Virus record (IMG/VR): IMGVR_UViG_3300047160_005224
Span: 96,403 to 160,402 of that record
From: a virus
Lineage: Duplodnaviria > Heunggongvirae > Uroviricota > Caudoviricetes
Strand: one strand, 5' to 3'
Length of the DNA: 64,000 nucleotides
The position numbers were made by a program, and so were the translations under genes. Shown here piece by piece: positions 1-64,000 of this stretch (positions are counted from its first letter, which is position 1; each line of letters starts with the position of its first letter). The notes beneath the pieces were generated by a model. It was not told the DNA's origin, ran no database searches, and saw only the letters and a list, made by a program, of their open reading frames with translations.

Positions 1-57
1 AGCACACATCTGATCTTCGTAAGAAGCAGGTCTTCTACCTTAGACGAAACCGCAAAC

Positions 58-134
58 TGGCAACCCCACAAGGATTCGAACCTTGGAATGCTGGAATCAA
101 AATCCAGTGCCTTTATCCACTTGGCGATGGGGCT
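58..134 (-). tRNA. tRNA-Gln(UUG)
   Basis: Plus-strand ggattcgaacc is the reverse complement of the T-loop GGUUCGAAUCC. 7-bp acceptor stem with encoded CCA. Anticodon arm CUGGA-UUUUGAU-UCCAG. Confidence 0.7.
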
Positions 135-142
135 ATGAAACT

Positions 143-214
143 TGGCTGGGGTGTAGTGAATCGAACACTATCAGTTCGGGTCAGAGCCGAACCTCAATAC
201 CAATTGTCACCCCA
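143..214 (-). tRNA. tRNA-Gln(CUG), compact D-arm
   Basis: T-arm UAGUG-UUCGAUU-CACUA. Acceptor UGGGGUG/CACCCCA with CCA. Anticodon arm UUCGG-CUCUGAC-CCGAA. Confidence 0.55.
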
Positions 215-293
215 AGAACTAAGCAGAATGCTATTTCCATTATCACGCGTAATCGCCTGAAGAGAAATTGTTTTGCTGGAAGCATTCTTTGTT

Positions 294-369
294 TGGTGGG
301 AGAGGTTGGGATCGAACCAACATCCATGGCTTTTCAGACCACCGCATGAACCATCATTGCTACTCACCC
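294..369 (-). tRNA. tRNA-Phe(GAA)
   Basis: T-arm GUUGG-UUCGAUC-CCAAC, CCA encoded. Anticodon arm GUGGU-CUGAAAA-GCCAU. One acceptor mismatch. Confidence 0.6.
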
Positions 370-375
370 AAAATT

Positions 376-452
376 TGGTACCCCGCACAGGATTCGAACC
401 TGCACCTGACTGATTCGTAGTCAGCCGCTCTATCCAGTTGAGCTAACGAGGC
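376..452 (-). tRNA. tRNA-Arg(ACG)
   Basis: T-arm GCAGG-UUCGAAU-CCUGU. Acceptor GCCUCGU/GCGGGGU plus A-CCA. Anticodon loop CUACGAA. Confidence 0.7.
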
Positions 453-684
453 ATAAACTGTATCATACTGATCATCGCGCTAATAGCAAGCAACATCAGT
501 CAAAAGGTATTGACAGACCGAACTAGGCATCTTGCCAGATGCCGCATCGATTTGGGACTAGCTTCCAAGGCTCTTGATTGGAGAAGGATCGTGCGATCCG
601 GCACCCGTGCTCGGTGTTCTCCTCATTCCCAGGACGCGCAGCACCTTGACACGCCCCTCAGTTCATTCCTGACGCTGACAATTT

Positions 685-761
685 TGGTGCCCCTGGTAGG
701 ATTCGAACCCACAACCCGCGACCTAGAAAGAAGCAGCTCTATCCAGTTGAGCTACAAGGGC
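685..761 (-). tRNA. tRNA-Arg(UCU)?, anticodon stem imperfect
   Basis: Canonical acceptor, D-arm GCUC-AACUGGAUA-GAGC and T-arm GUGGG-UUCGAAU-CCUAC. Anticodon loop UUUCUAG, but the stem has 2 mismatches. Confidence 0.5.
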
Positions 762-766
762 AAATC

Positions 767-841
767 TGGTTGTCGCTACCGGGATTGAACCGATGACCCC
801 TTCCATGTCAAGGAAGTGCTCTACCGCTGAGCTAAGCGACA
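767..841 (-). tRNA. tRNA-Val(GAC)
   Basis: Acceptor UGUCGCU/AGCGACA plus A-CCA. D-arm GCUC-AGCGGUA-GAGC. Anticodon arm CUUCC-UUGACAU-GGAAG. T-loop UUCAAUC. Confidence 0.7.
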
Positions 842-847
842 ATAATC

Positions 848-922
848 TGGTGCCCATAGTGAGGATCGAACTCACGACCTCATTCTTACCAAGAATGTGC
901 ACTACCACTGTGCTACATGGGC
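848..922 (-). tRNA. tRNA-Thr(GGU)
   Basis: Acceptor GCCCAUG/UAUGGGC with CCA. T-arm GUGAG-UUCGAUC-CUCAC. Anticodon arm CAUUC-UUGGUAA-GAAUG. Confidence 0.7.
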
Positions 923-929
923 AAATTTT

Positions 930-1068
930 CTAGAACAATGAGCTCTTGTTTGAGCCCATCAAGGTGTCGCTTTCCCATGTCCCACCAGCGCCCATAATAG
1001 GCAGCAAGGATGCGTTCATAGTCAGCGATCTCTGCCTTCTTGGCAGCAATTGCTTCTTCGTTTGTCAT
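930..1068 (-). CDS. hypothetical small protein (46 aa; MTNEEAIAAKKAEIADYERIL...)
   Basis: Sub-threshold minus-strand ORF in the gap of the tRNA array; protein-like composition. Confidence 0.25.
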
Positions 1069-1274
1069 AGCGTGCCGGATGATACGACTTGGCGTATCTG
1101 ATTGTGGCCAGCAATCCCAACTTGGTGACGGCTAGCCTAGGAACAGCCACCATCCGACATAAAAGGCGCTGAAGCATCCAATTCTTCCTGTTGTGCACAA
1201 CGAGGAATTGGGGAGCTCAATTGAGTCTCGGGATGCAAGGATTGGTACGCCATTCCAATCACTTCAGCATAACT

Positions 1275-1350
1275 TGGCGTTCCCACTGGGGCTCAAACCC
1301 AGTTCTTCTGCTTGAGAGGCAGAGGTTCTAATCCGGTAAACTATGGGAAC
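1275..1350 (-). tRNA. tRNA-Glu(CUC)?
   Basis: Acceptor GUUCCCA/UGGGAAC plus G-CCA. T-arm CUGGG-UUUGAGC-CCCAG. Anticodon arm UCUGC-CUCUCAA-GCAGA. Confidence 0.55.
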
Positions 1351-1354
1351 AAAT

Positions 1355-1428
1355 TGGCGGGAAGTAGGGGTTACGATCCCCTCTGACGGAGTAGACAGCT
1401 CCGTAGACTCACCAGAGTCGAACTCCCC
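1355..1428 (-). tRNA. tRNA-Asp(GUC), short D-arm
   Basis: Acceptor GGGGAGU/ACUUCCC plus G-CCA. T-arm AGGGG-AUCGUAA-CCCCU. Anticodon arm CGGAG-CUGUCUA-CUCCG. Confidence 0.6.
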
Positions 1429-1431
1429 AAT

Positions 1432-1509
1432 TGGAAGCCAGGGTCGGATTCAAACCGACGGGGTTTACGCTTTGCAGGCGCATGCATTGGATCACTCTGC
1501 CACCTGGCC
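1432..1509 (-). tRNA. tRNA-Cys(GCA)
   Basis: Acceptor GGCCAGG/CCUGGCU plus U-CCA. T-arm GUCGG-UUUGAAU-CCGAC. Anticodon arm UGCGC-CUGCAAA-GCGUA. Confidence 0.6.
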
Positions 1510-1511
1510 AT

Positions 1512-1580
1512 AAATCAACAGGATGCGCTATCTTGGTTTGCTTAACAGGCAAATGATAGTGGTTGCTGAAGGCATCCTAA
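1512..1580 (-). other. tRNA-like mini-element bounded by the inverted repeat AGGAUGC...GCAUCCU
   Basis: A 7-bp outer stem encloses an inner stem CUAUC/GAUAG and an anticodon-like hairpin UUUGC-CUGUUAA-GCAAA (GUU). No T-arm. The same IR bounds the element at 9733-9824. Confidence 0.35.
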
Positions 1581-1583
1581 AAC

Positions 1584-1658
1584 TGGTGCTTCCTACAGGG
1601 ATCGAACCTATGACCGTCGTCTTGTAAGGGCGCTGCTCTACCGCTGAGCTAAGGAAGC
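1584..1658 (-). tRNA. tRNA-Val(UAC)
   Basis: Acceptor GCUUCCU/AGGAAGC plus A-CCA. T-arm AUAGG-UUCGAUC-CCUGU. Anticodon arm GCGCC-CUUACAA-GACGA. Confidence 0.7.
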
Positions 1659-1663
1659 AAAAC

Positions 1664-1738
1664 TGGCATCCCGAGTAGGATTCGAACCCACATTGCAAGG
1701 TTTTGGAGACCCGCATCTTGCCGTTAGAAGATCGAGAT
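1664..1738 (-). tRNA. tRNA-Trp(CCA)
   Basis: Acceptor AUCUCGA/UCGGGAU plus G-CCA. T-arm GUGGG-UUCGAAU-CCUAC. Anticodon loop CUCCAAA, stem has one mismatch. Confidence 0.6.
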
Positions 1739-1748
1739 GTAAACAAAT

Positions 1749-1825
1749 TGGTCGGGGCAGAGGGACTCGAACTCTCGACTTTATGCTCCCAAAGCATACG
1801 CTCTACCAAACTGAGCTATACCCCG
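1749..1825 (-). tRNA. tRNA-Pro(UGG)
   Basis: Acceptor CGGGGUA/UGCCCCG plus A-CCA. T-arm GAGAG-UUCGAGU-CCCUC. Anticodon arm UAUGC-UUUGGGA-GCAUA. Confidence 0.7.
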
Positions 1826-1919
1826 ATTGTGAAAATATGCTGGTTAATTCATTCAACGTCATCCGCAGAGATTACCAGCAACCCTCTTGCAGCACATAGG
1901 CGTTGAATTACTATTTGAT

Positions 1920-1992
1920 TGGAGCGTCTAGAGAGAATCGAACTCTCGCCGGCTGCTTGGAAGGCAGTGGTTCTACCATTAAACTACAGACG
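1920..1992 (-). tRNA. tRNA-Gly(UCC)
   Basis: Acceptor GCGUCUG/UAGACGC plus U-CCA. T-arm GAGAG-UUCGAUU-CUCUC. Anticodon loop CUUCCAA. Confidence 0.7.
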
Positions 1993-1998
1993 CATATT

Positions 1999-2074
1999 TG
2001 GAGCGGGTGAAGGGACTCGAACCCTCAACATCTTCCTTGGCAAGGAAGTACTCTACCAATTGAGCTACACACGC
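1999..2074 (-). tRNA. tRNA-Gly(GCC)
   Basis: T-arm GAGGG-UUCGAGU-CCCUU, CCA encoded. Anticodon arm CUUCC-UUGCCAA-GGAAG. One acceptor mismatch. Confidence 0.65.
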
Positions 2075-2268
2075 GTAATTCTTTTCTTCAACAAACGACG
2101 AACTTTCTTCAGCCACTGCTCTCGGCGCGAACGATGCAAGCCATAGGCAGGAACGAAGTCACAATTATGTTCGTCGAACTCTACAATTTCAACAGCTTCT
2201 TGAAGCAGATTGATTAGTGTAGCTTCATTCACCGAAGCAAGCAACAAGTCAAAATCAACCTTCTTCAT
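2065..2268 (-). CDS. hypothetical small protein (~67 aa)
   Basis: Minus ORF between tRNAs; its stop overlaps the tRNA-Gly 5' end by ~10 nt. Confidence 0.25.
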   Translation of the reverse strand: MKKVDFDLLLASVNEATLINLLQEAVEIVEFDEHNCDFVPAYGLHRSRREQWLKKVRRLLKKRITRV

Positions 2269-2271
2269 AAT

Positions 2272-2348
2272 TGGCACCCAGTACGGGATTCGAACCCGTC
2301 ATCGCCGGCGTGACAGGCCAGCATCTTCACCAAGCAGACCCACTGGGT
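2272..2348 (-). tRNA. tRNA-Asp(GUC), second divergent copy
   Basis: Acceptor ACCCAGU/ACUGGGU plus G-CCA. D-stem GUCU/AGAU. Anticodon arm CUGGC-CUGUCAC-GCCGG. T-arm ACGGG-UUCGAAU-CCCGU. Confidence 0.55.
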
Positions 2349-2354
2349 GTAAAA

Positions 2355-2555
2355 TCAATCCGTTACGCCAGTCAACGGATCGAGCACGACACAGGAGTCG
2401 ACATTCTCGAGCTGGATATTGCCATCCGTTACAACAGTATATAGCACTTTGGCTTCATTGAAGAACACACCGACAACTTGTGCACCAATGTAAGCACCAC
2501 TGAAATGGACGGAAACACGATCATTGATCTGATGACGAGACGGAAGAAGCATCAA
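2355..2555 (-). CDS. hypothetical small protein (66 aa)
   Basis: Minus ORF filling the gap between tRNA genes. Confidence 0.3.
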   Translation of the reverse strand: MMLLPSRHQINDRVSVHFSGAYIGAQVVGVFFNEAKVLYTVVTDGNIQLENVDSCVVLDPLTGVTD

Positions 2556-2570
2556 ACAAACCTCATAATT

Positions 2571-2646
2571 TGGCGTCCCCCGTGAGAATCGAACTCACCT
2601 TTGAGTGGTTAACAGCCACTTGCTTACACCAGATAGCTCGAGAGAC
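2571..2646 (-). tRNA. tRNA-Asn(GUU)
   Basis: T-arm GUGAG-UUCGAUU-CUCAC. Acceptor GUCUCUC/GGGGGAC (G-U pairs) plus G-CCA. Anticodon arm AGUGG-CUGUUAA-CCACU. Confidence 0.7.
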
Positions 2647-2652
2647 ATTGAT

Positions 2653-2729
2653 TGGTGGGCAGGGTGGGAATCGAACCCACTTGAATCTGGTTAAGAGCCA
2701 GGTACATAGCGCCGGTCTGTCACCTACCC
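2653..2729 (-). tRNA. tRNA-Lys(CUU)
   Basis: Acceptor GGGUAGG/CCUGCCC plus A-CCA. T-arm GUGGG-UUCGAUU-CCCAC. Anticodon loop CUCUUAA. Confidence 0.6.
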
Positions 2730-2733
2730 GAAT

Positions 2734-2818
2734 TGGTGATGTGCCTTGGACTCGAACCAAGCATGCCCGTTAAGACGCAGGTTTTACAGACCCGCTGGTA
2801 CACCCGTACCTGCACACC
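2734..2818 (-). tRNA. tRNA-Tyr(GUA), type II, 85 nt
   Basis: Acceptor GGUGUGC/GCACAUC plus A-CCA. Anticodon arm CGGGU-CUGUAAA-ACCUG. Long variable arm. T-arm CUUGG-UUCGAGU-CCAAG. Confidence 0.7.
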
Positions 2819-2822
2819 GCAT

Positions 2823-2899
2823 TGGTAGCGAAGCCCGGGAATCGAACCCGGAACCGAAAGCTTATGAGGCTTCCCATCTGCCATTGATTGTAGCTCGCA
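2823..2899 (-). tRNA. tRNA-Met(CAU); initiator, elongator or Ile2 not distinguished
   Basis: T-arm CCGGG-UUCGAUU-CCCGG. Anticodon arm GAAGC-CUCAUAA-GCUUU. Acceptor register ambiguous. Confidence 0.5.
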
Positions 2900-2933
2900 A
2901 CTGCTAGATCAGCGCTCAAAGCGCAAGATCAAT

Positions 2934-3005
2934 TGGTGGACCGCATGGGAATCGAACCCATCGGAGTCTCCTTGCAAGGGAGTCTTGTACCCCAGTACGC
3001 AGCCC
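2934..3005 (-). tRNA. tRNA-Ala(UGC)
   Basis: Acceptor GGGCUGC/GCGGUCC (G3-U70) plus A-CCA. T-arm AUGGG-UUCGAUU-CCCAU. Anticodon loop CUUGCAA. Confidence 0.6.
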
Positions 3006-3012
3006 ATTTGTT

Positions 3013-3089
3013 TGGTACACCGGACGAGAGTCGAACTCGCATTCCAAGGGTGAAAGCCGAGGCGTCCTAAACCATTAGACGACCGGTGT
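3013..3089 (-). tRNA. tRNA (Glu-UUC-like loop CUUUCAC; anticodon stem does not pair; possible pseudo-tRNA)
   Basis: Acceptor ACACCGG/CCGGUGU plus A-CCA is perfect. D-arm GUCU-AAUGGUUUA-GGAC. T-arm GCGAG-UUCGACU-CUCGU. Anticodon stem is defective. Confidence 0.45.
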
Positions 3090-3097
3090 ATATTTTG

Positions 3098-3173
3098 TGC
3101 TGTCTGACGGATTTCGAACCGTCGCTGCAACATCCGAGGGCATCGGCAAATTATTGCATCTTCCAAGGACAAC
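3098..3173 (-). tRNA. tRNA-like element, probable pseudogene
   Basis: T-arm GACGG-UUCGAAAU-CCGUC and a 6/7 acceptor pairing. No credible anticodon arm; no CCA. Confidence 0.3.
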
Positions 3174-3176
3174 ATT

Positions 3177-3251
3177 TGGTTGTCGGACTGAGAATTGAAC
3201 TCAGCTTCAGCGGTTATCAGCCGCGCGCCCACACCAGCAGGCTCTCCGACA
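3177..3251 (-). tRNA. tRNA-Ile(GAU)
   Basis: Acceptor UGUCGGA/UCCGACA plus A-CCA. T-arm CUGAG-UUCAAUU-CUCAG. Anticodon loop CUGAUAA. Confidence 0.6.
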
Positions 3252-3336
3252 AAATTCTTGAGACCGGAAATTATCCTTCTGCCTGTCTCTTGGCGCATGC
3301 ATATCGGGTTGCCTTAACGCACACAACTGTCGTATT

Positions 3337-3413
3337 TGGTGGGATCAGTGGGACTCGAACCCACAACCTTCGACTTAAAAGGACGCTACTCTAACCAGTT
3401 GAGTTATGACCCC
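3337..3413 (-). tRNA. tRNA-Lys(UUU)?, anticodon stem imperfect
   Basis: Acceptor GGGGUCA/UGAUCCC plus A-CCA. D-arm ACUC-AACUGGUUA-GAGU. Loop CUUUUAA. T-arm GUGGG-UUCGAGU-CCCAC. Confidence 0.5.
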
Positions 3414-3522
3414 CAAAAATTTGTGCCCTGCAGAGCCACCCGATGTTCAGTCCGATGGTTGCTTCTCTCGTCCGGGACCAGACAGGCTTCGAGATGATCA
3501 GCGCAATGCGCAAGATCAAATT

Positions 3523-3596
3523 TGGTGCCCCAATACAGAATCGAACTGTACTCAACGGCTTACAAAACCGTTGCATCACCACAATGCTTTAAGGGC
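3523..3596 (-). tRNA. tRNA-Thr(UGU)
   Basis: T-arm UACAG-UUCGAUU-CUGUA with CCA. Anticodon arm ACGGU-UUUGUAA-GCCGU. One acceptor mismatch. Confidence 0.65.
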
Positions 3597-3747
3597 ATGG
3601 ACGCTTCTCAGCGTCAGAACAGTATATATGAAAGATTTTCAAACTCAACCGATCATCTTTCAAACTTTCTGTCTTTTCGAACAGCGCTTCGCGCCACCCG
3701 AGGTTCACTACTTTACTGATCTACATGGAAAAGTAAAGAGGAACAAG

Positions 3748-3776
3748 TCAATGTGAGAAATGGACATCCTTGTCCA
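3748..3776 (-). terminator. putative intrinsic terminator after gene 3785-4018
   Basis: Hairpin ATGGACA-AGGA-TGTCCAT followed on the minus strand by UUUCUCACAUU. Confidence 0.35.
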
Positions 3777-3784
3777 TACAATCC

Positions 3785-4018
3785 TTACTTGTTCAGACCG
3801 TTCGTCATCGCGCAATAACGATCGTACTTCTCGAGGTCGCCACCACGCATTTTGTACGGATTGGCGCGAATCCCCCAAGTCTTGAGATCGTTCTTGACGC
3901 AACTGCCGCCCTTGTCCTTGCCAGGTGTCTGGCTGCGAGCCTTGACGGTCTTGCCACCCATGCGGCGCGAGGTGGTGCAGTCCGCGTAGAAACCGTTGGC
4001 CAAAAGCTTGATGGTCAT
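3785..4018 (-). CDS. hypothetical protein (77 aa, Lys-rich)
   Basis: Minus ORF; protein-like composition. The overlapping plus ORF 3770-4153 reads as an antisense shadow. Confidence 0.45.
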   Translation of the reverse strand: MTIKLLANGFYADCTTSRRMGGKTVKARSQTPGKDKGGSCVKNDLKTWGIRANPYKMRGGDLEKYDRYCAMTNGLNK

Positions 4019-4032
4019 GATGAAATTCCAGT

Positions 4033-4248
4033 TCAGTGGATGGAGAGATTGGGATCGGGAATTTCTTCCCAGATGTTCTCGGCGAGGATTTCCCCGATGA
4101 CCGTAGAAAGAGCAGTCGCAAAGTTGCGCTCACCAGACTTGTCGGTGCAATGAGCGTAGATTGCCTTTCCTTCTTTGTCGAATTCGACTTCAACGAAGTC
4201 GGTGTCGTCGAGGAAACCTTCGGGATGACGATAGAACTTGGTACTCAT
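4033..4248 (-). CDS. hypothetical protein (~71 aa, start MSTKFY)
   Basis: Minus ORF 4033-4284; internal Met chosen to avoid overlap with the upstream gene. Confidence 0.45.
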   Translation of the reverse strand: MSTKFYRHPEGFLDDTDFVEVEFDKEGKAIYAHCTDKSGERNFATALSTVIGEILAENIWEEIPDPNLSIH

Positions 4249-4264
4249 GATGTAATTCCTTGGA

Positions 4265-4429
4265 TCAGGTGTATTTGACTTCACATTCAGATGCGGGACT
4301 CTCGCGCTCGAGTTCTTTCTTCAGAACACGAACAGCGCGAAGAGCATCAGATTTTGCCATCGAATTTGGATATCCATCCAGAACGGCACGGATCAAATCC
4401 AACTCGTCCAACTGTTCCTGCTTAGTCAT
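4265..4429 (-). CDS. hypothetical protein (~54 aa, start MTKQEQ)
   Basis: Minus ORF, tightly packed with its neighbours. Confidence 0.4.
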   Translation of the reverse strand: MTKQEQLDELDLIRAVLDGYPNSMAKSDALRAVRVLKKELERESPASECEVKYT

Positions 4430-4570
4430 GATGCTCTCTGAAATTCCATTTGCGACCCGCCTTGTGAGATTTGATCGCAAGCGGCTTGCTTACAGTGATG
4501 CGAGAATGGCCATAGCGACGGCGAGTGAACCGCCAATCGCTATGGCGCGCACGCTTTGAGCCGAAAGCTT

Positions 4571-5071
4571 TCATGCAGTGATGCCCGAGATTTCCTTGAG
4601 ACGGTCCGCCGCAAACGACGCAGCGAACGAAGGACCACCACCGAAGCCGTCCTTCGACTTCAGGATTGGCGTAACGTTGCACATGCCCTTGATGTAGCCA
4701 ACCGCTGCCGAAGCAGCCACGTTGGAACCATTGACTTCCGTCGAGGAAATGTCCAGATGCACTTCAACCTCGAAGTCGTAGAACAGCTCTTTGCAGAACA
4801 GGTACATTTCGGCGGACTTCTTGGCTTCCGTCATCATTCGATTGAATGGACGATCCTTGCGCTGGTCCAAGTCCTTTTCGCGGGTGACTTCGCCGAAGAC
4901 CTTGGCACCACGACAACCGTCGATGTGAATGACGATTGCGGTGATATAGTCGGCGAACCAGACACCCTTGTACTTGAACCGCTCGCTGTCGGTACCGATG
5001 TACACCTTGGTTTCCGGACCACAACGGGTCAGGAACTCACGGATTTCTTCGAGATTGACTTTCTTGCCCAT
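4571..5071 (-). CDS. hypothetical protein (166 aa)
   Basis: Minus ORF in an operon-like array. Confidence 0.55.
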   Translation of the reverse strand: MGKKVNLEEIREFLTRCGPETKVYIGTDSERFKYKGVWFADYITAIVIHIDGCRGAKVFGEVTREKDLDQRKDRPFNRMMTEAKKSAEMYLFCKELFYDFEVEVHLDISSTEVNGSNVAASAAVGYIKGMCNVTPILKSKDGFGGGPSFAASFAADRLKEISGITA

Positions 5072-5089
5072 GGCACATTCCCAGGTTGG

Positions 5090-5272
5090 TCAGTCATCAA
5101 ACTGACAATTCTTCAAATCCATCTTGCTCTTGCGACGATAGGATCGACGCATGTAGACCTTGTAGTGACGGATGTGCATCGGAATGCAGCACGGGCAATA
5201 CAATCCACCCGGACCGCAGACATGCCCCAACTGTTCGGCATACTGCTTGTTGCCGTGACGCTTACTAGCCAT
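5090..5272 (-). CDS. hypothetical Cys-rich small protein (60 aa; CGPGGLYCPCC)
   Basis: Minus ORF; Cys cluster suggests a Zn ribbon. Confidence 0.4.
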   Translation of the reverse strand: MASKRHGNKQYAEQLGHVCGPGGLYCPCCIPMHIRHYKVYMRRSYRRKSKMDLKNCQFDD

Positions 5273-5345
5273 GTTGTTTCTCCTGTTAGTAGGTTCAACA
5301 ATTCATGGCGTTCTCCAGTTGGTTACCATCATTGATTAGTTATGT

Positions 5346-5567
5346 TCAGTCCCACGCACTTCGCCTGGAAGTTGGGTCTCCCAGAGCGAAATCGATCGCA
5401 TTTTTGTTTGTGTCGAACTGCGTGTCATGCTTGTGAGTCAGCAAGCTAGTACCATCACGCATTTCGATCGCAATGTAGGTCGGACCCCAAACAATGCGGG
5501 TTACATCTTCTGCATTGATGAGAGTAGTTTTCTCTTCTTCCTTGATCTCGAAGTCCTTCATCTTCAT
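5346..5567 (-). CDS. hypothetical protein (~73 aa, start MKMKDFEI)
   Basis: Minus ORF; start trimmed to abut the stop of gene 5564-6316. Confidence 0.45.
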   Translation of the reverse strand: MKMKDFEIKEEEKTTLINAEDVTRIVWGPTYIAIEMRDGTSLLTHKHDTQFDTNKNAIDFALGDPTSRRSAWD

Positions 5568-6316
5568 CGAGCATTCTCCGGAGGCTTGCGGAACGACCAC
5601 TTGTCGAAACCCTTCTTGGCGATTTGCTCTTTGTCACTGAGCTCAACCATTTCTTTGTCGGGTTTCACGAGAGTGCCGAGATACATGGCAATCTCTTGGT
5701 ACGCCGTGTTCGGGTCGATCACGGAAGCGAAATTGGAATCGCGCAAGCGCGGATTGCGTTTCACTACCAGTTCGAGATAGTACCTACCACCATTGTAGGT
5801 TCTTCGTTCCTCAAAAGCAAGAACTGGCGCACCATATTCTTGGTGAACTGCAAGCCAATCATAGTTGGCTATCAGCCGTTCCATCTCCTCACGTTTGACA
5901 ACCGAGAAGTAAGACATCTGATACTTCTCGTCCCTCGGCGGCAGCTTGGCTTTGGCGCGAGCATCGGCTTCGACACCCTTCTTCGAAGGACCCCATGCTT
6001 CGCTGATCACATCGTAGATCGCAGTGATGTTCCCACCCTTCAACTGATTCGCGACTTTCACGACGCAACGAATGCGCGGATAGAACTTGCCGCAGAACAG
6101 CAGACTGTGATCCTCGAACTCAACCACGTACTGAAGACCATGCGCAGTCACATAGTTCTTATCCCACGTGTCACGCATGATCCAGTTGTGCATGTCGCGA
6201 TCGACATTGAATGGTTTCTGACCATCAGCCTGATCTCGAATGTACAAAAGATCGTCTGCAGCACCGTAGCGCTGCAGACCGTCGTAGTAGTCATTGAATT
6301 TCGAGATGATGCGCAT
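5564..6316 (-). CDS. hypothetical protein (250 aa)
   Basis: Long minus ORF. Confidence 0.6.
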   Translation of the reverse strand: MRIISKFNDYYDGLQRYGAADDLLYIRDQADGQKPFNVDRDMHNWIMRDTWDKNYVTAHGLQYVVEFEDHSLLFCGKFYPRIRCVVKVANQLKGGNITAIYDVISEAWGPSKKGVEADARAKAKLPPRDEKYQMSYFSVVKREEMERLIANYDWLAVHQEYGAPVLAFEERRTYNGGRYYLELVVKRNPRLRDSNFASVIDPNTAYQEIAMYLGTLVKPDKEMVELSDKEQIAKKGFDKWSFRKPPENAR

Positions 6317-6684
6317 CAGTGTCTCGTGTCGTTGCTGGTCGCTTGTTGTGCCCGCAGGATTACTTCGGCTTGAGCCAGCATATTGTCGAGATCGACCACC
6401 AACTTCCCGAGATCTTCCGGACCGCCATTGATGAATTTGATCTCGCCAGAATTGGCGCCAGTGAGATAGCGCTTCACGAAGACGCGATTGCCATTGGTTT
6501 GGATGTAGTCGGCATCGTCGTACTTGGCGTAGACATAGAAGCCAGGCAGAGAGTGGACGCTCTTCGGGAACAGCTCGTCGAGGACAGGATCACCAGTCTT
6601 CGGGATCGCGCCATCACGAACCAAGTTCTTGGCGGCGTACGCGAGGGCACCGAAGACAAAATTCAACTGCTCGTTGTTCATCAC
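6316..6684 (-). CDS. hypothetical protein (122 aa)
   Basis: Minus ORF; ATGA stop/start overlap with the downstream gene. Confidence 0.55.
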   Translation of the reverse strand: MMNNEQLNFVFGALAYAAKNLVRDGAIPKTGDPVLDELFPKSVHSLPGFYVYAKYDDADYIQTNGNRVFVKRYLTGANSGEIKFINGGPEDLGKLVVDLDNMLAQAEVILRAQQATSNDTRH

Positions 6685-7214
6685 GAAATCCTTGATTCAA
6701 TTTGATGCTGGAAGGAATAGAAGCGCGTCTTCGGATCGTAATTGAACTGGATCGTCAACACGAACCTGGCCGATGATGTGTCTTCCATCTTCTGCTTGAA
6801 GTCACCGAATTCGTAACGACGAACCTTGCAGAAGTAGTCGTAGACTTTGCTCATCGTGTAGCCACGAGTTCCGCCGCCACTCACGAAGTCATCGACGAAC
6901 ACCGGAAGGAAGTGTTCGTCGATTTCTTCCTTGATGAATTCGAAGATGCTGTGTTCCACAGACTCACCATGAGACTTCTCGTTCTCCTTGCGAACGTAAG
7001 CCATGGCATACTGAAATTTGGGGAAACTGCGCTGAAGCTCGAGGGAGAGGGCGGTCGCCGAGGCAATGCCCGACATGCCGCTGTAACAGAGGATGGGGAT
7101 CTTCTTGTTCTTCTTGGAACGCTGCTTACAGTACTCCACCAACGCCTTTGCCCATACGATTGCCTGTTCATTAAGCTGTGACGGCTTCTGGGCAAGGCTG
7201 TAGTGCGTGGTCAT
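6681..7214 (-). CDS. type I phosphoribosyltransferase-fold protein
   Basis: PRPP-binding-like motif PVFVDDFVSGGGT. ~178 aa from the MTTHYS start; the full ORF runs to 7286. Confidence 0.45.
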   Translation of the reverse strand: MTTHYSLAQKPSQLNEQAIVWAKALVEYCKQRSKKNKKIPILCYSGMSGIASATALSLELQRSFPKFQYAMAYVRKENEKSHGESVEHSIFEFIKEEIDEHFLPVFVDDFVSGGGTRGYTMSKVYDYFCKVRRYEFGDFKQKMEDTSSARFVLTIQFNYDPKTRFYSFQHQIESRIS

Positions 7215-7376
7215 GGCGCGCTGGTCTCCGACGAAGGTTTGGGCGGTACAAAGAAGGGGTGGGCAACTCACACTCCCTACGATCATTATACGCTATGGCG
7301 TCGGAAAAGCTAGAACTTAATTCGTAGTCGGATCAACAACTTACGTAGAAGCGGTCAATGTTCGACTAACATTGAG

Positions 7377-7467
7377 TGGCGGAAGGCATAGGAATCGAAC
7401 CCAAAGCGCCGGTTAGACGCTCAATCCGTTTTCGAAACGGTTCCAAACCCAGTTTGGTTTACCTTCC
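7377..7467 (-). tRNA. tRNA-Ser(CGA), type II, 91 nt
   Basis: Acceptor GGAAGGU/GCCUUCC plus G-CCA. Anticodon arm ACCGU-UUCGAAA-ACGGA. Long variable arm. T-loop UUCGAUU. Confidence 0.55.
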
Positions 7468-7476
7468 AATGTGGAC

Positions 7477-7707
7477 TTACGGATGAAGTCCAGCGTTAAC
7501 ATATCGGTTCAGTTCCACAAAGAAACCGATCCAGCCTAGGATACCGAAAAAGATTGACAGAGAAGCACAGACGATCCTTCCAGTCAGACTCTCTTTCCTC
7601 TCAGCATGCTTCATTCCCTCCAGCAGTAGGAGTCCTAACAGAAGACATCCAACAGTGGAGAAGAACAAGATTTGTGCGGAAGCCAGGAAAGAGATCAATG
7701 CAAGCAT
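7477..7707 (-). CDS. small membrane protein (76 aa, 2 TM segments)
   Basis: Hydrophobic minus ORF. Confidence 0.45.
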   Translation of the reverse strand: MLALISFLASAQILFFSTVGCLLLGLLLLEGMKHAERKESLTGRIVCASLSIFFGILGWIGFFVELNRYVNAGLHP

Positions 7708-7721
7708 GTACCACCTGAAAT

Positions 7722-7800
7722 TGGTGCCCTAGACAGGACTCGAACCTGCATGATTCCAGTTAGCTTTCTCTTCGTTCGGAACGAAGCAGCTTACAAGGGC
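7722..7800 (-). tRNA. aberrant or rearranged tRNA-like gene with Arg(CCG)-type anticodon hairpin
   Basis: Acceptor GCCCUUG/CUAGGGC plus A-CCA. T-arm GCAGG-UUCGAGU-CCUGU. Hairpin CUUCG-UUCCGAA-CGAAG follows the acceptor directly. D-arm-like AGCUAACUGGAAU sits after the anticodon arm. Confidence 0.35.
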
Positions 7801-7805
7801 AATTG

Positions 7806-8030
7806 CTAAAGAGATTCCCAACAATCGATGCAATCAATGATATTATCGACGAGTTCGTTGTAATCTCTACCTGTGGTGTTCAATCCACCATTCGGTTGTT
7901 CACTGATTGCGATGTATTCGCCGTCCAATCCGATGGACACGTCAAACTCATAGGAACAGTTGTTACCATCAACAATCATCTTCATATTGATCACATGCTC
8001 ATAGCCGGGGTTCTGTTCTAGCCTGATCAT
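7806..8030 (-). CDS. hypothetical protein (~74 aa, start MIRLEQ)
   Basis: Minus ORF; N-terminus trimmed. Confidence 0.4.
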   Translation of the reverse strand: MIRLEQNPGYEHVINMKMIVDGNNCSYEFDVSIGLDGEYIAISEQPNGGLNTTGRDYNELVDNIIDCIDCWESL

Positions 8031-8394
8031 TTTTCTCACCGGAACTCGAATCCGGAGACGTCCCAATAGACGTTGCAGCAACCCGAGTCTCTAGAAGGAG
8101 AGTTACCAGACTCTGTTTGCCTTGCATGCTATATCACGGTGGTTTTAGCGATGATTGATGTCCATTTGGTCCAATCATCTCCCACTCGCTCTCCACGCAT
8201 GCCCCGAACTTCCTCTAACAGCAGAATCAAACACTTCGTAGAACTCAAGTAGCTACTCTTGAGCTCAATCAGAAACCGATCTAGCACAGTTCACGTGATT
8301 GGTGTCCAGATCAGAAACCCAAGTTCGGCTTTCCGGGCGTACATTAGGGAAGTGCTTGAGTCTGCTGCCAGCGATCAGTCGGCATGTGAAACTT

Positions 8395-8469
8395 TGGAGC
8401 CCAAGTCGGTGTTCGAATCCGATTCTACTGCTTACGAGGCAGTTGCATCACCACTCATGCTTCATGGGC
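8395..8469 (-). tRNA. tRNA-Thr(CGU)
   Basis: Acceptor GCCCAUG/CUUGGGC plus U-CCA. D-arm GCAU-GAGUGGUG-AUGC. Anticodon arm ACUGC-CUCGUAA-GCAGU. T-arm UCGGA-UUCGAAC-ACCGA. Confidence 0.6.
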
Positions 8470-8481
8470 AAAACTTATGAA

Positions 8482-8922
8482 TCAAAGATCTCTCAGCGCA
8501 AGGTCGCCAGGAAAGATCTTGTTAGAACGCAGTTCTGTGTATCCAATGTACGGATACGACACGTAATGATAGTCTTTCCTCATTTCCTTGTCGATTCGAC
8601 CGTATTCCTCGACCTTCTGACGATAATTGGCATATTCAGGATTGCGAGAACCACCAACAGGATATGGTGGATACGGATTGGCTCGAGAAGCTGCTTCGTA
8701 GTCATACGGAATCTTTGTTTCGCGATGTTCGAACACACGACGAAACTTCTTGATCTGCATGACAACACGATTGCCTCGACGACCAAGATAGCGACCGAAG
8801 TGCAAGTTTGCACTTCCAGCACACTTTGTCACAGCAACAGCCGGATCACCAGGATGGAGAGTCATTCCATAACTGTTGGTGAACGGAACTTCCTCATATG
8901 GCTTGATACGTGGCGTTGCCAT
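8482..8922 (-). CDS. hypothetical protein (~147 aa, start MATPRIK)
   Basis: Minus ORF 8482-9048 trimmed because a tRNA-Ser occupies 8944-9034. Confidence 0.5.
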   Translation of the reverse strand: MATPRIKPYEEVPFTNSYGMTLHPGDPAVAVTKCAGSANLHFGRYLGRRGNRVVMQIKKFRRVFEHRETKIPYDYEAASRANPYPPYPVGGSRNPEYANYRQKVEEYGRIDKEMRKDYHYVSYPYIGYTELRSNKIFPGDLALRDL

Positions 8923-8943
8923 CAGAACCTCATAACAAAGAAT

Positions 8944-9034
8944 TGGCGGAGAGAGGCTGGAATCGAACCGCTGGCGCTTCCGCGCTCGCATGACTTTCAA
9001 GGTCATCGCTGCATCCCCGGCAGCATCACTCTCC
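8944..9034 (-). tRNA. tRNA-Ser(UGA), type II, weak T-stem
   Basis: Acceptor GGAGAGU/UCUCUCC plus G-CCA. D-stem GCUGC/GCAGC. Anticodon arm AUGAC-CUUGAAA-GUCAU. Variable-arm hairpin GCGC-GGAA-GCGC. T-loop UUCGAUU. Confidence 0.5.
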
Positions 9035-9197
9035 AAATAAGTGAGCACTATCTCTAATGCTCATCCACCGACCGAAACCGATGGAGTGGTATTGGTCCCG
9101 TGTTTTACGTGTTGACTCGGGTTCACGCATGGGATACCATGATCTAGGGACGCCATTTCTGGCTAATCCTCCACCACCCAGTTTACGTCTGGGAACG

Positions 9198-9374
9198 TCA
9201 GTCGTCAAGACCCACAAAATCTGCAAGTTCCTGTCGCGCAGCAAGAAAAGCCTCGCGCAGTCGATGGAACTCAACATCCTTGATTTCCGAGAAAGAGGAG
9301 TATGAATTGAAGGCATAATCAAAGCCTTCACATTCAACCACCGTCTGAACGTACTCAAGGTCTTTCTGCTTCAT
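9198..9374 (-). CDS. hypothetical protein (~58 aa, start MKQKDLEY)
   Basis: Minus ORF trimmed to avoid the tRNA at 9390. Confidence 0.4.
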   Translation of the reverse strand: MKQKDLEYVQTVVECEGFDYAFNSYSSFSEIKDVEFHRLREAFLAARQELADFVGLDD

Positions 9375-9389
9375 GACAATTCTCGTAGC

Positions 9390-9466
9390 TGGTACCGGAG
9401 ATGGGAATCGAACCCACACTTTGGAAGATTTTAAGTTTTCCGCCTCTGCCTTTGGGCTACTCCGGC
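9390..9466 (-). tRNA. tRNA with anticodon UAA (Leu codon UUA) in a type-I body
   Basis: Acceptor GCCGGAG/CUCCGGU plus A-CCA. T-arm GUGGG-UUCGAUU-CCCAU. Anticodon arm GAAAA-CUUAAAA-UCUUC. Confidence 0.45.
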
Positions 9467-9470
9467 AAAT

Positions 9471-9562
9471 TGGTGCTTCAGGTAGGAATCGAACCTACAT
9501 CGTTCCCTTATCTGGGGATCATGGCTTATAAGACCACCGCACTACCATTGTGCTACAGAAGC
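9471..9562 (-). tRNA. type II tRNA, 92 nt, anticodon loop CUUAUAA (UAU); isotype uncertain
   Basis: Acceptor GCUUCUG/CUGAAGC plus A-CCA. D-arm GCAC-AAUGGUA-GUGC. Anticodon arm GUGGU-CUUAUAA-GCCAU. 22-nt variable arm. T-arm GUAGG-UUCGAUU-CCUAC. Confidence 0.45.
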
Positions 9563-9646
9563 AAAGGCGTCGACAATCATCATACATGTCGACTGGTCTA
9601 TCAAACGTTGTCCGTTTCGTAATCGTCCGGCGTTTGACAGAACGTT

Positions 9647-9723
9647 TGGTACCCATGACAGGATTCGAACCTGCACTGAACAGAACCTAAATCTGTTGTC
9701 TCTACCAGTTGGACTACATGGGC
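9647..9723 (-). tRNA. tRNA with anticodon UAG (Leu codon CUA) in a type-I body
   Basis: Acceptor GCCCAUG/CAUGGGU plus A-CCA. Anticodon arm ACAGA-UUUAGGU-UCUGU, G37. T-arm GCAGG-UUCGAAU-CCUGU. Confidence 0.5.
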
Positions 9724-9732
9724 AAAACTATC

Positions 9733-9824
9733 AGGATGCGCGATATACGGGATTCGAACCCGTTAAGTTTGCTTTCAAGGCAAAGTGCGAACCAATCGCG
9801 ATTATTGTTTGCTGCAGGCATCCT
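9733..9824 (-). other. tRNA-like element (UGA anticodon hairpin plus T-arm, no D-arm) inside the inverted repeat AGGAUGC...GCAUCCU
   Basis: Inner stem CGCGAU/AUCGCG, anticodon arm UUUGC-CUUGAAA-GCAAA, T-arm ACGGG-UUCGAAU-CCCGU. Bounded by the same IR as 1512-1580. Confidence 0.35.
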
Positions 9825-9897
9825 AGTTACTGATCGATCAGCGCATTAAGCGCCAGGATCATGTTTGGTTCCGGTGTCACTCACACCGGAGAAGAGA

Positions 9898-10068
9898 TCA
9901 CTTCGTGTCGGTAGTCGAAGTGGACGTCGGCGCGGACTGGGCAACCGGAGCCGTCACGACAGGAGCCGGAGCAGCGACCTGAGCAGCCTTGCTCTTGTGA
10001 TACTTGACGACACCAGCGACGATCAGAGCAACAACGGCAACACCGATAAGAACAACAGACAAGGACAT
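9898..10068 (-). CDS. small membrane protein (~56 aa, one TM then Ala/Pro/Thr-rich tail)
   Basis: Minus ORF trimmed to MSLSVVL because a tRNA-Met lies upstream. Confidence 0.4.
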   Translation of the reverse strand: MSLSVVLIGVAVVALIVAGVVKYHKSKAAQVAAPAPVVTAPVAQSAPTSTSTTDTK

Positions 10069-10099
10069 GGCAGAACTCCAGGGTTTGGCGGGTAGAACT

Positions 10100-10170
10100 T
10101 GGTCGTGGTAACAGGAATCGAACCTGTCCAAATCCCTTATGAGGGGATCGTAGCCCCAGGCGATACCACG
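10100..10170 (-). tRNA. tRNA-Met(CAU), second CAU tRNA, 71 nt
   Basis: Acceptor CGUGGUA/UACCACG plus A-CCA is perfect. Anticodon arm AUCCC-CUCAUAA-GGGAU. T-arm ACAGG-UUCGAUU-CCUGU. Confidence 0.6.
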
Positions 10171-10175
10171 ATGAT

Positions 10176-10269
10176 TGGCGGAAGGCATCGTACTCGAAAC
10201 GAATCCGGTGTTTGAGACCGAACAGATCGCTTAGCAGGCGTCCACAGCATCCTAGCTGCTTTACCTTCC
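10176..10269 (-). tRNA. tRNA-Ser(GCU), type II, 94 nt
   Basis: Acceptor GGAAGGU/GCCUUCC plus G-CCA. D-arm CAGC-UAGGAU-GCUG. Anticodon arm GACGC-CUGCUAA-GCGAU. Long variable arm. T-loop UUCGAGU. Confidence 0.55.
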
Positions 10270-10274
10270 AGAAT

Positions 10275-10363
10275 TGGCGGGAAAAGTTGGAGTCGAACCA
10301 TTGGTTGATTTTGCTGTAACGACTCTACTTCAGAGTCAGTCCGGCGCCAGCCGGGCTTTTCCC
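10275..10363 (-). tRNA. type II tRNA, 89 nt; anticodon hairpin GACUC-UGAAGUA-GAGUC, isotype uncertain (Leu-like?)
   Basis: Acceptor GGGAAAA/UUUUCCC plus G-CCA is perfect. D-stem CCGG/CCGG. Weak T-stem. Confidence 0.45.
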
Positions 10364-10373
10364 GTTTGAAACT

Positions 10374-10451
10374 TGGTACCCCTGGTCGGACTCGAACCGA
10401 CAAATCTCCGATTTTTGAGAACGGTGCATCTACCAATTCTGCTACAGGGGC
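10374..10451 (-). tRNA. tRNA with anticodon CAA (Leu codon UUG) in a type-I body
   Basis: Acceptor GCCCCUG/CAGGGGU plus A-CCA. Anticodon loop CUCAAAA. T-arm GUCGG-UUCGAGU-CCGAC. Confidence 0.5.
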
Positions 10452-10539
10452 ATATCAACAATCACAGCGTGTGGTTTGTCGCGAGACAATTCCAATAATA
10501 GTTCGCTAGTGGGTTGCGGAACACACGCTAAAGTCTTTG

Positions 10540-10767
10540 TCAACCGCCGTGTTTGAAGAACTCGATGCTCTTCTCTTGGCTGTTGACCCATTCATCACTT
10601 GGTTTCCCTTCGCCTTTGTAATAGCGCAGTGGTCGCCCAGTGCTCTTTGAGACAATTGCCCACTTACCATCTACTTTCTTCAGATGCTCTTGAAGAGGGA
10701 GTGTCTCAATAAATTCGTTGTAGGTCTTCATCAGTGACTTCCTCTGCTGGTCAGTGTATATAGCCAA
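10540..10767 (-). CDS. hypothetical protein (75 aa)
   Basis: Minus ORF. Confidence 0.45.
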   Translation of the reverse strand: MAIYTDQQRKSLMKTYNEFIETLPLQEHLKKVDGKWAIVSKSTGRPLRYYKGEGKPSDEWVNSQEKSIEFFKHGG

Positions 10768-10790
10768 CCAGCAGAGGAATTAGATGTCGA

Positions 10791-11273
10791 TCAGTGGATT
10801 GTGGTGCCTTCCGGCAGGATGGCATCGAGACCATCCAGACCCAGCTTAGTCAGCTCATCGACGATGTCGGAGCGACGTGCCGGATCATTCTTGATGTTCT
10901 CGATTTCCTCGAGAGCCGCCGCATTGACGGTGGTGCCCGGGAAAGTTTCGACGACGTGCTTGGCCAGGGCGAGGTGATTGATTTCGCGCTGACCATTGCT
11001 CTCGACGATGAACTTGTTGTCGCCGAAAAGCATGTCCACCATCAGAGCTTCGTTACCGACGCCGGAGAGTTCGCGGGCGAGGCATTCGGTGATGATGTGC
11101 AGGTCGAGCGGCAGCACCTTGTTGGTGTCGACGTCTTCCGCGTAGTCGAACTTGAAGTTCTGGCTGATGTACAGCGCAGCATCGTTCGGGCAGCTCAGGC
11201 GCTTCAGCGCATTGAGCAGGGAGTTGGACAGGAAGACCGACTGCAGGTCGGCAGTGACGCGATCGAATGCCAT
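10791..11273 (-). CDS. hypothetical protein (~160 aa, start MAFDRV; alternative start at 11342)
   Basis: Minus ORF directly downstream of the tmRNA terminator. Confidence 0.55.
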   Translation of the reverse strand: MAFDRVTADLQSVFLSNSLLNALKRLSCPNDAALYISQNFKFDYAEDVDTNKVLPLDLHIITECLARELSGVGNEALMVDMLFGDNKFIVESNGQREINHLALAKHVVETFPGTTVNAAALEEIENIKNDPARRSDIVDELTKLGLDGLDAILPEGTTIH

Positions 11274-11336
11274 GATATAGTTCCGTTTTGGTGGTGGAAA
11301 GTTTTCAGAGAACCTATCGTAGCATTCTCGTGCGTC

Positions 11337-11379
11337 AAACAAAAGAGGAGCTGCCCAATGAGGGACCTAGAAGGGCAGC
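11337..11379 (-). terminator. rho-independent terminator at the 3' end of the tmRNA coding piece
   Basis: Hairpin GCUGCCC...GGGCAGC followed on the minus strand by UCCUCUUUUGUUUG. Confidence 0.6.
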
Positions 11380-11700
11380 GAGTCTAGGGAGATTGTCGGT
11401 CAAGACTGCCGATTAGGCAGCGAGACGGACCTCAAACGTGTCATCGTTTGCGTTTACTTTGTTTTATGCCGATTACGTCGGGCATCTCTCGGGCTGTCAG
11501 CTCGCATATCTTCCCACGTCGAAACCTGGTCCACCCCATCAAAAACACAGTGTCCATAACGCGGACTTGTCTCGACTTCGCAGAGTGCACATACCGCTGA
11601 TCGTCTAACTGTGCTTTTGGTGGAGTGGGCGGGAATCGAACCCGCGTCCGCAAGACCTTTTGGTCACATCATACAGCCATAACTTCAAAGATGTACTCTA
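11345..11700 (-). ncRNA. ssrA: tmRNA (ssrA), circularly permuted two-piece form
   Basis: tRNA-like 3' half GGACGCGGGUUCGAUUCCCGCCCACUCCACCA at 11650-11618 lies upstream of the 5' acceptor strand GGGGUGG (11537-11531; G3-U70 pair). Then GACCAGGUUUCGACGUGGGA, close to E. coli GGGGCUGAUUCUGGAUUCGACGGGA. Tag frame GCA-AAC-GAU-GAC-ACG-UUU-GAG-GUC-CGU-CUC-GCU-GCC-UAA reads ANDDTFEVRLAA. Terminator follows. Confidence 0.7.
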
Positions 11701-12044
11701 CCGTGCTTTTGTAGGGGTAAGCAAAGCAGCCATTCTTCAGAGTCCTGCAGAACCCAAGAACGCTTTCTTTACTGCACGCGAAACCATTACGTTTGTCGTA
11801 GAGCACATGTTTGAAACTACTGGGCGCTTCGCCAGTCACACTCGCGAGCTTTCTCGTTTTGAGTATTCGTCAGATGCGCATTAACCTGTTTACATCAGGT
11901 CAGACTAGTCCTCAATTCTTCTTCGCCGGCAAACTTGCCCCATTCGTCAATAGGATTTGCCTTACAGCGGGGTACCACCTTTTGCGGTATCAGACCTGCA
12001 GCAAGCGGGACTGGCGAAGCACCCAGTAGAAACAGTATATAGCT

Positions 12045-12554
12045 TCAATCGAACAAAGAGTTGACATTTCTGATGTAAAACTTGGAACGATTTTCCAAAC
12101 ACTCGATGATGTCATGTTTGTTGACGGCATCATCGATCAGCCAGGTGGCTGTGTGATGGAACATGCTGCTGTTCCGGAGTTTGAACAGAACATCTTCCTT
12201 CTTGCACACGTCAAACAAATCCTGCCGCGATACCTTGCATCGGGTTTCCTCAAACACCGCGCGAGCCCAATCATCCATCGAGAAGATGAGGTCGTCATCG
12301 AATTTGAAGTTCAGACAACCTTCTAGCCACTCGCGATGATGCTTGTTGAAGGTGTCGATGTCGCGGTGATCCCAGATTGCCCAAGACATGATGCCTAGCT
12401 TGCATTGCATCGGAGTGGGATGTGGAAGCCATTCACCATGAAGGAATTTCTTCACCTGTTGACCTTTGAATTGCCAAACAGGATCATCCCAGGAATCGAT
12501 CACCGTCTCTTCGAGATCAAGGAGAACGATGAAGTTTTGTTCGGTATCAAACAT
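12045..12554 (-). CDS. hypothetical protein (169 aa)
   Basis: Minus ORF. Confidence 0.55.
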   Translation of the reverse strand: MFDTEQNFIVLLDLEETVIDSWDDPVWQFKGQQVKKFLHGEWLPHPTPMQCKLGIMSWAIWDHRDIDTFNKHHREWLEGCLNFKFDDDLIFSMDDWARAVFEETRCKVSRQDLFDVCKKEDVLFKLRNSSMFHHTATWLIDDAVNKHDIIECLENRSKFYIRNVNSLFD

Positions 12555-12571
12555 ATCGTTCTCCAGATAGA

Positions 12572-12910
12572 TCAGTAGAGGTCAGTACAAGTTTCGGGAT
12601 CGCCCAGCGTTTCGTCCAGCAAACCTTCGTAGGCATAGTCCTTGGTGGATTTGAACAGGATGCCAGGCTTTCCGTACAAGCAGAATTGGTTGTACTCTTT
12701 CGGAAGCGTTACGCCTGCTTTGATGAGCGCATCGCGGATATTGTTGGAGAAGACACGCGGCGAAAAGTTTGGATCGCCGCCACAGAACCCATTGAGGAAC
12801 AACAGGAACTGCGCTTCCTTCATCGACAACTTCAGTTCAACCTTGACGTCTTCGACGATGGTCGGAACCATGATCGTCTTTGTTTCCACTTTCTTGTTAG
12901 CAGTTGCCAT
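12572..12910 (-). CDS. hypothetical protein (112 aa)
   Basis: Minus ORF. Confidence 0.5.
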   Translation of the reverse strand: MATANKKVETKTIMVPTIVEDVKVELKLSMKEAQFLLFLNGFCGGDPNFSPRVFSNNIRDALIKAGVTLPKEYNQFCLYGKPGILFKSTKDYAYEGLLDETLGDPETCTDLY

Positions 12911-12912
12911 TG

Positions 12913-13323
12913 TTATTCCTTGTACCAGACACAGGCGGTGGTTTCACGATAGCCCGTTTCGTTATTGATGCGGGTCCATGGCTGGCCGAACGCAAGCTTT
13001 CCATCCCGCTTCAGCTTTTGGAGAAAATCATTTTCGTTGGAATTGACTTGGGTGAATCCATCTTCGCCCATACCAGCATACCAGCGCCAGTAGAATCCAA
13101 CAGTCGGTAGAGCCATTCCATCACAACGTTCCTGCCAAACCAATTCTTGCGGCGAACGCATGTGGTTGTGATCTTCGATCATCTTGATGAAAGAACTGGC
13201 AGAAGTGATGATTGAAGATGAATCCTCCAACTCCACCATCCTCTGATAGTCCTTCAACATCGCTGTGACAGTTTCGAGTTGTTGGATTTGATCCGCGATT
13301 TGTTTTGTGTCAAACTTTGACAT
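12913..13323 (-). CDS. hypothetical protein (136 aa)
   Basis: Minus ORF. Confidence 0.5.
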   Translation of the reverse strand: MSKFDTKQIADQIQQLETVTAMLKDYQRMVELEDSSSIITSASSFIKMIEDHNHMRSPQELVWQERCDGMALPTVGFYWRWYAGMGEDGFTQVNSNENDFLQKLKRDGKLAFGQPWTRINNETGYRETTACVWYKE

Positions 13324-13511
13324 TTCTATGCCTCATGCCGTAGGCGCTTATCATAGCTGCCTTTCCATCCAATGAGTGAATGCGAGTGAGGACCCAATCG
13401 TTGGCGGGTCCTCACTCAATGCCGAGTATGTTGTCATTCTCTCAAGAAGGGAAGATCAATTCTACATGGCACGCCTCCTGGGCTCGCAAGCCAGATTGGT
13501 CGGGTTGGACA

Positions 13512-13733
13512 TCACTTCGAAATCGCGCGGGCGCCGGGGAATCGCGGCAAAGGACAGTAGTATTCCGGGGGACCGTCAGCAGGCCAGTTGGCTTCGTTAA
13601 GCCAACCAAAGTGCTTCCCGACCACATGGAAAGTCCAAACCTTTTCACCAGGGCGCTTGAATCGCGAGTGCCACACCACGTACTCACCAGGCGGAGGCAG
13701 ATTGCCTTCGTCCCACTTCCGCCAGGCGTTCAT
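13512..13733 (-). CDS. hypothetical protein (73 aa, Trp-rich)
   Basis: Minus ORF preferred over the low-complexity plus ORF 13380-13790. Confidence 0.4.
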   Translation of the reverse strand: MNAWRKWDEGNLPPPGEYVVWHSRFKRPGEKVWTFHVVGKHFGWLNEANWPADGPPEYYCPLPRFPGARAISK

Positions 13734-14092
13734 TCGCCATCATCCGTGGTGTCTTCCTCTTCATCGCCACCTTCGTCTTCCTGGACGTAGCGGGCGATGT
13801 GATTGGCCACGCGGCTGTCTTCGTCGGAGAAGAAGGTCCAGTCGCCGATGCGAAAGACCGCAGACTCGTCGACGTATTCGAAGCCGCCGTAGTACATGAG
13901 AGCCTTGCGCGCAGCGTCACCACGCACGCCGATGCAGGTGTAGTCGACATCGACGAACAGGTCCCAGCCAGCGCGCGGGTCGAGTCCGAAAACTTCGGGA
14001 CGAAGACCGGTTTCGCCGCTATTGGTGAACGATTCCGCGAGTTCGGTCGCCGCTTCGTACAGCTCAGAGAAGGAAGTAACGTTGTCGTTCAT
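13730..14092 (-). CDS. hypothetical acidic protein (120 aa, poly-Glu/Asp tail)
   Basis: Minus ORF with ATGA overlap. Confidence 0.5.
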   Translation of the reverse strand: MNDNVTSFSELYEAATELAESFTNSGETGLRPEVFGLDPRAGWDLFVDVDYTCIGVRGDAARKALMYYGGFEYVDESAVFRIGDWTFFSDEDSRVANHIARYVQEDEGGDEEEDTTDDGE

Positions 14093-14120
14093 TGTAGTTT
14101 CCAGGTCAACGGGTTAGGCA

Positions 14121-14200
14121 GTTCGCCCTTCCACAATCAATATCATACGCCGACCCGGAAAAAGGTCAAGAACTAAATGTATAGTGAAATCAATAACTTA
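14121..14200 (-). promoter_or_regulatory. sigma70-like promoter (TTGACC-N16-TATGAT) with one AATCAATAACTTAC operator-like motif
   Basis: Minus-strand reading ...TTGACCtttttccgggtcggcgTATGATattg. Member of the 5-copy intergenic cassette. Confidence 0.5.
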
Positions 14201-14222
14201 CGTTAGGCATGAACCTCCGTTG

Positions 14223-14480
14223 TCAGGCGGTTTCAGGTAGCTTTTCGACCGGAAACAGCCGAATAGCGGCTATATGGACTAACTTTGGAACTGCCGTCCA
14301 GCTACGGTTACAGGGCTCACCGTACAGAAAATATTGGCTGTATTGGACATTGATGGAAACGCGCCCTGAATCATGAATCTTTGTAGCAGGTCCAACACAA
14401 ACATGGGTCGTGCTTCCATCCTGATTGGAATAGCCATACAGCCTACCAAGCTCAATCGGATTTCCAAGTGCGTCGCTCAT
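14223..14480 (-). CDS. hypothetical protein (85 aa)
   Basis: Minus ORF. Confidence 0.45.
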   Translation of the reverse strand: MSDALGNPIELGRLYGYSNQDGSTTHVCVGPATKIHDSGRVSINVQYSQYFLYGEPCNRSWTAVPKLVHIAAIRLFPVEKLPETA

Positions 14481-14872
14481 TTCTTCCTCGTACCTTTCAG
14501 GATTGCTACATCGGTGATGAGCGCACCAACTGCTCGTTCCATCTTCTGCAATTGGTCCATCAACAACTTCTGATTGAACTCAAGACGATACTTTTCAGCA
14601 GCCGCGATGTAATCAGAAGCTTCCAAGATCTTGTATGGGATGAAGACGGTCGACTTCTTGTTCCACTCCGAGAAGTATTCAACAACGATACCAGATTGAA
14701 ACGCGTCATCGTTGATGCTCAGAATGTTTGGAGCATGCATCTTGATTCCCATTGCTTCGATGATTTCTCTCAGCAAGGGATCAATATGTTTCATCTTGAA
14801 CGCAATACACGTTCGCGAAAGGGAGTTGTATTCCTGCAAGAAATTCAACACCGTCATCTTTGTATCTGACAT
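14477..14872 (-). CDS. hypothetical protein (131 aa)
   Basis: Minus ORF with ATGA overlap. Confidence 0.5.
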   Translation of the reverse strand: MSDTKMTVLNFLQEYNSLSRTCIAFKMKHIDPLLREIIEAMGIKMHAPNILSINDDAFQSGIVVEYFSEWNKKSTVFIPYKILEASDYIAAAEKYRLEFNQKLLMDQLQKMERAVGALITDVAILKGTRKK

Positions 14873-15135
14873 CAGAGCTTAACCTGGACTTTGGCAGTAA
14901 TGAATGGTGGATGGAAAGGTACACCAGGTCCACCACTACTGCCTGCGGTATGGATAAAGGTGACATCGTTAGGAATGGTACTCATTCCTCTTGTCTTCAA
15001 ATAGTCAGCAACAATTTCTTTCAACTGTTGCTGAGACAATGTCACCGTCGCATCCAACATTATTGATCGCGACGGTGGACCACTGTTTGCGTTCTTCATA
15101 TGTGCTGGACCTGTTGCCATCAACGCCATCACCAA
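14872..15135 (-). CDS. hypothetical protein (87 aa)
   Basis: Minus ORF. Confidence 0.45.
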   Translation of the reverse strand: MVMALMATGPAHMKNANSGPPSRSIMLDATVTLSQQQLKEIVADYLKTRGMSTIPNDVTFIHTAGSSGGPGVPFHPPFITAKVQVKL

Positions 15136-15323
15136 TCCTTGTACATGTCATTGCCCCATGGATCAACACCCATCCCAATGCCCATGATGAATCCAACGGC
15201 AAGAGAAAAGGTTAACAGCGCCAGGAATCCGTGTTGAGTATCAGCCAGTTGGATTGCCAGTGCGCCCAGCAATCCACCAACAATGAACGCGATGATGCGA
15301 ATTGGCCAATCCCTCATCACCAT
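15129..15323 (-). CDS. small membrane protein (~65 aa, 2 TM)
   Basis: Hydrophobic minus ORF, trimmed from 15428. Confidence 0.4.
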   Translation of the reverse strand: MVMRDWPIRIIAFIVGGLLGALAIQLADTQHGFLALLTFSLAVGFIMGIGMGVDPWGNDMYKDW

Positions 15324-16021
15324 CCCTCCATCGGAAACGGCAGATAGACTTGCGCATTCATGCGGATTTCGTTCGTGACGTTCTTTTGACGATCGGTCTG
15401 AATCGAAGCACGACCGAACCAACGCCAACCGTTCTTGCGCGCAGGAATGGCTTGATGGAAGTCGAACGAATCGAACAGGATCAACTGGCGATCCGGGACT
15501 TCGAGTACATCGACGGTTCCGTTCTTGACCATTTCCTCCAGCTCAAGATGCCACTGTCGATAGATGAGTTCGCCATCCGGGACCTGCTTCATCTTGCATG
15601 TGCCATGGATGAATTGGGTCGGTGCGACTTCAGCATTGACCAACCCCATCATATGCACTGCCTTGTACGACATGTTCTCGTAATCAGGCTGCGATGCCGT
15701 CAGGAAATGCTGGCCAGCAGGAATGGGCGGACGAGGAACATCGTCGTGGTGCCAGCCGGGAATGCCAGGATACCAACCAGGCATCAGCATGTGCACACGA
15801 CTGTCGAACACCGCATTGTCCCAGTCGACATGGCCAGGAAGATTGCCGATGAAGGACTTGGTGATCGGTCCGCCATGTTCGAAAGCAAACTTTGCGCTGG
15901 CATTGAAGAACATCGGTTCCTTCTTGATGTCTTCGTTGGGCACCTGCTCAGCAAACCTGACTGGCCTACTAGTAGAACTCATGGCATGCCAGCCGCTGTA
16001 GAAGACCTTGCCTTCCTTCAT
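15317..16021 (-). CDS. putative 2OG-Fe(II) oxygenase superfamily protein (PhyH-like)
   Basis: 234 aa. HxD-like motif GWHHDD and a C-terminal His-x10-Arg (FHQAIPARKNGWRW). Sits immediately upstream of NadV. Confidence 0.4.
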   Translation of the reverse strand: MKEGKVFYSGWHAMSSTSRPVRFAEQVPNEDIKKEPMFFNASAKFAFEHGGPITKSFIGNLPGHVDWDNAVFDSRVHMLMPGWYPGIPGWHHDDVPRPPIPAGQHFLTASQPDYENMSYKAVHMMGLVNAEVAPTQFIHGTCKMKQVPDGELIYRQWHLELEEMVKNGTVDVLEVPDRQLILFDSFDFHQAIPARKNGWRWFGRASIQTDRQKNVTNEIRMNAQVYLPFPMEGW

Positions 16022-17463
16022 ACCGAAGCCCTCTTGCGGATGTTGTCGAAGATGTCGAGGCGAACGTGGGTGTCGGTCGTGTCATGGTGATAGACCGTTT
16101 CGAGTTGATTTCGCGGAGCATCCATGCCGAGCGCGAACCACGCGCTCTTACGCATCGTGCCCCAAACATCGCCATCACGGATCACGGCGAACTGACCGCG
16201 CTTCGACTTCTTGCCTTTGTCGGTCACCGGATCCTTGTAGATGTCGACTTCCTTGCCATTCACGATGCCCCAACTTGCCTTCATCGCCCACTTGAAGGTG
16301 TCACGATTGACTTGCTGGAGCAAACCGCCGCCCATGCCGAAGGCAAGGCAGTCCATCGAGAAGCCACGATTGAGCAAGTTGTCGATGATTTTGGGAATCG
16401 ATGTAACATTGATGCCGTCGCCCTGGATCACGCCGACATACGGCGGAAGGACCTTGTAGCCCTTGTCGTTGATCAGCTTCTCAGGAGTCAGATCCCAAAG
16501 CATCTCGACGATGTCGATCGGAACTACCAACGGATCGCCGCTGTCGGGGCGGATGACGACCTTGCATCCCTTCGCCTTGACTTGTTCCAGAAGACCGGTG
16601 CCGACCCAGAGGTTTCGCACGGCATTGTAGATGTCGTAGGCGTCCGATACCACAGCAAAGATCTTGCCAGGCTCGGTGGCGTACGCATCGATCATTGCCT
16701 GGAAGGCTTCACGTTCGCCTTCCTTGCCGCGGATCGTCATGGTGCTGTGCTCTGCGGCAGGAATCGAGAAGCCGCAGACGTCAGCGTTGTAGTAGTGCAT
16801 GGCAGCAGCGATGCCGGCGATGGTGTCCGAGCCCATGAAATTGATCAGATGGGCAGCACCACCAAGCTGTGCCGACTCATCGCTCGAGACGCCGCGATAA
16901 CCGAAGTCGTGTAGCTTGAACGTGACGCTTGCGGGATCACCAGAACGATCCAGAGCATCAAGGATGTATTCCTTGCAAGTGCGCGAAATCGTGGCGACGG
17001 TCGAACCATACCAGACGCTGCTCAGGATTGCCGGCTCGAAATACGAAGTGAGCCATGCGCACTTGTCGTCGGTGTTGACGATTTGGACCATCGGAGTGCC
17101 GATCGGGACAGGCGTGCCTTCCGGAATGGCTTCGATGTGAAGCGGAAGGAAGCCCTGGTGATGATTGACGATGTACAGCCAGCCATCGAGATTGAACGGC
17201 TCGCCATGAACCTTGGCGAACGCTGCCGCCTCGTTGACTTCTTCGACGGTGATTGGCTGTAACAGGAAGTCCTTGACGAACTTCTGAAGACCGAACATGA
17301 CGACATGTTCGACACCTTGGATGGTCGAGCCACGCGCTTCGATGTACGACGAGATGTACTTGGTACCTTTGGGATACTGCGCGAAATGGCTGAGCTTGTA
17401 GCTGTCCGTCTTCAGGAGACGGTTATTGAGAATCGACATCAGAAACTCCTTCTTGATGGTCAT
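16018..17463 (-). CDS. nadV: nicotinamide phosphoribosyltransferase (NAMPT/NadV family)
   Basis: ~480 aa with the conserved NAMPT N-terminus LLKTDSYKLSHF. PRTase type II length and composition. Confidence 0.75.
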   Translation of the reverse strand: MTIKKEFLMSILNNRLLKTDSYKLSHFAQYPKGTKYISSYIEARGSTIQGVEHVVMFGLQKFVKDFLLQPITVEEVNEAAAFAKVHGEPFNLDGWLYIVNHHQGFLPLHIEAIPEGTPVPIGTPMVQIVNTDDKCAWLTSYFEPAILSSVWYGSTVATISRTCKEYILDALDRSGDPASVTFKLHDFGYRGVSSDESAQLGGAAHLINFMGSDTIAGIAAAMHYYNADVCGFSIPAAEHSTMTIRGKEGEREAFQAMIDAYATEPGKIFAVVSDAYDIYNAVRNLWVGTGLLEQVKAKGCKVVIRPDSGDPLVVPIDIVEMLWDLTPEKLINDKGYKVLPPYVGVIQGDGINVTSIPKIIDNLLNRGFSMDCLAFGMGGGLLQQVNRDTFKWAMKASWGIVNGKEVDIYKDPVTDKGKKSKRGQFAVIRDGDVWGTMRKSAWFALGMDAPRNQLETVYHHDTTDTHVRLDIFDNIRKRASV

Positions 17464-17508
17464 TGGCAGGGAGGCATCTGTTGCCTCCACAGAGTAGATA
17501 GGAGAAGT

Positions 17509-17991
17509 TTAGTCCTTCAGCAGCGGACCAAACACTACATCGCCGGTCAGTTTACGGAACGCCAGCTTCGAGACAATGGACTTGCGTTTCCGCTCGCGCT
17601 CAGAGGCATCCCAATCCTTGCGGAGAGCAGCTTGCTCGATCCGAACATTGATGTGGGCATAGACTTCGAGCATGATGGACACAACTTCCGGATCATCTTC
17701 GCATTGGAAGTAACCATCAAAGAGATTGCCGGAAACTTCCGAGCCGAGTTTGATTTCCTCGTCACCGATCATGTATGTCACACGAACGGAGTTGTATCCA
17801 AATCCACGTTCGAGATAGACCTTGAGAGGACCGCCCGTTGCGGGAATGCTGAACGACAGAGTCCACTCACGATCACGGACCTGACGAGCAGATGGAGCAT
17901 GCCAAGTAAGATGGCGGATAGCTCCTTCCATCATCTTGTCGAACGCCTGCCAGCGTTCACGAATTCTGCGACGCTTCTTGAAGCCAAACAT
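17509..17991 (-). CDS. hypothetical protein (160 aa)
   Basis: Minus ORF. Confidence 0.5.
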   Translation of the reverse strand: MFGFKKRRRIRERWQAFDKMMEGAIRHLTWHAPSARQVRDREWTLSFSIPATGGPLKVYLERGFGYNSVRVTYMIGDEEIKLGSEVSGNLFDGYFQCEDDPEVVSIMLEVYAHINVRIEQAALRKDWDASERERKRKSIVSKLAFRKLTGDVVFGPLLKD

Positions 17992-18443
17992 CAGTAGGTC
18001 TCCGCTTCGCGTTCGATGAGATCGGCAAGCGCGCCGAAATCGAGATTGTAGGTGTCGTTGAGTTCAGAAAGCTCATACTTCCTGGGAAATTTGTCTTCGG
18101 CCGAGGCACCACGCACTCCTTCATCAACTTCTGATGTCAGAGCGTGCACACTCAAAGAGTACCCAACACCATCGTTCCATTGCTGGGACGCTTCCGGAAG
18201 TTCAATACCGTGATCACGATACCAACCCAACGTTGGCAGTGAGCAAGGCTCACTGATGCCGATTGGGGAATTGTATTCGACTTTACCGTCAGCAACCATC
18301 TGCAGGACGCCAAGACAGCAGTAACCGACTTCTCCATCAGGACGTTTTGCTTGGAGGAAATGGCATGCTTGGTTGTATCGTTCCGAGCACAGAGCTTCGA
18401 CCCACTTGGTCAACAGCTCTTTGGGCATTTTGAACAAGCTCAT
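17991..18443 (-). CDS. paralog family member 1 (150 aa; WVEALCSERYNQ...CCLGVLQMVADGK...LNDTYNLDFGALADLIE)
   Basis: Shares N- and C-terminal motifs with five downstream paralogs. Confidence 0.6.
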   Translation of the reverse strand: MSLFKMPKELLTKWVEALCSERYNQACHFLQAKRPDGEVGYCCLGVLQMVADGKVEYNSPIGISEPCSLPTLGWYRDHGIELPEASQQWNDGVGYSLSVHALTSEVDEGVRGASAEDKFPRKYELSELNDTYNLDFGALADLIEREAETY

Positions 18444-18676
18444 GATTCGGTTGCCTTGGTGACAAAGTTATGAACGGTTTCTGACAGTTCGTTCTCGCCC
18501 ATATATCCTAACTTAGACGAAAGCCAATCCATATCAGCCTTCGATACAACCACGAACTCTTCTTCCCAGTTGGTGATCTTTGGAAAGTGAAGGATCGTAC
18601 TTGCCGGAACGGTGCTTGGCAGAAAGACTGCGACCGTGAATCCATTACCAGGAAATGTTCCGACTTCGATCTTCAT
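18440..18676 (-). CDS. hypothetical protein (78 aa), inserted between paralogs
   Basis: Minus ORF. Confidence 0.45.
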   Translation of the reverse strand: MKIEVGTFPGNGFTVAVFLPSTVPASTILHFPKITNWEEEFVVVSKADMDWLSSKLGYMGENELSETVHNFVTKATES

Positions 18677-19131
18677 CAGACACCTTCCACGTACTTCTCG
18701 ACGAGATTGGCGATCTCCACGAACGAGAGACCTACTTCGTCGTTCAGTGCCGAAAGCGAATAACGACCGCCAATCATGTCAACGATGCTGGCGCGTCCAG
18801 TCGGAAGATTGAATGCCTTGATATCAGACAAAGAGACTTCAATCACGATCGGAATTTCATCACACGCCATCATTCCGGCACTGTATTCAAAACCAGGATC
18901 CGGTTCGATGTTGTGCTCTTCATACCAGCGAATGATTGGAAGCGCTGGGCGAGGATTGCCTTCGCTGTCGTCGATCTTGCCATCAGCAACCATCTGCAGG
19001 ACGCCGAGGCAGCAATAGCTGTGTTCACCGGAAGAATCGGTATCCCTCATCGTTCCAGTGCATTGCTTGTATTCGCCAGAACGAAGCGCGGCAATCCAGT
19101 TGTTCTTGAGTTCAGCAGGCATCTTCGACAT
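18676..19131 (-). CDS. paralog family member 2 (151 aa)
   Basis: Motifs WIAALRSGEYKQ, CCLGVLQMVADGK and C-terminal LNDEVGLSFVEIANLVE. Confidence 0.6.
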   Translation of the reverse strand: MSKMPAELKNNWIAALRSGEYKQCTGTMRDTDSSGEHSYCCLGVLQMVADGKIDDSEGNPRPALPIIRWYEEHNIEPDPGFEYSAGMMACDEIPIVIEVSLSDIKAFNLPTGRASIVDMIGGRYSLSALNDEVGLSFVEIANLVEKYVEGV

Positions 19132-19136
19132 GGCGA

Positions 19137-19613
19137 TTAGTCCGTTACTTCGATATTGGGTTCGAGGATATCAGCGATGTGAGCAAAATCGCACTGATAT
19201 TCGTCGTTCAGGATAGGAACGCGAATTGTCCTGATCGCAGATTCGCTTTCCGTCTCGACAATAGCACTCACCAATGGATTGGTGTTTACTATAGCTGCAA
19301 CGGACGCACCCGAGAACGAAATCCCATGTTTGATGAGCCAGTCAGAGCTTGGCAGACCAAGAGAATCACCATCGGGAAAGTGTTCGACTTGGCCATCCAC
19401 GACCATCTGCAGGACGCCGAGGCAGCAGAACTTTCCTTCATTGGTCATCAACTGACCGATGCCCTTTTGGAATTGACCAGAACGAAGACCTTCCAGCCAT
19501 TTCTCTTTGATGATGCGCGGCATACGCATCGTGCATTCGACAGGAGTCTTGACAGGATTGATCACCATGTCGGAGTCGATATGGCAGACGTCGGCAACTT
19601 CGATCTTGTTCAT
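19137..19613 (-). CDS. paralog family member 3 (~159 aa from MNKIEV; ORF extends to 19886)
   Basis: Motifs WLEGLRSGQFQKG, CCLGVLQMVVDGQ and C-terminal LNDEYQCDFAHIADILE. Confidence 0.55.
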   Translation of the reverse strand: MNKIEVADVCHIDSDMVINPVKTPVECTMRMPRIIKEKWLEGLRSGQFQKGIGQLMTNEGKFCCLGVLQMVVDGQVEHFPDGDSLGLPSSDWLIKHGISFSGASVAAIVNTNPLVSAIVETESESAIRTIRVPILNDEYQCDFAHIADILEPNIEVTD

Positions 19614-19623
19614 GACTGATTCC

Positions 19624-20061
19624 TCAGGTGCTCTCGATGGATGCTTCGAGGAAGTCCGCCATTTGCTCGAACGACGCGCCAGCATCGTTGACATGAGCAG
19701 CATTGAACATCCCTTCGTAGCCAGTTCGCTCTTCACGAAGGAACAGCATTGGTGCGCGAAGTGTGCCGTTTGCCAAGTCGCCGGATTGGCGCTGAAACAG
19801 AATGTTGTGTTCCTGCAACCATTCGACAGATGGAAAACTGGCGAATTTGGGCTCGAAGGCCAACGCATCATCCTCGACGCGACCACTCACCACCATCTCG
19901 AGAACACCCAAACAGCAGTAACCGCCCCTGCCGTCACACAAAGAACCGAAGCCCTGTTGATATTCACCAGAACGGAGAGCGCTCAACCACTTTTCCTTGA
20001 TTTCAGCAGGCATCGTGATGCTCTTGCGACCAACAGCAGTGTAACTTTCCATCGACATGAC
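19624..20061 (-). CDS. paralog family member 4 (~146 aa from MSMESY; ORF extends to 20349)
   Basis: Motifs WLSALRSGEYQQG, CCLGVLEMVVSGR and C-terminal VNDAGASFEQMADFLE. Confidence 0.55.
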   Translation of the reverse strand, partial: VMSMESYTAVGRKSITMPAEIKEKWLSALRSGEYQQGFGSLCDGRGGYCCLGVLEMVVSGRVEDDALAFEPKFASFPSVEWLQEHNILFQRQSGDLANGTLRAPMLFLREERTGYEGMFNAAHVNDAGASFEQMADFLEASIEST

Positions 20062-20068
20062 TTGTTCC

Positions 20069-20524
20069 TCAGATGATTTCGATTGCCGTTTCCAGGATAT
20101 CAGCAATCTCCAGGAAGTCATAGCCGTCGTCGTTGAGAGCAGTGACATTGACAACCGTACTGCAACGTGTTCCGGAGATATTTTCCTGCATGCGAATGAA
20201 CGGTGAGCGGCGGTATTCGGAGTCCACCCACAGCTCCTGACCAACAGGCATCGGATACATGAACTTGATGTTGTTCGCGTCCAGCCATGCCATGGTAGGA
20301 ACCCTTTCGTAGTTGCCGGGATGCAGTGCTTCACGTTCGCACTTGCCACTCACCACCATCTGCAGAACGCCCAGGCAACAATATCCACCATTGCCATCAC
20401 ACAAAGCTTTCCTGCCTTGCTGGTATTCACCAGAACGGAGAGCGCTCAACCACTTTTCCTTGATCTCTGCGGACATGAAAACGCTCTTGATGCCGAGGGT
20501 GTCGCTCTTTGTCAGATGACTCAT
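20069..20524 (-). CDS. paralog family member 5 (151 aa)
   Basis: Motifs WLSALRSGEYQQG, CCLGVLQMVVSGK and C-terminal LNDDGYDFLEIADILE. Confidence 0.6.
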   Translation of the reverse strand: MSHLTKSDTLGIKSVFMSAEIKEKWLSALRSGEYQQGRKALCDGNGGYCCLGVLQMVVSGKCEREALHPGNYERVPTMAWLDANNIKFMYPMPVGQELWVDSEYRRSPFIRMQENISGTRCSTVVNVTALNDDGYDFLEIADILETAIEII

Positions 20525-20534
20525 GACCGGTTCC

Positions 20535-21029
20535 TCAGTAGGTCTGGATCAGCGGCTCGAGAAAGTCAGCGATTTCCTCGAACGTGCAGCCGTTGTCGTT
20601 GAGCGAAGCGGCGGATTCGCAGGTTTCCGTCGGAGGAAGCTTGATGAGATTGCCCTCGTCATCTTCTTCCGTGGGTTCGAGTTCCGTGACGTAGATCGTC
20701 GGAACGGTGACGGCATAGCCAAGATGGTCGAAGAACTTGATGCCGTTTGCAGTCAACCACTCCATCGGAGGAACGGCGTCGCAAAGCGGGTTGCCTTGCA
20801 TATCGAATTCGCCGTCCGCTGCGCCGTGCGAAACTTCGCCGCTGACCACTTCCTGCAGGACGCCGAGACAGCAGTAGCTGGCATTGCCATCAGCATCGAA
20901 TCGCTTGAGTCGACCACTGCACTGCTGGAATTCGCCGGAGCGAAGTGCTGCCATCCACTTCTCCTTGATGGCTTCCGGCATGGTGGCAACAAACGGCAGG
21001 TGGGGCTGCGGACGGGCTTCGTACTTGGA
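20535..21029 (-). CDS. paralog family member 6 (~165 aa; ORF extends to 21086)
   Basis: Motifs WMAALRSGEFQQC, CCLGVLQEVVSGE and C-terminal LNDNGCTFEEIADFLE. Confidence 0.55.
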   Translation of the reverse strand, partial: SKYEARPQPHLPFVATMPEAIKEKWMAALRSGEFQQCSGRLKRFDADGNASYCCLGVLQEVVSGEVSHGAADGEFDMQGNPLCDAVPPMEWLTANGIKFFDHLGYAVTVPTIYVTELEPTEEDDEGNLIKLPPTETCESAASLNDNGCTFEEIADFLEPLIQTY

Positions 21030-21133
21030 CATGGGAATTCTCACGATTGGAGCAGCAGGGATTGCCACTCTTCTATTCATACTCACAGTGACTGATTATA
21101 GTCAGTCGACTGACCAAAGAAACGGTTGATGAC

Positions 21134-21469
21134 TCAACGATGGGACTGGTTGTCTTCGTCGCCGGTCAGTTTGTCGATGATGCTGTGGTAGGAAGTCTGC
21201 ATTGCGTGCAGATAGACCAGGCGAGCACAGATGCTCTTGAGGTAGATGCGACAGAACAGGAGCATGACGTCATCCTGCTCCGGAACCAAGTCCGCGATGC
21301 TGGTGGTGAACACCGGATGATCAATCACCACCTCGTAGCTCTTCTCGTCGAACAACGGCGTCAGCCGGCGAACCGTCACGGTATGCTCGGTTTGAGCGAT
21401 GATCTCGAAGATGTGGTACTCATGACCAAAGAGGCGACAGAGCTTGGTCTTCATGACACTTTCCTTCAC
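21134..21469 (-). CDS. hypothetical protein (111 aa)
   Basis: Minus ORF. Confidence 0.5.
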   Translation of the reverse strand: MKESVMKTKLCRLFGHEYHIFEIIAQTEHTVTVRRLTPLFDEKSYEVVIDHPVFTTSIADLVPEQDDVMLLFCRIYLKSICARLVYLHAMQTSYHSIIDKLTGDEDNQSHR

Positions 21470-21936
21470 TGTTCGTAACTGCGGAGTGGGACACGGAGAG
21501 CCGCCATGACCGAAGACTCGAACGCTCGCATGCCAGCAGCGTCGAATCGTTGGGCATGGCGCTGGTATTCACGGCGAAGCGGAAGCAGAGCGCGCTCGAG
21601 TTCATCGACCTTGGTCGCGTCGGTCTGCATCTTCTGCGCGGCGATCTCGGCCAAGGATTCCTGCTCGCGAGCAGCCCAGGCGAGGCGATCAGCTTCGTGT
21701 TCCCAGGTGCGGATCCAGCGAACCTTCTGAAGATTGATCACGCTGGTATCGGTGAACTGGGCGCCAGTGTAGACCTGGCCACAGCGAATCTTGACCTTCT
21801 TCGATTCGAACAGCCATTCGCGGCTTTCGCACTTGCCATCCGCATCGAGAGTCCGCAGAGAGACACCCTTCTTGAAACCCTTGAGGACGACGTAACCGGT
21901 GCAGACGAAATCCTTGGCGATGCCTTCAGTGCTCAT
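21466..21936 (-). CDS. hypothetical protein (156 aa)
   Basis: Minus ORF with ATGA overlap. Confidence 0.5.
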   Translation of the reverse strand: MSTEGIAKDFVCTGYVVLKGFKKGVSLRTLDADGKCESREWLFESKKVKIRCGQVYTGAQFTDTSVINLQKVRWIRTWEHEADRLAWAAREQESLAEIAAQKMQTDATKVDELERALLPLRREYQRHAQRFDAAGMRAFESSVMAALRVPLRSYEQ

Positions 21937-22265
21937 ATGTTTGCCTCAGTCTTTGCTAGACGGCGACGCAGACCACGTTCCGAATCTGCGACAGGAAAGG
22001 GTTGCCAACAAACAGGAGTGATGGCGAGCGGCTTCCATCGCACAGGCAGTGGACCTTCAGAAGGATGCCACCGTGCCACATCGATGCCCCACCAGTCGCC
22101 CAGGCGGTCATTGGGATTGATGTTCTCCGCGCGGTGCGCCATCCAGCATGCCGGCATGACGTTCCAGTGCTCGCCATTCGGCGTCTCGGTCACCAGGATC
22201 ATCGTGCCGTCTTTGGGCGCGCTGGTCATTGGCAACCACTTCGAGCGCTTTCTCTTAGCGGCCAT
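21933..22265 (-). CDS. hypothetical protein (~110 aa, Trp-rich)
   Basis: Minus ORF, N-terminus trimmed. Confidence 0.45.
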   Translation of the reverse strand: MAAKRKRSKWLPMTSAPKDGTMILVTETPNGEHWNVMPACWMAHRAENINPNDRLGDWWGIDVARWHPSEGPLPVRWKPLAITPVCWQPFPVADSERGLRRRLAKTEANI

Positions 22266-22485
22266 CACTTTTCTCCATGTAGCGGCGAGCCGCATACTCA
22301 AGATAACTCGCCGCAATCAACAACTCGACTTCCTTACTATGGTCGAGACCCAGATAGGCGAGACCGAGACAATGCCAACCGACATCTGCTTCGTCCTCGG
22401 TGGCGGTCTGAAGCGACTTCGTGAACTGAGCAGTCAGCTTCTTGAAGCCTTCCAGGTCGACTTTGATGGTGGGTCCGTCGGACAT
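22255..22485 (-). CDS. hypothetical protein (76 aa)
   Basis: Minus ORF. Confidence 0.4.
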   Translation of the reverse strand: MSDGPTIKVDLEGFKKLTAQFTKSLQTATEDEADVGWHCLGLAYLGLDHSKEVELLIAASYLEYAARRYMEKSDGR

Positions 22486-22486
22486 G

Positions 22487-22843
22487 TCACTTCACCAGGT
22501 AATAGTTGGCGAGGAAGTCGAGATGTTCTTCCGTCTTCTCGACTTGTTGTTTGGCTTCTTGCAACATCTTGACACGGCGATTGTACCAGGTCTTGTTGAT
22601 CGGCGCCAACGAGCATTCCGACACCAACGCATACTTGGTACCATCCGGTCCCTTGGTCTTACCAAGGCGCGAAGTGGTTTTGAGAACCGCGCCACTCCAG
22701 CCATCGAGCCAGTAGACCTTGTAGTAGGTGTCGTTGACTTCCTTGACCTGGCACGCTTCCCACGTTCCAGTCCGAGAATTCTTCCGGCGAAGCGCCAAAT
22801 ACCACTGGCCGACCGTCACGTACTCCGGGATCATGCTCTTCAT
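22487..22843 (-). CDS. hypothetical protein (118 aa)
   Basis: Minus ORF. Confidence 0.5.
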   Translation of the reverse strand: MKSMIPEYVTVGQWYLALRRKNSRTGTWEACQVKEVNDTYYKVYWLDGWSGAVLKTTSRLGKTKGPDGTKYALVSECSLAPINKTWYNRRVKMLQEAKQQVEKTEEHLDFLANYYLVK

Positions 22844-23376
22844 TAGAAGCTCTCCGAGAAGACCTTGGTGGTGCCGCGACCGTTCTGGTACAGCACACGC
22901 CCGCCAGTGACCAGATATCCAGCGCCATCCTTGTAGTCACCGTCCGAGAAGGTACGCGGATCCACAACCACACGACTGCCCGGGGCATTGCCCACCACCG
23001 CATGATCGATGTCGGTCGCGGTGTACCAGCGATAGTTCGGGTGGACGTGAATCGACTCGCCGACCCACTTGTAACCTTCGACCACGGCGCCTTCAGGAGT
23101 GGCACAGAATCCATGGGCGTGGACCGTGACCAGGACAACGGACATGTTTCCGGCTTCGTTCGCAGCCAACTGGCCGCATGCCTCGAAGCGAGAGTCGTGA
23201 ATCCACTTATCGAGGATCACGGCGACGCGGTCAATGAACTGAACCTTGGTTTCACCCGGGTTCTGCACGACCTGCTGGATGAACTCCATGCGGACGGTCG
23301 GAACATCATCGGCGCGAGCAAAGCCCGACACCATACCCAGAGCGAAAGCAGCAGCGGCGAACAAGAAGCGTTTCAT
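22843..23376 (-). CDS. secreted hypothetical protein (177 aa, N-terminal signal peptide)
   Basis: N-terminus MKRFLFAAAAFALGMVSGFARA looks like a Sec signal. Confidence 0.5.
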   Translation of the reverse strand: MKRFLFAAAAFALGMVSGFARADDVPTVRMEFIQQVVQNPGETKVQFIDRVAVILDKWIHDSRFEACGQLAANEAGNMSVVLVTVHAHGFCATPEGAVVEGYKWVGESIHVHPNYRWYTATDIDHAVVGNAPGSRVVVDPRTFSDGDYKDGAGYLVTGGRVLYQNGRGTTKVFSESF

Positions 23377-23392
23377 GACGAAAATCCTTGGT

Positions 23393-23500
23393 CAATAGAA
23401 GAGAAGAGCGGCACCAAGCATCACGACCAGATAGATCGCAAAGTCGATCCAGGTGCCTTCGGCATAGAACCAGTTGTGGAACGGATCGTGGATACGCATC
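23393..23500 (-). CDS. small membrane peptide (~35 aa; MRIHDPFHNWFYAEGTWIDFAIYLVVMLGAALLFY)
   Basis: Sub-threshold minus ORF between genes. Confidence 0.25.
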
Positions 23501-23690
23501 ACACAATTTCCACGACTTCGCGAACCTTCATACGCTCATCCACCGGCAGGCGATCGAGAGCATCCAGCGGATCGAGACCCTTGACCGGCATCTCGGAACC
23601 ATCGTGGAGCCAAGCCCGGAACCAGCGCTGGCGCTTACGCGGCAGGCGAGAAACGGAGGAGGTAGCGCGAGCGGTCGAGCGAGATTTCAT
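23499..23690 (-). CDS. hypothetical basic protein (63 aa)
   Basis: Minus ORF with RBS AAAGAGG. A hairpin and the promoter cassette lie upstream. Confidence 0.45.
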   Translation of the reverse strand: MKSRSTARATSSVSRLPRKRQRWFRAWLHDGSEMPVKGLDPLDALDRLPVDERMKVREVVEIV

Positions 23691-23730
23691 TGGTTTAGCC
23701 TCTTTGGTTTATCGAAGCGGGCTTCCCCGC

Positions 23731-23860
23731 TACAGTTACAATCATACGCCCGTTCTTTGGGAAGTCAAGAACTAAAATGCCTGCCGCGTCAATGACTTAC
23801 ACGCTTTTCAACGAGTCAATGTAAGTCACTGATTTGGCAGGCAACGTAAGTCATTGATTC
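23731..23860 (-). promoter_or_regulatory. sigma70-like promoter (TTGACT-N16-TATGAT) with three copies of the AATCA(A/G)TGACTTAC motif
   Basis: Motifs at 23788-23800 (direct), 23821-23834 and 23845-23860 (inverted). -10 at 23741-23746 and -35 at 23764-23769 in minus orientation. Confidence 0.5.
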
Positions 23861-23905
23861 CACTTGGAAACAGGGCTTAACGGAAATTTAACGATTTCTT
23901 AACGT

Positions 23906-24976
23906 TTACAGGCGCGGCAACAATTGGAGCATCGTCTCGATGATTTGGAAGTGATCCTCAAACATGTTCGAAGATCCGATGTCATTCAGCGGAAGCCAGA
24001 AAGAACGCACCACGCCACCATCCGGATCACACTTGGTCTTAAGTTTCGGAAGATCCTTTGTGTCATCCAGCTTGATGAGGAATGCGGTGGTTACAGTTCT
24101 GCCGCGCAAAGAACGTTCCGGATCATCGAAGATCTCTTTGGCGACAATTCGTCCACGAAGAACTTCCTTCTGGATATTGATGCCGGTCTCTTCGTCCAGT
24201 TCGCGAAGCATCGAATCGACAAGCCGATCCTTCTGTTCGACGAAGCCACCAGGGAGACAGTACAATCCCTTGCCTGGTGTCTTACCACGTTCGCATAGAA
24301 GAATGTGACCCGATTGGATCACGACAGCGTCCACCGTCAAAAAGGTCGGTGGATATGGAGCGACTTCCCAACTCTTCTTGTACTTGGAGATGTCTTTGTA
24401 TTCCTCGATCAAACATTGGATCTGATCGGTATTCTTCAACAGCAAAAGCTTGTTGAAGACAGATTGCGGAACACTTCCGTGCGCGTAGGCAAGCTGATCC
24501 GTGAAATAGAACTCACGAATCTTCGTGGCGTCGATGTTGAAGCTTTCACCAGGACCGAGTTCCTTGTACGGAATCTCGCTGAAAGCGAAATTCGGGAACC
24601 AGTCGAGATAACGCGAGGTGTTGTCCTTGTTGTGACCTACCAAGACAACAGATCCCTTGCGCGGAAGCTTGTAGTGGTCCAGAATGACCTTCACACGTCC
24701 ATTGACGCGCGAGATCCACGCCTGATCGCTCGGGCTGTCAAACACATAAGTCACATCCGGCGCAGGAAGACCCAACTCCACGCAGGAGTTCAAGATCATC
24801 TGCTCGCGTTGTGCGATCGTGAATGGATTTTTGATGGTGCGTGGTCCGCCAGTATCACCTAGCAGGACCAGCACTCGATGAGCGATCTTGAACGCTTCCG
24901 AGATCAGATGCATGTGTCCGTTGTGAACAGGATGCATCCGACCGATGACAATTGCGACTTCGTATTGCTTGGACAT
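23906..24976 (-). CDS. natV: bifunctional NMN adenylyltransferase / Nudix ADP-ribose pyrophosphatase (NadM/NatV-like)
   Basis: N-terminal HxGH nucleotidyltransferase motif (HPVHNGH). C-terminal Nudix box GGFVEQKDRLVDSMLRELDEETGI. Confidence 0.75.
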   Translation of the reverse strand: MSKQYEVAIVIGRMHPVHNGHMHLISEAFKIAHRVLVLLGDTGGPRTIKNPFTIAQREQMILNSCVELGLPAPDVTYVFDSPSDQAWISRVNGRVKVILDHYKLPRKGSVVLVGHNKDNTSRYLDWFPNFAFSEIPYKELGPGESFNIDATKIREFYFTDQLAYAHGSVPQSVFNKLLLLKNTDQIQCLIEEYKDISKYKKSWEVAPYPPTFLTVDAVVIQSGHILLCERGKTPGKGLYCLPGGFVEQKDRLVDSMLRELDEETGINIQKEVLRGRIVAKEIFDDPERSLRGRTVTTAFLIKLDDTKDLPKLKTKCDPDGGVVRSFWLPLNDIGSSNMFEDHFQIIETMLQLLPRL

Positions 24977-25033
24977 TGAAACTCCTCCAATGTTTAGTTG
25001 TGAGAGAGGATCAGTTCCTCTCCCAATTATCTA

Positions 25034-25690
25034 TCAACGCTGTTCTTCGACCGGAAGCGCTTCCAAGACACGATGCGCGATATTCCATCGCGCCATCTTC
25101 TCGAAAGCGTCATAGCCCCAACCCGTATGGTAGATACGGTCATTGGTTTCGATGAGTCCCTTGAGGAACTTAGCGTTGCCTACAGCTATCATGTCGTATG
25201 GACGGAACAAAGCATACTCCATTACGACATCATCTGTGTTGTCCTTGAATTGGCGCCAAGGCAATGCCAACGATGCAAGATCAATGTCAAGCATCAGAGC
25301 TTCCAACTCAGTTTCCGGGATGTACTTGCCGTGCTTGGCGGTCGCCAAGATTAAATCTTCGGCATCCCGCTGGATGCTATACCATTCAGGATTGTTTATA
25401 GCAAGTGGATAGTCGACAGCGCAGTAGCGCATGAATTCGATGCTCTCAAATTCACTGTAGCCAGGAGTAACCATCTGAGCTTCTGCGTTGTAGATTGCAT
25501 CATGGAACCAGATGGCAATCTCAAGAGCCGTCCACTGTTCTTCCTTGAAGTGTTTGAACTCATCCTGCTTCTTGGCTTCTTCCATGCGAGCCAAACAGAA
25601 GTTGATGTGATTCAAATTGTGATAATGGCGACCAGGAGCACTATACAGCGCAACGAGTCGATGCATGTTATGAACAATGAAGTAGTTCAT
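25034..25690 (-). CDS. hypothetical protein with His-rich HD-like motifs (possible metal-dependent phosphohydrolase)
   Basis: 218 aa; motifs HYHNLNH and WFHDAIYN. Confidence 0.4.
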   Translation of the reverse strand: MNYFIVHNMHRLVALYSAPGRHYHNLNHINFCLARMEEAKKQDEFKHFKEEQWTALEIAIWFHDAIYNAEAQMVTPGYSEFESIEFMRYCAVDYPLAINNPEWYSIQRDAEDLILATAKHGKYIPETELEALMLDIDLASLALPWRQFKDNTDDVVMEYALFRPYDMIAVGNAKFLKGLIETNDRIYHTGWGYDAFEKMARWNIAHRVLEALPVEEQR

Positions 25691-26394
25691 TCGTCAACCT
25701 CAATCAGCATTGGTGGGTTCTTGCGCTTATAGGAACGATCTAGCATGGCGACATTGTAGAACGTTGTTCCATTCTTGGCGAGCACTCCATAGTTTTCATG
25801 GATGTGTCCACAGATCCAGATCTCGGGCTTAGCAACTTGCTGGAGAAAATTCCACGCTTTCACACCATAATGTGATCCGTCGAGAACGCCGAACGGAGGA
25901 CTATGCGTGACGACGATATCAACATGCTTGATATCCTCAAGCATGAAGTCCAGCATCCTATCCAAGTCTTGTTCAGTTCGATTGAATCCCCAGCCAGGCA
26001 GATCGGTCACGAAAGGAAGACCCAGAACAGTCATGCCGTTTGGCAATTTGTGGGTGAAGTATTTTGGGTGAGTGCCGAGCATTTGGACATGAGCATCAGT
26101 CCGCAGATCTTGGTTAGCAGGTCCGGTGAACAATTCGACGAAGATGTCATGATTGCCTGGAACATATAGCTTCAACGGAGCGTCTACTGTTGCCAGAGAA
26201 TCCACTCGACCATTCCACTCACCTTCGGTTCCATGGTACATCAAATCGCCAGCATGTACAAACACGTCGCATTCAGGAAACCAACGACTCTGACCTCTTA
26301 GTTCGTTGGTCTCATTGATCGCCTGAGCGTCAAAATTGAAGTGCGTGTCGGCAGTCGCCAAAATCTTAAAACTCACAAATCTCTCCATCAACAA
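25687..26394 (-). CDS. calcineurin-like metallophosphoesterase
   Basis: Motifs GDLMYHG, GNHD and GHIHEN. Confidence 0.7.
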   Translation of the reverse strand: MLMERFVSFKILATADTHFNFDAQAINETNELRGQSRWFPECDVFVHAGDLMYHGTEGEWNGRVDSLATVDAPLKLYVPGNHDIFVELFTGPANQDLRTDAHVQMLGTHPKYFTHKLPNGMTVLGLPFVTDLPGWGFNRTEQDLDRMLDFMLEDIKHVDIVVTHSPPFGVLDGSHYGVKAWNFLQQVAKPEIWICGHIHENYGVLAKNGTTFYNVAMLDRSYKRKNPPMLIEVDE

Positions 26395-26980
26395 AATGAT
26401 ATCTGGAACCTACGATCAAGTAATCGTACAGTTCGTGTTTGGTCATTTCACCCGCGTCTTTGTTCGGAGCGAAGTAGAACCAGTCACAACTCGAAGCCAA
26501 CCTTCTGCCCGCAGCATCATTGTCGCAAAAGCCGACCACACGACGAGAAATAGCAGATAGGAAAGAACGGAGACGAACTGGATCGTTGCCAAGAACAGCA
26601 AGGCAAGGATGACCAAGAGCATGAAACTTAACAGCATCGAAGACTCCTTCGACAAGAAAGACATAATGCGGATTGTAGGACAAAGTCTCTGTCCCAAACA
26701 TCGGCAGTTCGCCAGAGACAGCATGCGTGAAGTAGCGCAGGTCTCGTGGATTGAATTCTTTGGATGGCTTGTACTTTGGTGCATCAGGTTTGTATGTTTG
26801 GAAGCCCTGAAGCTTACCAATCTGACTGTACAACAAGAAGGTCGCAGTCCTCGAATCCTCATCAATGATTACATCATGTGATGATAGGATGCCACGTTCC
26901 TTCAGATGTTCACTCAGAGTCGTCAAACAATCGATCCAACAAGGCTGTTGAAAACACAATGATGATGGCAATGAATGCAA
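26366..26980 (-). CDS. Toprim-domain protein (small primase/topoisomerase-like)
   Basis: Toprim-like E...DxD region LVEGVFDAVKFHALG...GFCDNDAAGRR. Confidence 0.4.
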   Translation of the reverse strand: MHSLPSSLCFQQPCWIDCLTTLSEHLKERGILSSHDVIIDEDSRTATFLLYSQIGKLQGFQTYKPDAPKYKPSKEFNPRDLRYFTHAVSGELPMFGTETLSYNPHYVFLVEGVFDAVKFHALGHPCLAVLGNDPVRLRSFLSAISRRVVGFCDNDAAGRRLASSCDWFYFAPNKDAGEMTKHELYDYLIVGSRYHFVDGEICEF

Positions 26981-27054
26981 TGACGAATGTTATGAACATC
27001 GTCCCTGCTATCATAATCACCAAGAAATCAGAGTCACTCATAGTTTACTTCATC

Positions 27055-27093
27055 CATAAAACAAAGAAACCCCAGCCGGTTAGGACTGGGGTT
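27055..27093 (-). terminator. rho-independent terminator after the vWA gene
   Basis: Hairpin CCCCAGUCCUAACCGGCUGGGG followed on the minus strand by UUUCUUUGUUUUAU. Confidence 0.6.
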
Positions 27094-27110
27094 GCTTCGA
27101 GCACTGTCGA

Positions 27111-28544
27111 TCAGAGATCGTAGCGCGGGTTCATCAGGGTCTTCAGCATGACCGACTCGGGAGTCATCAGCTGGGCACCCAGGATCGACTTCGCGATCGA
27201 CGGCGAGAAGCCAGAGATCAGAGCAGCACCAGACTGGTGCTGGGTGACCGGACTGTTGCCGACACGACCGTTGACGTTCCAGAACACCAGCTGCGGCATC
27301 GCGTAACCAGCCGCCTTGTACTTCGCTTCGATGTTCTCGAAGTTGGTAGAGCGGTTGGCAGCGCAGGAGTCGAACTCCATGTCCGAAATCACCAGCACCT
27401 TGGTCGGCAGGTCTTCGTTCGACAGACCGTGCTTCTTCGCGGTGTTGAGGATCAACTCGAACGCAGCCTGGAGATTGGTGTTCATCTCCCACTTCGCGGT
27501 CTCGAGCTGCGACACACGATCACGCAGAGTTCCCTTAACGACCTGGAGCGTCGGAGTGTTCGAGAACGTGATGAACGCATCCTTGAACGGTCCGTTCAGC
27601 TTCTCGGACACGTACAATGCCAGCGAGATGCAGATGTCCATCGGAGTGACGTTGCCGATGTTTCCGCGATTGGTGCCATAGCCCCAGTTAGTCATCGACC
27701 CAGAGGTGTCGGCGACCACGATCAGGCGCTCGTCGGAACCTTCCAGCCAATTCGGCAGAGCCTTCCACTGCTCATTGGCAGCGTCCTGCTCGACCTTGTT
27801 GTAGGAAGCACGCAGCGAACGGATGATGTCGTACGGGAACACCGCCGAGGCGTTGATCTTGGCTTCGCCAGCCTGGACCTTTGTCACGAAGGTCTGGAAC
27901 TTCTCTGGCGCGCGCTTCGAGAAGGCACGCTTGTAGCGAGCGAACGCCACGGACGGAACCTGGTTGTACTTGATTTCGTCCCACTTGCCGGCGCACATCG
28001 CCTGCTCGACGGTGTTCGACAGATTGACGATCGTCTTGCGGTACTGCTTTGGCGTGTAGCCAAGCAAATGACGTAAGCGGACAGCGTCTTCGCCCTTGCG
28101 AGGCAGCCACTTTGCCAACAGACCATTCTTCTGTGCGATACCTTCGCGCACTAGTTCGACGACTTCGTTTTCGATCGGCGAACGCAGACCGATGAGAATG
28201 TCGTCCCAGCGACCGAGTTCCGGAACCTTGGTCAGGACCGCGAGAGCGGCATCCTTGTGGTTGCGGATCAGCCAGCCGAACAGATTGCGAAACTGCTGAC
28301 GTTCACCAGCACCTTCGCGAGCATCACGCAGCCACTGGACCAGGCGCAGAGCCAGGTATTCGTCTTCGGCAAAAGCCTTGGCGAACTGAGCGGTGAGGTC
28401 ATTGCCACGAGACGCGCCGGCGATGAAGAACAGATCCACGAGCGCCGACAGCGAGGACTTGAAGGTCTTTGCGCCATTGTAGGTCTGGGCAGTGTTCTGC
28501 GAGGCAGAAGATGCGATTGCGTTGACGAGCTTGTTACGTGCCAT
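27111..28544 (-). CDS. vWA-domain protein with long alpha-helical N-terminal domain (possibly TROVE/Ro60-like)
   Basis: 477 aa; MIDAS motif VVADTSGSMT in the C-terminal third. TROVE assignment is inference from domain layout only. Confidence 0.5.
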   Translation of the reverse strand: MARNKLVNAIASSASQNTAQTYNGAKTFKSSLSALVDLFFIAGASRGNDLTAQFAKAFAEDEYLALRLVQWLRDAREGAGERQQFRNLFGWLIRNHKDAALAVLTKVPELGRWDDILIGLRSPIENEVVELVREGIAQKNGLLAKWLPRKGEDAVRLRHLLGYTPKQYRKTIVNLSNTVEQAMCAGKWDEIKYNQVPSVAFARYKRAFSKRAPEKFQTFVTKVQAGEAKINASAVFPYDIIRSLRASYNKVEQDAANEQWKALPNWLEGSDERLIVVADTSGSMTNWGYGTNRGNIGNVTPMDICISLALYVSEKLNGPFKDAFITFSNTPTLQVVKGTLRDRVSQLETAKWEMNTNLQAAFELILNTAKKHGLSNEDLPTKVLVISDMEFDSCAANRSTNFENIEAKYKAAGYAMPQLVFWNVNGRVGNSPVTQHQSGAALISGFSPSIAKSILGAQLMTPESVMLKTLMNPRYDL

Positions 28545-28586
28545 GATGTAACTCCTTACGGATTGAGTTGGGTTTGTTTGCGGATT

Positions 28587-29072
28587 TCAATCCCAGTCGT
28601 TCGCACCATGTTGCTCAGGTGCGAACTCCAAGTTTGGACAAAACTTTTGCTTATGAGCCGTGTACAACGTCGATACGAATCCAGGCTCAGGAGTCGTACC
28701 ATTGCGCTTCTTGCGCCTTCTATCCGAAAGATATGTTACGCCTTCATGGACACAAAAGATAGCGCCGATCACCAAAAGAATTGCTTGGAGAATCAGCCCA
28801 ACCATACCCATTGCTTCAACTCCATGAAGTTCTTTGACATAGAAATAGAAGCCAAAGCCTTTGACGATGCACACAATCCAGAAAACAAGAATTGAGAACA
28901 CCGCCGAAGCAGCAAGCATCGCAAAGAACGAAAACAACAACATTCCCAGCGTGATGACGCGAGCATACTTGCAGAAGTTTGGTTGATGCCAACCACGTTG
29001 CATGGAAGTGTAGCTTTGTGAGGTGAAGAAAGAGTAGATCCAGAAGTGCCAGGAATTCTCTTTGATGAACAT
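28587..29072 (-). CDS. integral membrane protein (161 aa, ~4 TM)
   Basis: Hydrophobic minus ORF. Confidence 0.5.
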   Translation of the reverse strand: MFIKENSWHFWIYSFFTSQSYTSMQRGWHQPNFCKYARVITLGMLLFSFFAMLAASAVFSILVFWIVCIVKGFGFYFYVKELHGVEAMGMVGLILQAILLVIGAIFCVHEGVTYLSDRRRKKRNGTTPEPGFVSTLYTAHKQKFCPNLEFAPEQHGANDWD

Positions 29073-29082
29073 GATATAGATC

Positions 29083-29319
29083 TCAGGGTTTGATTGAGAA
29101 ACTCAATTTGCGCTCAACGGTGAGCTCTTCGAGACGGAAAGCACGAAACGACTTTCGCCAGTAAGCGTTCTGTTGTTTGTCGTTGTTCTCGATCCACTCA
29201 AGGAGTTTGATTTCATCATCAAACTCCTTGAGCACTTCCACTTGAACAGACCGTGGATGATCCGGATCGTAGTAATCATGCTCAGCTCGCGTCTCTTTGT
29301 AGATGACGGCGAACTTTGT
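29083..29319 (-). CDS. hypothetical protein (~78 aa, start MTKFAVIYKE)
   Basis: Minus ORF, trimmed from 29400. Confidence 0.4.
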   Translation of the reverse strand, partial: TKFAVIYKETRAEHDYYDPDHPRSVQVEVLKEFDDEIKLLEWIENNDKQQNAYWRKSFRAFRLEELTVERKLSFSIKP

Positions 29320-29324
29320 CATGA

Positions 29325-30314
29325 TCAGAACTTCATCAAGAACGTCTGGCCAGGAATCAGCTTGCGGTTCGTGCTGGTCGATTGGACGTAGATCTGCCAA
29401 TCACCGAAGTCGCCGGGCTTGACATTGGTTTCGTAGCCCGGAAGACCCAGCACATTGCGAGCGTTGGCACCGGAGTAGATCTTGCCGTCCTTGCGGTTGC
29501 GGATCGCGATCTGCTTCTGACCCTGGATCGTTTCCGGCTTGGTCAGTTCGTAGAACACCGAACCGAGGATGTAGCCGCGACCCGTCACCTGCTGAGTGTA
29601 TTCGCGGATCGGCTGCGCACTGGTTGCAGTCACCGAGTATTGACGGAAGGAATTATCTTCGACGAGAGCCGCCTTGACGTCGCTCGTGGTCAGATTCTTG
29701 GTGTCGACGAACAGGCGAGTCGAGCCGACCGAACCGGAAGCACGGCTGACGCTGTAGCTCTGATAAGTGTCGACCAAGCGACGACCAACTTCTTCGAAGC
29801 CAGTACTGGAGCGCGTGTTCCAGACTTCGATGTTGCCAGCCGGGAAGCCGCAGTTCTTGGCATAGTGCACGCCAGAGATGTCCGGAACCAGAGCAGCGAC
29901 AGTCCAGTTTTCCGGCAGAGAACTGATCAGGCTCTTCAGCGTGAAAGCGCTGACCTTGCGAGAAGCGTTCTCCTGGCCATCGGTGATTGCATACAGCAGA
30001 TAGCTGTGATCTTCATCGGCGCCGGTGAGGAGGTTCTTGTGTTCGCTGATGGCTTGTTCGACCGCATCGAGGAGAGCAGTCTGGCCATTGGAATTGAAGC
30101 GGAAATCGGCGAGAGCTTCTGGATGACGCAGATGGAGCTTGCGCTCGACACGGTCATTGAAGGTATAGAGGGAGATGCGGGTGACCTGTTCTGCCTGAGA
30201 CAGCGGGTCCTTGAGACCACGGATCACCTGCTCGACGGCGCGAGCATGGGAGGACATGGAGCCAGAAGCGTCCACGACGAAGATGACATTGTTGACGAGA
30301 GTCTTGTTCGACAT
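29325..30314 (-). CDS. vWA-domain protein (second copy; ~330 aa from MSNKTLVNN)
   Basis: MIDAS motif FVVDASGSMS near the N-terminus. Confidence 0.6.
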   Translation of the reverse strand: MSNKTLVNNVIFVVDASGSMSSHARAVEQVIRGLKDPLSQAEQVTRISLYTFNDRVERKLHLRHPEALADFRFNSNGQTALLDAVEQAISEHKNLLTGADEDHSYLLYAITDGQENASRKVSAFTLKSLISSLPENWTVAALVPDISGVHYAKNCGFPAGNIEVWNTRSSTGFEEVGRRLVDTYQSYSVSRASGSVGSTRLFVDTKNLTTSDVKAALVEDNSFRQYSVTATSAQPIREYTQQVTGRGYILGSVFYELTKPETIQGQKQIAIRNRKDGKIYSGANARNVLGLPGYETNVKPGDFGDWQIYVQSTSTNRKLIPGQTFLMKF

Positions 30315-30477
30315 TGCGGTGTATTCCTTGTATGGATCGTGTGAGATGTATTGCGATGTGTATCGTCGTATGTCTTTGTATCTCGTTGGCGGAAGGAGGA
30401 GGTCTCGATCCCCAGTCAGTTGCCCGACCAGAACGCTTTCCAGGCGCCTCCAGCACCCCGGCTGGTTCACCTTCCAT

Positions 30478-30550
30478 TGGACTCCCCGACAGGACTCGAA
30501 CCTGCAGATGGCTCACTAGGATTAAGCCGTTGATCCAATTCAACGAGGAG
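30478..30550 (-). tRNA. aberrant tRNA-like gene (9-nt loop AAUCCUAGU between GGCUU/GAGCC)
   Basis: Acceptor CUCCUCG/CGGGGAG plus U-CCA is good. T-arm GCAGG-UUCGAGU-CCUGU. D-arm UUGA-AUUGGA-UCAA. Anticodon loop is non-canonical. Confidence 0.35.
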
Positions 30551-30623
30551 ATACTACAAGCATAGCGAGATGGAGCACCAAGGGAAACGAATTTCCCTCA
30601 ATGCTCATCTATATAGCAACGCA

Positions 30624-30884
30624 TCAACCACTTTCGTACGGGACTTTGTACGGATGTGGCCTCAGTTTGCGCAACCAGTCAAGATCGAGACGACGCCTTC
30701 GACCATCACGACAAACATTGAAGCCTGTTGGGAAGAAGTAGTGAGCATAACGAACAGCGTGAGCCAGTTTGAGAGGACGCAATGTCCCGCCCATCTTCAG
30801 CGAGTAGACCACTTCTTCCTGCGGATGCCAGAAGTATCCATGATATCCTGGCACCGCAATCAGTTCTGACGGAAGCGTGTTCAC
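30624..30884 (-). CDS. hypothetical protein (86 aa)
   Basis: Minus ORF. Confidence 0.35.
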   Translation of the reverse strand: MNTLPSELIAVPGYHGYFWHPQEEVVYSLKMGGTLRPLKLAHAVRYAHYFFPTGFNVCRDGRRRRLDLDWLRKLRPHPYKVPYESG

Positions 30885-31489
30885 AAGTTCAAACCCACGA
30901 CCAACGTAAGAATGAGCATGAGGATCGCGAACACGCCAGTGTTGTAGTCATCACGCTCGCGAGTGACGGACGCGACCCGACGAACTTGGAATGCGCCCCA
31001 GAGAATCGGGTGGAACTCGTACGTCACGTCGCGCGAGATCCGGTTGTTGATGAACCACCACATGCCCACCATGAACATCACGAATGGCACCGCGAAGAGC
31101 TTGCCGCCGATGAACTTGATCACCAACACAAACGCAATGAGCGTTCCTGCAGGCGACTTGAGGAATTCGTTGACGGTGACGCCAAGGTTCTTTGCCAGAT
31201 CGGAGATTGCTCCTCCGACGCCTTTGGCTCCTTCGCCGAGACCTTCACCGATTCCCTTGGCGACAGTGGCGACATTTTGGGCGGTCTGCGCAGATTGTGC
31301 CACCTGTTGGGCCACCGTGACCTTGGGTGCACAGGATTCGGCGATGCCTTGGTATTCGATGGTGGACTTCTGCTTGTACAGTTCCGCGAGGTGATCGCAC
31401 GGATTGTAGGAAGTCGCATCGGCAGCATTGGCGAACGAGGGAATGAACGCCAGAACGATCAGGAGCAGAATTGCACGAAGGAAACGCAT
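30881..31489 (-). CDS. secreted/membrane protein (~202 aa; signal peptide then Ala/Gly/Gln-rich region and C-terminal TMs)
   Basis: Start MRFLRAILLLIVLAFIPSFANA. Confidence 0.5.
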   Translation of the reverse strand: MRFLRAILLLIVLAFIPSFANAADATSYNPCDHLAELYKQKSTIEYQGIAESCAPKVTVAQQVAQSAQTAQNVATVAKGIGEGLGEGAKGVGGAISDLAKNLGVTVNEFLKSPAGTLIAFVLVIKFIGGKLFAVPFVMFMVGMWWFINNRISRDVTYEFHPILWGAFQVRRVASVTRERDDYNTGVFAILMLILTLVVGLNL

Positions 31490-31546
31490 GATGTAAATTC
31501 CTTGAATTGAGAAAGAGGGAGTGGCCAAGCCACTCCCTCAGATGGA

Positions 31547-32434
31547 TCACTTGCTGCTTTGCGGAACCTGGAGCAGAAGCTTGCCCTGGTCAGCGCCGAT
31601 GAACAGCGTTCCAGGATAGTGGCCATCCCAACGCTCGGCGAGCGTCAGATTGACCAGTTCCTGGTTCTGTCGCAGAGCATCGCCCTTGATTTGGATCGAC
31701 TGAGCTTCCGCCTTGGCCATCGTCAGCTTGGCATCGGCATCACCCTGTGCTTTGGCGCGTTCGATGTTCGCCTGGGCTTGTGCCTGGGCCACTTCGTTCT
31801 CGCGCGTCAAAGCCTTTTGCGTCGCCGTGATCTTGGCATTCAGGGCTTCCTGGACGGTTTCCGGTAGACCCAGACGACCGATCCACGTCAGCTTCTCGAC
31901 CACCAGACCATCGGAGGCGAGCTGTTTGGCGACATCGATCTGTACATCCTGCAACAGCCGGGACTTCTGCGGTCCGTTGATTTCTTCGACGGACATCACC
32001 GAGGCATGGCGTACCAGGGAATCCTGCACATAGCGCCGGATCACCAATTGCGAGATCTCGTCGATGCCCTTGCGATACTTCTGGAACAGGACCGCTGCCT
32101 TGGACGGATCGACGTGGTAGCTGATGCCGATGTCGGAGCTGATGTTCAGTCCGTCCTTGTCCTGGAAGGTCATGCCTTCATTGCCGGTCCAGGAATCGTT
32201 CTGGGTGAACGTCGGGTACAGGTACAGTTCCTGCTGCCAGCCGATCCACTGGCGACCGACGCCTAGCACTTCGTTGTCGACGCCACGATCGGTGCCGAGC
32301 AGGTAGACCTTGATACCGACATTGCCAGCGGGAACCTTCTCCCAGCAGGAAACGGTGTAGACGCCGAACACCAGGACCAGCACAGCCACGATGGTGGCAA
32401 CCAAACGACCTAACATGATGTAGATACTCCTCAC
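31547..32434 (-). CDS. SPFH/band-7 (stomatin/prohibitin/HflKC-like) membrane protein
   Basis: N-terminal TM, band-7 core, C-terminal coiled coil (QAQAQANIERAKAQGDADAKL). Confidence 0.65.
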   Translation of the reverse strand: MRSIYIMLGRLVATIVAVLVLVFGVYTVSCWEKVPAGNVGIKVYLLGTDRGVDNEVLGVGRQWIGWQQELYLYPTFTQNDSWTGNEGMTFQDKDGLNISSDIGISYHVDPSKAAVLFQKYRKGIDEISQLVIRRYVQDSLVRHASVMSVEEINGPQKSRLLQDVQIDVAKQLASDGLVVEKLTWIGRLGLPETVQEALNAKITATQKALTRENEVAQAQAQANIERAKAQGDADAKLTMAKAEAQSIQIKGDALRQNQELVNLTLAERWDGHYPGTLFIGADQGKLLLQVPQSSK

Positions 32435-32452
32435 TTTGGGTTGATGAAGCGG

Positions 32453-32674
32453 TTACGACTTGGGTGCAGAATCCTTGCGCAAGAGATTGCGGATCAGATT
32501 CAGGAAGCACGTCGCCGCGATGGCAACGAGCAGGATCAGCGATGCCACGGCAGCACCTACCGTCCAGTTGGATGGATAGGAGAGCAGATATGGCAAACCG
32601 ATGCGGCAGAACACGAAGCCAGCAACGACTGCGAGCAGCGTGCTGAAGATGTCGAAGAACGAAACCTTGTTCAT
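32453..32674 (-). CDS. small membrane protein (73 aa, 2 TM)
   Basis: Hydrophobic minus ORF. Confidence 0.4.
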   Translation of the reverse strand: MNKVSFFDIFSTLLAVVAGFVFCRIGLPYLLSYPSNWTVGAAVASLILLVAIAATCFLNLIRNLLRKDSAPKS

Positions 32675-32796
32675 GGTGAATCCTTAGGGATGAGCAGGCG
32701 GATCTTTGGTGATCTCACGGACAATGAACAGCACCACGAGGAGCATCAGTGCTCCGATCCAAAACGCGTTGCTGTATTCAATGTACACGATTGACC

Positions 32797-33447
32797 TCAA
32801 ATGATTGTGTTCTTCATTGCCTGCGACAGCAGCTCGTAGAAGACAGCCGTCAGAATTGGGTTCTGGTTTTCGGGATGCTTGAGATTGCGGAGCGCGAACT
32901 CTTTCTCCTCGAGATACTTCACCGCGAAACCAGGATCATTGTCCACGATGGATTTGGTGTTGGACTGGATGTCGCAGAGCTTGATGATCTTGGCTTCCAG
33001 CGGCGCATGGGCGAGCTTGTAAGCCTCCAGCCTCTTGCGCGTCGCACGGTTGCCTTGCTCCTTGGTGATCGTGTCCGTAAGCCAGAACAGCAGGTCCGTC
33101 GTGGCTTCGCCGAACTCGCGATCGATCTCGGTGAAGGTCACGTTACAATCCTCCACGGTATCGTGAAGAAGTGCTGCAGCAAAGACATGTTCGAAGTTCA
33201 GCTTGGCGCGAACACGAACCAGATCATTGGGGCAGTTGCGCATGATCGCATCATGGCAAAGGGTGGCGACTTCGATCGGGTGAACGATGTACGGTTCGCC
33301 GGTGTACTTGCGTTCCTGGCCATCGTGAGCCTTGGTGGCGAAAACGACAGCAGATTGCAGGAAAGGAGACTCCGCCCACGACGGCATAGCGGGGTAGATT
33401 GCTTGAGGCATAGCACTGTGGGTCATGGACGGAGTTCCTTGGTTCAA
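32797..33447 (-). CDS. HD-domain hydrolase, RelA/SpoT-hydrolase-like (candidate small alarmone hydrolase)
   Basis: HD motif LLHDTVEDC and conserved His/Asp spacing typical of SpoT/Mesh1 hydrolases. Confidence 0.5.
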   Translation of the reverse strand: MNQGTPSMTHSAMPQAIYPAMPSWAESPFLQSAVVFATKAHDGQERKYTGEPYIVHPIEVATLCHDAIMRNCPNDLVRVRAKLNFEHVFAAALLHDTVEDCNVTFTEIDREFGEATTDLLFWLTDTITKEQGNRATRKRLEAYKLAHAPLEAKIIKLCDIQSNTKSIVDNDPGFAVKYLEEKEFALRNLKHPENQNPILTAVFYELLSQAMKNTII

Positions 33448-33460
33448 GTGATAGATTGGA

Positions 33461-33664
33461 TCAGGAGTCGCGGCGCACGTAGATGTCCTGGGCGCCGCCT
33501 ATGAGCAGAAACTCACCAGGCTTGAGGTCGGCGATTTCGTCGACTTCCTCGGCGCTGTAATCCGTCATCTCGTACACCTGCTGGAGATTGAGACCCGGAT
33601 CAATACGATTGACAACACCACCGGACCGATCCTGCATCGTGTAACGCTTCATGGCTTCCTCCAA
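33461..33664 (-). CDS. hypothetical protein (67 aa)
   Basis: Minus ORF. Confidence 0.4.
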   Translation of the reverse strand: MEEAMKRYTMQDRSGGVVNRIDPGLNLQQVYEMTDYSAEEVDEIADLKPGEFLLIGGAQDIYVRRDS

Positions 33665-33858
33665 CGCTTCATGGTTTTGGTGATAGCAGACTTGGCAGAA
33701 GGCAGGCGGCTATAAGCCCGGATGAACCAACTGCTAGTCGGCAACTTCAGCATCACCGTGTATCGCCCTTGGCGGCACTCGATGAAACCGTCTTTGTAGC
33801 GAATCGTGAACCAGATTCCCATTGGAGCACCTCCATCACCCTTGGGAAATCCGGACCC

Positions 33859-34830
33859 TTAGCGGGTCCGGAGCAGCGTGTTACGGGCGAGCAGCTGCCA
33901 GTCCTTGGTGACCTTCATGAAGCCGGCGACCTGCATCACAGTACGCAGAGAGATCGCGCGCAGGTTACCCATGTTAGCCTCCAGCCAGTCCAAAATCAAC
34001 TGGGTCTGAGCCTTCGTGATATCCATGCCCATGTCGGTCGTCTCGAGCACCTGGCGGATGCGGATCATGATCTGCTCCGGCGAGTGGATCCCGAGATCCA
34101 GGTAGACGGCACGACTCATCAGCGCACCCATGTGCGGAGCCATCCGACCACCCTTGTCCGAAACGTTCTGCAGGTCGACATTGGTCAGGAAAACGATCTG
34201 CCCTTCGTAGTCGAAGCTGTTCGGGATGTCCTGGTCGCGCAGGAAGCGGCTGTCCTTGATCCAGGAGATCGTACGACGACCGTTGGTATCCAGCGCACCC
34301 TTGAGGATGTTCATGGCTTCCTCGTCGCCGTAGATCGAGTCGATGTCGTCCAGGATCACGACGTCGCCCTTGGCGTTGTTCTCCCAGAGCGTCATGTAGA
34401 GACCGATCGGGCTGATCGTGCCCTTGATCGACTGGACCTTGGAGAGCTTGTCGTCCTCCAGCGCCTCGTTGAGCTTCTTCTCGAGGAGGTAGGACTTGCC
34501 GACGCCAGCAGCACCGGAGACGACGAGGGAGCGGATGTTGCCGGAAGTCACGGCATCGGCGAGGAGGTCGAGCGCGTCGAAGCGGCTCCGGATCTCCTCA
34601 GCGGTCGCCAGCCGTTCGGCTTCGATTTCCGCCTTGGACTTCTTGACCTTCTTCTCGACATCGCCCACCAGCGAAAACACGCCGTGAGCCTTCTTTGCGA
34701 GAGCGCCCTTTCGAGCGGCGAACAGGAGGTGAGGGTTGAACGCGTAGAGTTCGCCGGAGGAAACAGAGTCACCAAACTTCTCTCGAAGCTCGGACATCTG
34801 CGCCGTGGTGATCGTACGGTCGCGAGCCAT
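33859..34830 (-). CDS. AAA+ ATPase
   Basis: Walker A GAAGVGKS and Walker B VVILDDIDS. ~323 aa from MARDRTI. Confidence 0.6.
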   Translation of the reverse strand: MARDRTITTAQMSELREKFGDSVSSGELYAFNPHLLFAARKGALAKKAHGVFSLVGDVEKKVKKSKAEIEAERLATAEEIRSRFDALDLLADAVTSGNIRSLVVSGAAGVGKSYLLEKKLNEALEDDKLSKVQSIKGTISPIGLYMTLWENNAKGDVVILDDIDSIYGDEEAMNILKGALDTNGRRTISWIKDSRFLRDQDIPNSFDYEGQIVFLTNVDLQNVSDKGGRMAPHMGALMSRAVYLDLGIHSPEQIMIRIRQVLETTDMGMDITKAQTQLILDWLEANMGNLRAISLRTVMQVAGFMKVTKDWQLLARNTLLRTR

Positions 34831-34930
34831 CGTAGGTTCCTTAGTAGATTGAGTAAGATAGGGTGGCGGTTCTGGACTTCGTACCAAGGCAGGTCAACCG
34901 TTACCGGTTACATCCCGCTGCCGCCACCCT

Positions 34931-35063
34931 ACGCAATCATTGTACCTTACTTTCCAGGGAAGTAAAGAGCTAAATCCCTAGTGAAATCAGTGACTTAGCG
35001 CTGCCTTCCAAACCCCTTATGAATCAGTGACTTACGTTTCCTTTAAAATCAATGACTTACGGG
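34931..35063 (-). promoter_or_regulatory. sigma70-like promoter (TTTACT-N16-TACAAT) with three direct copies of AATCA(G/A)TGACTTA(G/C)
   Basis: Motifs at 34985-34998, 35021-35036 and 35048-35063. Confidence 0.5.
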
Positions 35064-35112
35064 TGCCTAGCTGAAACCAAGCTGCCAGGCGGGTTCTGGG
35101 CGGTCCAGCGGC

Positions 35113-35469
35113 TTAAACCTTACGCCCAAGGGTCTGGACTACCTCAGGCGGTGCATCGCCGACGTATTGGTAACCGCCCTTGTTGCAGATTGGAGCAACC
35201 ATCGTCTTCTTCCTCTCGATCTCTCTTTGTGCAGCCGCTTCACGTTCAGCCATCTCGCCTTCGTAGCGGATTGGCTTCTCGAGAACTGGATCGTTGGCGT
35301 TCATGTACTCGATCATCATTGATGAATATCGAGAAGTCGACTCAGCTCGCTCCATGTATTCACGAGGCGTGAGTTCTATGAACGGTTGCTTCTTCTTGCG
35401 CGGTTTCGGAGAGACCTTTGGTTGTCCTCGCCGGCGCTTGAATTTGGTTGTAGTGTAGACGATCACCAA
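35113..35469 (-). CDS. hypothetical protein (118 aa)
   Basis: Minus ORF. Confidence 0.5.
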   Translation of the reverse strand: MVIVYTTTKFKRRRGQPKVSPKPRKKKQPFIELTPREYMERAESTSRYSSMMIEYMNANDPVLEKPIRYEGEMAEREAAAQREIERKKTMVAPICNKGGYQYVGDAPPEVVQTLGRKV

Positions 35470-36053
35470 TTGCTCTCTTCAAATCTCGCCAAAGACCCGA
35501 AAGGATTGATAGACGAAACTGCAGTCCAAAGAAATTCGGTCTTGTCATTGGCGGCGTTGTTAGCATCACGCTCAATCTTCTTCTTGCGCGCATACTCGAA
35601 GTTGGCTTGCAACTCGTTGATGTGTTTGAGCTTCACCGGGACATGCATAGACTTGGTTTGGCATCCCGGCAAACTCCACTTCTCGAAGTTATAGAATGGA
35701 ACAGCCATTCCGTGTCGGTCGCAATATTCCTTGACAGAATTGCCGACGCCTTGCATGTAGAAGCGACCAAACCTTCCACAAAGAGGAAACGAAGTGACGC
35801 TGATACGGACTTCTTGAGGACCAGAAATGTCTACCTCGACATGGTAGAAGACTTTCTTCTGGATGTACGCATACTGTGCGCGAGGTTCCGGAGGACTCCG
35901 TCTCTCGTAGTTTTCTGGATTGGTCCATTCATACTTGTGGGTGTCATTGACATTCCACATGATTTCCCAAATCAGGTCGCGCTCCATCTCCGAAAGGTCG
36001 AGCCATGATTTGTTGATCGGAGTTTCTTCGTCACCATTGTCATAGACCATCAT
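35463..36053 (-). CDS. hypothetical protein (196 aa)
   Basis: Minus ORF. Confidence 0.55.
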   Translation of the reverse strand: MMVYDNGDEETPINKSWLDLSEMERDLIWEIMWNVNDTHKYEWTNPENYERRSPPEPRAQYAYIQKKVFYHVEVDISGPQEVRISVTSFPLCGRFGRFYMQGVGNSVKEYCDRHGMAVPFYNFEKWSLPGCQTKSMHVPVKLKHINELQANFEYARKKKIERDANNAANDKTEFLWTAVSSINPFGSLARFEESNW

Positions 36054-36271
36054 GATAGCGTTGCCTCAAGTTGAAATTTGTCACACACGAAAGAAGACAC
36101 GGCTCCCTTCTTGTACGATTGGTTGATCTCTAGAGATCGAATCTCATCGCCATACTCGTCAAGGATGAGCACACGAGTGTATGTTGCACTGTAACGAACC
36201 GTCACTCCAGCGCAACGACCTTCAACGACCTGGCCATCCTGGATGAACTTGTATTTGATCGTTTTGGACAT
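36050..36271 (-). CDS. hypothetical protein (73 aa)
   Basis: Minus ORF with ATGA overlap. Confidence 0.45.
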   Translation of the reverse strand: MSKTIKYKFIQDGQVVEGRCAGVTVRYSATYTRVLILDEYGDEIRSLEINQSYKKGAVSSFVCDKFQLEATLS

Positions 36272-36341
36272 TGTTGATCCTGTAAAGACAATTGGAGCCA
36301 GTCGCTTTCACGACTGGCTCATTCCTGGGTCCGCTTTGTGT

Positions 36342-36767
36342 TCAGCGTGCTCGTTCGCAGTTGTGCAACAGTTCATGGAACCGTTCTTTGTCTGTCTTTG
36401 GCTGCGGCGGAAACGTTTGCGGAAATCGAGCCGGTTGAGAACGATAATACTCTTCCGGAACCACAAGAGCAACGCAAGTCAACGCGCCATTGAGCGCATC
36501 CTTCGACTCGTAGAAGCGAGCAATGGGCAGATCGAACTGCTTCGCAAACTCACGAAGCATCTGATAACGAGACCAGAGCATGGAAGACAATCCGCCATTA
36601 TAGACATAGATTGTCTTGTGATCTGCTGCCCATTCGACAAGGCGACTGTATGCCTTGCCCGGATCGGTGGCATCGTATTTGACCCACAGTTCATTGACGG
36701 CATGCGAGGTTTGGATACCTGCGTGAATGCCCTCCATGTACATGTTGGTGTAGGAGTAGAGGCGCAT
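36342..36767 (-). CDS. hypothetical protein (~141 aa from MRLYSY; ORF extends to 36857)
   Basis: Minus ORF. Confidence 0.45.
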   Translation of the reverse strand: MRLYSYTNMYMEGIHAGIQTSHAVNELWVKYDATDPGKAYSRLVEWAADHKTIYVYNGGLSSMLWSRYQMLREFAKQFDLPIARFYESKDALNGALTCVALVVPEEYYRSQPARFPQTFPPQPKTDKERFHELLHNCERAR

Positions 36768-36769
36768 GG

Positions 36770-36967
36770 TCAGCGGGGCTTGATGAGCAGGTAGAACCCA
36801 AAGCCCAGGATCAGAGCGATCAAGACCGGAGCCCAGATCGGCGCGAAGACCAGCCACCAGGACCAGTTAATGACGCCGACGAGCTTGAGCACCAGGAACA
36901 CGATGAACAACACACCGAAGAATCCGATGCCGCCATTGGCGTTGGAGCTGGAATTGGAAGTCGACAT
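36770..36967 (-). CDS. small membrane protein (65 aa, 2 TM)
   Basis: Hydrophobic minus ORF. Confidence 0.45.
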   Translation of the reverse strand: MSTSNSSSNANGGIGFFGVLFIVFLVLKLVGVINWSWWLVFAPIWAPVLIALILGFGFYLLIKPR

Positions 36968-37008
36968 GGAATTTCCTTGTCAGAGAGATTGTAGAAAACC
37001 AGCACCCA

Positions 37009-37569
37009 TTACAGGGTGCTGGCGATGAGCTTGACGAACTGACGGATCGTAACGTCTTCCTTGGATGCCGCCACCAACGAACCCATCAACCGGATGGCAG
37101 TACTGATGCCGACATTGGTTTCATCGACGATGTAGACATTCGCATTGGCAGCGTTTTTGCCATCTTCCTTGGTGGAATTGGAACCCGTCGCACTGGTGAT
37201 GTTGCCAGCATTGCTCTTCACGATCGAGGCCACCAGACGATCCGGTTGCGCCGGCGGCGTTGGTCGCCAGCGAGGCGGCTTGTACACCAGACCGTAGGCA
37301 TTGGGCACCAGGGCGCCGCGATACTTCACGTCCAGCCGAACATTGCCGGCAGCAGCCTGGACGACATGGTTGTATTCGATGACGCGGACGGCGGTATCCG
37401 GATCGCCAGCCAGTCGGCACAACGCAATGTACTCGTGTGTGCGAGCACGACCGTTCTTGAGACCGGAGTAGTTCTTGCGCAGAACGTTCACGACGGTGAT
37501 GCCGTTGAACATTTTGCCGATGAAGCGCGATGACGCCTGGCTATAGCCAGCGTAGCTGTGATTGCTCAT
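37009..37569 (-). CDS. hypothetical protein (186 aa)
   Basis: Minus ORF. Confidence 0.5.
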   Translation of the reverse strand: MSNHSYAGYSQASSRFIGKMFNGITVVNVLRKNYSGLKNGRARTHEYIALCRLAGDPDTAVRVIEYNHVVQAAAGNVRLDVKYRGALVPNAYGLVYKPPRWRPTPPAQPDRLVASIVKSNAGNITSATGSNSTKEDGKNAANANVYIVDETNVGISTAIRLMGSLVAASKEDVTIRQFVKLIASTL

Positions 37570-37642
37570 GATGTAGATCTCTTGAAATGGGAAAGGAGAG
37601 GGCTGAAGGATTTTGGTCCCTCAGCCCTCAAGCCAGCAGGCA

Positions 37643-38287
37643 TTACGCCGTCTTCTTGGCGGATGCCTTCTTCGTGGTCGACTTGCGGGAAGCGACCGGC
37701 GCCTTCTTGGCAGCAGCCTTCTTCGTCGCCGGACGCTTGCGCGCCGCCTTGGTGGTCTCGGCGGGAGCGTTTGCCCGGATGACTTCAGCTTCGTGCTGAG
37801 CCTTGTTGGAGATCTTCTGGATCTTCTCGAAGGCTTCGTCGGCCAGCGCCTTGATGGCATCGGCGCCTGCGACACCGCCCTTCGGGTGCTTGCCGGTCGT
37901 CACCGCCTTGCGAGCCAGCTTGAGCTGTTCGCGCTGCGCCTTGCGCTCGGCACGCTGACGCTCACGGTCGGCACGAGCAGCCGCCTTTTCTTCGGGCGTG
38001 CGGTTGGGCTTGCGTTCGGCGACACGGTTGTACGACTTGAAGTCGCGACCGGTGACGCGCTTGTCGGCGATGCTGAAGTACATGCCGATGGTGCCGGAGT
38101 TTTCCAGACCCAGCTTCTTGCGGAACTCTTCGACCACCAGAGCGCGGAAGTCCCGCTTGGACAGCTTCTCCTTCTTCGGCAGAAGCTTCTGGTAGATCTC
38201 GACCGCTTGGGTCATCTTCTTTTCCTTGCGGTCCGCCTTGCTTTCGGTGACCGCCTTCTTCTTGGCAGTGGTCTTTGCAGCGTTCAT
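37643..38287 (-). CDS. Lys/Ala-rich basic protein, histone H1-like or nucleoid-associated DNA-binding
   Basis: 214 aa; AKK/KKA repeats at both termini. Confidence 0.45.
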   Translation of the reverse strand: MNAAKTTAKKKAVTESKADRKEKKMTQAVEIYQKLLPKKEKLSKRDFRALVVEEFRKKLGLENSGTIGMYFSIADKRVTGRDFKSYNRVAERKPNRTPEEKAAARADRERQRAERKAQREQLKLARKAVTTGKHPKGGVAGADAIKALADEAFEKIQKISNKAQHEAEVIRANAPAETTKAARKRPATKKAAAKKAPVASRKSTTKKASAKKTA

Positions 38288-38381
38288 GATGTAGTTGCCT
38301 TCTTCACGTTGATGGGAACAGCTTCCGAGGCTATAGGATAGCCCGAATTGAGCGACGGGTCAAGACCCGCCGATCAATCTT

Positions 38382-38723
38382 TTACGCGATTCGCTCGAAG
38401 CCCAGAGCTTCCAGGTCATCCAGCACCGGGTTGATATGTTCGCCGATACGGATGAGGAGTTCCTTGGACTTGTTTTCGACCAGCAGGGTGTAGGACATCC
38501 ACTGATCAGCGTCATCGACCGACGCCGGCAGAAAGTCCACCTGGATGCCGTTCTTGTCGACCAGGATCACCCAGCAACCTTTGCTGTCGTTGATTTCCTC
38601 GGAAATCTTCGGTGGCGTCCCATCGGCGAAATTCTCGGCACCAGCGTAACCGTACCAATCCTCGCGAGAGAAATCGCGGAATACGTTTGCCATGATATTG
38701 CTCCATTTGCAAGGGAAGCACAT
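38382..38723 (-). CDS. hypothetical protein (113 aa)
   Basis: Minus ORF. Confidence 0.5.
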   Translation of the reverse strand: MCFPCKWSNIMANVFRDFSREDWYGYAGAENFADGTPPKISEEINDSKGCWVILVDKNGIQVDFLPASVDDADQWMSYTLLVENKSKELLIRIGEHINPVLDDLEALGFERIA

Positions 38724-38740
38724 CGCCGCCCTTCCACGAT

Positions 38741-38856
38741 CAATATCATACCCCCGTCAACCAAAAAGTCAAGAAGAAAATTCCCTTATAAATCAACAAC
38801 TTAGCTGCCTACCTGTAAGTCATTGATTCATAAGGGAGCGTAAGTCACTGATTTCA
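38741..38856 (-). promoter_or_regulatory. sigma70-like promoter (TTGACT-N16-TATGAT) with one degenerate and two inverted copies of the GTAAGTCA(T/C)TGATT motif
   Basis: Motifs at 38791-38805, 38816-38830 and 38840-38856. -10 atatcata at 38744-38750 (plus). Confidence 0.5.
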
Positions 38857-38881
38857 CTAGGGTTCCCGTAAACCCTTGATT

Positions 38882-39160
38882 TTAGCCCAGGAACCGGGCT
38901 AGGTCAGCCCCGGCACCCCTTCCAACTAGTCTTGCGGCGCGGCATTCCGCTTCAAGCTTTTCTTTGATAGCGGTAGCGCGCTTGACGAGAGGCGCGATTG
39001 ACTCGACTTCCATTTTGTTTTCTTCGCAGAACAGAACGATGGCGTCGAGGTATCCAAGGTGGCGGAACCGGACATATTCCTCGATCGTCTTTGCGAAAGA
39101 AGCTGAGTCGAATTTCTTTGCGAGTTTCTCAACAGTCACTCTTTGAACTCCAGCGAACAA
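38882..39160 (-). CDS. hypothetical protein (92 aa)
   Basis: Minus ORF. Confidence 0.45.
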   Translation of the reverse strand: MFAGVQRVTVEKLAKKFDSASFAKTIEEYVRFRHLGYLDAIVLFCEENKMEVESIAPLVKRATAIKEKLEAECRAARLVGRGAGADLARFLG

Positions 39161-39627
39161 AGGTCAACTTCTTCGTGAACGATGTCCACTTGGACGCCAG
39201 CCTGCTCGAACATGCGTAGGGAAAGATCAAAGCAGTACATCGGATCAGTCAGTCGATGCTTGAACTTTGACGGAACAACGGCAACTACTCGCGAGATGCC
39301 GCGTTGAATGATATCACCAGCACAATGAGTGCATGGTGGGAGAGGATAGACGTAGAGGACATATCCTTCCAATTCTTCACGCGCGAAAAGAATGGCGTTC
39401 TCTTCGGCGTGCTTTGTGATAGCGAGCTTCATGGTACGGTTCTCGTAGTGCTCCGGGTTATCCGGAACACCACGAGGAAAACCGTTGAACCCAATAGACG
39501 CAACAGTCTTATTGGGTCTGACTATGACGGAACCAACTTTGGTCGAAGGATCCTTCGACCATGTCGAAACCAGCTTAGCCATCTGGGAGAAACGCAAGTC
39601 CCAATGAATCAAAGACTTCTCTGTCAC
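39136..39627 (-). CDS. dCMP / cytidine deaminase family protein
   Basis: Zinc motifs HAEENAI and PCTHCAGDI. Confidence 0.7.
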   Translation of the reverse strand: MTEKSLIHWDLRFSQMAKLVSTWSKDPSTKVGSVIVRPNKTVASIGFNGFPRGVPDNPEHYENRTMKLAITKHAEENAILFAREELEGYVLYVYPLPPCTHCAGDIIQRGISRVVAVVPSKFKHRLTDPMYCFDLSLRMFEQAGVQVDIVHEEVDLCSLEFKE

Positions 39628-40274
39628 AATTTTGCTACCAAGGTATAGAAGACATGGTTGTCGATGCGAGCGACGACCCTCTTACCTCTGTAAGCAACAT
39701 CGACTGTTCGTTCATGGAAATAGAGTGCTCCATTCACGATATCAGGATACGATGTGCCCATGTAGTAATTGTCATAGAGGTCCTCAGCAATATCCATGAT
39801 CCTTGTATAGGTCTCTTGATCGACAATCTTGTGTTTCGAACCATTGCAGAACCATTCAAACTGGCACCCAACTGGTTGATTGCGATAAGTGGAATTGTGT
39901 TGATGGACGACGCCGCAGATGGAATCTTCGAACGTTCCCGCCTTCACGCGATTGATCGTTACCTGACCAACAGCAATCTTGCCAGCTTTGGACTCACCAC
40001 GAGCCTCAAAGTAGATGTTGTTGGCGAGGCACTTCACTTCTCGCTGACGGATCTCAACTTCCTTCTGCTTGACAATCTCATTGAGCTGATCTTGTACAGC
40101 AGGAAGCGGAACGAATCCAACAGATGAAGATGTAACAGGTTCCAGATAAGGAACTTGCACAGTCGACACTGTGGTGAATTCGAAGATAGATGATTGGCTG
40201 GCTTTCGCTGTGGTGTACATTGATCCCAGCCCAAGAATCAATGTAGCGATTGCTACAAGGATTGTCATCCGCAT
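39624..40274 (-). CDS. SleB/CwlJ-type cell wall hydrolase (candidate endolysin) with N-terminal TM/signal anchor
   Basis: Hydrolase_2-like core CLANNIYFEARGESKAGKIAVGQVTINRV. Hydrophobic N-terminus. Confidence 0.6.
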   Translation of the reverse strand: MRMTILVAIATLILGLGSMYTTAKASQSSIFEFTTVSTVQVPYLEPVTSSSVGFVPLPAVQDQLNEIVKQKEVEIRQREVKCLANNIYFEARGESKAGKIAVGQVTINRVKAGTFEDSICGVVHQHNSTYRNQPVGCQFEWFCNGSKHKIVDQETYTRIMDIAEDLYDNYYMGTSYPDIVNGALYFHERTVDVAYRGKRVVARIDNHVFYTLVAKL

Positions 40275-40352
40275 AGTAACCTCCTTTGGAAAGGCGGGGT
40301 CAGGATTCTTTCTATATCCACCCCGCCAAAAGCCTTACGCGAACGTCAGGCT

Positions 40353-40604
40353 TTAGTTGAAATAACGCGCTCCAGTGGAATTGTAAACGCGCTTGATCAT
40401 CGAACGCGTCGGAGTGCCCAGGCGATAGCTGGCAGCATTGCCAGCGTTTTTGTTGCGATTGGTGTAGATCACATGACCTTCCTCACGCAGCTGACGAATC
40501 ACTTCACGAGGATTCGCGATGTGCATGCGATTCTCCGCATGGTACTTCGTCAGATTCTTACCAGACTGCAAGTAGTTCAAAACACGCTGCTTTTGTGTTG
40601 CCAT
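40353..40604 (-). CDS. hypothetical small basic protein (83 aa, possible DNA-binding)
   Basis: Minus ORF. Confidence 0.4.
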   Translation of the reverse strand: MATQKQRVLNYLQSGKNLTKYHAENRMHIANPREVIRQLREEGHVIYTNRNKNAGNAASYRLGTPTRSMIKRVYNSTGARYFN

Positions 40605-40661
40605 TCTTTACCTCACATTCATTGTGCCAACAAGGCACGATCATCCAACTCGTATTGTACG

Positions 40662-41405
40662 TCAGTATCCGTTCAAAGAGTAAAACGCCTTCCTTGTTTC
40701 AATCAAGGTGCTCATCATTGAGCCGAATGGTTCTACGAACACCTGTGCTTCTTTCATTCCATCAACAGCGATGATGATAACGATTTGTTCAATCGGTTCC
40801 ATCTGATGCGTCAATTCATTCCACATCGTACCATAGCCGTCTCCCTGAATGAAATAGGAATCAATCCACTCACGCTTCTTTTGTTTGCGTGACGTCTTGA
40901 AGTCAACAACAGAGACTTTGTTGTCGAACACACCGATCAAGTCGGTGGTTCCAGCTATCCTTAGCTTGCGGGAGAAAAGTTGACACTCAGAGGCGCGAAG
41001 CTCTTGAAGTCTGGTGTCCAATACCTGTTTGATGCCGTTCCAATTTTCACGAGCATCAGGCATTGCTTTACGATAGGCTTCCTGAAAGCCTTCGATGTTT
41101 CGGCAGATGTAGTGTTCTGCCAACAAGTGAACGCGAGTTCCGCGTTTGACGGCATGATTGCCGATTCGGTTTACTTCTTCCTCACCAACTCTTTCTCGCC
41201 ATTCCTTCAGCTCGTCTCCCTTACGAACTGATAGAACAGTAGACATGGACGGCAACTTCAAGCCGTCCTCTGTCGTGTAGTAACGAGGACCATCACCGTT
41301 CACCTGAATAATTTTGGGGAACGAGTATTCCTTTCTACGATCAACAGCCTGGTGAGTTACATATGAGCTGTCAAAGGTCGGTCTCTGTAACTTGAACTCA
41401 CTCAT
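40662..41405 (-). CDS. PD-(D/E)xK-type nuclease (phage exonuclease/Cas4-like)
   Basis: 247 aa; motif GTTDLIGVFDNKVSVVDFKTS fits D...(D/E)xK. Confidence 0.45.
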   Translation of the reverse strand: MSEFKLQRPTFDSSYVTHQAVDRRKEYSFPKIIQVNGDGPRYYTTEDGLKLPSMSTVLSVRKGDELKEWRERVGEEEVNRIGNHAVKRGTRVHLLAEHYICRNIEGFQEAYRKAMPDARENWNGIKQVLDTRLQELRASECQLFSRKLRIAGTTDLIGVFDNKVSVVDFKTSRKQKKREWIDSYFIQGDGYGTMWNELTHQMEPIEQIVIIIAVDGMKEAQVFVEPFGSMMSTLIETRKAFYSLNGY

Positions 41406-41889
41406 TTTGTTTCAAGTACTCAATCTTGCTCAGAAGCACCGACTCGACATCATCAAGATCATCGAACAACGGAATACCAAACCGATTGCACATCACCTCG
41501 ATGTTTCCACGACGCCAGAAACCAGGCTCACATGCCACGATGAAGTGTTCGATGTCGTCATTGCCAAGGCAGTAGCCGAATTCCAGCAACGAGATAGGAG
41601 ACTTGGATTCCGCAGTGATGTACATGATCACGATGTCAGCAGAATCGATGTTCTCAATTTCCCAATTGACTTGAGAAACGAAGTCATCATTCTGCAAACT
41701 TTGCTCGCCGGAGAAACCACTCGAACGGCGAGGATTGTAAAACGAGATAGCATCTTCATCATTGAAGCGATTGATGAATGCTTGTTGCCAGTTCGGGCTA
41801 TTGCCCATCTCAATTGTTCCGGCAAGAAACACAGAATAGTTGAGAGCATCGCCCTTGCGGCGAAGCGGCGGATAGATCACTTCCTTCAT
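41398..41889 (-). CDS. nucleoside 2-deoxyribosyltransferase-like (NDT/Rcl family) protein
   Basis: Motifs VFLAG and ADIVIMYITAESKSPISLLEFGY resemble NDT catalytic-Glu context. Confidence 0.45.
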   Translation of the reverse strand: MKEVIYPPLRRKGDALNYSVFLAGTIEMGNSPNWQQAFINRFNDEDAISFYNPRRSSGFSGEQSLQNDDFVSQVNWEIENIDSADIVIMYITAESKSPISLLEFGYCLGNDDIEHFIVACEPGFWRRGNIEVMCNRFGIPLFDDLDDVESVLLSKIEYLKQNE

Positions 41890-41930
41890 AACAAACCTCA
41901 ATGAGATGGGGACCGAAGTCCCCATCGTTG

Positions 41931-42644
41931 TCAGAGACCAAGTTCAATCTTGGCGATGATGTATGCTTTCACAAAGTCAGAACGAACAATATCACAGGCT
42001 TGAAACTCAACATGCTCAATTCTCTTGCCCATCGTGTCGATAATCTTGATGAAATCGCGTAGACCTTCCTTCTCTGCTTTCTTCAAGTCAGATTGACGGT
42101 AGTCACCAGCAAAGATCACCTTCGTGCTATCACCAAGTCTAGTTGAAATCATGTCCAATTCTTGGAAGGACATGTTACCAATTTCATCAGCGATTACGAT
42201 CGAATCATTCAACGTGATACCACGAGAGAACGAAGTGCTTTCAAATTCGATCACTCCATGCGATTTGAGAATAGTGTATGCATCTCCGCGTCCGAACAAC
42301 TCGTTCACGGCTTCGCGATACGGCTTCTCAAATCCAGCCATCTTTTCATCTTCGGTACCAGGCATGAATCCCATGTCGCGTGTTTGCACGCAGGAACGAA
42401 AGATGACGACCTTGCGGAATGTCTCATGTTCAATAACTTCTCTCAACGCAAGGTACAGCGCGAGGAAAGTCTTACCTGTTCCAGGATAACCATGAAGAAG
42501 CAAATTGTTTTCATAGAATGCTTCGAAGACTTGTTCCTGGGCATGAGTCTTCGGCTTGATTACAGAGAGTTGCATCCCGAAGGCGTTCTGTTGCTTACGA
42601 CCTCTGGCGGATGTGTTACCTTTTCTCTTTTGTTTTTGTGCCAT
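41931..42644 (-). CDS. phoH: PhoH-like ATPase
   Basis: Walker A GYPGTGKT; PhoH-like length and motifs (IVIADEIGN, DYRQSDL). Confidence 0.8.
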   Translation of the reverse strand: MAQKQKRKGNTSARGRKQQNAFGMQLSVIKPKTHAQEQVFEAFYENNLLLHGYPGTGKTFLALYLALREVIEHETFRKVVIFRSCVQTRDMGFMPGTEDEKMAGFEKPYREAVNELFGRGDAYTILKSHGVIEFESTSFSRGITLNDSIVIADEIGNMSFQELDMISTRLGDSTKVIFAGDYRQSDLKKAEKEGLRDFIKIIDTMGKRIEHVEFQACDIVRSDFVKAYIIAKIELGL

Positions 42645-42685
42645 CTAGCACCAATCCTGTCTTAGGAATAGACAGGTCATCCAAA

Positions 42686-42931
42686 TTAGAAGGTGTTGAT
42701 GGTTCCACCCTTGTTGATGCGATGCTTCTTCATGTGCTTCAATAAATCACGGAAGCCATCATCTGGCTTCTTCATACCCATTCTCACAGGATCGCCGATC
42801 GGAATAGAACCAGTTATCTGGATGACCCAGTCGGGATTTTCTGCTAGGAATTGCTCCATCGCAGAAATGGACATCATCTGATTTTCTCTGACCTCTCCTG
42901 TCTGCGTGTTTTTGAAATCATAGAACGGCAT
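42686..42931 (-). CDS. hypothetical protein (81 aa)
   Basis: Minus ORF. Confidence 0.45.
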   Translation of the reverse strand: MPFYDFKNTQTGEVRENQMMSISAMEQFLAENPDWVIQITGSIPIGDPVRMGMKKPDDGFRDLLKHMKKHRINKGGTINTF

Positions 42932-42934
42932 TGA

Positions 42935-43171
42935 TCAACCTTCTTCGTCTTCTTGTTTCGAATCCCAATACTTCTGGATCTGTTCCTGCATCGCATCATG
43001 CGATTTGATGATCTTGGCATCAATAAGAACCGTCACAAGAGCGAAATAGCCGTTGGTCTGGCCCATCTTGTACATCACATAACCATACAACGTAGCGATC
43101 GTCAGATAGACAAGGAACCACTCATTGGGCATTTCTCTTCTCCTGTGATGTGTTCGAGGATCTGGTACCAA
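42935..43171 (-). CDS. small membrane protein (78 aa)
   Basis: Hydrophobic minus ORF. Confidence 0.4.
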   Translation of the reverse strand: MVPDPRTHHRRREMPNEWFLVYLTIATLYGYVMYKMGQTNGYFALVTVLIDAKIIKSHDAMQEQIQKYWDSKQEDEEG

Positions 43172-43710
43172 GTGTCGGCAACAAAGACCTTATCACTTAT
43201 GTAGTCGCGGGTGTGGTCTGCACGAATAAGAATTCCTTTGAGTCCAAGAGAAATTCCATCCAGGCAGTTTTCGACTTTGTCTTCGATCCATGGCGCACCA
43301 GAATCCTTCCAGCGCGACAAGATATCACGCTTCGTTGCATCCAACGGAAGGATGTGCACATTCTCAGACCGAATGCGAAAATAATCCCACAGGAGTTTTT
43401 GACGTTGAAGTTGCGAGTACATGTCACCACCAAATGCGGTGATGCAATGTGGCTCATAGCCAATTTCGCGCAACTTGTTGACTACGAAAACAGCTCCGGG
43501 CATCGGGAACAAATAGGAAACTGCAGCAGAGCAGTTATATTCATGCACCAGTTTGCCGATTTCTTCTCGGCTCATGTCGTAACACTTACTCAAGCTGTAG
43601 TCGTTGGAACATGCTTGAACAAAACCGCGTTGCTTCATCCAAGAATTGAATCCACGATTCCAGTTGAGTAGGACGCCATCGGCATCCATCAACAATGGTT
43701 TGGAGTTCAC
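43102..43710 (-). CDS. HAD-superfamily 5'(3')-deoxyribonucleotidase-like protein
   Basis: N-terminal motif LMDADGVLLNW, HAD motif I DxDG. Confidence 0.55.
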   Translation of the reverse strand: MNSKPLLMDADGVLLNWNRGFNSWMKQRGFVQACSNDYSLSKCYDMSREEIGKLVHEYNCSAAVSYLFPMPGAVFVVNKLREIGYEPHCITAFGGDMYSQLQRQKLLWDYFRIRSENVHILPLDATKRDILSRWKDSGAPWIEDKVENCLDGISLGLKGILIRADHTRDYISDKVFVADTWYQILEHITGEEKCPMSGSLSI

Positions 43711-43712
43711 CA

Positions 43713-43886
43713 GGTTTCATCCTCGAACCCGAGATCGTCGAGTTCATCATCATCTAAATGTGCAGCGAGATTGTTGGACCGGAAAGCATTGCGCAGATGT
43801 TTCTCTTTGCGCTTGTTCTCTGGTTTGTGGTGCTTCTTTTCGAGAGCACGATCGCCTTCTTTCTTTTGATCAACAGTCATGAGCTT
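43713..43886 (-). CDS. hypothetical small basic/acidic protein (~58 aa)
   Basis: Sub-threshold minus ORF; MTVDQKKEGDRALEKKHHKPENKRKEKH... Confidence 0.3.
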
Positions 43887-44293
43887 TAGAACAGATCAGG
43901 GAATGCTGCCAGTACCACTTCAGTTTTGAGACCAGCCGGGAGTTGCTTGTCTTTGATCAAGTCAAGGAGCTTTGCATCATCCTTGTGCACGGCACCAAGC
44001 AAATCCACCCAGAGAGTCTCACGACGATGTTGCTTCAACCCAGGCTTGCCGCCTTCGAGGAAGATGTACAACCGACGGACTTCTGCATAGAGAATGCCAG
44101 GCTCATCGAACTCGGATGGTTTGTATGGAGATTCACCATCCGGTAAAGCGAACTTGATATTCGGATCAAGCGCCAAACGCAACAACGTGCGGATGATTGG
44201 TTGATCGATCTGCTTCAGAGCAACGACGCGATCAGCCTTCTTAGCATGAGCGCCTGCTTCTGTGAGAAGATGCGAAATGGGTTTCTTCACTAC
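43886..44293 (-). CDS. hypothetical protein (~135 aa, putative GTG start)
   Basis: Minus ORF 43886-44518 trimmed to avoid overlap with the RNase H gene. Confidence 0.4.
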   Translation of the reverse strand, partial: VVKKPISHLLTEAGAHAKKADRVVALKQIDQPIIRTLLRLALDPNIKFALPDGESPYKPSEFDEPGILYAEVRRLYIFLEGGKPGLKQHRRETLWVDLLGAVHKDDAKLLDLIKDKQLPAGLKTEVVLAAFPDLF

Positions 44294-44306
44294 TTGAATC
44301 CTGTTA

Positions 44307-45197
44307 TCAGTAGAAATCGTTGATGAGTTCGTGCATGTGCTTGAGTCGCTTGCTGATGAAATAATTCGTAAGCTTTGAGCGGCTCTTACCAGCTTGTGCT
44401 TCGTACTGTAGTAGAACTTGATCGCGGATAGTTTTTGGCGTGAAAGAAAGGTCAATAAGTTCTTCATTGCGTTTCCAGTTCCGCAACGAGAATGCATCAT
44501 CAGCGACCAACTTGTCAACTGGCGTTGCTAGCCAATTCTGAAGTTTGTCGTCGAAGATGGATCGTTGGCGACCCTTGTTGACAAACACATCGTCCGGACT
44601 GAGGACGTTCGGGACACCATCACCCTTGTCGCCTCTGATGATATGCTCTTTCAGATACAAGGAGGGATGGTCACACACGATCTTCTTCTTTTGCTTCGGA
44701 TCGAATTGTGAGACATTCGAGAACTTCTGCAGCTGACGGAAGTCGTGATCACCAGAAAGAATCAGGATGGATTCCTTGCGCTCAAACACCGGGATGATCG
44801 GAGAATCGTTGTCGTCTCTAAATTCATGAGAGAGAACACCGATGATGTCGTCAGCCTCAGCTCCGTCAACATCAATCACGCGCCAAGGAAAGAATTCCTT
44901 CAGCTCCTCGCGAACGACATTGAAAGTCTCGAAGATTGTCTTCCAATCCATCTCAGATTCTTCGCGATGCTTGTGGCGCATGGCTTTGTAATACGGGAAC
45001 ACTTTCTTCCGCCAGGAAGAACGCGTGTCGGTCGCGATTACCATCTCACCGTATTCTTTGAACTTCACCCGGAACGAGCGAAGCTGGTTGAGGATCATGT
45101 GCCTCAACATGCTTTCATCAAGTTGCGCATTCTGATGGTTGCCTAGTTGTACAGATAGATTGGCAATCATCGTCTGCTGCAAATCACAGATTATCAC
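44307..45197 (-). CDS. RNase H / 5'-3' flap endonuclease (T4 rnh-like)
   Basis: 296 aa; FEN-family acidic motifs VIDVDGAEADDIIG and GDHDFRQL. Confidence 0.6.
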   Translation of the reverse strand: MIICDLQQTMIANLSVQLGNHQNAQLDESMLRHMILNQLRSFRVKFKEYGEMVIATDTRSSWRKKVFPYYKAMRHKHREESEMDWKTIFETFNVVREELKEFFPWRVIDVDGAEADDIIGVLSHEFRDDNDSPIIPVFERKESILILSGDHDFRQLQKFSNVSQFDPKQKKKIVCDHPSLYLKEHIIRGDKGDGVPNVLSPDDVFVNKGRQRSIFDDKLQNWLATPVDKLVADDAFSLRNWKRNEELIDLSFTPKTIRDQVLLQYEAQAGKSRSKLTNYFISKRLKHMHELINDFY

Positions 45198-45491
45198 TTA
45201 CGATTCCTTTGGCTCATCATCACCAAATGTGGATACAAATTCCTGAGTGAACTCTTGAAGAGGATGGTAAGTGTTCTTTTGACGCATGACCAAACTCATG
45301 ATAGACTCACGCAGCATAAATGTATCATACGGATGCGCGGTTTCAATATCAACTCTATCGGCCAACTCTGCGATCACTGAGTTGGTGAGTGCACAAACAA
45401 CCTCATAATGCTCTCGATAGGATTCTTCGAAAGCATCATAAGGTGTTTGTGGTTTATCTTTGGTTCGGAAGAAATCTACAACATCGCCCAT
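45198..45491 (-). CDS. hypothetical protein (97 aa)
   Basis: Minus ORF. Confidence 0.5.
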   Translation of the reverse strand: MGDVVDFFRTKDKPQTPYDAFEESYREHYEVVCALTNSVIAELADRVDIETAHPYDTFMLRESIMSLVMRQKNTYHPLQEFTQEFVSTFGDDEPKES

Positions 45492-45520
45492 TGGCGGCTC
45501 CAGTGGTTATCCACTGGTAG

Positions 45521-45754
45521 TTATACCGTCTTAGGAATCTCCGCCAGGAAGCGCTTGGGGATGGTGTTGCTGGGATAGTTGCCGGTTTCGCTGTACGTCA
45601 TAGACCAGTGCTCGACGCCAGTCATCCTGCTATCGTCATTGGCGACGCCATAGTCGGCATACATGAGCCGATACACTTTCTCACCAGCTTTGAAGGGTGG
45701 CGAATCCACCAACACCATGTACGCCGGCTTGGTTGTGGGATCGAACGACATCAC
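45521..45754 (-). CDS. hypothetical protein (77 aa)
   Basis: Minus ORF. Confidence 0.45.
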   Translation of the reverse strand: MMSFDPTTKPAYMVLVDSPPFKAGEKVYRLMYADYGVANDDSRMTGVEHWSMTYSETGNYPSNTIPKRFLAEIPKTV

Positions 45755-45984
45755 GAAAGGGTCTCCAAATTGTTATAGTCAGTGGGAGTTTCGAACAGCG
45801 GACCGTCGCACAGCTCCATGATGCCCGTGCCGTCTTCCAAAGGATCGGGCACGACGAAGCCCATTTCCTCGTACTCGTCACGGAGCCGGAGAGTCTCCAT
45901 CCGGCTCGTGTTGGTGACTTCACCCAGAAAGACTTCGCCCTTCTCGTCGTAGTAGTGAAAGGCGTAGTAGCGACCTTTGCTCAT
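45751..45984 (-). CDS. hypothetical protein (77 aa)
   Basis: Minus ORF with ATGA overlap. Confidence 0.45.
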   Translation of the reverse strand: MSKGRYYAFHYYDEKGEVFLGEVTNTSRMETLRLRDEYEEMGFVVPDPLEDGTGIMELCDGPLFETPTDYNNLETLS

Positions 45985-47123
45985 TGGAACACCCTCAGGA
46001 GAATCGTATCGGTGGACGTACGGCAGTTGGATTCGAACTCGTTGGTCGTCAACCGATTGTACTGCGTGCCGCAGCTTGATCGGGTCATGCTCATCAGCGA
46101 CGCCAAGAATTCGGCAGGCTTGCGCACCTTCTTTGCGCGACCCTTGGCGTTCACGATGTTCGTTCGCCGGACCTGGATGCCCTTCTCGTCGTTGGCTTCG
46201 AAGATGGTCACAATCCGGCGCTTGGTGTCGAACGTGATCAGAGCCTTGGCGCCGACGATTCGGGAGGGATCGATGGACGCCACCTTGTATTCGGTGTTGT
46301 CCTTCTGGAAGCGCAGCCTGGAAACCTGCTTCGCTGCCGGGACTTCCTTCTTCTTGCGCGGCTTGCGAACGCGTTCCTTCTTCGCTTTGACGAGCGCCTC
46401 GAGATCACGCTTGAGGTTCACCACGAACATTGCCAGGCGCTGCTTGGTGTTCTTCTTCAGGAACTCGTAGCCTTCATTGAGCTGATCATCGCGACCACTG
46501 TAGAGGGCAAGGAATTCCGTGATGGTGTGCTCGAAGTGATCCAGCAACAGCTTGGCTTGCGTGGCAGAACAACTCTGGCGCGTCAGGGCTTCGTAGAAGT
46601 TGACGTCGATATCCTTGTCGGACTGGACCTGTTCGATCAGGTCCTCGATGTAGTTCACCATCGGCGCGATGCCGGTATTCACCGGACGCTCACGCTTGGG
46701 CTTTTCGACCGGCATGCCGTCGTCATCCAGTTCGACCACCGATTTGTCGCGAGCCAGAAACTTTGCGACTTCTTCGTTGAGGCGAACCTTGATGTCGTCA
46801 TCCAGGATCGTGCCGTTGCACAGCATCCGAGAGACGTAAGCCCAGGTTTCGGGGAACTTCTTCCCCCTGCGATCAGCGAACGCGATCTGATCCTTCGTGT
46901 ATCCACCCTCGGTTTCGAGGTAAGCAACGAGGAATTTCGCACGCTGGTCCGGTTCGACGCATTGCGCGTACCAGTTGAAAGCTCGGACCAGCTCCATCTT
47001 TCCCGGGAACATCCCAAGGGAAGGTTCCCCGCCCAGCTTGATCTGGGCAACCGAAATAGCACGTCCAACAAACTTTGGCTTCTTCGGCTTCGGCGCCCTG
47101 AGCACCGACTTTTTCGTTGACAT
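45981..47123 (-). CDS. hypothetical protein (380 aa, Lys-rich)
   Basis: Long minus ORF. Confidence 0.6.
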   Translation of the reverse strand: MSTKKSVLRAPKPKKPKFVGRAISVAQIKLGGEPSLGMFPGKMELVRAFNWYAQCVEPDQRAKFLVAYLETEGGYTKDQIAFADRRGKKFPETWAYVSRMLCNGTILDDDIKVRLNEEVAKFLARDKSVVELDDDGMPVEKPKRERPVNTGIAPMVNYIEDLIEQVQSDKDIDVNFYEALTRQSCSATQAKLLLDHFEHTITEFLALYSGRDDQLNEGYEFLKKNTKQRLAMFVVNLKRDLEALVKAKKERVRKPRKKKEVPAAKQVSRLRFQKDNTEYKVASIDPSRIVGAKALITFDTKRRIVTIFEANDEKGIQVRRTNIVNAKGRAKKVRKPAEFLASLMSMTRSSCGTQYNRLTTNEFESNCRTSTDTILLRVFQ

Positions 47124-47194
47124 AATTTTGACCCCCTTTCACTTACGTGGGTGACTTCGTTCTACGGAAGTAAGTCTGCCCTAGGAAGCCTCGG

Positions 47195-47262
47195 AAAGCA
47201 AGAACTATTTGACCTTTAGGATCAATAACTTACAAAGATAGGCAGCTAAGTCATTGATTCAT
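47195..47262 (-). promoter_or_regulatory. intergenic cassette copy with two AATCAATAACTTAC / GTAAGTCATTGATT motifs
   Basis: Motifs at 47221-47237 and 47246-47260. Upstream element agttcttgc resembles the agttcttgac -35 context of the other copies. Confidence 0.4.
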
Positions 47263-47790
47263 AAAGCCAAATTTAGCCATGTAGTAGGAGTCAATGATGT
47301 CCGAACTAGGGTTTGACCCCTTAGTTTGGTTGATAGCCGTACGAAGGTCGGCGTAACCGGTTTCGGCTACGAAGGCTTCCTCCATTTTGGCTTTATCGGA
47401 GTTGCCCTTGCCGGTCGCAAACTTTTTGACGGTGGTTGGCGCGGGCGTGATGAACGAGATACCTTCTTCCCACAAGATCTGCTTCAAAACACCGGTGTTC
47501 TCTGCAATGTTGAAGACCAATCCCTTAGCGCCAAGAGCGTAACCTTCTATCACTACTAAGTGTGGCTTCCAAGAAGCCATCAAAGAACGAACCCATTCAG
47601 CACTTTGGCGGAACCGCTGTTCTTGCGAATCATAGAAGTCTATAGTGTAGTGATGGAAACGACCAGAGCTTTGTAGCTTCTTGCCATCGTTTCTGAAGTA
47701 GAATTCGCAATTGGAAAAATCCCAGCTGTCGCTTTTGTGAAAGCAAACAGCTGGGCTTGTCATCGAGTAGTCAATACCAGCAATAATCAC
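47251..47790 (-). CDS. RuvC/YqgF-like Holliday junction resolvase
   Basis: N-terminus MIIAGIDYSMTSPAV and acidic residues at VVIEGYA fit the RNase H-like resolvase fold. Confidence 0.45.
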   Translation of the reverse strand: MIIAGIDYSMTSPAVCFHKSDSWDFSNCEFYFRNDGKKLQSSGRFHHYTIDFYDSQEQRFRQSAEWVRSLMASWKPHLVVIEGYALGAKGLVFNIAENTGVLKQILWEEGISFITPAPTTVKKFATGKGNSDKAKMEEAFVAETGYADLRTAINQTKGSNPSSDIIDSYYMAKFGFMNQ

Positions 47791-47826
47791 AGTCGATCCT
47801 TGTAGAGGGTTCGACTGTAACTATCC

Positions 47827-48162
47827 TCAGAGGAAACCGAATCCGCCGGTGTTCTTAGCCTTGGCTTCAAGATGTTCAATGAATGCTTCAGCAGCACGGA
47901 GAACTGCCTTGACGCGAGCTTCAGCCGTGTAAAACGTTTCTTGACTCTGCGCGACTACTTGGTGAGCGAGCTGCAGAATGTCAAAATGCAGATGTGGAGC
48001 AGAATCAAGAAGAGTGGTTACCTTCTTGTCAGCTTCGGCAATTGCATGGTCAGCAGCATGCTCAACTGTACCAGCAGAAACGCCAGTCAGAGCGGAAACA
48101 GTCGAAGCAGCAACGTCTTCAACCTTTTGGGCATCGATGCCCAGAGAACCAGTTGTGTTCAT
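47827..48162 (-). CDS. hypothetical protein (111 aa, Ala-rich)
   Basis: Minus ORF. Confidence 0.5.
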   Translation of the reverse strand: MNTTGSLGIDAQKVEDVAASTVSALTGVSAGTVEHAADHAIAEADKKVTTLLDSAPHLHFDILQLAHQVVAQSQETFYTAEARVKAVLRAAEAFIEHLEAKAKNTGGFGFL

Positions 48163-49301
48163 AGTTGGTAACCTTCAAAATCAGAATCATCAATCTTAGT
48201 GTCCAGAACGCCGATTCTATACGACGTGATCTGGGTTTCTTGTGGGGCGACTTGTACATCACCACCGGAAATCCATTTCTTTGTCCACGGCATCGGATCA
48301 GACGCCGCGTGCTTGTAGTCACTCTCGTACCCAAGCAAACTCATGCATTTGTGTGCTCGATGCTCAACAAACAACTCAAGCATCTCATAGCTCAGACCAA
48401 GCATCGATCCGTGCTGGAACAAATATTTTGCCCAAGCCTTTTCTTGATCAACTGCTCGTTTGAACATCTCCTTCACTTCATCAGTCGTCTCTTCAATGAT
48501 TTCCTGATAGTCAGGATCGTCAGAGAGAATTTTGATGATGTGCTGGGTTCCAGCAAGATGCAGATTTTCATCACGAGCGATGAACTTGATCACCTTCGCG
48601 TTGCCTTCCATCATCTTCTTCTGTTCAGCAAATGCCCAGGAACAAGCAAAGCTGACGTAGAACCTGATACCTTCCAAGATGTTCATCTGGACGAAAGCCA
48701 GATAGATCAATTTCTTCAATTCAAAGACAGAGATCGATAGGCTTTCGACCTTTTTGTCATTGAGGATCTGAAACTCACCTTCACCGAACAAGTTGTAGAA
48801 CGCACCGTACTTGTACAGCTTGTCGAAGATATCACTGGTGTCACGTACAGAATCCACAACCTCTGGAATGGTCAGAATGCTATCAAGCACCTTGCCTGGA
48901 TCAGTGGGAAACACGGTTTGAATGATATGCGTGTACGAACGCGAGTGGATGGTCTCGAAGAATGCCCAGGTTGAAATCCATACCTCAAGCTCTGGTTGAC
49001 TAACCAATGGTAGAATGGTGATAGAAGGACCACGAGCAGCAAACGTATCGGAAAGGATCTGTCGCTTCAAATTGCTGACAAAGATGTGTTGTTCAGCTTC
49101 AAGCAATTTGCGGAAGTCCTTTTGATCTCGAGTTAGATCGATTTCGTCAGGAATCCAGTTGTATGAGTGAGCACGCTGCGTCAGTTTCAACAGCTGTGGA
49201 TAGCGCACTCTATCATATCGTGCAATACCAACCGTTGCACCAAGGAACAACGGTTGATCAAGTTGATTCGTTTCTGCAGAACCAAGCGTGCTGTATGTCA
49301 T
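48159..49301 (-). CDS. nrdB: ribonucleotide reductase class Ia small subunit (NrdB)
   Basis: 380 aa; ferritin-like di-iron motifs and conserved C-terminal tail. Confidence 0.85.
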   Translation of the reverse strand: MTYSTLGSAETNQLDQPLFLGATVGIARYDRVRYPQLLKLTQRAHSYNWIPDEIDLTRDQKDFRKLLEAEQHIFVSNLKRQILSDTFAARGPSITILPLVSQPELEVWISTWAFFETIHSRSYTHIIQTVFPTDPGKVLDSILTIPEVVDSVRDTSDIFDKLYKYGAFYNLFGEGEFQILNDKKVESLSISVFELKKLIYLAFVQMNILEGIRFYVSFACSWAFAEQKKMMEGNAKVIKFIARDENLHLAGTQHIIKILSDDPDYQEIIEETTDEVKEMFKRAVDQEKAWAKYLFQHGSMLGLSYEMLELFVEHRAHKCMSLLGYESDYKHAASDPMPWTKKWISGGDVQVAPQETQITSYRIGVLDTKIDDSDFEGYQL

Positions 49302-49687
49302 TAATCTTGTAGCCTTGTTACCAGTCGGTCGAGTTTGAATTTGCGTTCTGCAACAAAATCATCGCGCACATCTAGAATATGAATGAGCTGATCGACCATG
49401 ATAGAAACGTCGGCAAGCTCAGAAACGATTCCAGAACCTTCAACTCCCTTTCCACGGAAGAAGCACTTGCTGATGGCAACCATCAATTCGCCAAGCTCTT
49501 CCATAGACTGTTGGGCTTGTGCAACATGTCCATACTTCACGAGAGCCATCTGATAAATGGCAGCCTCATTGATTGGAACTGCTGCACATGGGCCATCGTG
49601 GCCAGCAGAACGAGTGCAATTCCAATCACCAAAAGTGATTTTGGTCAAGATAGAACAGCATTCATTTTCAGAAACTTTAATATCCAT
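49301..49687 (-). CDS. MazG-like nucleotide pyrophosphohydrolase domain protein
   Basis: EExxE-type motifs EELGELMVAISKCFFRGKG and ELADVSIMVDQL. Located between nrdB and nrdA. Confidence 0.45.
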   Translation of the reverse strand: MDIKVSENECCSILTKITFGDWNCTRSAGHDGPCAAVPINEAAIYQMALVKYGHVAQAQQSMEELGELMVAISKCFFRGKGVEGSGIVSELADVSIMVDQLIHILDVRDDFVAERKFKLDRLVTRLQD

Positions 49688-49696
49688 AACGAATCC

Positions 49697-52003
49697 TCAG
49701 ATTGAGCAGGTTTCACAATAATCGTCTTGTTCAGGAACCTGCACTTGAACAGGAGCGTCAGCTTTCTTCACTTCAACGTTATGTTCGCCAGCACCGTCAT
49801 GAATATTGTTGTAGTAGAGAGTCTTACCACCATACTTGTAGTGGAACAATATATCAGCAATCAATTCACGCATCGGAAGTTTGGCATCTTCATAGAACTC
49901 TGGGTTGTACGAAGTGTTAACTGAAATAGCTTGGTCAATCCATTTCTGGATCACAGCCATGATCTTCAGATAGCCACGAGGCGATCTCTGATCCCAACGT
50001 AGATCATACTTGTTCTTCAGGCGACGAATCTCAGGAACAACTTGAGCGAGGATACCATCCTTAGACTGCTTAATGGTTACCAAGCTCTGTGCAGGTTCAA
50101 CACCATTTGTTGCATTCAGAAGCTGCGCGGAAGATTCCCCGGGCATACACGCCATCAACGTAGAATTGCGCAACCCATACTTCTTTGCGTCTTCTTCAAG
50201 AGCATTCCAATCATAACGTTCTACGAACGAAACAAGCTCATCAATGTTCTTCTTACGAAGCTTGTGGGGGAACAATCCCTGTGCATAGCGCGTATCATTG
50301 ATCTTATCACAAGCACCTTTCTCTTGTGCAAGTTCAATCGAAGCTTTGATTGTCCAATAAGACATTCCTTCGAACAGCTCATCAACTCGCTGCAATCCTT
50401 CTTCATCAATGTGCTGATAAGTCAGATCATTCTTGGCAAGCCAGTAAGCCAAATTCACTACGCCGATGCCGAGGAAACGTCGCGAATGAGTAGCATTGCG
50501 TGCGGCTTCCATCGGATAGGTCTGCAGATCAATCAATTCATCGAGCGCACGAACAAGCAATTGTGCTGGACGCTTGAAATCTTCTGGAGCCTTTATGTGA
50601 CCGAGGTTGTACGCACCAAGAATACAAGTAGCGATTTCACCGGTTGGATCATCAACATTGTAAATTGGCTTTGTTGGAAGAACCACTTCAGTACAGAGGT
50701 TCGACATACGAACTGGCGCAACTTCAGGAATGAACGGACCTTGGGTGTTGACGTTGTCAACATTCATGTTGTAGATGCGACCAACTTCTGCGCGGTTCTT
50801 TACGAACAACTCCATAAGATCACGAGCACGGACTTTCTTTTTCTTCAGTCGCGGATTCTTTTCCGCGCGCTCGTACAACTCCTCGAACTTTTCTTGATCA
50901 GAAAAGAACGCTTCGTACATACCAGGCACATCCTTGTGATTGAACAAGTAAACGTGCTTATTGTCGATGAAGCGCTGATAGAACAGACGGTTCAATTGAA
51001 TGTCGAAATCTAGATGGAACAGGCGGTTCTCATGCGTTCCAGCATTGTTCTTCAGAACAAGAAGGTCTTCAACTTCACCGTGGAACCATGGGTAGTAGAG
51101 AGTTGCAGAACCTCCACGAACGCCACCCTGTGAGCAAGACTTTACAGCATCTTGCCAGTAGCGATAGTATGGCATTACACCAGTGGTAACAGCATCACCA
51201 TTGCGCACTTGCGAATTGACAGGACGTAGTTTGCCTCCGCCGATGCCAATTCCAGCCTTTTGGCTGACGTAGAGCATGATGGCAGAACCAGTTGCAGCAA
51301 TTGATTTAAGATCGTCATCGGATTCAATCAGAACACATGATGCAAATTGACGCTGAGGAGTACGAACACCAGCAAGAATTGGAGTCGGGAGGTTGATAAC
51401 ATGCTTAGAAGCATAGTCATAGAATTCCAACACCCAGTCCATACGCGTTTCCTTTGGATAGCGTTGGAACAGATACGCTGCTACAAGCATGTAGAGCATC
51501 TGTGGCGTTTCAAGAATTTCACCAGTTGCGCGATTCTTTACGAGATATTTGCCGCGCAACTGTTCCATACCAGCGTAAGCAAACAACAAATCACGATCAT
51601 GATCAATATGATCCTGCATCTGCTGCCATTCTTGTTCGTCATAAACGTCAAGAAGGATCTTGTCATAGAAGCCAGCTTCCACGACAGAATGCACGTGATC
51701 GATGATGGTTGGTGGCTCAAACTGACCATACACTTGCTTGCGCAAGCCATAGCTGATCAGACGACCAGCAACAAACTGATAGTTCGGTTTGTCTTCAGAA
51801 ATCTTTTCTGCAGCCGAACGAATGAGAGCTTCCTGAATCTCGGAAGTTTTGATGCCATTGCGGAAATTCAATTGAGCGGACATTTCCACGTCCGATGCAG
51901 ACACACCGGAAAGACCTTCACATGCCCAGAGTACAACCTTGTGGAGCTTGTTGAGATCGAGTGGCTCTTGTGAGCCATTTCTTTTTGTTACAAGAATTGT
52001 CAT
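49697..52003 (-). CDS. nrdA: ribonucleotide reductase class Ia large subunit (NrdA) with N-terminal ATP-cone
   Basis: 768 aa; ATP-cone VTKRNGSQEPLDLNKLHKVV; catalytic Cys, PFL-like core and C-terminal Cys pair. Confidence 0.9.
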   Translation of the reverse strand: MTILVTKRNGSQEPLDLNKLHKVVLWACEGLSGVSASDVEMSAQLNFRNGIKTSEIQEALIRSAAEKISEDKPNYQFVAGRLISYGLRKQVYGQFEPPTIIDHVHSVVEAGFYDKILLDVYDEQEWQQMQDHIDHDRDLLFAYAGMEQLRGKYLVKNRATGEILETPQMLYMLVAAYLFQRYPKETRMDWVLEFYDYASKHVINLPTPILAGVRTPQRQFASCVLIESDDDLKSIAATGSAIMLYVSQKAGIGIGGGKLRPVNSQVRNGDAVTTGVMPYYRYWQDAVKSCSQGGVRGGSATLYYPWFHGEVEDLLVLKNNAGTHENRLFHLDFDIQLNRLFYQRFIDNKHVYLFNHKDVPGMYEAFFSDQEKFEELYERAEKNPRLKKKKVRARDLMELFVKNRAEVGRIYNMNVDNVNTQGPFIPEVAPVRMSNLCTEVVLPTKPIYNVDDPTGEIATCILGAYNLGHIKAPEDFKRPAQLLVRALDELIDLQTYPMEAARNATHSRRFLGIGVVNLAYWLAKNDLTYQHIDEEGLQRVDELFEGMSYWTIKASIELAQEKGACDKINDTRYAQGLFPHKLRKKNIDELVSFVERYDWNALEEDAKKYGLRNSTLMACMPGESSAQLLNATNGVEPAQSLVTIKQSKDGILAQVVPEIRRLKNKYDLRWDQRSPRGYLKIMAVIQKWIDQAISVNTSYNPEFYEDAKLPMRELIADILFHYKYGGKTLYYNNIHDGAGEHNVEVKKADAPVQVQVPEQDDYCETCSI

Positions 52004-52275
52004 CGTGACCCTTCGTACTTTTCAAAGACCGGAAGTCCACTAACCAGCGAATAGTGGTGAAATAGATAGCCTGCCAAATCGCGTTCAATATACTCGCGAT
52101 CAACGTACATTGTACGACTATCATACTCATCAGGTTCATCCGTGTACATCCTTCCTGGGATGCGTTCACGAACAACACAGACAAGGTATCTTCCTTGTTG
52201 GTCTTCGAAGTGTTTAAGAAACGGAGACTCAGCCGCCAGTGGAATAGATGCGTGAGATGGTGACTGATCCGTCAT
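52000..52275 (-). CDS. hypothetical protein (91 aa)
   Basis: Minus ORF with ATGA overlap. Confidence 0.45.
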   Translation of the reverse strand: MTDQSPSHASIPLAAESPFLKHFEDQQGRYLVCVVRERIPGRMYTDEPDEYDSRTMYVDREYIERDLAGYLFHHYSLVSGLPVFEKYEGSR

Positions 52276-52420
52276 CGTTGAATGTCCAACAGAGCGTTGC
52301 GCCTGGCAACAAATTCAGCTTCTTGAAAAGTTCTGGTGGCATGTCCACCGCGATTGCTCCATCAACGTCGATCACATGAGTGACGAAGCACTTTTGTTCT
52401 TGTGTCATACTTTCTTCCAT
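52229..52420 (-). CDS. hypothetical protein (63 aa)
   Basis: Minus ORF. Confidence 0.35.
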   Translation of the reverse strand: MEESMTQEQKCFVTHVIDVDGAIAVDMPPELFKKLNLLPGATLCWTFNDDGSVTISRIYSTGG

Positions 52421-53457
52421 TCCGTCAAACGCAAATGAGCGGATAGACCGCTGTAAATGTTACGGTGGATCATAACTGAAATCTCCTCCAATTCAAATCC
52501 ACCTTCCAAAATCATCTCGTTGATGTCCTTCTCTTCAACAGCATTCGGGAACACGACAACGCGAAATCCTTCCTTGATTCGCTTCTCCATCTTGGAGACT
52601 ATGACGTTGCTTCTTGGCTCGTTGTCGTAGACGAAGATTGCTTTTCTGGGATCCTTCAGAACCTGATCAACATGGACGTCTGAACCTGCCATTGCGATGC
52701 TGTTTGGAAGGAACAGAGAGTCGATTGGTCCTTCTACCACGAACACATCGTTTTTGTCATTCAGGCGATCAAGTCCAAACGCCTTCGGCATGTTATCATC
52801 TAACATGATGGTGATGTATCGAGTTCCAGAATTGGAAAACGACCTTCCCTGAAAGCCAAAAAGCCTACCATCCCGATCGAGAAACGGAATGATAAGCCTC
52901 GGATGATCTTTTTCTGTCGCAGGCAGTTTGCCTGGCACCAGTTGATTGACTAGCTTTACAAAGCCAGGTGTGAAGTAAAGAAGATACTGCTTGGATGGTT
53001 CGATCTTGCGCCCATCCACATACTTCTTAGCGAAGTGATCTGCAGGAAGCGAACTCACCTTCACACAGTTCGTTCCTTCAAACATCTTCTGCACACGATG
53101 CTTGGAATAGCGACCGATATCGCTCTTGAATTCCTTGGCAGGTGCAGAAGTTACACGTCTTGTATCAAAGGAACTGCTAGACTCCTTGATACACTCCAGA
53201 CGATACTCGTCATGCAGACGCGTGTCCAGATCCTTGAGGAACTTCGCGAAAATGTGACTAGCACCACAGTTGTGGCAGTAGAAGAACATCTTGCCAGCTT
53301 TTTCAAGGAGATAACCGCGCGCTTTGTTCTTGTTGTAATCCGAGTCACCACAATACGGACAACGGCAATTGGCAAGGTAAGGCGAATTGCGCTTCAACTT
53401 GAAGTTCTGCAACCTTACAGAAATCATGTTGGCGTATTTTGTATCAATCCACATCAT
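52405..53457 (-). CDS. DNA primase (T4 gp61-like: zinc ribbon plus Toprim)
   Basis: Zn motif CRCPYCGDS...CHNCGAS. Toprim VVEGPIDSLFL...DNEPRS. Confidence 0.6.
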   Translation of the reverse strand: MMWIDTKYANMISVRLQNFKLKRNSPYLANCRCPYCGDSDYNKNKARGYLLEKAGKMFFYCHNCGASHIFAKFLKDLDTRLHDEYRLECIKESSSSFDTRRVTSAPAKEFKSDIGRYSKHRVQKMFEGTNCVKVSSLPADHFAKKYVDGRKIEPSKQYLLYFTPGFVKLVNQLVPGKLPATEKDHPRLIIPFLDRDGRLFGFQGRSFSNSGTRYITIMLDDNMPKAFGLDRLNDKNDVFVVEGPIDSLFLPNSIAMAGSDVHVDQVLKDPRKAIFVYDNEPRSNVIVSKMEKRIKEGFRVVVFPNAVEEKDINEMILEGGFELEEISVMIHRNIYSGLSAHLRLTEWKKV

Positions 53458-53534
53458 GAAACTAGCACTCTCCTAACTCAACGCGACAGTGCCTGATTAT
53501 AGTCAGTTGTTACAACAAGAGCAACTGAATTCAC

Positions 53535-54083
53535 TTAACCGAAGAACTTTTGAACTGTGCTGAAATTGCCAGCGATGAAACCAATTACTACACCACCACC
53601 AGCAATAACCCAGCGCCAAGCCTCGAGCTTACGAACGCGCTCTTCTAGACTCGCAAATTCCTCATCAGAACTAATCTGAATATTGGTGATCTTCGTTTCG
53701 ATGCGAGCAGCAAAAGTATCTTGAGCTTCACGCAGAGAATTCACCGAAGACTTCATGTCAGCATACTGTTCTTTGATTTCTTCCTTGAGTTGCTTACGCA
53801 GTTCATCAACGCTATTGCCCAGCTGCTGATGGACCTTTTCCAAACCACGATCGTGCTCTTCTTTTCTTCTCTCAATCAACTCATAGAAACTACGAGTTCC
53901 ATTTTCCTGTTGCTGGAGGCGCTGCTCATGTACAGCAAGCATTTCCTTAACAGATGAGTTGGTTTCAATGATCTTTTCAACCGCAGCTTCAAAGCGGCTG
54001 AACATCTGATACATGCCATCGACTTGACGTTCGACGACTGCTACACGTGTGGTTGTGTCATTTGCTGGAAGTGGTGTTGTCAT
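53535..54083 (-). CDS. coiled-coil protein with C-terminal TM (182 aa)
   Basis: Minus ORF in the lysis cluster. Confidence 0.5.
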   Translation of the reverse strand: MTTPLPANDTTTRVAVVERQVDGMYQMFSRFEAAVEKIIETNSSVKEMLAVHEQRLQQQENGTRSFYELIERRKEEHDRGLEKVHQQLGNSVDELRKQLKEEIKEQYADMKSSVNSLREAQDTFAARIETKITNIQISSDEEFASLEERVRKLEAWRWVIAGGGVVIGFIAGNFSTVQKFFG

Positions 54084-54438
54084 CTGTTTTAGCCTTCAGC
54101 TGATCGGTTGCTTGTTTGCAAGAGATAGACGTCTGTTTGTTGGCGTCCTTTTCAGCTGCGATAAGACAATCGTCCTTCACAGCACACATTATGTATTGTT
54201 GCTGCAACTTTGTGATTAGTTTGAGTGCCTGACCTAGATCAAGCGTCGAAATGTCTACATCGAGTTGTGGACAAGCTACAAGCAAACTCGAATCTACTTT
54301 CGGCGGATTATTTGCCGCTTCTAATAGAATTGAGCTGTTGGGCTTGATCTCTGATGATTTGCACGCCACTAGGAGGCATAGTGCAAGACTGATAAACAGG
54401 ATTCGATTGAATTTCTTTAACAATCTTAGTTTTGACAT
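54058..54438 (-). CDS. o-spanin (outer-membrane lipoprotein, Rz1-like), overlapped architecture
   Basis: Start MSKLRLLKKFNRILFISLALCLLVAC with lipobox LVAC. +1 frame relative to the i-spanin, extending past its stop. Confidence 0.55.
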   Translation of the reverse strand: MSKLRLLKKFNRILFISLALCLLVACKSSEIKPNSSILLEAANNPPKVDSSLLVACPQLDVDISTLDLGQALKLITKLQQQYIMCAVKDDCLIAAEKDANKQTSISCKQATDQLKAKTDDNTTSSK

Positions 54439-54715
54439 TTTTCTTTTCCTCGGCCAGCTGGTTCTGAGTAGTTTGAAGCTCAGCAGCCAAGCTATCGTAT
54501 TTGTCCTGAAGTTGCTTCTTCTGTGCATCTAGAGCATCGCGTGCTTTCATGTCAGCATTTTGCTGAGCGATGATTTCAGCTTTTGCAGCAACATCACGTT
54601 TGTTGTAACCGTAGGTGTAGCTCGTATGAGCAGTCCATCCAAGGATTACAGCGAGCACAACACCAGCAACCGCAAATTTAACCCAAGGAGGAATAACGTA
54701 ACCGAGAAGACTCAT
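54308..54715 (-). CDS. i-spanin (Rz-like: N-terminal TM plus periplasmic coiled coil)
   Basis: N-terminal TM VKFAVAGVVLAVILGW, then a coiled coil (AKAEIIAQQNADMKARDALDAQKKQLQDKY). Confidence 0.55.
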   Translation of the reverse strand: MSLLGYVIPPWVKFAVAGVVLAVILGWTAHTSYTYGYNKRDVAAKAEIIAQQNADMKARDALDAQKKQLQDKYDSLAAELQTTQNQLAEEKKNVKTKIVKEIQSNPVYQSCTMPPSGVQIIRDQAQQLNSIRSGK

Positions 54716-55254
54716 TGTAGATTCCCCTTCATGATTCTGCGGAGAGAGTTGATATTTGGTTTAGGAGCAGCTTCTTTGTTGCTCTCTTTGTATTTCTTCA
54801 TTGTTTTTGGAGTGAAGCCAGGTTCACCAGAAGGTCCAACACCAGTGGATGCAATAGCACCGCCACCAATGTTGTTTGCTGGAACACCATCTTCTTTCAG
54901 ATGCTTCACTTCTTCAAGGCATTCCTCAAAGATGAACGGCAGTTCGTTGAACAATGCATAGTCTTCCTTGACAACTTTTGGATACTGCTTCAACAATAGA
55001 AGAGCTGCCGCGTATGTTCCAAACTTGGTATCACCACCAGGAACCTTTGCGAGAATTTGCTTCAAATGCAAAATCAGAAGGTCAAAGTAGCCAAAGGCTT
55101 CCTTCTCCTTCTGAGTTTTCAGATCCTGAATCAACTTCAACTGATTTCCATCAGTATCGATGATTCCCAACTTGTGTGCCTCCCACTGATCGAACGGCGT
55201 CGTCAGCTTTCTCAAAAACTCATAAGAGAGGTACAAGTCTTTCAGGGTTGCCAT
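54712..55254 (-). CDS. hypothetical protein (180 aa)
   Basis: Minus ORF. Confidence 0.5.
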   Translation of the reverse strand: MATLKDLYLSYEFLRKLTTPFDQWEAHKLGIIDTDGNQLKLIQDLKTQKEKEAFGYFDLLILHLKQILAKVPGGDTKFGTYAAALLLLKQYPKVVKEDYALFNELPFIFEECLEEVKHLKEDGVPANNIGGGAIASTGVGPSGEPGFTPKTMKKYKESNKEAAPKPNINSLRRIMKGNLQ

Positions 55255-55255
55255 C

Positions 55256-55636
55256 TTAGATTCTACGCAGAAGGTTGACTATGGTCGGATCCATTGGAAT
55301 TTCAATTGTATCTAGTACATCATGTTTTCCGACTCCAAACATTTTGTCAGGCAGTCGATTCAGATATACCAGGAATGGTTTCAAGAATTGCCATTGTCCT
55401 TCCAATTTGAAGAACAACATTCGAGTACATTCGCTACCGAAAAGATTGTATAGAACGATCATGTGATTCAACACAAGTCGTTCCTTAATCTCTCCGCTTT
55501 GTTGATATTTGGTGAACAATCGCTTCACATAGCGAAATCGCGCCAGATCGTCATGGAATTCCTCTATGTCACAACAAGAGGGATTGTCATAACTCTTAGC
55601 AGCGATGAGCTCAAATGTATCTTCGGTCAATTTCAT
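55256..55636 (-). CDS. hypothetical protein (126 aa)
   Basis: Minus ORF. Confidence 0.5.
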   Translation of the reverse strand: MKLTEDTFELIAAKSYDNPSCCDIEEFHDDLARFRYVKRLFTKYQQSGEIKERLVLNHMIVLYNLFGSECTRMLFFKLEGQWQFLKPFLVYLNRLPDKMFGVGKHDVLDTIEIPMDPTIVNLLRRI

Positions 55637-55836
55637 GCTACCAGATTTTGTTCTTCAGCTGTTGGAGCTGGAATGCTTCGGATGATGTGTAGATCTTCAA
55701 TGCACTTGTAGACCTTGTCGACACATTCTTGTGTATGCTTCAAGACAGCAAGCTGTGTAGCTTGCGGCATCTTCTCGATGTATTCCTGAATCAACGCAGC
55801 CAAAAATTCAAGTTCTTCTTTACCAGTCACTTTCAT
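55633..55836 (-). CDS. hypothetical protein (67 aa)
   Basis: Minus ORF. Confidence 0.4.
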   Translation of the reverse strand: MKVTGKEELEFLAALIQEYIEKMPQATQLAVLKHTQECVDKVYKCIEDLHIIRSIPAPTAEEQNLVA

Positions 55837-55869
55837 AGCTTATCTCAAATGCAGTTATCTGCTCATTAG

Positions 55870-56316
55870 TTATGTCGACCACCCGAAGTCTTCTGGTTTT
55901 GGCAATAGAGCCATAACTGAAGCTGGTGTAGGCAACGGATCAGGAATATTTGCAGTCCATTGTGCTTGAAGGTTGTAACATTCTGACCACACAGCGTCAC
56001 GCCAGTGAAGCATAGAGTTGGCTTCTGCTTGAAACTTGGTATTGCTGCTGTTGATATACGAAATACAAGAGATCGAAGAATCATATCCCTTGCTCTGCGC
56101 AGTTGTATCAAGCCAGAATTGAACACCATCTTGAATAGACTGAATAATCTGAGCATGAGTTGGTTGGACACTTGGTGCAGGCAATGGAGTGTTACCTGCA
56201 GCAACCCAATCCAAATACTCCATGTACATTCCATTACCGTGATCACATGGAATCCATGAGTTGGTGTCTAACAAAATAATGAATTGGTCGTTATACAGTT
56301 GATAGTTCATTATCAA
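55870..56316 (-). CDS. putative tail fibre assembly/chaperone protein
   Basis: 148 aa; position immediately downstream of the tail fibre gene. Confidence 0.4.
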   Translation of the reverse strand: MIMNYQLYNDQFIILLDTNSWIPCDHGNGMYMEYLDWVAAGNTPLPAPSVQPTHAQIIQSIQDGVQFWLDTTAQSKGYDSSISCISYINSSNTKFQAEANSMLHWRDAVWSECYNLQAQWTANIPDPLPTPASVMALLPKPEDFGWST

Positions 56317-57635
56317 TATCCAGTGTCAGCCGTCCAGTTTCCCTGAGCAGTGTATCCTGCGCCATTTGCAAGAGTGGTACCAAATGTGATATCTGCAGAG
56401 AAACCAGCTTGTGAAACACGAGCAACTGCAGTTGCTCCGGCAGTTATCCAACTACTAGCCAGCAATCCCTGCCATTGATTGTTTGGAGAAGATGCAGAAT
56501 CACTGGAATAAAATGTGATTGTCGGATTGGACTTCTTTTGGACTTTGAATGGGATGTATTGCGAGCCAGCGACACCACCAGGACCAATCTTGGTCGTAAT
56601 GACGTAATAGTGAGAAGTGTTTCCAGGCATAGGAGTACCATCAGGACTGAACACATTTACACCAGCGAAATTGTGTTCGTAGTATCTCTGAAGAATTGGC
56701 AATTCGACCGCAAGAGGCATCACTTCAAAATCAGTAGCAACATTTCCATACTCGAGCTGAACTTGAGCAATAGAAAATGTACCAGATTGGTTTCCTAGAG
56801 AACCAGTTCGCGAATTGTTAGAACTGCCAGCATCCATCCAAAATCCAATTTGGGTGAATGTTGCATTAGACGAGTTAATGGTCTTTCCAGTTGCAGGAAT
56901 AGATGTAAAGGTGTAATTGAATTTCTGCCAACTTGTCGAAAGCGTGAATTGAGTGACACCAATAGCAAGATCTGGAGCAGATCCCAAATAGACCTGCGCC
57001 ATTTCAAATGCCAGTTTCTTTCCAGCAGTATCTGCCTTTGCATAGAACGAAAGTGTCATCGTTCTACCAGTGGTAGTTCTTACATCTTCGATCCATTGAC
57101 GAAGCAACGTGCTATCAGAAGCACCGTTGTTGGATGTAACCACGCATTGCCAATAATAGACAGGCTCATTAGGAACATCCGTTTGACCAGCAGTAAACGG
57201 TTGACGGCTGACAGAAATGGTGGTTCCGCCAGCGGTAAGATTGGACCATCTATCTGCTAGGAATAATCCACCAGGAGCAGTATTACCTGTCGTACCACGT
57301 TGCCAAAAGTTGAAGTTGCCATTGTGAAGGATATTCTTGAATCGTGTGATTCCTTCATCGCCTTTCGGGATGCCGAAATTCAAAACAAGACTAGTGGAAT
57401 TGCCAGTTGAATTTACAGTGGCAGTCGATCCTGGTGTTAGAGTGATGGTGTTTCCTACAGTGATAGTAGGCGATACACCATTCGCACCTGGTGCTCCATC
57501 GGAGCCATCAGCTCCAGGTGGTCCCGGAGGACCTGGCGGTCCAGCACTTCCTGAACCTGTGACTTCGTCACCCTCGCGAGCAACGGGCATGCCATTAACA
57601 GTGACATTTGGAGAGCCACCAAGAATAACGCCCAT
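56313..57635 (-). CDS. tail fibre protein with collagen-like Gly-X-Y repeat
   Basis: GSGSAGPPGPPGPPGADGSDGAPGANG near the N-terminus; Ser/Thr/Gly/Asn-rich beta-rich body. Confidence 0.6.
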   Translation of the reverse strand: MGVILGGSPNVTVNGMPVAREGDEVTGSGSAGPPGPPGPPGADGSDGAPGANGVSPTITVGNTITLTPGSTATVNSTGNSTSLVLNFGIPKGDEGITRFKNILHNGNFNFWQRGTTGNTAPGGLFLADRWSNLTAGGTTISVSRQPFTAGQTDVPNEPVYYWQCVVTSNNGASDSTLLRQWIEDVRTTTGRTMTLSFYAKADTAGKKLAFEMAQVYLGSAPDLAIGVTQFTLSTSWQKFNYTFTSIPATGKTINSSNATFTQIGFWMDAGSSNNSRTGSLGNQSGTFSIAQVQLEYGNVATDFEVMPLAVELPILQRYYEHNFAGVNVFSPDGTPMPGNTSHYYVITTKIGPGGVAGSQYIPFKVQKKSNPTITFYSSDSASSPNNQWQGLLASSWITAGATAVARVSQAGFSADITFGTTLANGAGYTAQGNWTADTGY

Positions 57636-57638
57636 CGA

Positions 57639-58082
57639 TTACCTTCCTACAAGAATTCCATCTACCTTCAAGAAGGCAGTTCTTCCTGCCTGAAGAACAG
57701 TAGGTGTATTGATTGTGTGCAGAGTGCTGTATGTAAAATTCACATTTGCTGTATTGGATAGATTCACAATATCAATGTGAAAGTTGTCAGAAATGGTGTT
57801 AGCAAATGCCAGAGTGACATCGCTAACACCATTGTAATACAAAGTCTGACCATTGAAGGAATCATTCACCGTCACGTTTGCCAAAAACTCGCTGCTGAAT
57901 ACACGAACTTGGGTCGCATTCAAAGGCAGGAGTTGCGAAGAAACGTACTGAATGATGACGGAAGGCGCTACTTGCCAGTTTGTTCCGGCTGCAGAATCTG
58001 CCACCAAGAAAACCATGTTGGCTGTCAAGGTGTTTGCAATCGGGAAATTCGAAATTTTCTTAGGTGCTGGAACGCCTGCCAT
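57639..58082 (-). CDS. tail fibre-associated / structural protein (147 aa)
   Basis: Adjacent to the fibre gene; Asn/Thr/Val-rich. Confidence 0.45.
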   Translation of the reverse strand: MAGVPAPKKISNFPIANTLTANMVFLVADSAAGTNWQVAPSVIIQYVSSQLLPLNATQVRVFSSEFLANVTVNDSFNGQTLYYNGVSDVTLAFANTISDNFHIDIVNLSNTANVNFTYSTLHTINTPTVLQAGRTAFLKVDGILVGR

Positions 58083-58096
58083 CTTCTATTCCTCTA

Positions 58097-58567
58097 TTAG
58101 CCCACACCAGCCGTGGTGTCATCGAACGAACCTGCTACCAGAACTTCGCGGAACATACGACCGACTCGACCTGCGTTCATGAACGCACCAGTCAAAACGG
58201 CGCCAGTTCCACCAGTGGTTGTTACACCAATAGTTGGTACAACATTCGACGAATAGACTGGAACGACCTGAACAGTCAGAGCAGTGATAGCACCGTTTCC
58301 GTTGACGTTTGCTACGAACACATAAGCATTCGATGCATTCACCGGCGAACCACCAGTGAAGGTCAGAGTGTCGCCAGGACCGTATCCTGTACCACCAGCA
58401 GTAATTGTGATGGTAAGAGTCGTGGTGTTGGTCTGTTGAACAACCCATCCAGCGTGTGGGATGGAATGATTTGCCTGTTCGGTGGCAACATTAACTGCTG
58501 TCACAAACGAAGCGTTTGCGTAATACTTCGGCTTGATGCCAGAAGTTAGAGATCCCCAAAGAGACAT
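58097..58567 (-). CDS. structural protein, Thr/Gly/Val-rich (156 aa)
   Basis: Minus ORF. Confidence 0.45.
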   Translation of the reverse strand: MSLWGSLTSGIKPKYYANASFVTAVNVATEQANHSIPHAGWVVQQTNTTTLTITITAGGTGYGPGDTLTFTGGSPVNASNAYVFVANVNGNGAITALTVQVVPVYSSNVVPTIGVTTTGGTGAVLTGAFMNAGRVGRMFREVLVAGSFDDTTAGVG

Positions 58568-58571
58568 GTGT

Positions 58572-60584
58572 TTACTCCTTCGATGAATGAACGATTGACT
58601 TGATCTTCTTAACTTTCAATGCCTTAGCAGCAGCGTCTTCGCCAATTGCTTTTGTAGGATCATCGTAAGTCTTCATGGTTTGGGTCGCGCCACCACTCTC
58701 CAGATCAGGAATGCCCACTGCCTCGGCAACGTGTTTTCCATGCTGGTTCTTACGCACAATGAAATACTTTCCGGAACGGCGACCCTGCACAACCTCATGC
58801 ATCGTTCGCGGATGCTTCTTATCTAGGTATTCTTTTCGCGAGGAAGCTTGCTCGTGCGAATTGAATTCCTCATCAAGAATGTCATTGGTATAGGTCTCAA
58901 CCTCTTCACCAATATGGTCTTGAACCTTGAATTTATGGACTTGTCCATCGAAACTGTTCTTCATATGGATTTCCGACTTTCCCTTATGTACCACTTCACC
59001 GTCGGTCTTCTTACCAGTGTTCGGGTGATGATAAGAATGACTGCGACCCTTCATCATAGGACTTGCTGAACGAGAATGCATGATTCCCTTCTTAGCAGCG
59101 GCTCCATGATCGAACATGTCCTCAGAGATTCCAGAAGCGAACAGGTCTCCCTTCTGATCCTGAGGTAGAGGAATCTGATCAGTGTCAGCATCCAGGATCG
59201 GAGATTCAGTAGTCAGACGCTTAGCACGCGAATCAGAAGTTGATGGAGATGCTTCGTTTTGCATCGCTTGGCCAGGTGCCGATGTTGCAGCAACTTGTGC
59301 ATCAGGCAACGGCAGTGGATCAGTGTTGCCATCATCAGCACCATAGAACGATGTTTCCTTTAGGAAATCGAATTCTTCATCCAGTTCTTCGCCGAGAGCG
59401 CGCTTGGTTGCTACAGCGTACATCACAGACTTAGAACGTTCTCCATAACGCTTCTCAAAATCAGCCTTTGGAAGCTTATCAACCAACTTGTCGCGCTTCT
59501 TGCGCTGATCATCAGACATCTTTTCCTCAAGCTCTTCCTCTTCTTTCAGCTTTTGGCCAGCAGGCTTGAAATGTACTTGAGTGTTATACCAACCACCAGA
59601 AAGTGGCGCTGTATTGATGTGAATAGAAGGATGACCAGTTCGTGAAGTCTTTGAGTTCAAAACTTCACCTGCTTTGTCACGAATGCCTTGATCGTGCGCA
59701 TAACGAACATCACGCAGAACCTTTACGACGTTATCAGTCTGAGGCTTTGTGTGACGAATGTGCCAAGTAGAAGAACCATCTTCATTGTGATCCAAATTAT
59801 GGATGGTGCCATCCAAAGCCTTCTTGTGATCACGAGCATGCTTTTGAGCGATCTTGTGTGTTTCAGATTCAGCAGTACCAGAAACCTTAGCTTCAATCAG
59901 AACCGATTCACCAACTGTCCAGTATCCTTCAGTTTCAGTTGCTTCTGCAAGTTCATACTGCTCAGCAATGGATGAACCATTCTTGTAACCAGCAAGGAAA
60001 TCTTGCATCAACTTGATGTATTCCGGAGAGTCCACCTTGTGACCCTTCGTTTGCAACATCGTGTGATAAATGGAGCGCGCGGCATTCAGATTATGATTTT
60101 CCTTCTCTTCCAACACAGATTCGGTCAGAGTAAGAGAGGCATCATCATACAAGAACGTCTCATGCAGTGATGGATCATAGTCACGCATGAAGTGATGAGC
60201 ACGCGAAGACATTGCAGCCGGATCATTGTGGTGCTTCTGGCCAGAATTTAGAGCATCGGCGATGTGACGACCGTGCGCGGAATCCAGAAAGTGACCGACA
60301 ACCTTATTTGTCACCTTCATCTTGGCGCGGCGATCCTGTGCACTCGTCTTTACACCAAATTTGCTACGGAAGCTAGAATCCGTCGATTGATGCTTCGCGA
60401 GAGCATGAGTCAGAGCAGCCTTGGCGTGAGGAACGATCTTAGTCAGATGATCCTTCTTAGAAAGATCATTACCATGGAGAGTTCCAAGGAATCCATATTG
60501 CGCATTCTTCAAATGGACTGGCGCAGATTCAGCAATCACCTGTGTGACTGCGGAAACCATGCTTGTAGGAATAAGCTTAGACAT
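58572..60584 (-). CDS. large His/Lys-rich hypothetical protein (670 aa; possible internal virion protein)
   Basis: Long minus ORF. Confidence 0.6.
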   Translation of the reverse strand: MSKLIPTSMVSAVTQVIAESAPVHLKNAQYGFLGTLHGNDLSKKDHLTKIVPHAKAALTHALAKHQSTDSSFRSKFGVKTSAQDRRAKMKVTNKVVGHFLDSAHGRHIADALNSGQKHHNDPAAMSSRAHHFMRDYDPSLHETFLYDDASLTLTESVLEEKENHNLNAARSIYHTMLQTKGHKVDSPEYIKLMQDFLAGYKNGSSIAEQYELAEATETEGYWTVGESVLIEAKVSGTAESETHKIAQKHARDHKKALDGTIHNLDHNEDGSSTWHIRHTKPQTDNVVKVLRDVRYAHDQGIRDKAGEVLNSKTSRTGHPSIHINTAPLSGGWYNTQVHFKPAGQKLKEEEELEEKMSDDQRKKRDKLVDKLPKADFEKRYGERSKSVMYAVATKRALGEELDEEFDFLKETSFYGADDGNTDPLPLPDAQVAATSAPGQAMQNEASPSTSDSRAKRLTTESPILDADTDQIPLPQDQKGDLFASGISEDMFDHGAAAKKGIMHSRSASPMMKGRSHSYHHPNTGKKTDGEVVHKGKSEIHMKNSFDGQVHKFKVQDHIGEEVETYTNDILDEEFNSHEQASSRKEYLDKKHPRTMHEVVQGRRSGKYFIVRKNQHGKHVAEAVGIPDLESGGATQTMKTYDDPTKAIGEDAAAKALKVKKIKSIVHSSKE

Positions 60585-60593
60585 TGTTGTTCC

Positions 60594-62456
60594 TTAGATA
60601 TCCGTGTTTGATCTAATTGCATCGCGGTGTAGATCGGCTTTAGCGAACGAGCGCTCAGCTGCTGTGATTCTTCCATTCTGGCGATGCCACTCACCAACAA
60701 GTTGGTGATGATGTGCCATGTGATAATGATGTTCTCGAGAATCCTTTCCATGCGCATTAGCAATCAACTTATGAGCTGCTGCATTCGCGTAGACATCTTC
60801 ATGTAGTTTCTTGGCACCAACGTATGGCTTATCCTTCAAAAAGTCCATAAGATCAACATGCTTCATTCCAACTTTGCGAGCACTGATCGCAGAACCTTCT
60901 TGTTTAGAAGCCATCCAACGGTGGTGACCATCGATGATCTTGTTGTCAGAAGAAATGATGATGGGTTTACGATCCTTCTGCTGCTTCATCAAATCAACCT
61001 TCTTCTGGTTGAAGTGCTTTTGCAGAGGAGAAAGATCAGAAGCTTTGTAAGAACGAGGCTCCACCAAAGGTGAACCATGAGCTTGCAAGTCCTTTACAAA
61101 AGCATCAAAGTCATTGATTTGTGGCATATCGATTCGACGAACGCCTTTGCCATCCTTGATGCCAGGAACGGAATCTTCCTTGATGTTTTCAATGATTTTG
61201 CGAATTTGCTGAACCTTGTTAACCTTTCCAGGCTTCACCGGATTGCGATGCTTGCCTTTCGTGTCATTGCGATTTGGTTGAGCAACTTGGATTGGAACAT
61301 CGATGTCACCAACAAAACCTTCAAACAGATCATCATCCAGATTAGATCCACCATTCAACATAGCATTGACACGGTTGAACGCGAACTGTTGATGATCAAG
61401 GATGGTTTCCGTCAGAGTCCAAGAATTGATTCCACGCTTGTAGGATTCTACGATCACATCTACAGGGAAGCCAGACTCATCAGCCTTTTCATGCAGAGAA
61501 CGAATCTCTGCCTCAGAAAGCTCATAGTCTGCAACAACTCTATTTTCGCGATTGAAATCAACAACCTCAAAAAGATTCTTGACTGTTAGGGAAACGACCA
61601 TATCAACGCCTTCACTAATTCGAGTTGCTTTGAAAACTTGCTTTCCGATTCCACGAAGCTTCTCAGGCAGACCCAGAACAAATGCTTCTTCATCACCAGC
61701 TGCAGCAAGCTTGCGCAGACTGGATGCTGATGCGCCGGCAACTCCCGCATCATCTGGATCGCGAGTGCCAGCTGAAACTACTTTGATTGAATCGAAATGG
61801 AACTCAGTACCATTGTACTTCTTGACTTTTTCGGCAAGCTCATCAACTCGGTCTGAACCGACAACAAGGATGACGTCATGGTATTGAGTTTCGAGGTGCT
61901 TCAAAATTCCAAAAATGGAAGAAGCATCCTTTGGAGTTGGCTGCACGATTGAACCGAACGCTCGACGAGCGAACTGCAGCTTCTTCAAATATGGAATTGG
62001 GTTCTTTTTCTTGTCTTCAGAACGAGACAAGAAAACGAGCGGAGTTGCCTGCTTCTTCTTTGCGATGGAGCAGACTTGATCCACCAAATGCTCGTGACCG
62101 AGAGTCGGCGGATTCATGCGACCGAATGTCACGACCGCGCATGAAGACTTGGCCTCAGTGACATTCATCTTATCGATGGTCGTTGGGTCCATGTCAATTT
62201 TGTTTGCTGGCTCGCCAGTCAGAGTCTTTCCATTAGTCGGAACTTCTGCCTTTAGCGAGCCATCGTCATTACGTTCTGTATCAGCCTTCTGAAGACCACC
62301 TTCCTTCTTCGGCTTATCCTTCGCAGGATCAACAACCTTCTTGCTCTTATCCTTAGATGGACCAACAGCTCCGTCAGAAGCTTCACGGGTCTTCTTGTCA
62401 AGATCGGTGTTTTCGTTGTTTTTCTCAAGCAGATGCTTGATGAATGAAATTTGCAT
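60594..62456 (-). CDS. multidomain protein: HxGH nucleotidyltransferase (cytidylyltransferase-like) plus ParB/Srx-like nuclease domain
   Basis: Nucleotidyltransferase motif FGRMNPPTLGHEHL. ParB motif IIDGHHRWMASK near the C-terminus. Confidence 0.45.
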   Translation of the reverse strand: MQISFIKHLLEKNNENTDLDKKTREASDGAVGPSKDKSKKVVDPAKDKPKKEGGLQKADTERNDDGSLKAEVPTNGKTLTGEPANKIDMDPTTIDKMNVTEAKSSCAVVTFGRMNPPTLGHEHLVDQVCSIAKKKQATPLVFLSRSEDKKKNPIPYLKKLQFARRAFGSIVQPTPKDASSIFGILKHLETQYHDVILVVGSDRVDELAEKVKKYNGTEFHFDSIKVVSAGTRDPDDAGVAGASASSLRKLAAAGDEEAFVLGLPEKLRGIGKQVFKATRISEGVDMVVSLTVKNLFEVVDFNRENRVVADYELSEAEIRSLHEKADESGFPVDVIVESYKRGINSWTLTETILDHQQFAFNRVNAMLNGGSNLDDDLFEGFVGDIDVPIQVAQPNRNDTKGKHRNPVKPGKVNKVQQIRKIIENIKEDSVPGIKDGKGVRRIDMPQINDFDAFVKDLQAHGSPLVEPRSYKASDLSPLQKHFNQKKVDLMKQQKDRKPIIISSDNKIIDGHHRWMASKQEGSAISARKVGMKHVDLMDFLKDKPYVGAKKLHEDVYANAAAHKLIANAHGKDSREHHYHMAHHHQLVGEWHRQNGRITAAERSFAKADLHRDAIRSNTDI

Positions 62457-62506
62457 TAGATGTTCCCAGGTTTACCGTAGCCTCACTGGCAACATCTATT
62501 TATGCT

Positions 62507-63715
62507 TCATCTCTCCCAACTATGTTGGACGGAAGGATCGCGATTGAGAAAGGAAAATTCATTGCGATCCACCAATTTTACTGCTGGACTGTGTGTGCTA
62601 GACATCACAAATCCTTCATGAAAGGTTGGATGCAATTCCTCATTATTCTTGTATCGATAGAAGGTTTTGAAGTCACCAAACTCGCACTGAAACAGATTCT
62701 CCAGCATCAAATGTTTGAGGTTTGTTAGGCGCCAGATCAAATCTCTCACACGATGCCAACCCTCAGACTTAACAAACAGTATGATGGAATCCCAAATAGC
62801 ACAAAGGTCGTTCTTTCCCTTCGGACTCTTGCGCAATTGGATTTCCTTCATGAAGTATTCATTGAGCCAATACTCAAACGAATATCTGAACAATGCACGG
62901 CTGCGATCATTCTGATATTGCTTGAACAACTTTGGAAGTTGTGGATGGTTCATCATCCAATCCAACGTTACACCTAATTCATCAATATCACGATTCACCG
63001 AATCCAACATTCTGCGGAAATGAGCGGTGTTCAAGCCAAAATTTTGAATCTGTTTGATGTCGGCGTCAATGCTTTTTGCATGATACACAGAAGATGCCGG
63101 AAATGGGCGTTCATGGGATTTCAACAGAGCGTCCGGCGTTCCACTATAAGAAGTGTGCCATGCGATTCCCAATGTTCCAAAAGGCAGATTACAAGGATCT
63201 ACTTGTTCAGGAATCGGAAGCGCATAGATTATTGTATTTGGTTGGAAACAAATATGTTTCTTGCCATCAATTTCCATTGTTTCAAGGTCTGTAGCATCGT
63301 ACAGAAAATCACCCTGAAAGATTCCTTCACCAAAGAAGGTAGATGGCAACATCATATGCGACCATACGAACTTGGTCTTCAAATCATCCGAGAGATCAGA
63401 ATTTTGAATCTCCTGAGTCGACTTGAAGTAAACAGGTTGTTTATTGAAGATGCTCTTCTTTGCGACGAAGAATTTTCCGTCACGTGGATCATATCCGGCG
63501 ACGATGCTGAAGGATCCGTCGTATTTCAACGAAAGGTTGAAGTTTGGATCAATTGCTGATCCTTCGATCATCTTCACCAATTCGGTCAGATAAGCAGTCG
63601 CTGCACAAGCGCCGTGCCATCCATGCAGAACCGGCAAATCTTCAAGGTGTTCAATGTGATCAACAATGAAGCCGGTAAATCCGGCTTCATGTACATGATA
63701 TAGAGGATTTGTCAT
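62507..63715 (-). CDS. ATP-dependent polynucleotide ligase (KxDG nucleotidyltransferase; RNA ligase-like)
   Basis: 402 aa; motif I LKYDGSF. Confidence 0.5.
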   Translation of the reverse strand: MTNPLYHVHEAGFTGFIVDHIEHLEDLPVLHGWHGACAATAYLTELVKMIEGSAIDPNFNLSLKYDGSFSIVAGYDPRDGKFFVAKKSIFNKQPVYFKSTQEIQNSDLSDDLKTKFVWSHMMLPSTFFGEGIFQGDFLYDATDLETMEIDGKKHICFQPNTIIYALPIPEQVDPCNLPFGTLGIAWHTSYSGTPDALLKSHERPFPASSVYHAKSIDADIKQIQNFGLNTAHFRRMLDSVNRDIDELGVTLDWMMNHPQLPKLFKQYQNDRSRALFRYSFEYWLNEYFMKEIQLRKSPKGKNDLCAIWDSIILFVKSEGWHRVRDLIWRLTNLKHLMLENLFQCEFGDFKTFYRYKNNEELHPTFHEGFVMSSTHSPAVKLVDRNEFSFLNRDPSVQHSWER

Positions 63716-64000
63716 TAGTCGTGACCAGATTTTGCTCGTGTCAAAATATCGTGAATTGCTGCAAGGTGATGTGGCTTCAACTCAGAATGATGCATCGAAG
63801 ACAAGCGGCTAATCGCGTCCTGATGAGAACTCTGATGCTGTGAATCTGCTTGTTTCTTATCAGAAATTTGCTTCAAATGATCCTTGTGTTCATCATTCGT
63901 AAGCTTCTTGGTAACACCAATTCCCTTTGAAGGATCATGGACAACGTTGTGGCGAATAGCAGTCGCATAAGAATCATTGTGTTCTCCGACCTTGCGACCA
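63716..64000 (-). CDS. hypothetical protein, 3' portion (gene continues beyond the window)
   Basis: Minus reading frame open to the window edge. Stop TAA overlaps the ATG of the ligase (TAATG). Lys/His-rich. Confidence 0.4.

What the first reader, a model, noticed from the sequence alone, without database searches (positions are those of the whole stretch)
1512..30550. Degenerate, rearranged and inverted-repeat-bounded tRNA-like elements scattered outside the tRNA array
Several intergenic sequences have authentic acceptor and T-arm pairing (GGUUCGANUCC, CCA) but abnormal cores. 7722-7800 is a tRNA whose D-arm-like segment sits after an Arg(CCG)-type anticodon hairpin. 30478-30550 has a 9-nt loop. 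3098-3173 and 3013-3089 have failed anticodon stems. Two elements at 1512-1580 and 9733-9824 are each enclosed by the same 7-bp inverted repeat AGGAUGC...GCAUCCU and contain anticodon-like hairpins (GUU, UGA) without a D-arm. A bare T-arm fragment CCGGA-ACUCGAA-UCCGG lies at 8041-8057. These could be decaying tRNA duplicates, tRNA-derived regulatory or processing structures, or small mobile tRNA-like elements.
Basis: seen in the sequence. Interest (0 to 1): 0.6.

Follow-up and report, generated by a model that had tools for sequence, protein, structure and literature searches.

The report
Phage Ro-like protein's small partner RNAs
The two "inverted-repeat-bounded tRNA-like elements" belong to a widespread, apparently undescribed family of small phage RNAs that sit in tRNA arrays or beside a Ro60-like protein gene, probably as that protein's Y-RNA-like partners; the other odd loci are unusual tRNAs or unrelated structures.

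Summary
The finding lumps three kinds of thing.

(2) 3013-3089 is tRNA-Glu. 7722-7800 and 30478-30550 are non-canonical tRNA-Arg(CCG/CCU). 3098-3173 is an unclassified tRNA-like relic.

(3) The "bare T-arm" at 8041-8057 is the terminal hairpin of a conserved, covarying ~365-nt structured leader RNA (8030-8397).

These are not decaying duplicates and not mobile elements.

The parts
1519..1578 (-). Family copy 'E1'. Terminal stem AGGAUGC/GCAUCCU, motif CUUCAGCAA, inner stem CUAUC/GAUAG, anticodon-like hairpin UUUGC-CUGUUAA-GCAAA, 3' CUG. It fills a tRNA-sized slot between tRNA-Val(UAC) and tRNA-Cys.
   Evidence: Model R1 scores it 56.5 bits, but it is in the training set. Near-identical orthologues occur in L117, L004 and L026. 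Rfam Dictyostelium Class I model: 21.8 bits, E 0.037.
9732..9824 (-). Family copy 'E2'. Same stem and motif (CUGCAGCAA), enclosing a tRNA-like module in normal order: small D-like hairpin, anticodon-like hairpin UUUGC-CUUGAAA-GCAAA, and T-arm ACGGG-UUCGAAU-CCCGU.
   Evidence: R1 36.2 bits, E 7e-7, not in the training set. Orthologues in L117 and DLP_6 give 5 compensatory pairs out of 22; their loop triplet is UUC rather than UGA. The inner part scores 25.6 bits as Rfam tRNA, below threshold.
224..287 (-). Stem GAAUGC/GCAUUC, motif UUCCAGCAA, no anticodon-like hairpin. It lies between tRNA-Phe and tRNA-Gln(CUG).
   Evidence: Scanner hit. R1 42.5 bits, in the training set. The orthologue at L117 9946-10003 has a covarying inner stem.
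10465..10528 (-). Marginal fourth candidate. Stem GCGUGU/ACACGC, motif GUUCCGCAA (one mismatch), 3' UG. Intergenic, just upstream of tRNA-Leu(CAA).
   Evidence: R1 15.5 bits, E 0.13; scanner with one mismatch allowed. Weak.
28559..28592 (-). Possible degenerate gene-adjacent copy in the spacer just upstream of the DUF2828 gene: GAUUGA-AAUCCGCAA-...-UCAAUC-CG. The stem is the same as in the DLP_6 element at the syntenic place (L110 3948-3987).
   Evidence: Direct reading compared. Not detected by R1. Weak.
27111..28544 (-). Gene for a 477-aa DUF2828 + DUF7788/vWA protein with a Ro60-like fold. It is the inferred protein partner of the RNA family.
7722..7800 (-). Rearranged tRNA-Arg(CCG)-like gene. 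Intact acceptor stem, T-arm and CCA; anticodon hairpin CUUCG-UUCCGAA-CGAAG; no D arm. A D-loop-like segment AGCUAACUGGAAU lies after the anticodon arm.
   Evidence: Rfam tRNA 35.7 bits. Default ARAGORN fails; relaxed ARAGORN calls Arg(ccg). DLP_6 has a canonical tRNA-Arg(CCG) at L116 6027-6100 with the same acceptor 5' strand.
30478..30550 (-). Isolated non-canonical tRNA-Arg(CCU)-like gene with CCA. The D arm abuts the acceptor stem. It ends at the start of a vWA protein gene.
   Evidence: No Rfam hit. Relaxed ARAGORN calls Arg(cct). DLP_6 has an annotated tRNA-Arg-CCT about 1 kb upstream of its DUF2828 gene, but the two sequences are unrelated.
3098..3173 (-). tRNA-like relic. 6-bp acceptor stem, T-arm with an 8-nt loop, no D arm, no anticodon loop, and it ends ACAA rather than CCA.
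   Evidence: No Rfam hit. No homologue by BLAST in the loci held. The same slot in L117 holds a T-arm, closed acceptor hairpin and D-arm RNA of YrlA type, by eye.
3013..3089 (-). tRNA-Glu(UUC), ordinary apart from two anticodon-stem mismatches.
   Evidence: ARAGORN; Rfam 41.6 bits; orthologue comparison.
8030..8397 (-). Conserved structured RNA of about 365 nt leading into the ORF that starts at 8029. The hairpin at 8041-8057 is its last helix.
   Evidence: 83% identity to L117. 97 predicted pairs, 23 of them compensatory. The 3' half is conserved in L125 without the T-loop-like hairpin. No Rfam hit.
10278..10364 (-). tRNA-like RNA with a 9-bp acceptor stem and CCA, a D-like hairpin, and an exact UUACAGCAA just after its middle hairpin.
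   Evidence: Rfam tRNA-Sec 24.2 bits, below threshold. R1 13.7 bits. Fold. Relaxed ARAGORN calls 'Gln(ctg)'. Unresolved.
   Evidence: Rfam 41.0 bits; orthologues in L117 and DLP_6.

Best explanation
The elements at 224-287, 1519-1578 and 9732-9824 are small non-coding RNAs of one conserved phage family.

What is shown:
- The 5' and 3' ends pair in a 6-7 bp stem.
- A single-stranded NUNCAGCAA motif follows the 5' strand, and the 3' end is CUG.
- The part in between is a swappable module. It can be an anticodon-stem-loop look-alike, a nearly whole tRNA, a circularly permuted T-arm/acceptor/D-arm domain, or something else.
- The genes sit in tRNA slots on the tRNA strand.

What is inferred:
- They are made from the tRNA precursor transcripts.
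- The stem plus motif is the docking site for the phage's Ro60-like DUF2828-vWA protein (27111-28544). This would parallel the way Y RNAs dock on Ro60 through the helix formed by their ends.
- The tRNA-mimicking module then tethers or gates something that recognises tRNA parts.

More speculatively, the members with anticodon-like loops act as decoys or adaptors in the conflict over tRNA cleavage by host defence nucleases.

The other loci in the finding are separate matters: tRNA-Glu, two non-canonical tRNA-Arg genes, one tRNA-like relic, and one hairpin of a large structured leader RNA.
For: Family is real:
- The pattern occurs twice in the window against 0.08 expected.
- Pattern scans of IMG/VR returned true relatives with variable insides, inside tRNA arrays and co-oriented with the tRNAs in all five loci checked.
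- A structural scanner found 56 hits against 1.0 expected after shuffling.
- In 40 members, 5 of the 7 stem pairs show changes on both sides (35 cells). No shuffle out of 500 reached the observed number of such cells or the covariation score.
- Model R1 finds E2, which was not used in training, at E 7e-7. It finds nothing in 30 kb of the T5 tRNA region.

Link to the protein:
- Among 109 loci fetched by DNA pattern alone, tblastn with the window protein hit only 11. All 11 carry the RNA. In 9 the gene lies within 1.2 kb of the element and on the same strand.
- In annotated phages the RNA lies directly beside the gene, on the same strand, in Stenotrophomonas DLP_6, Felixounavirus, Campylobacter F352, Listeria LP-Mix, Mycobacterium Archie, Enterococcus EF5, Klebsiella FBKp34 and Fusobacterium Fnu1.

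The protein is Ro-like:
- The vWA metal-site motif D279-x-S281-x-S283 and many N-terminal Arg/Lys are invariant across 40 homologues.
- Mycobacteriophage homologues are annotated 'Ro-like RNA binding protein'.

Likeness to Y RNAs:
- Long members carry a T-arm, closed acceptor hairpin and D-arm domain. They give full-length but sub-threshold YrlA hits of 36.1 and 39.6 bits.
- Known Y RNAs are encoded next to Ro60 on the same strand and use the stem formed by their ends (PMC4201824).

Anticodon mimicry: 16 of 40 short members have a 4-5 bp stem closing a 7-nt loop of the form Y-U-NNN-R-N, against 0.7 expected.
Against: - No binding, expression or end-mapping data exist, so the RNA-protein link rests on genomic association and analogy.
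- In this window the three clear copies lie about 17-27 kb from the DUF2828 gene. The only gene-adjacent candidate (28559-28592) is degenerate.
- No element was found within 5-6 kb of the gene in Vibrio EniLVp02 or in a Staphylococcus Twort-like phage.
- The motif differs from the GNCGAAN0-1G motif of canonical Y RNAs, and no Rfam family reaches its threshold.
- Stem pairing, the 5' G and the 3' UG were selection criteria of my scanner. Their constancy in alignment A3 is therefore partly by construction.
- Many copies sit just upstream of the gene, which also fits a cis-acting leader.
- Whether T5 lacks a DUF2828 gene was not verified, so the negative control is incomplete.
Confidence: 0.68

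Rival explanations
1. The elements are cis-acting leaders or trailers of the DUF2828 mRNA, for example an autoregulatory operator bound by the protein, rather than free-standing small RNAs.
For: Many copies lie 20-110 nt upstream of the gene's start: Campylobacter, Listeria (three copies), Enterococcus, Fusobacterium, DLP_6, L084, L086 and L055.
Against: Other copies lie downstream of the gene: Archie, Klebsiella and L013. Others lie kilobases away in tRNA slots, several per array (window; L070 with eight; L111 with four). The layout, with the two ends paired, suits an excised small RNA.
Confidence: 0.1
2. They are decaying tRNA duplicates (pseudogenes) with no function of their own.
For: Some members enclose tRNA-like parts (E2, L031). 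The arrays do contain degenerate tRNA-like loci such as 3098-3173.
Against: The non-tRNA motif and the stem are conserved in phages of Proteobacteria, Firmicutes, Actinobacteria, Fusobacteria and Campylobacterota. E1 is nearly identical in four phage contigs. The stems covary.
Confidence: 0.03
3. They are small mobile elements, MITE-like or cassette-like, bounded by inverted repeats, that carry tRNA fragments.
For: There are several copies per genome with different 'cargo'. Homing endonuclease genes are scattered in these arrays.
Against: The 'repeat' changes by compensatory substitution and is only 6-7 bp. Copies are strictly on the tRNA/gene strand. Orthologues occupy the same slots in diverged phages. 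No target-site duplications were seen by eye, and no formal search was made.
Confidence: 0.04
4. They are minimal 'armless' decoding tRNAs that read codons on the ribosome.
For: The loops are anticodon-like, with U33 and A37. The 7-bp stem looks like an acceptor stem.
Against: There is no encoded CCA, although the array tRNAs read carry one. Short members have no T arm. The same stem accompanies different 'anticodons'. The triplet of E2 differs between orthologues, UGA against UUC. Normal tRNA-Asn(GUU) and tRNA-Ser(UGA) are present in the array. Many members have no such loop.
Confidence: 0.03
5. They are processing or punctuation structures for the polycistronic tRNA precursor, such as nuclease entry sites or folding insulators, unrelated to the DUF2828 protein.
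For: They occupy tRNA-sized slots with tRNA-like spacers.
Against: They also occur beside the DUF2828 gene where no tRNA is annotated within 5-6 kb (Fusobacterium Fnu1, Mycobacterium Archie). A conserved single-stranded 9-mer points to sequence-specific recognition.
Confidence: 0.08

Closest known systems
Bacterial and phage Y RNAs (YrlA, Rfam RF02553; Yrl1/Yrl2 of Thermus phage phiLo) bound by TROVE-type Ro60/Rsr
   Same: They are small RNAs encoded next to, and co-oriented with, a ring-plus-vWA Ro protein. The 5' and 3' ends pair into the presumed docking stem. The internal module mimics tRNA, and in long members it is the same T-arm, closed acceptor and D-arm arrangement. Some copies have a CCA-ended acceptor, like M. 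smegmatis YrlA (PMC4201824; PMC12135203).
   Different: The protein is of the DUF2828/DUF7788 family and gives no hit to Pfam TROVE. The conserved RNA motif is UUACAGCAA, not GNCGAAN0-1G/CGAA. Most members are much shorter (46-70 nt), carry only an anticodon-like hairpin or no tRNA part, occur in several copies, and are embedded in tRNA arrays. Rfam YrlA scores stay below threshold (at most 39.6 against 69).
Dictyostelium Class I RNAs (Rfam RF01414; Kjellin et al. 2021, PMC7919456)
   Same: The length is similar (42-65 nt). A covarying 6-bp stem joins the ends and begins with G. A conserved motif, CCUUACAGCAA, follows the 5' strand directly, and the 3' end is CUGU. The rest is variable. RF01414 matches eight phage elements at 22.6-30.8 bits across the four loci scanned. 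It is also the only Rfam match over E1 in a local search.
   Different: They are eukaryotic, have their own DUSE promoter, and were reported as absent outside Dictyostelia. The known binder is the RRM protein Rnp1A. Phage scores are below the gathering score of 41.5, and RF01414 gave no hit at E<=1 in five further phage loci that carry R1 elements. The near-invariant U sits one position later in the motif. Whether Dictyostelium has a DUF2828 protein could not be checked here.
Stable 'tRNA-like RNAs with unknown functions' of phage T5, annotated in its tRNA region
   Same: They are non-tRNA small stable RNAs interspersed among phage tRNA genes on the same strand.
   Different: Model R1 finds no family member in the 30-kb T5 tRNA region (best 10 bits). 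The T5 RNAs are 73-719 nt and were not compared further.

Membership tests
Y RNA / YrlA (RF02553) | Encoded close to, and on the same strand as, a Ro60-type protein gene | tested here: met
   Met for the family in 8 of 10 annotated phage genomes and in 9 metagenomic loci. In this window the clear copies are 17-27 kb from the gene, on the same strand.
Y RNA / YrlA (RF02553) | 5' and 3' ends pair to form the stem that carries the Ro-binding site | tested here: met
   Terminal 6-7 bp stem with 5 of 7 pairs covarying.
Y RNA / YrlA (RF02553) | GNCGAAN0-1G (CGAA) motif in the 5' strand | tested here: not met
   The conserved motif is NUNCAGCAA/UUACAGCAA. Definition of the canonical motif.
Y RNA / YrlA (RF02553) | tRNA-like domain: T-arm, closed acceptor-like stem, D-arm | tested here: inconclusive
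   Present in long members (L031 6557-6644, L111 6827-6952, L122 6689-6796). Absent from E1 and 224-287. E2 has a tRNA-like module in normal order.
Y RNA / YrlA (RF02553) | Rfam gathering score (69 bits) | tested here: not met
   Best scores are 39.6 and 36.1 bits. There is no hit on the window's three family copies.
Y RNA / YrlA (RF02553) | Physical binding to the Ro protein | not testable with these tools
   Needs EMSA, RIP or a structure.
Dictyostelium Class I RNA (RF01414) | 42-65 nt RNA with a covarying 6-bp stem joining the ends, 5' G paired to the C of the 3' CUGU | tested here: met
   E1 is 60 nt and 224-287 is 64 nt. Stem covariation. E2 (93 nt) exceeds the range. The G and UG were scanner criteria. 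Hits found by model R1 vary at these positions (Archie ends AG).
Dictyostelium Class I RNA (RF01414) | 11-nt motif CCUUACAGCAA directly after the 5' stem strand | tested here: inconclusive
   CAGCAA is invariant in alignment A3, where it was a selection criterion. Several phages carry UUACAGCAA exactly. The window copies have CUUCAGCAA, CUGCAGCAA and UUCCAGCAA. The near-invariant U is at motif position 4, not 3.
Dictyostelium Class I RNA (RF01414) | Rfam gathering score (41.5 bits) | tested here: not met
   21.8 bits for E1. At most 30.8 bits in other phages. No hit at E<=1 in five further phage loci.
Dictyostelium Class I RNA (RF01414) | DUSE promoter about 60 nt upstream; dictyostelid host | not tested
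   Not applicable to a phage tRNA operon, and no search was made.
tRNA (RF00005) | Cloverleaf scoring above the Rfam gathering score (29 bits) | tested here: inconclusive
   Met by 3013-3089 (41.6), 7725-7800 (35.7, with the D arm deleted) and 8398-8469 (41.0). Not met by the inner part of E2 (25.6), 30478-30550 (no hit), 3098-3173 (no hit) or E1 (no hit).
Ro60 / TROVE protein family | Helical-repeat ring followed by a vWA domain with a metal-binding (MIDAS) motif | tested here: met
Ro60 / TROVE protein family | Sequence match to Pfam TROVE (PF05731) or to solved Ro60 chains | tested here: not met
   Only DUF2828, DUF7788 and weak vWA families match, even at E<=10. No PDB sequence match.

The most novel reading that the evidence does not exclude
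The phage RNAs and the Dictyostelium Class I RNAs are one ancient family. Under this reading they are the cognate ligands of DUF2828-type Ro60-like proteins from phages to eukaryotes. That would give the 'orphan' Class I RNAs a partner and an origin. In addition, the phage members with anticodon-like loops would be decoys or adaptors aimed at anticodon-arm nucleases such as PARIS AriB. About 11 of the 16 such loops carry UUU, UGU, CGU or GUU, the published AriB target set.
Probability: 0.25. Interest if true: 0.9.

Novelty: new variant of a known kind. Interest (0 to 1): 0.74.

Why it matters
DUF2828 'Ro-like' proteins are encoded by at least 711 sequenced phages. These include Felix O1-like and Listeria P100-like relatives of phages used in applications (the application itself is from my own knowledge), as well as Campylobacter, Enterococcus, Klebsiella and mycobacterial phages. 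No RNA partner for them has been described in Rfam 15 or in the literature I could search.

A defined RNA signature makes the system directly testable. The signature is a stem, UUACAGCAA, CUG, and a swappable tRNA-mimic module.

It also explains many 'pseudo-tRNA' or unannotated gaps in phage tRNA arrays. It extends the Ro/Y-RNA principle to a second protein family. It further suggests that phages deploy sets of tRNA-part mimics, which bears on the current picture of tRNA-targeting immunity and counter-defence.

The resemblance to Dictyostelium Class I RNAs, if it reflects homology, would overturn the view that those RNAs are unique to dictyostelids.

Tried and rejected
- Near-identity search of the array against INPHARED found only one tRNA match.
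- The search for related loci with an array-embedded protein found nothing in IMG/VR. One relative had no retrievable DNA.
- Many hits of the pattern scans were chance matches inside GC-rich ORFs and were discarded by eye.
- The complement of the motif (TTGCTGMAG) gave no meaningful pairing target in the window.
- The afdb50 fold library was unavailable, so eukaryotic DUF2828 homologues, including any in Dictyostelium, could not be listed.
- The paper listing Class I RNA-binding proteins (Avesson et al. 2011) is not held. Searches for DUF2828, UCP015417 and the motif returned nothing relevant.
- I considered RNase P RNA for 8030-8397 because of CR-I-like and CR-V-like strings. I rejected it because the P4 helix does not pair by eye and no Rfam RNase P model hits.
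- I looked for RNA-repair genes near the DUF2828 gene in the window and found none among 17 ORFs scanned.
- ROOL and GOLLD were considered for the large RNA; there is no hit in the window.
- R1 found no element in Vibrio EniLVp02, Staphylococcus PG-2021_43 or L125.


Full report
CONTEXT

The window comes from a phage with no close relative in INPHARED. Its best protein matches are to Stenotrophomonas phage DLP_6: 57.5% for NrdA and 62% for the DUF2828 protein. The genes and RNAs examined here lie on the - strand. ARAGORN finds 33 tRNAs in two blocks (58-3596 and 7377-10451) and a permuted tmRNA. Rfam confirms most of these tRNAs and adds two that ARAGORN misses, at 8398-8469 and 7725-7800.

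CHECKING THE OBSERVATION

- 3013-3089 is called tRNA-Glu(UUC) by both tools. It does have two mismatched anticodon-stem pairs. The Glu(UUC) genes of L117 and DLP_6 fold with fully paired anticodon stems.
The acceptor stem, T-arm and CCA are intact, an Arg(CCG) hairpin directly follows the 8-9 region, and a D-loop-like stretch comes after it. Rfam still scores it 35.7 bits, treating the D arm as deleted and 17 nt as a variable-region insert. DLP_6 has a canonical tRNA-Arg(CCG) with the same acceptor 5' strand. I read the window copy as a rearranged derivative of unknown competence.
- 30478-30550 is not found by default ARAGORN or by Rfam, even at E<=10. It folds as a cloverleaf with a 6-bp anticodon stem and a 7-nt loop AUCCUAG. 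ARAGORN at a relaxed threshold calls it tRNA-Arg(CCU). DLP_6 has an annotated tRNA-Arg-CCT at a comparable place upstream of its DUF2828 gene, but with an unrelated sequence.
- 3098-3173 has an acceptor stem and a T-arm but no anticodon loop and no CCA. No tool classifies it, and it has no BLAST homologue in the loci held.
- 8041-8057 is a 5-bp hairpin with a T-loop-like loop on the - strand.

THE AGGAUGC-BOUNDED ELEMENTS ARE A CONSERVED FAMILY

The two elements share AGGATGCCTKCAGCAA at the 5' end and GCATCCTG at the 3' end (2 matches against 0.08 expected). Scanning IMG/VR for these strings returned chance matches inside ORFs. It also returned true relatives that keep the ends but differ inside. 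In all five loci checked, the true relatives lie within tRNA arrays and on the tRNA strand.

Relaxing the search to 'a stem, three bases, CAGCAA..., the stem's partner, UG' found many more copies whose stem sequences differ in a compensatory way. There were 56 hits against 1.0 expected from shuffled sequence, almost all on the tRNA strand. Examples are GGAUUC/GAAUCC, GAAAGC/GCUUUC, GGCUAG/CUAGCC and GACCGU/ACGGUC.

In an alignment of 40 short members, 5 of the 7 stem pairs show changes on both sides (35 cells). No shuffle out of 500 reached the observed number of such cells or the covariation score. Shifting the 3' partners by 1-3 columns drops pairing to 33-47%. One caveat applies: pairing, the first G and the final UG were scanner criteria. 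The extra A-U pair was not a criterion, and it holds in 38 of 40 members.

A covariance model built from this alignment (R1) was run over the whole window with filters off. It gives three clear copies: 1517-1580 (56.5 bits), 222-290 (42.5 bits) and 9730-9826 (36.2 bits, E 7e-7). The last was not in the training set. Two marginal matches lie at 10463-10531 and 10267-10328.

WHAT LIES INSIDE THE STEM

Sixteen of the 40 short members carry a 4-5 bp stem closing a 7-nt loop of the form Y-U-NNN-R-N, mostly C-U-NNN-A-A. Shuffling gives 0.7. The triplets include GUU, UGU, CGU, UUU, CAU, UCU and GUA.

E1 and E2 share the same hairpin stem, UUUGC/GCAAA, with different triplets. The E2 orthologues in L117 and DLP_6 keep that stem but have UUC where the window has UGA. 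Meanwhile the terminal stem, the D-like hairpin and the T-arm change by compensatory substitutions (5 of 22 pairs from three sequences).

E1 is nearly invariant in four phage contigs. One of these, L117, is otherwise strongly diverged: an array-embedded protein is about 50% identical. L117 keeps all three window elements in the same tRNA slots.

Other members hold other modules:
- no anticodon-like hairpin at all (224-287);
- a nearly whole tRNA (L031 5889-5978);
- a circularly permuted tRNA-like domain, in the order T-arm, acceptor 3' strand, CCA or a closing loop, acceptor 5' strand, D-arm (L026 5331-5451, L031 5762-5878 and 6557-6644, L111 6827-6952).

That permuted layout is the published architecture of the bacterial Y RNA YrlA (PMC4201824). 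These long members give full-length but sub-threshold YrlA matches of 36.1 and 39.6 bits against a gathering score of 69.

THE PROTEIN

Window 27111-28544 encodes a 477-aa DUF2828 + DUF7788/vWA protein, matching PHROG 850 'RNA-binding protein'. A tblastn search against the 109 loci fetched purely by RNA pattern hit 11 loci. All 11 are family-bearing loci. In 9 of them the gene lies within 1.2 kb of the element and on the same strand.

Homologues occur in 711 INPHARED records, some annotated 'Ro-like RNA binding protein'.

ASSOCIATION ACROSS ANNOTATED PHAGES

I fetched the gene's surroundings in ten annotated phage genomes, covering very different hosts. The scanner or R1 finds the RNA immediately beside the gene, on the same strand, in eight:
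- Stenotrophomonas DLP_6, which also has six copies in its tRNA array;
- a Felixounavirus, with four copies starting about 340 nt after the gene;
- Campylobacter F352;
- Listeria LP-Mix_6.2, with three tandem copies upstream;
- Mycobacterium phage Archie, 40 nt downstream;
- Enterococcus EF5;
- Klebsiella FBKp34, with three copies;
- Fusobacterium Fnu1.

It was not found near the gene in a Vibrio phage or a Staphylococcus phage. R1 finds nothing in 30 kb of the T5 tRNA region. I did not verify that T5 lacks the gene.

Across these lineages the motif converges on UUACAGCAA.

In the window, a short degenerate element lies in the spacer just upstream of the gene (28559-28592). It has the same stem as the DLP_6 gene-adjacent copy, but the evidence for it is weak.

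MECHANISM

Shown:
- a conserved, covarying, strand-specific RNA family with a constant 'handle' and a variable tRNA-mimicking module;
- tight genomic linkage of that family to a protein with a Ro60-like fold.

Inferred by analogy with Ro60/Y RNA:
- The handle docks on the protein, as Y RNAs dock through the helix formed by their ends.
- The module tethers or gates a tRNA-recognising factor.
- The RNAs are released from tRNA precursor transcripts.

Speculative: about 11 of the 16 anticodon-like loops carry UUU, UGU, CGU or GUU. These are the published target set of the PARIS nuclease AriB, whose recognition involves U36-A-A-U-C (PMC12409363). Some members (L011, L057, L070 9820-9882) carry exactly UAAUCA. 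This fits a decoy or adaptor role in tRNA-centred conflict. It could equally reflect which tRNAs phages tend to carry.

COMPARISON WITH KNOWN FAMILIES

Canonical Y RNAs (YrlA, phiLo Yrl1/Yrl2) partner TROVE-type Ro60 and carry a GNCGAAN0-1G/CGAA motif. The family here has a different protein family, a different motif and mostly much smaller RNAs. I therefore call it a new variant of the Ro/Y-RNA kind, not a YrlA member.

Several short elements gave sub-threshold hits to the Rfam model for Dictyostelium Class I RNA: 21.8 bits for E1 and up to 30.8 elsewhere, against a gathering score of 41.5. The Rfam consensus is GaUcuC-CUUACAGCAA-...-GagAuC-UG. The published description gives a length of 42-65 nt, a covarying 6-bp stem starting with G, an 11-nt motif after the 5' strand, an end of CUGU and a variable remainder (PMC7919456). 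Both match the phage layout point for point. That paper reports no Class I RNA outside Dictyostelia.

Against equating the two families: scores are below threshold, five other phage loci gave no RF01414 hit at E<=1, and I could not check whether Dictyostelium encodes a DUF2828 protein. I treat common ancestry as an open and interesting possibility.

THE 'BARE T-ARM'

The 8030-8397 gap between tRNA-Thr(CGU) and the next ORF is 83% identical to the corresponding region of L117. RNAalifold predicts 97 pairs, of which 23 change on both sides while staying paired. These include the 8041-8057 hairpin: CCGGA/UCCGG in the window against GUGGG/CCCAC in L117.

A third, more distant homologue (L125) keeps the 3' ~190 nt up to the GAGAAAAAUG start region. 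It has a different final hairpin. The resemblance to a T-arm is therefore probably incidental.

This is a separate, unclassified structured leader RNA.

VERDICT

Its most interesting part is neither tRNA decay nor mobile DNA. It is a widespread Y-RNA-like family tied to a Ro-like phage protein.

Noticed in passing
window 8030-8397 (-): A ~365-nt conserved, highly structured RNA lies between tRNA-Thr(CGU) and the ORF starting at 8029. It is 83% identical to L117. It has 97 predicted pairs, 23 of them compensatory. Its 3' ~190 nt is also conserved in metagenomic contig L125, directly after a tRNA-Ile(UAU). There is no Rfam match. It may be a riboswitch-like or protein-binding leader.
   Followed up: partly
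window 11403-11727 (-): Phage-encoded circularly permuted (two-piece) tmRNA with tag ANDDTFEVRLAA (Rfam tmRNA_permuted, 127 bits). Relatives carry one too: DLP_6 (L116 2808-3151) and L013 6546-6939.
   Followed up: no
window 10278-10364 (-): A tRNA-like RNA with a 9-bp acceptor stem and CCA carries an exact UUACAGCAA right after its middle hairpin. An alternative 6-bp pairing GAGUCG/CGACUC would give it a family-like fold. It may be a hybrid of a tRNA and the family handle.
   Followed up: partly
window 9471-9562 (-); L116 4739-4830; L125 6556-6649 and 7339-7432: tRNA-Ile(UAU) with a ~19-nt insertion in the variable region (a class-II-like long arm), conserved in DLP_6 and L125. This is unusual for tRNA-Ile.
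   Followed up: no
window 8398-8469 (-): tRNA-Thr(CGU) with a U.U pair in the acceptor stem and an atypical T-loop. Default ARAGORN misses it; Rfam finds it at 41 bits.
   Followed up: yes
L117 7255-7339: In the slot where the window has the relic 3098-3173, the relative carries a neat RNA with a T-arm, closed acceptor hairpin and D-arm of YrlA type. It lacks the CAGCAA motif.
   Followed up: partly
L113 4429-4980 (Listeria phage LP-Mix_6.2): A ROOL-like large RNA (87.4 bits, just under Rfam's 99.1) lies about 650 nt upstream of the three family copies and the DUF2828 gene. An RtcB RNA ligase gene lies 1.3 kb downstream of that gene.
   Followed up: no
window 16018-17490, 23906-24976, 6681-7286 (-): NAD-salvage genes (NAMPT; a NUDIX/cytidylyltransferase-like fusion) lie between the tRNA array and the DUF2828 gene, in the same order as in DLP_6. 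A phosphoribosyltransferase-like ORF sits inside the array.
   Followed up: no
L116 7531-7613 and 10517-10588 (DLP_6); L120 (Enterococcus EF5): These published genomes annotate several 'tRNA-Pseudo' or 'tRNA-OTHER' features in their arrays. Family elements, in contrast, are unannotated gaps or are overlapped by small hypothetical CDSs, for example L116 3874-3940 under CDS AAY80_159.
   Followed up: partly
L124 (phage T5, record positions 28-42 kb): The T5 tRNA region carries eight annotated stable RNAs of unknown function, three of them described as 'tRNA-like' or 'putative tRNA-like'. None matches model R1.
   Followed up: partly

Follow-up and report, generated by a model that had tools for sequence, protein, structure and literature searches.

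A circularly permuted tmRNA gene in an uncultivated T4-like phage

The two-piece tmRNAs of Betaproteobacteria (RF01850; RF04321) are encoded in permuted order and combine a tRNA-like domain with P2 pairing between the pieces. In two-piece tmRNAs the tag is flanked by pseudoknots, PK1 before it and PK2 after it (PMC3985003). The gene described here, located in a 64,000-nucleotide stretch of viral DNA (the window), has the same permuted order, tRNA-like domain, inter-piece P2 pairing and PK1-tag-PK2 layout, and passes the gathering thresholds of both models. It differs from the betaproteobacterial RNAs in being carried by a phage, in the reduction of PK1 to a hairpin, in the 5′ strand motif (UGUAUGA against the beta consensus UGUAAUUCC) and in the length of the intervening segment, which is 80 nt compared with about 30 in the beta model. 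With Escherichia coli SsrA (RF00023) it has in common the G3:U70 pair, the GGxUUCGAC element, the T loop, the U and A at positions -5 and -4 before GCA, and a tag of the form ANDxxxxxLAA. The E. coli RNA, by contrast, is a single piece with four pseudoknots, whereas the permuted RNA of the window has a hairpin and a single clear pseudoknot.

Isolate phages account for 53 unique two-piece tmRNAs (PMC9004378). Those of the marine myophages, Methylophilales phage Melnitz and the pelagimyophages, are likewise permuted and carried by T4-like phages, and there as here the phage gene may differ in form or lineage from that of the host (PMC9004378). They are of the alpha type and contain a glutamine riboswitch in the 3′ domain (PMC9004378), whereas the window gene has none: neither this riboswitch nor any further Rfam family was detected in 11150-12100, even at E <= 1. 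The one-piece tmRNAs of the mycobacteriophage Bxz1 group and Bacillus phage G, and the TLD-only RNA of DS6A (PMC4131195), presumably depend on host SmpB, like that of the window, but are either encoded in standard order or tagless, while the window gene is permuted with a full tag. The structural type of the window is found in DLP_6 (unannotated), Menderavirus members such as Marzo and Yut2 (annotated as tmRNA/SsrA), JGB6, Rb1, QDWS359 and SM1. These tmRNAs, from phages of Stenotrophomonas, Xanthomonas and Pseudomonas, score 103-137 bits with RF04321, those of DLP_6, Marzo, JGB6 and SM1 pass RF01850 too, and those of DLP_6, Marzo, JGB6, Rb1 and QDWS359 adjoin tRNA genes. Tags resembling that of the window occur in this group (ANDDSFAPMAIAA, ANDDSYTVRIAA and ANDTSFDVRLAA). 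The DLP_6 tmRNA is 83% identical to that of the window over a 192-nt core and shares its gene order; the PK2 stems and the intervening segment of the window, by contrast, are wholly different in sequence from those of DLP_6 and its kin.

The locus is a genuine tmRNA gene in circularly permuted form, and the T4-like phage that carries it is uncultivated. At 11322-11710 on the minus strand ARAGORN reports a permuted tmRNA (tmRNA*) with the tag ANDDTFEVRLAA, identical to the one read directly from the sequence. The model RF04321 (tmRNA_permuted) aligns at 11413-11678 with 127.1 bits (E = 1.7e-24; gathering score 47), and RF01850 (beta_tmRNA) at 11403-11727 with 100.2 bits against a gathering threshold of 84, covering model positions 1-331 at full length; covariance-model E-values range from 1e-24 to 1e-29. 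RF01850 outcompetes the other clan members at this locus, which assigns it to the beta_tmRNA subtype. The window contains a single match to a TLD pattern, and 100 shuffles contain none. The inverted order proposed in a preliminary description of this DNA is thereby upheld by both programs: on the minus strand the CCA (11620-11618) precedes GGGGUGG (11537-11531), and the sequence reads acceptor piece, intervening segment, coding piece in the order of transcription. The positions given there for the acceptor strands, the CCA and the tag were accurate to within 1 nt. An identical 440-nt region is present in a 110-kb ENA contig (sample ERZ27255812), which is perhaps the window's own source and perhaps another. 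An assembly artefact is unlikely, because the proteins neighbouring the tmRNA also recur on metagenome contigs from several samples. The 5′ limit of the gene was set at the conserved UAUGGCUGUAUGA motif and the 3′ limit at the end of the U tract; its parts are as follows.

11337-11681, minus strand: whole permuted tmRNA (ssrA) gene (ARAGORN, Rfam, sequence)
11618-11681, minus strand: acceptor piece, about 64 nt (sequence and covariance-model alignment; exact 5′ end predicted)
11678-11673 and 11655-11650, minus strand: P2 3′ strands GGCUGU and UCUUGC (sequence, covariance-model alignment)
11645-11629, minus strand: T arm, GCGGG (11645-11641), loop UUCGAUU, CCCGC (11633-11629) (sequence)
11628-11622, minus strand: acceptor 3′ strand CCACUCC (sequence)
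11621, minus strand: discriminator A (A73) (sequence)
11620-11618, minus strand: encoded CCA (sequence)
11538-11617, minus strand: intervening segment, 80 nt, presumed excised (fold and covariation)
11617-11608, minus strand: trailer AAAGCACAGU, pairing with the leader ACUGUGUUUU (11551-11542) and extending the acceptor stem
11541-11538, minus strand: conserved UGAU, after the leader and immediately before G1
11337-11537, minus strand: coding piece, about 200 nt (sequence, covariance-model alignment, covariation; processing sites predicted)
11537, minus strand: G1, start of the coding piece and predicted RNase P site
11537-11531, minus strand: acceptor 5′ strand GGGGUGG (sequence)
11526-11518, minus strand: D-loop analogue GGUUUCGAC (sequence)
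11517-11512, minus strand: P2a strand GUGGGA (sequence)
11497-11492, minus strand: P2d strand ACAGCC (sequence)
11466-11491, minus strand: PK1 region, with hairpin AUGCC(C)GA-CGUAA-UCGGCAU at 11485-11466
11413-11451, minus strand: tag reading frame (ARAGORN and sequence)
11405-11421, minus strand: helix-5-like hairpin GCUGCC-UAAUC-GGCAGU with the stop codon inside the loop (fold)
11350-11388, minus strand: PK2, H-type pseudoknot after the tag (pseudoknot search)
11388-11383 with 11371-11366, minus strand: PK2 stem 1, CCUAGA with UCUAGG
11379-11373 with 11356-11350, minus strand: PK2 stem 2, GCUGCCC with GGGCAGC; PK2 loop 3 is UCCCUCAUU
11337-11349, minus strand: U-rich tract UCCUCUUUUGUUU, 3′ of PK2 stem 2

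The tRNA-like domain is formed by strands from both pieces. GGGGUGG and CCACUCC form seven pairs, and their alignment places G11535 opposite U11624, which bears out the G3:U70 pair noted previously. Among 57 non-identical relatives, pairing of the T arm and the acceptor stem stands at 100% and is accompanied by compensatory changes. The T arm GGUUCGAUUCC and the D-loop analogue are present in the window and invariant in an alignment of six phages. The two pieces are further held by P2, in which P2a (UCUUGC with GUGGGA) is 98.8% paired in the 57 relatives with compensatory changes at all six pairs, and P2d (GGCUGU with ACAGCC) is 99.4% paired with such changes at four of six; controls in which the strands were slid gave 26-63%. 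The middle part of P2 carries mismatches in the covariance-model alignment. The E. coli 5′ sequence quoted earlier for comparison is a 100% match to the annotated ssrA of all 5426 genomes (5426/5426).

The trailer and the leader extend the acceptor stem into the intervening segment, so that the region 11531-11628 folds as a single continuous helix (-39.8 kcal/mol, z = -4.4, none of 200 shuffles as good). In the alignment of 57 relatives the trailer-leader helix is 91% paired, with double changes at 10 of 10 pairs, compared with 39-55% in slid controls, and its mean length in relatives is 9.8 bp against 4.2 bp in shuffles. In relatives the segment itself measures 4 to 194 nt and shows compensatory base-pair changes. 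A hairpin at 11566-11552 followed by a U run was considered as an internal terminator and rejected: such elements are at chance level (two found, 1.0 expected), and the hairpin belongs to the precursor fold.

The tag frame with an LAA end that had been proposed was recovered in full. It opens with the resume codon GCA (11451-11449), the first of 12 codons encoding the tag, and closes with UAA (11415-11413). The U at -5 and the A at -4 of the resume codon correspond to U85 and A86 of E. coli, where the context AAUAGUC|GCA was verified. The tag of the window, in its exact sequence, does not occur in IMG/VR. The tags of relatives begin with ANDD or ANDS and end in LAA or IAA; many of those in the IMG/VR scan are 10-residue ANDE.FALAA-type tags, in contrast to the 12 residues of the window. 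The helix-5-like hairpin around the stop codon is stable in the window (-9.2 kcal/mol, z = -3.1, none of 200 shuffles as good). Across the broad family it is 41% paired and its register is not kept, and it is therefore claimed for the window sequence only.

The preliminary description had made its reading depend on the presence of pseudoknots, and this was borne out for PK2 and, at most in reduced form, for PK1. The PK1 of the window tmRNA is essentially a hairpin: the sole candidate for its stem 1 consists of 2 bp (C11491-G11476 and G11490-C11477). The hairpin is weak in energy (-5.9 kcal/mol, z = -0.7) and is kept through compensatory changes in DLP_6 (AUG(A)CCGA/UCGGCAU), in the relative L087 (GCGCC(C)GA/UCGGCGC) and in Marzo (GCG(A)CUGA/UCAGCGC). 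In the broad family it is 47% paired and out of register, and it is therefore claimed for close relatives only. PK2 comprises 13 bp, compared with a mean of 7.5 and a maximum of 12 in shuffles, and the family mean is 12.3 bp against 7.4 in shuffles. Its architecture is kept with other stem sequences in DLP_6 (CACAGC/GCUGUG; GCCCC/GGGGC), L087, L031 and others.

A strong intrinsic terminator had also been described at the end of the gene. The hairpin and the U tract are indeed present, but the strength is not: the stem has 7 bp, the loop 16 nt, and the fold reaches -15 kcal/mol (z = -1.5). A terminator scan made no call at this position, because of the 16-nt loop. The plain reading as a strong terminator was replaced by a better one, in which PK2 stem 2 is followed by the U tract; judged from the sequence, the two together probably serve as an intrinsic terminator and close the coding piece at its 3′ end. 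Of 87 relatives, 22 (L031, L054 and L093 among them) likewise have PK2 followed by a U-rich tail, defined as 5 or more U within the 10 nt past stem 2. At the other end of the gene, a sigma-70 scan found no convincing promoter upstream of the window tmRNA. The element TTTGCTTA (about 11721-11714) has some likeness to the MotA box of T4, but it was rejected because no -10 element lies at a fitting distance.

The window tmRNA is phage-borne and embedded in phage genes on both sides, with a tRNA array at 58-10451 on one side and T4-like genes from 12 to 64 kb on the other (NAMPT, a gp33-like coactivator, T4 RNase H, PhoH, NrdAB and a tail fibre). The phage is known from metagenome assemblies only, and its nearest isolate is Stenotrophomonas phage DLP_6. 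A Megablast of 20 kb against isolate phages returned trivial matches only. The tail fibre is closest to that of Ralstonia phage RP13 (43% identity over 63% of the length), and other proteins are closest to DLP_6 (31-57% identity). The window and DLP_6 share the gene order NAMPT, small ORFs, tmRNA, tRNAs, although their NrdA proteins are only 57.5% identical; this synteny despite divergence suggests that the tmRNA has long been retained. No SmpB was found among the minus-strand ORFs of at least 55 amino acids in the window, in a search whose positive control worked, nor was an ArfB-like gene found in the window. Host SmpB, AlaRS and proteases would therefore have to serve the phage RNA. SmpB matches occur in 68 phage records, and the genera listed for these include neither Stenotrophomonas nor Xanthomonas. 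An association with ribosome rescue is suggested by phage Tunturi_4, in which the permuted tmRNA directly adjoins a gene with an RF-1 domain (ArfB-like).

Taken at sequence level, the locus is in all likelihood a functional permuted ssrA, beta-proteobacterial in structural type, that an uncultivated T4-like phage carries at the upstream end of an array of about 35 tRNAs. The gene would be transcribed as a single precursor, in which the trailer-leader helix would keep the halves together during processing by tRNA enzymes. RNase P would cut at G1 (11537) and 3′ trimming would halt at the encoded CCA (11618), so that the 80-nt segment is excised and an acceptor piece of about 64 nt remains base-paired with a coding piece of about 200 nt. 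After charging with alanine by host AlaRS, the RNA would be brought by host SmpB and EF-Tu to ribosomes stalled on truncated mRNAs; translation would resume at GCA, and the nascent chain would gain (A)ANDDTFEVRLAA and be degraded by host ClpXP-type proteases. During infection, when host transcription is off and mRNA cleavage yields many non-stop messages, the likely benefit to the phage, argued from this context, would be that ribosomes are kept available.

The permuted form had been taken as a hint at an alpha-proteobacterial, beta-proteobacterial or cyanobacterial host, and this suggestion is not sustained. The form does not predict the host, because the nearest relatives lie in phages that infect Stenotrophomonas, Xanthomonas and Pseudomonas, and the host ssrA genes sampled, of Xanthomonas type and P. 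aeruginosa type, have the standard one-piece form (tags as given in PMC12493166 and PMC13159725). Nor is the gene unusual cargo, as had been thought: the IMG/VR scan identified at least 87 contigs with a permuted tmRNA, and the 53 two-piece tmRNAs had already been counted (PMC9004378). The window gene is a well-supported addition to a known kind, dozens of phages already carrying permuted tmRNAs. A tentative extension, to which we give roughly one chance in four, is that the "UGUAUGA" subtype is a mobile lineage of phages and elements and not borrowed from hosts. It would cross unrelated phages (T4-like, Menderavirus, siphoviruses of 60-106 kb and Pseudomonas phage SM1) whose hosts have a one-piece ssrA, it may have left copies in the chromosomes of Stenotrophomonas and Luteimonas, and the phage copy would be a tool of takeover or counter-defence.

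Two other functions were weighed against that of a working ribosome-rescue RNA, and both appear improbable to the same degree. The RNA might act as a decoy that suppresses host trans-translation by titrating SmpB or by competing with the tmRNA of the host. Such a role has been proposed for mycobacteriophage DS6A, whose molecule is TLD-only, and a TLD-only RNA of the DS6A kind is reported to inhibit tmRNA in E. coli (PMC4131195, PMC11915505). The tRNA-like domain is by far the best-conserved part of the window tmRNA, its PK1 is degenerate and no SmpB is encoded in the window, all of which would suit such a role. A pure decoy, however, needs neither a tag frame, nor PK2, nor a coding piece, and for this reason their state counts against it: the frame is intact (U-5/A-4 context, ANDD start, LAA end), comparable frames are retained in unrelated phages, and PK2 and the coding piece are maintained. 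It is similarly doubtful that the tmRNA works but is valued for its distinct 12-residue tag with the EVRLAA end, which would re-route proteins through adaptor or protease use or through recycling of amino acids into phage synthesis, the latter an idea put forward in PMC9004378. The phage tags are unlike the host tags of X. campestris (ANDDNYGSDFAIAA) and P. aeruginosa (ANDDNYALAA) (PMC12493166, PMC13159725), and the ...RLAA or ...RIAA end recurs in phages of differing hosts; yet the tag is canonical in its parts of known importance, namely in the ANDD-like SspB region and at the C-terminal LAA.

Still less probable is a neutral passenger, that is, a recently captured host ssrA or an attP-type fragment left at an integration site and functionless in the phage. 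It is true that ssrA is a frequent integration site of temperate phages, which often carry pieces of the gene (PMC9004378, PMC4131195), and some IMG/VR matches are standard tmRNAs that may sit at prophage borders. The window gene, on the other hand, is complete with both halves, is flanked on both sides by T4-like phage genes and occurs in a window whose ORFs match no integrase-type Pfam family; the conserved synteny with the distant phage DLP_6, the compensatory evolution and the one-piece gene form in the hosts of related phages likewise speak against a passenger. It is scarcely credible, finally, that the locus encodes the 70-aa protein of the ORF at 11441-11653 (TTG start) and that the RNA signals are coincidental: the open frame exists, and the annotations of phages JGB6 and QDWS359 place a similar "hypothetical protein" CDS across the tmRNA, but the ORF lies wholly inside the RNA gene in a frame other than that of the tag, its start falls within the T arm, it crosses the segment that varies in length and covaries in relatives, and the covariance-model E-values are as low as given above, so that its dismissal as spurious stands as the best explanation.

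The functional permuted tmRNA proposed here adds a well-characterised example to the small class of phage tmRNAs and supplies a structural map for experiments, with the piece boundaries, the covarying precursor stem and a PK2 that would double as terminator. Annotation often overlooks phage tmRNAs or puts a "hypothetical protein" call in their place, as DLP_6, JGB6 and QDWS359 illustrate, and the practical lesson is that the permuted or standard form of a phage tmRNA is unfit for predicting the host. If the subtype does represent a mobile lineage, the phage copy would, beyond a mere supplement, rescue ribosomes stalled by nuclease-based host defences or by phage-induced mRNA decay.

The minus-strand locus is a genuine permuted tmRNA gene that was rightly recognised by eye. 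Three independent detectors agree: ARAGORN calls a permuted tmRNA at 11322-11710 with the tag ANDDTFEVRLAA, and the general permuted model of Rfam (RF04321, 127.1 bits against a gathering score of 47) and the beta-proteobacterial model (RF01850, 100.2 bits against 84) both match over their full length. The inverted order claimed in the preliminary description, with the acceptor 3' half first, is thus confirmed by these detectors as well as by the sequence. The acceptor strands form seven pairs in which G3 faces U70, and the tag frame runs from GCA (11451) to UAA (11415-11413), also as described; the E. coli sequence quoted for comparison was correct. A tRNA-like-domain pattern has a single match in the window and none in 100 shuffles. 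A region identical to this tmRNA occurs in one 110-kb ENA contig, which may or may not be the source of the window itself, and the flanking proteins are also found on contigs from several samples.

Parts of the permuted tmRNA gene (the whole gene, T arm, acceptor strands, discriminator and CCA as read from the sequence)
11681 to ~11337, minus strand: whole gene, in three parts
11681-11618, minus strand: acceptor piece, beginning at motif UAUGGCUGUAUGA, which is kept in related phages
11645-11629, minus strand: T arm, GCGGG-UUCGAUU-CCCGC
11628-11622, minus strand: acceptor 3' strand, CCACUCC
11621, minus strand: discriminator A
11620-11618, minus strand: encoded CCA
11617-11538, minus strand: intervening segment between the two tmRNA pieces
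11537 to ~11337, minus strand: coding piece, with the acceptor 5' strand, GGUUUCGAC, helices P2a and P2d, PK1 region, tag, hairpin and PK2
11537-11531, minus strand: acceptor 5' strand, GGGGUGG, 80 nt downstream of the CCA
11485-11466, minus strand: hairpin of the PK1 region, covarying in close relatives
11421-11405, minus strand: hairpin whose loop holds the stop codon (z = -3.1)
11388-11350, minus strand: PK2, an H-type pseudoknot, CCUAGA-cuc-GCUGCCC-u-UCUAGG-ucccucauu-GGGCAGC, followed by UCCUCUUUUGUUU

The first ten bases of the intervening segment, AAAGCACAGU, pair with ACUGUGUUUU immediately before the conserved UGAU/GGGG junction, and therefore prolong the acceptor stem into a single long helix (-39.8 kcal/mol on folding, z = -4.4). 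This trailer-leader helix has a mean of 9.8 contiguous pairs in 86 permuted relatives, against 4.2 in shuffles. Across 57 aligned, non-identical relatives its pairing reaches 91%, with changes on both sides at all 10 of its 10 pairs, whereas sliding the partner as a control gave 39-55%. The length of the segment ranges from 4 to 194 nt among relatives. Judged by these comparisons, it evolves as an RNA processing stem would and not as a coding sequence would. It is mainly for this reason that a protein-coding reading of the region is less likely and that ORF 11441-11653, already considered spurious in the preliminary description, is dismissed: the segment varies in length and covaries as a helix. 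Two IMG/VR contigs carry long intervening segments of 159 nt (L125, with a Shine-Dalgarno-like motif, an ATG and an open frame of ~45 codons) and 194 nt (L036, with a ~60-codon frame from an ATG that runs into the tmRNA 5' end), and may hold a small gene embedded between the tmRNA halves.

The 3' strands of helix P2, which joins the two pieces, come from the 5' part of the acceptor piece; P2a and P2d are each ~99% paired in the 57 relatives, with compensatory changes. Reviews place one pseudoknot on either side of the tag in two-piece tmRNAs (PMC3985003). Upstream of the tag, the candidate second stem of PK1 comprises only 2 bp. The stop-codon hairpin displays no conservation among the relatives. 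The architecture of PK2 recurs in DLP_6, the relatives L087 and L031 and many others, where the sequences of the stems are unrelated; a search of each sequence on its own finds 13 bp in the window against a shuffle maximum of 12, and a family average of 12.3 against 7.4. The strong terminator proposed at 11337-11379 corresponds exactly to PK2 stem 2 and the U tract. The hairpin and U tract are indeed present, but not the strength: as a simple hairpin, stem 2 has a 16-nt loop (z = -1.5), and a terminator scan made no call there.

The tmRNA lies at the upstream end of a tRNA array (58-10451, minus strand) of 33 tRNAs called by ARAGORN and two by Rfam alone (7725-7800, 8398-8469). The array covers 19 amino acids, and ARAGORN calls no tRNA-His in it. 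One member (9471-9562, minus strand; anticodon UAU, called Ile, 92 nt, encoded CCA) has a long, class-II-like variable-arm hairpin; in its DLP_6 homologue (L001 1203-1297) compensatory changes distinguish the extra arm, CCCC/GGGG against CCGC/GCGG. The ~360 nt upstream of the tmRNA (11682-12044) contain no convincing ORF, Rfam match or consensus promoter; a TTTGCTTA motif at ~11721-11714 resembles a T4 MotA box. Almost all window genes lie on the minus strand, and the remaining content is T4-like, including a gp33-type late-transcription coactivator, T4 RNase H, PhoH and dCMP deaminase, together with NrdA, NrdB, a tail fibre and an NAD salvage pair:

16018-17490, minus strand: NAMPT (nicotinamide phosphoribosyltransferase)
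23906-24976, minus strand: NadR-like cytidylyltransferase plus NUDIX protein

Five tandem paralogous genes without Pfam matches (17991-18443, 18676-19131, 19137-19886, 20069-20524 and 20535-21086, minus strand) have in common the motif (Y/F)CCLGVLQ(M/E)V and, at the N terminus, a KEKW..ALRSGEY element. A DUF2828/DUF7788 protein ("RNA-binding protein", PHROG 850) and, close by, a protein with a von Willebrand A domain (27111-28544, 29325-30470, minus strand) may constitute an RNA-handling module in this tRNA- and tmRNA-rich genome.

At the DNA level, comparison with isolate phages reveals no close relative of the window. Among isolates, Stenotrophomonas phage DLP_6 comes nearest, with NrdA 57.5% and another protein 31.5% identical. 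It has the same order of NAMPT, small ORFs, tmRNA and tRNAs, the same NAMPT adjoining an unannotated permuted tmRNA (L001 2885-3228) that is 83% identical to that of the window over a 192-nt core. Retention of the gene across so much divergence argues for a function; that it is passenger DNA is less likely.

Permuted beta-type tmRNAs also occur in unrelated isolate phages of Stenotrophomonas (Menderavirus, DLP_6, QDWS359), Xanthomonas (JGB6, Rb1), Pseudomonas aeruginosa (SM1 and relatives) and an acidobacterium (Tunturi_4). The IMG/VR scan returned at least 120 contigs, at least 87 of them with ARAGORN permuted tmRNAs; 53 unique two-piece tmRNAs are reported among isolate phages (PMC9004378), and the tmRNA database has 79 phage entries (PMC11915505). 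The gene is thus not the unusual cargo it was first taken for, and adds to phage two-piece tmRNAs that are already documented and numerous. In the records of JGB6 and QDWS359 the tmRNA is overlain by CDSs annotated as "hypothetical protein" (L003 1185-1593; L005 1176-1593). In SM1, of the SM1/PaMx31 group of P. aeruginosa siphophages, the permuted tmRNA is unannotated (L097 10387-10807, KU245542) and its tag, ANDTSFDVRLAA, is very similar to that of the window, whereas the P. aeruginosa tag is ANDDNYALAA (PMC13159725). The permuted tmRNA of Tunturiibacter phage Tunturi_4 (L006 1076-1928) has a 33-residue tag and directly adjoins a gene for an RF-1-domain (ArfB-like) peptide release factor, which places two ribosome-rescue functions side by side.

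The permuted form was also thought to hint at the host range. It is no pointer to an alpha-proteobacterial, beta-proteobacterial or cyanobacterial host, because the sampled host-type ssrA genes are standard: the Xanthomonas type (RF00023, 197 bits; tag ANDDNYGSDFAIAA, given for X. campestris in PMC12493166) and the P. aeruginosa type (RF00023, 228 bits). In a scan of bacterial genomes with a UGUAUGA-subtype pattern, permuted copies were confined to six Stenotrophomonas genomes (L133, L135, L136, L139, L140, L144), one Luteimonas genome (L138, a MAG) and two short MAG contigs; seven Nitrospirota matches are standard tmRNAs. The Stenotrophomonas and Luteimonas copies, of the beta type, score 104-140 bits with RF04321, lie on contigs of up to ~1 Mb from several Stenotrophomonas species and the Luteimonas MAG, and have unusual, long tags such as ANADYYDQNEQDTLLAA. 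On L135 and L140 the tmRNA adjoins a TonB-dependent receptor gene, with no phage-family matches among the ORFs scanned. Because the Stenotrophomonas copies are 75-77% identical to the window core, next after DLP_6 and one IMG/VR contig, a Xanthomonadales-like host is weakly favoured. Contrary to this, the tail fibre has its nearest relative in a Ralstonia phage. The G+C content of the window is ~50%; that of T4-like Stenotrophomonas phages is far below their host's (54% against 67%; PMC6940310).

A two-piece tmRNA is known from Caulobacter (Keiler et al. 2000, as summarised in PMC3985003). By analogy with established tmRNA biology, the present structure, on which selection is evident, would be processed, charged and used for tagging. 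A single precursor transcript would have its halves kept together by the trailer-leader helix; RNase P would cleave at G1, 3' maturation would end at the CCA, and the intervening segment would be removed. Host AlaRS would charge the RNA with alanine via G3:U70, and host SmpB and EF-Tu would bring it to stalled ribosomes. A search of the minus-strand ORFs of at least 55 aa, run with a control, detected no SmpB in the window, and Stenotrophomonas and Xanthomonas are absent among the genera listed for 68 phage records matching SmpB. Translation would restart at GCA, whose U-5/A-4 context equals that of E. coli, and the LAA degron would lead to breakdown of the tagged protein. A role as an SmpB decoy and a working tmRNA with altered tag specificity are each less likely than this canonical course. 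The phage probably benefits through ribosome availability late in infection, which is consistent with its large tRNA complement, and a rescue role is slightly backed by the ArfB-like neighbour of the Tunturi_4 gene. The remaining interest concerns the function of phage tmRNAs in general, and a phage gene form that is apparently independent of the form of the host gene.
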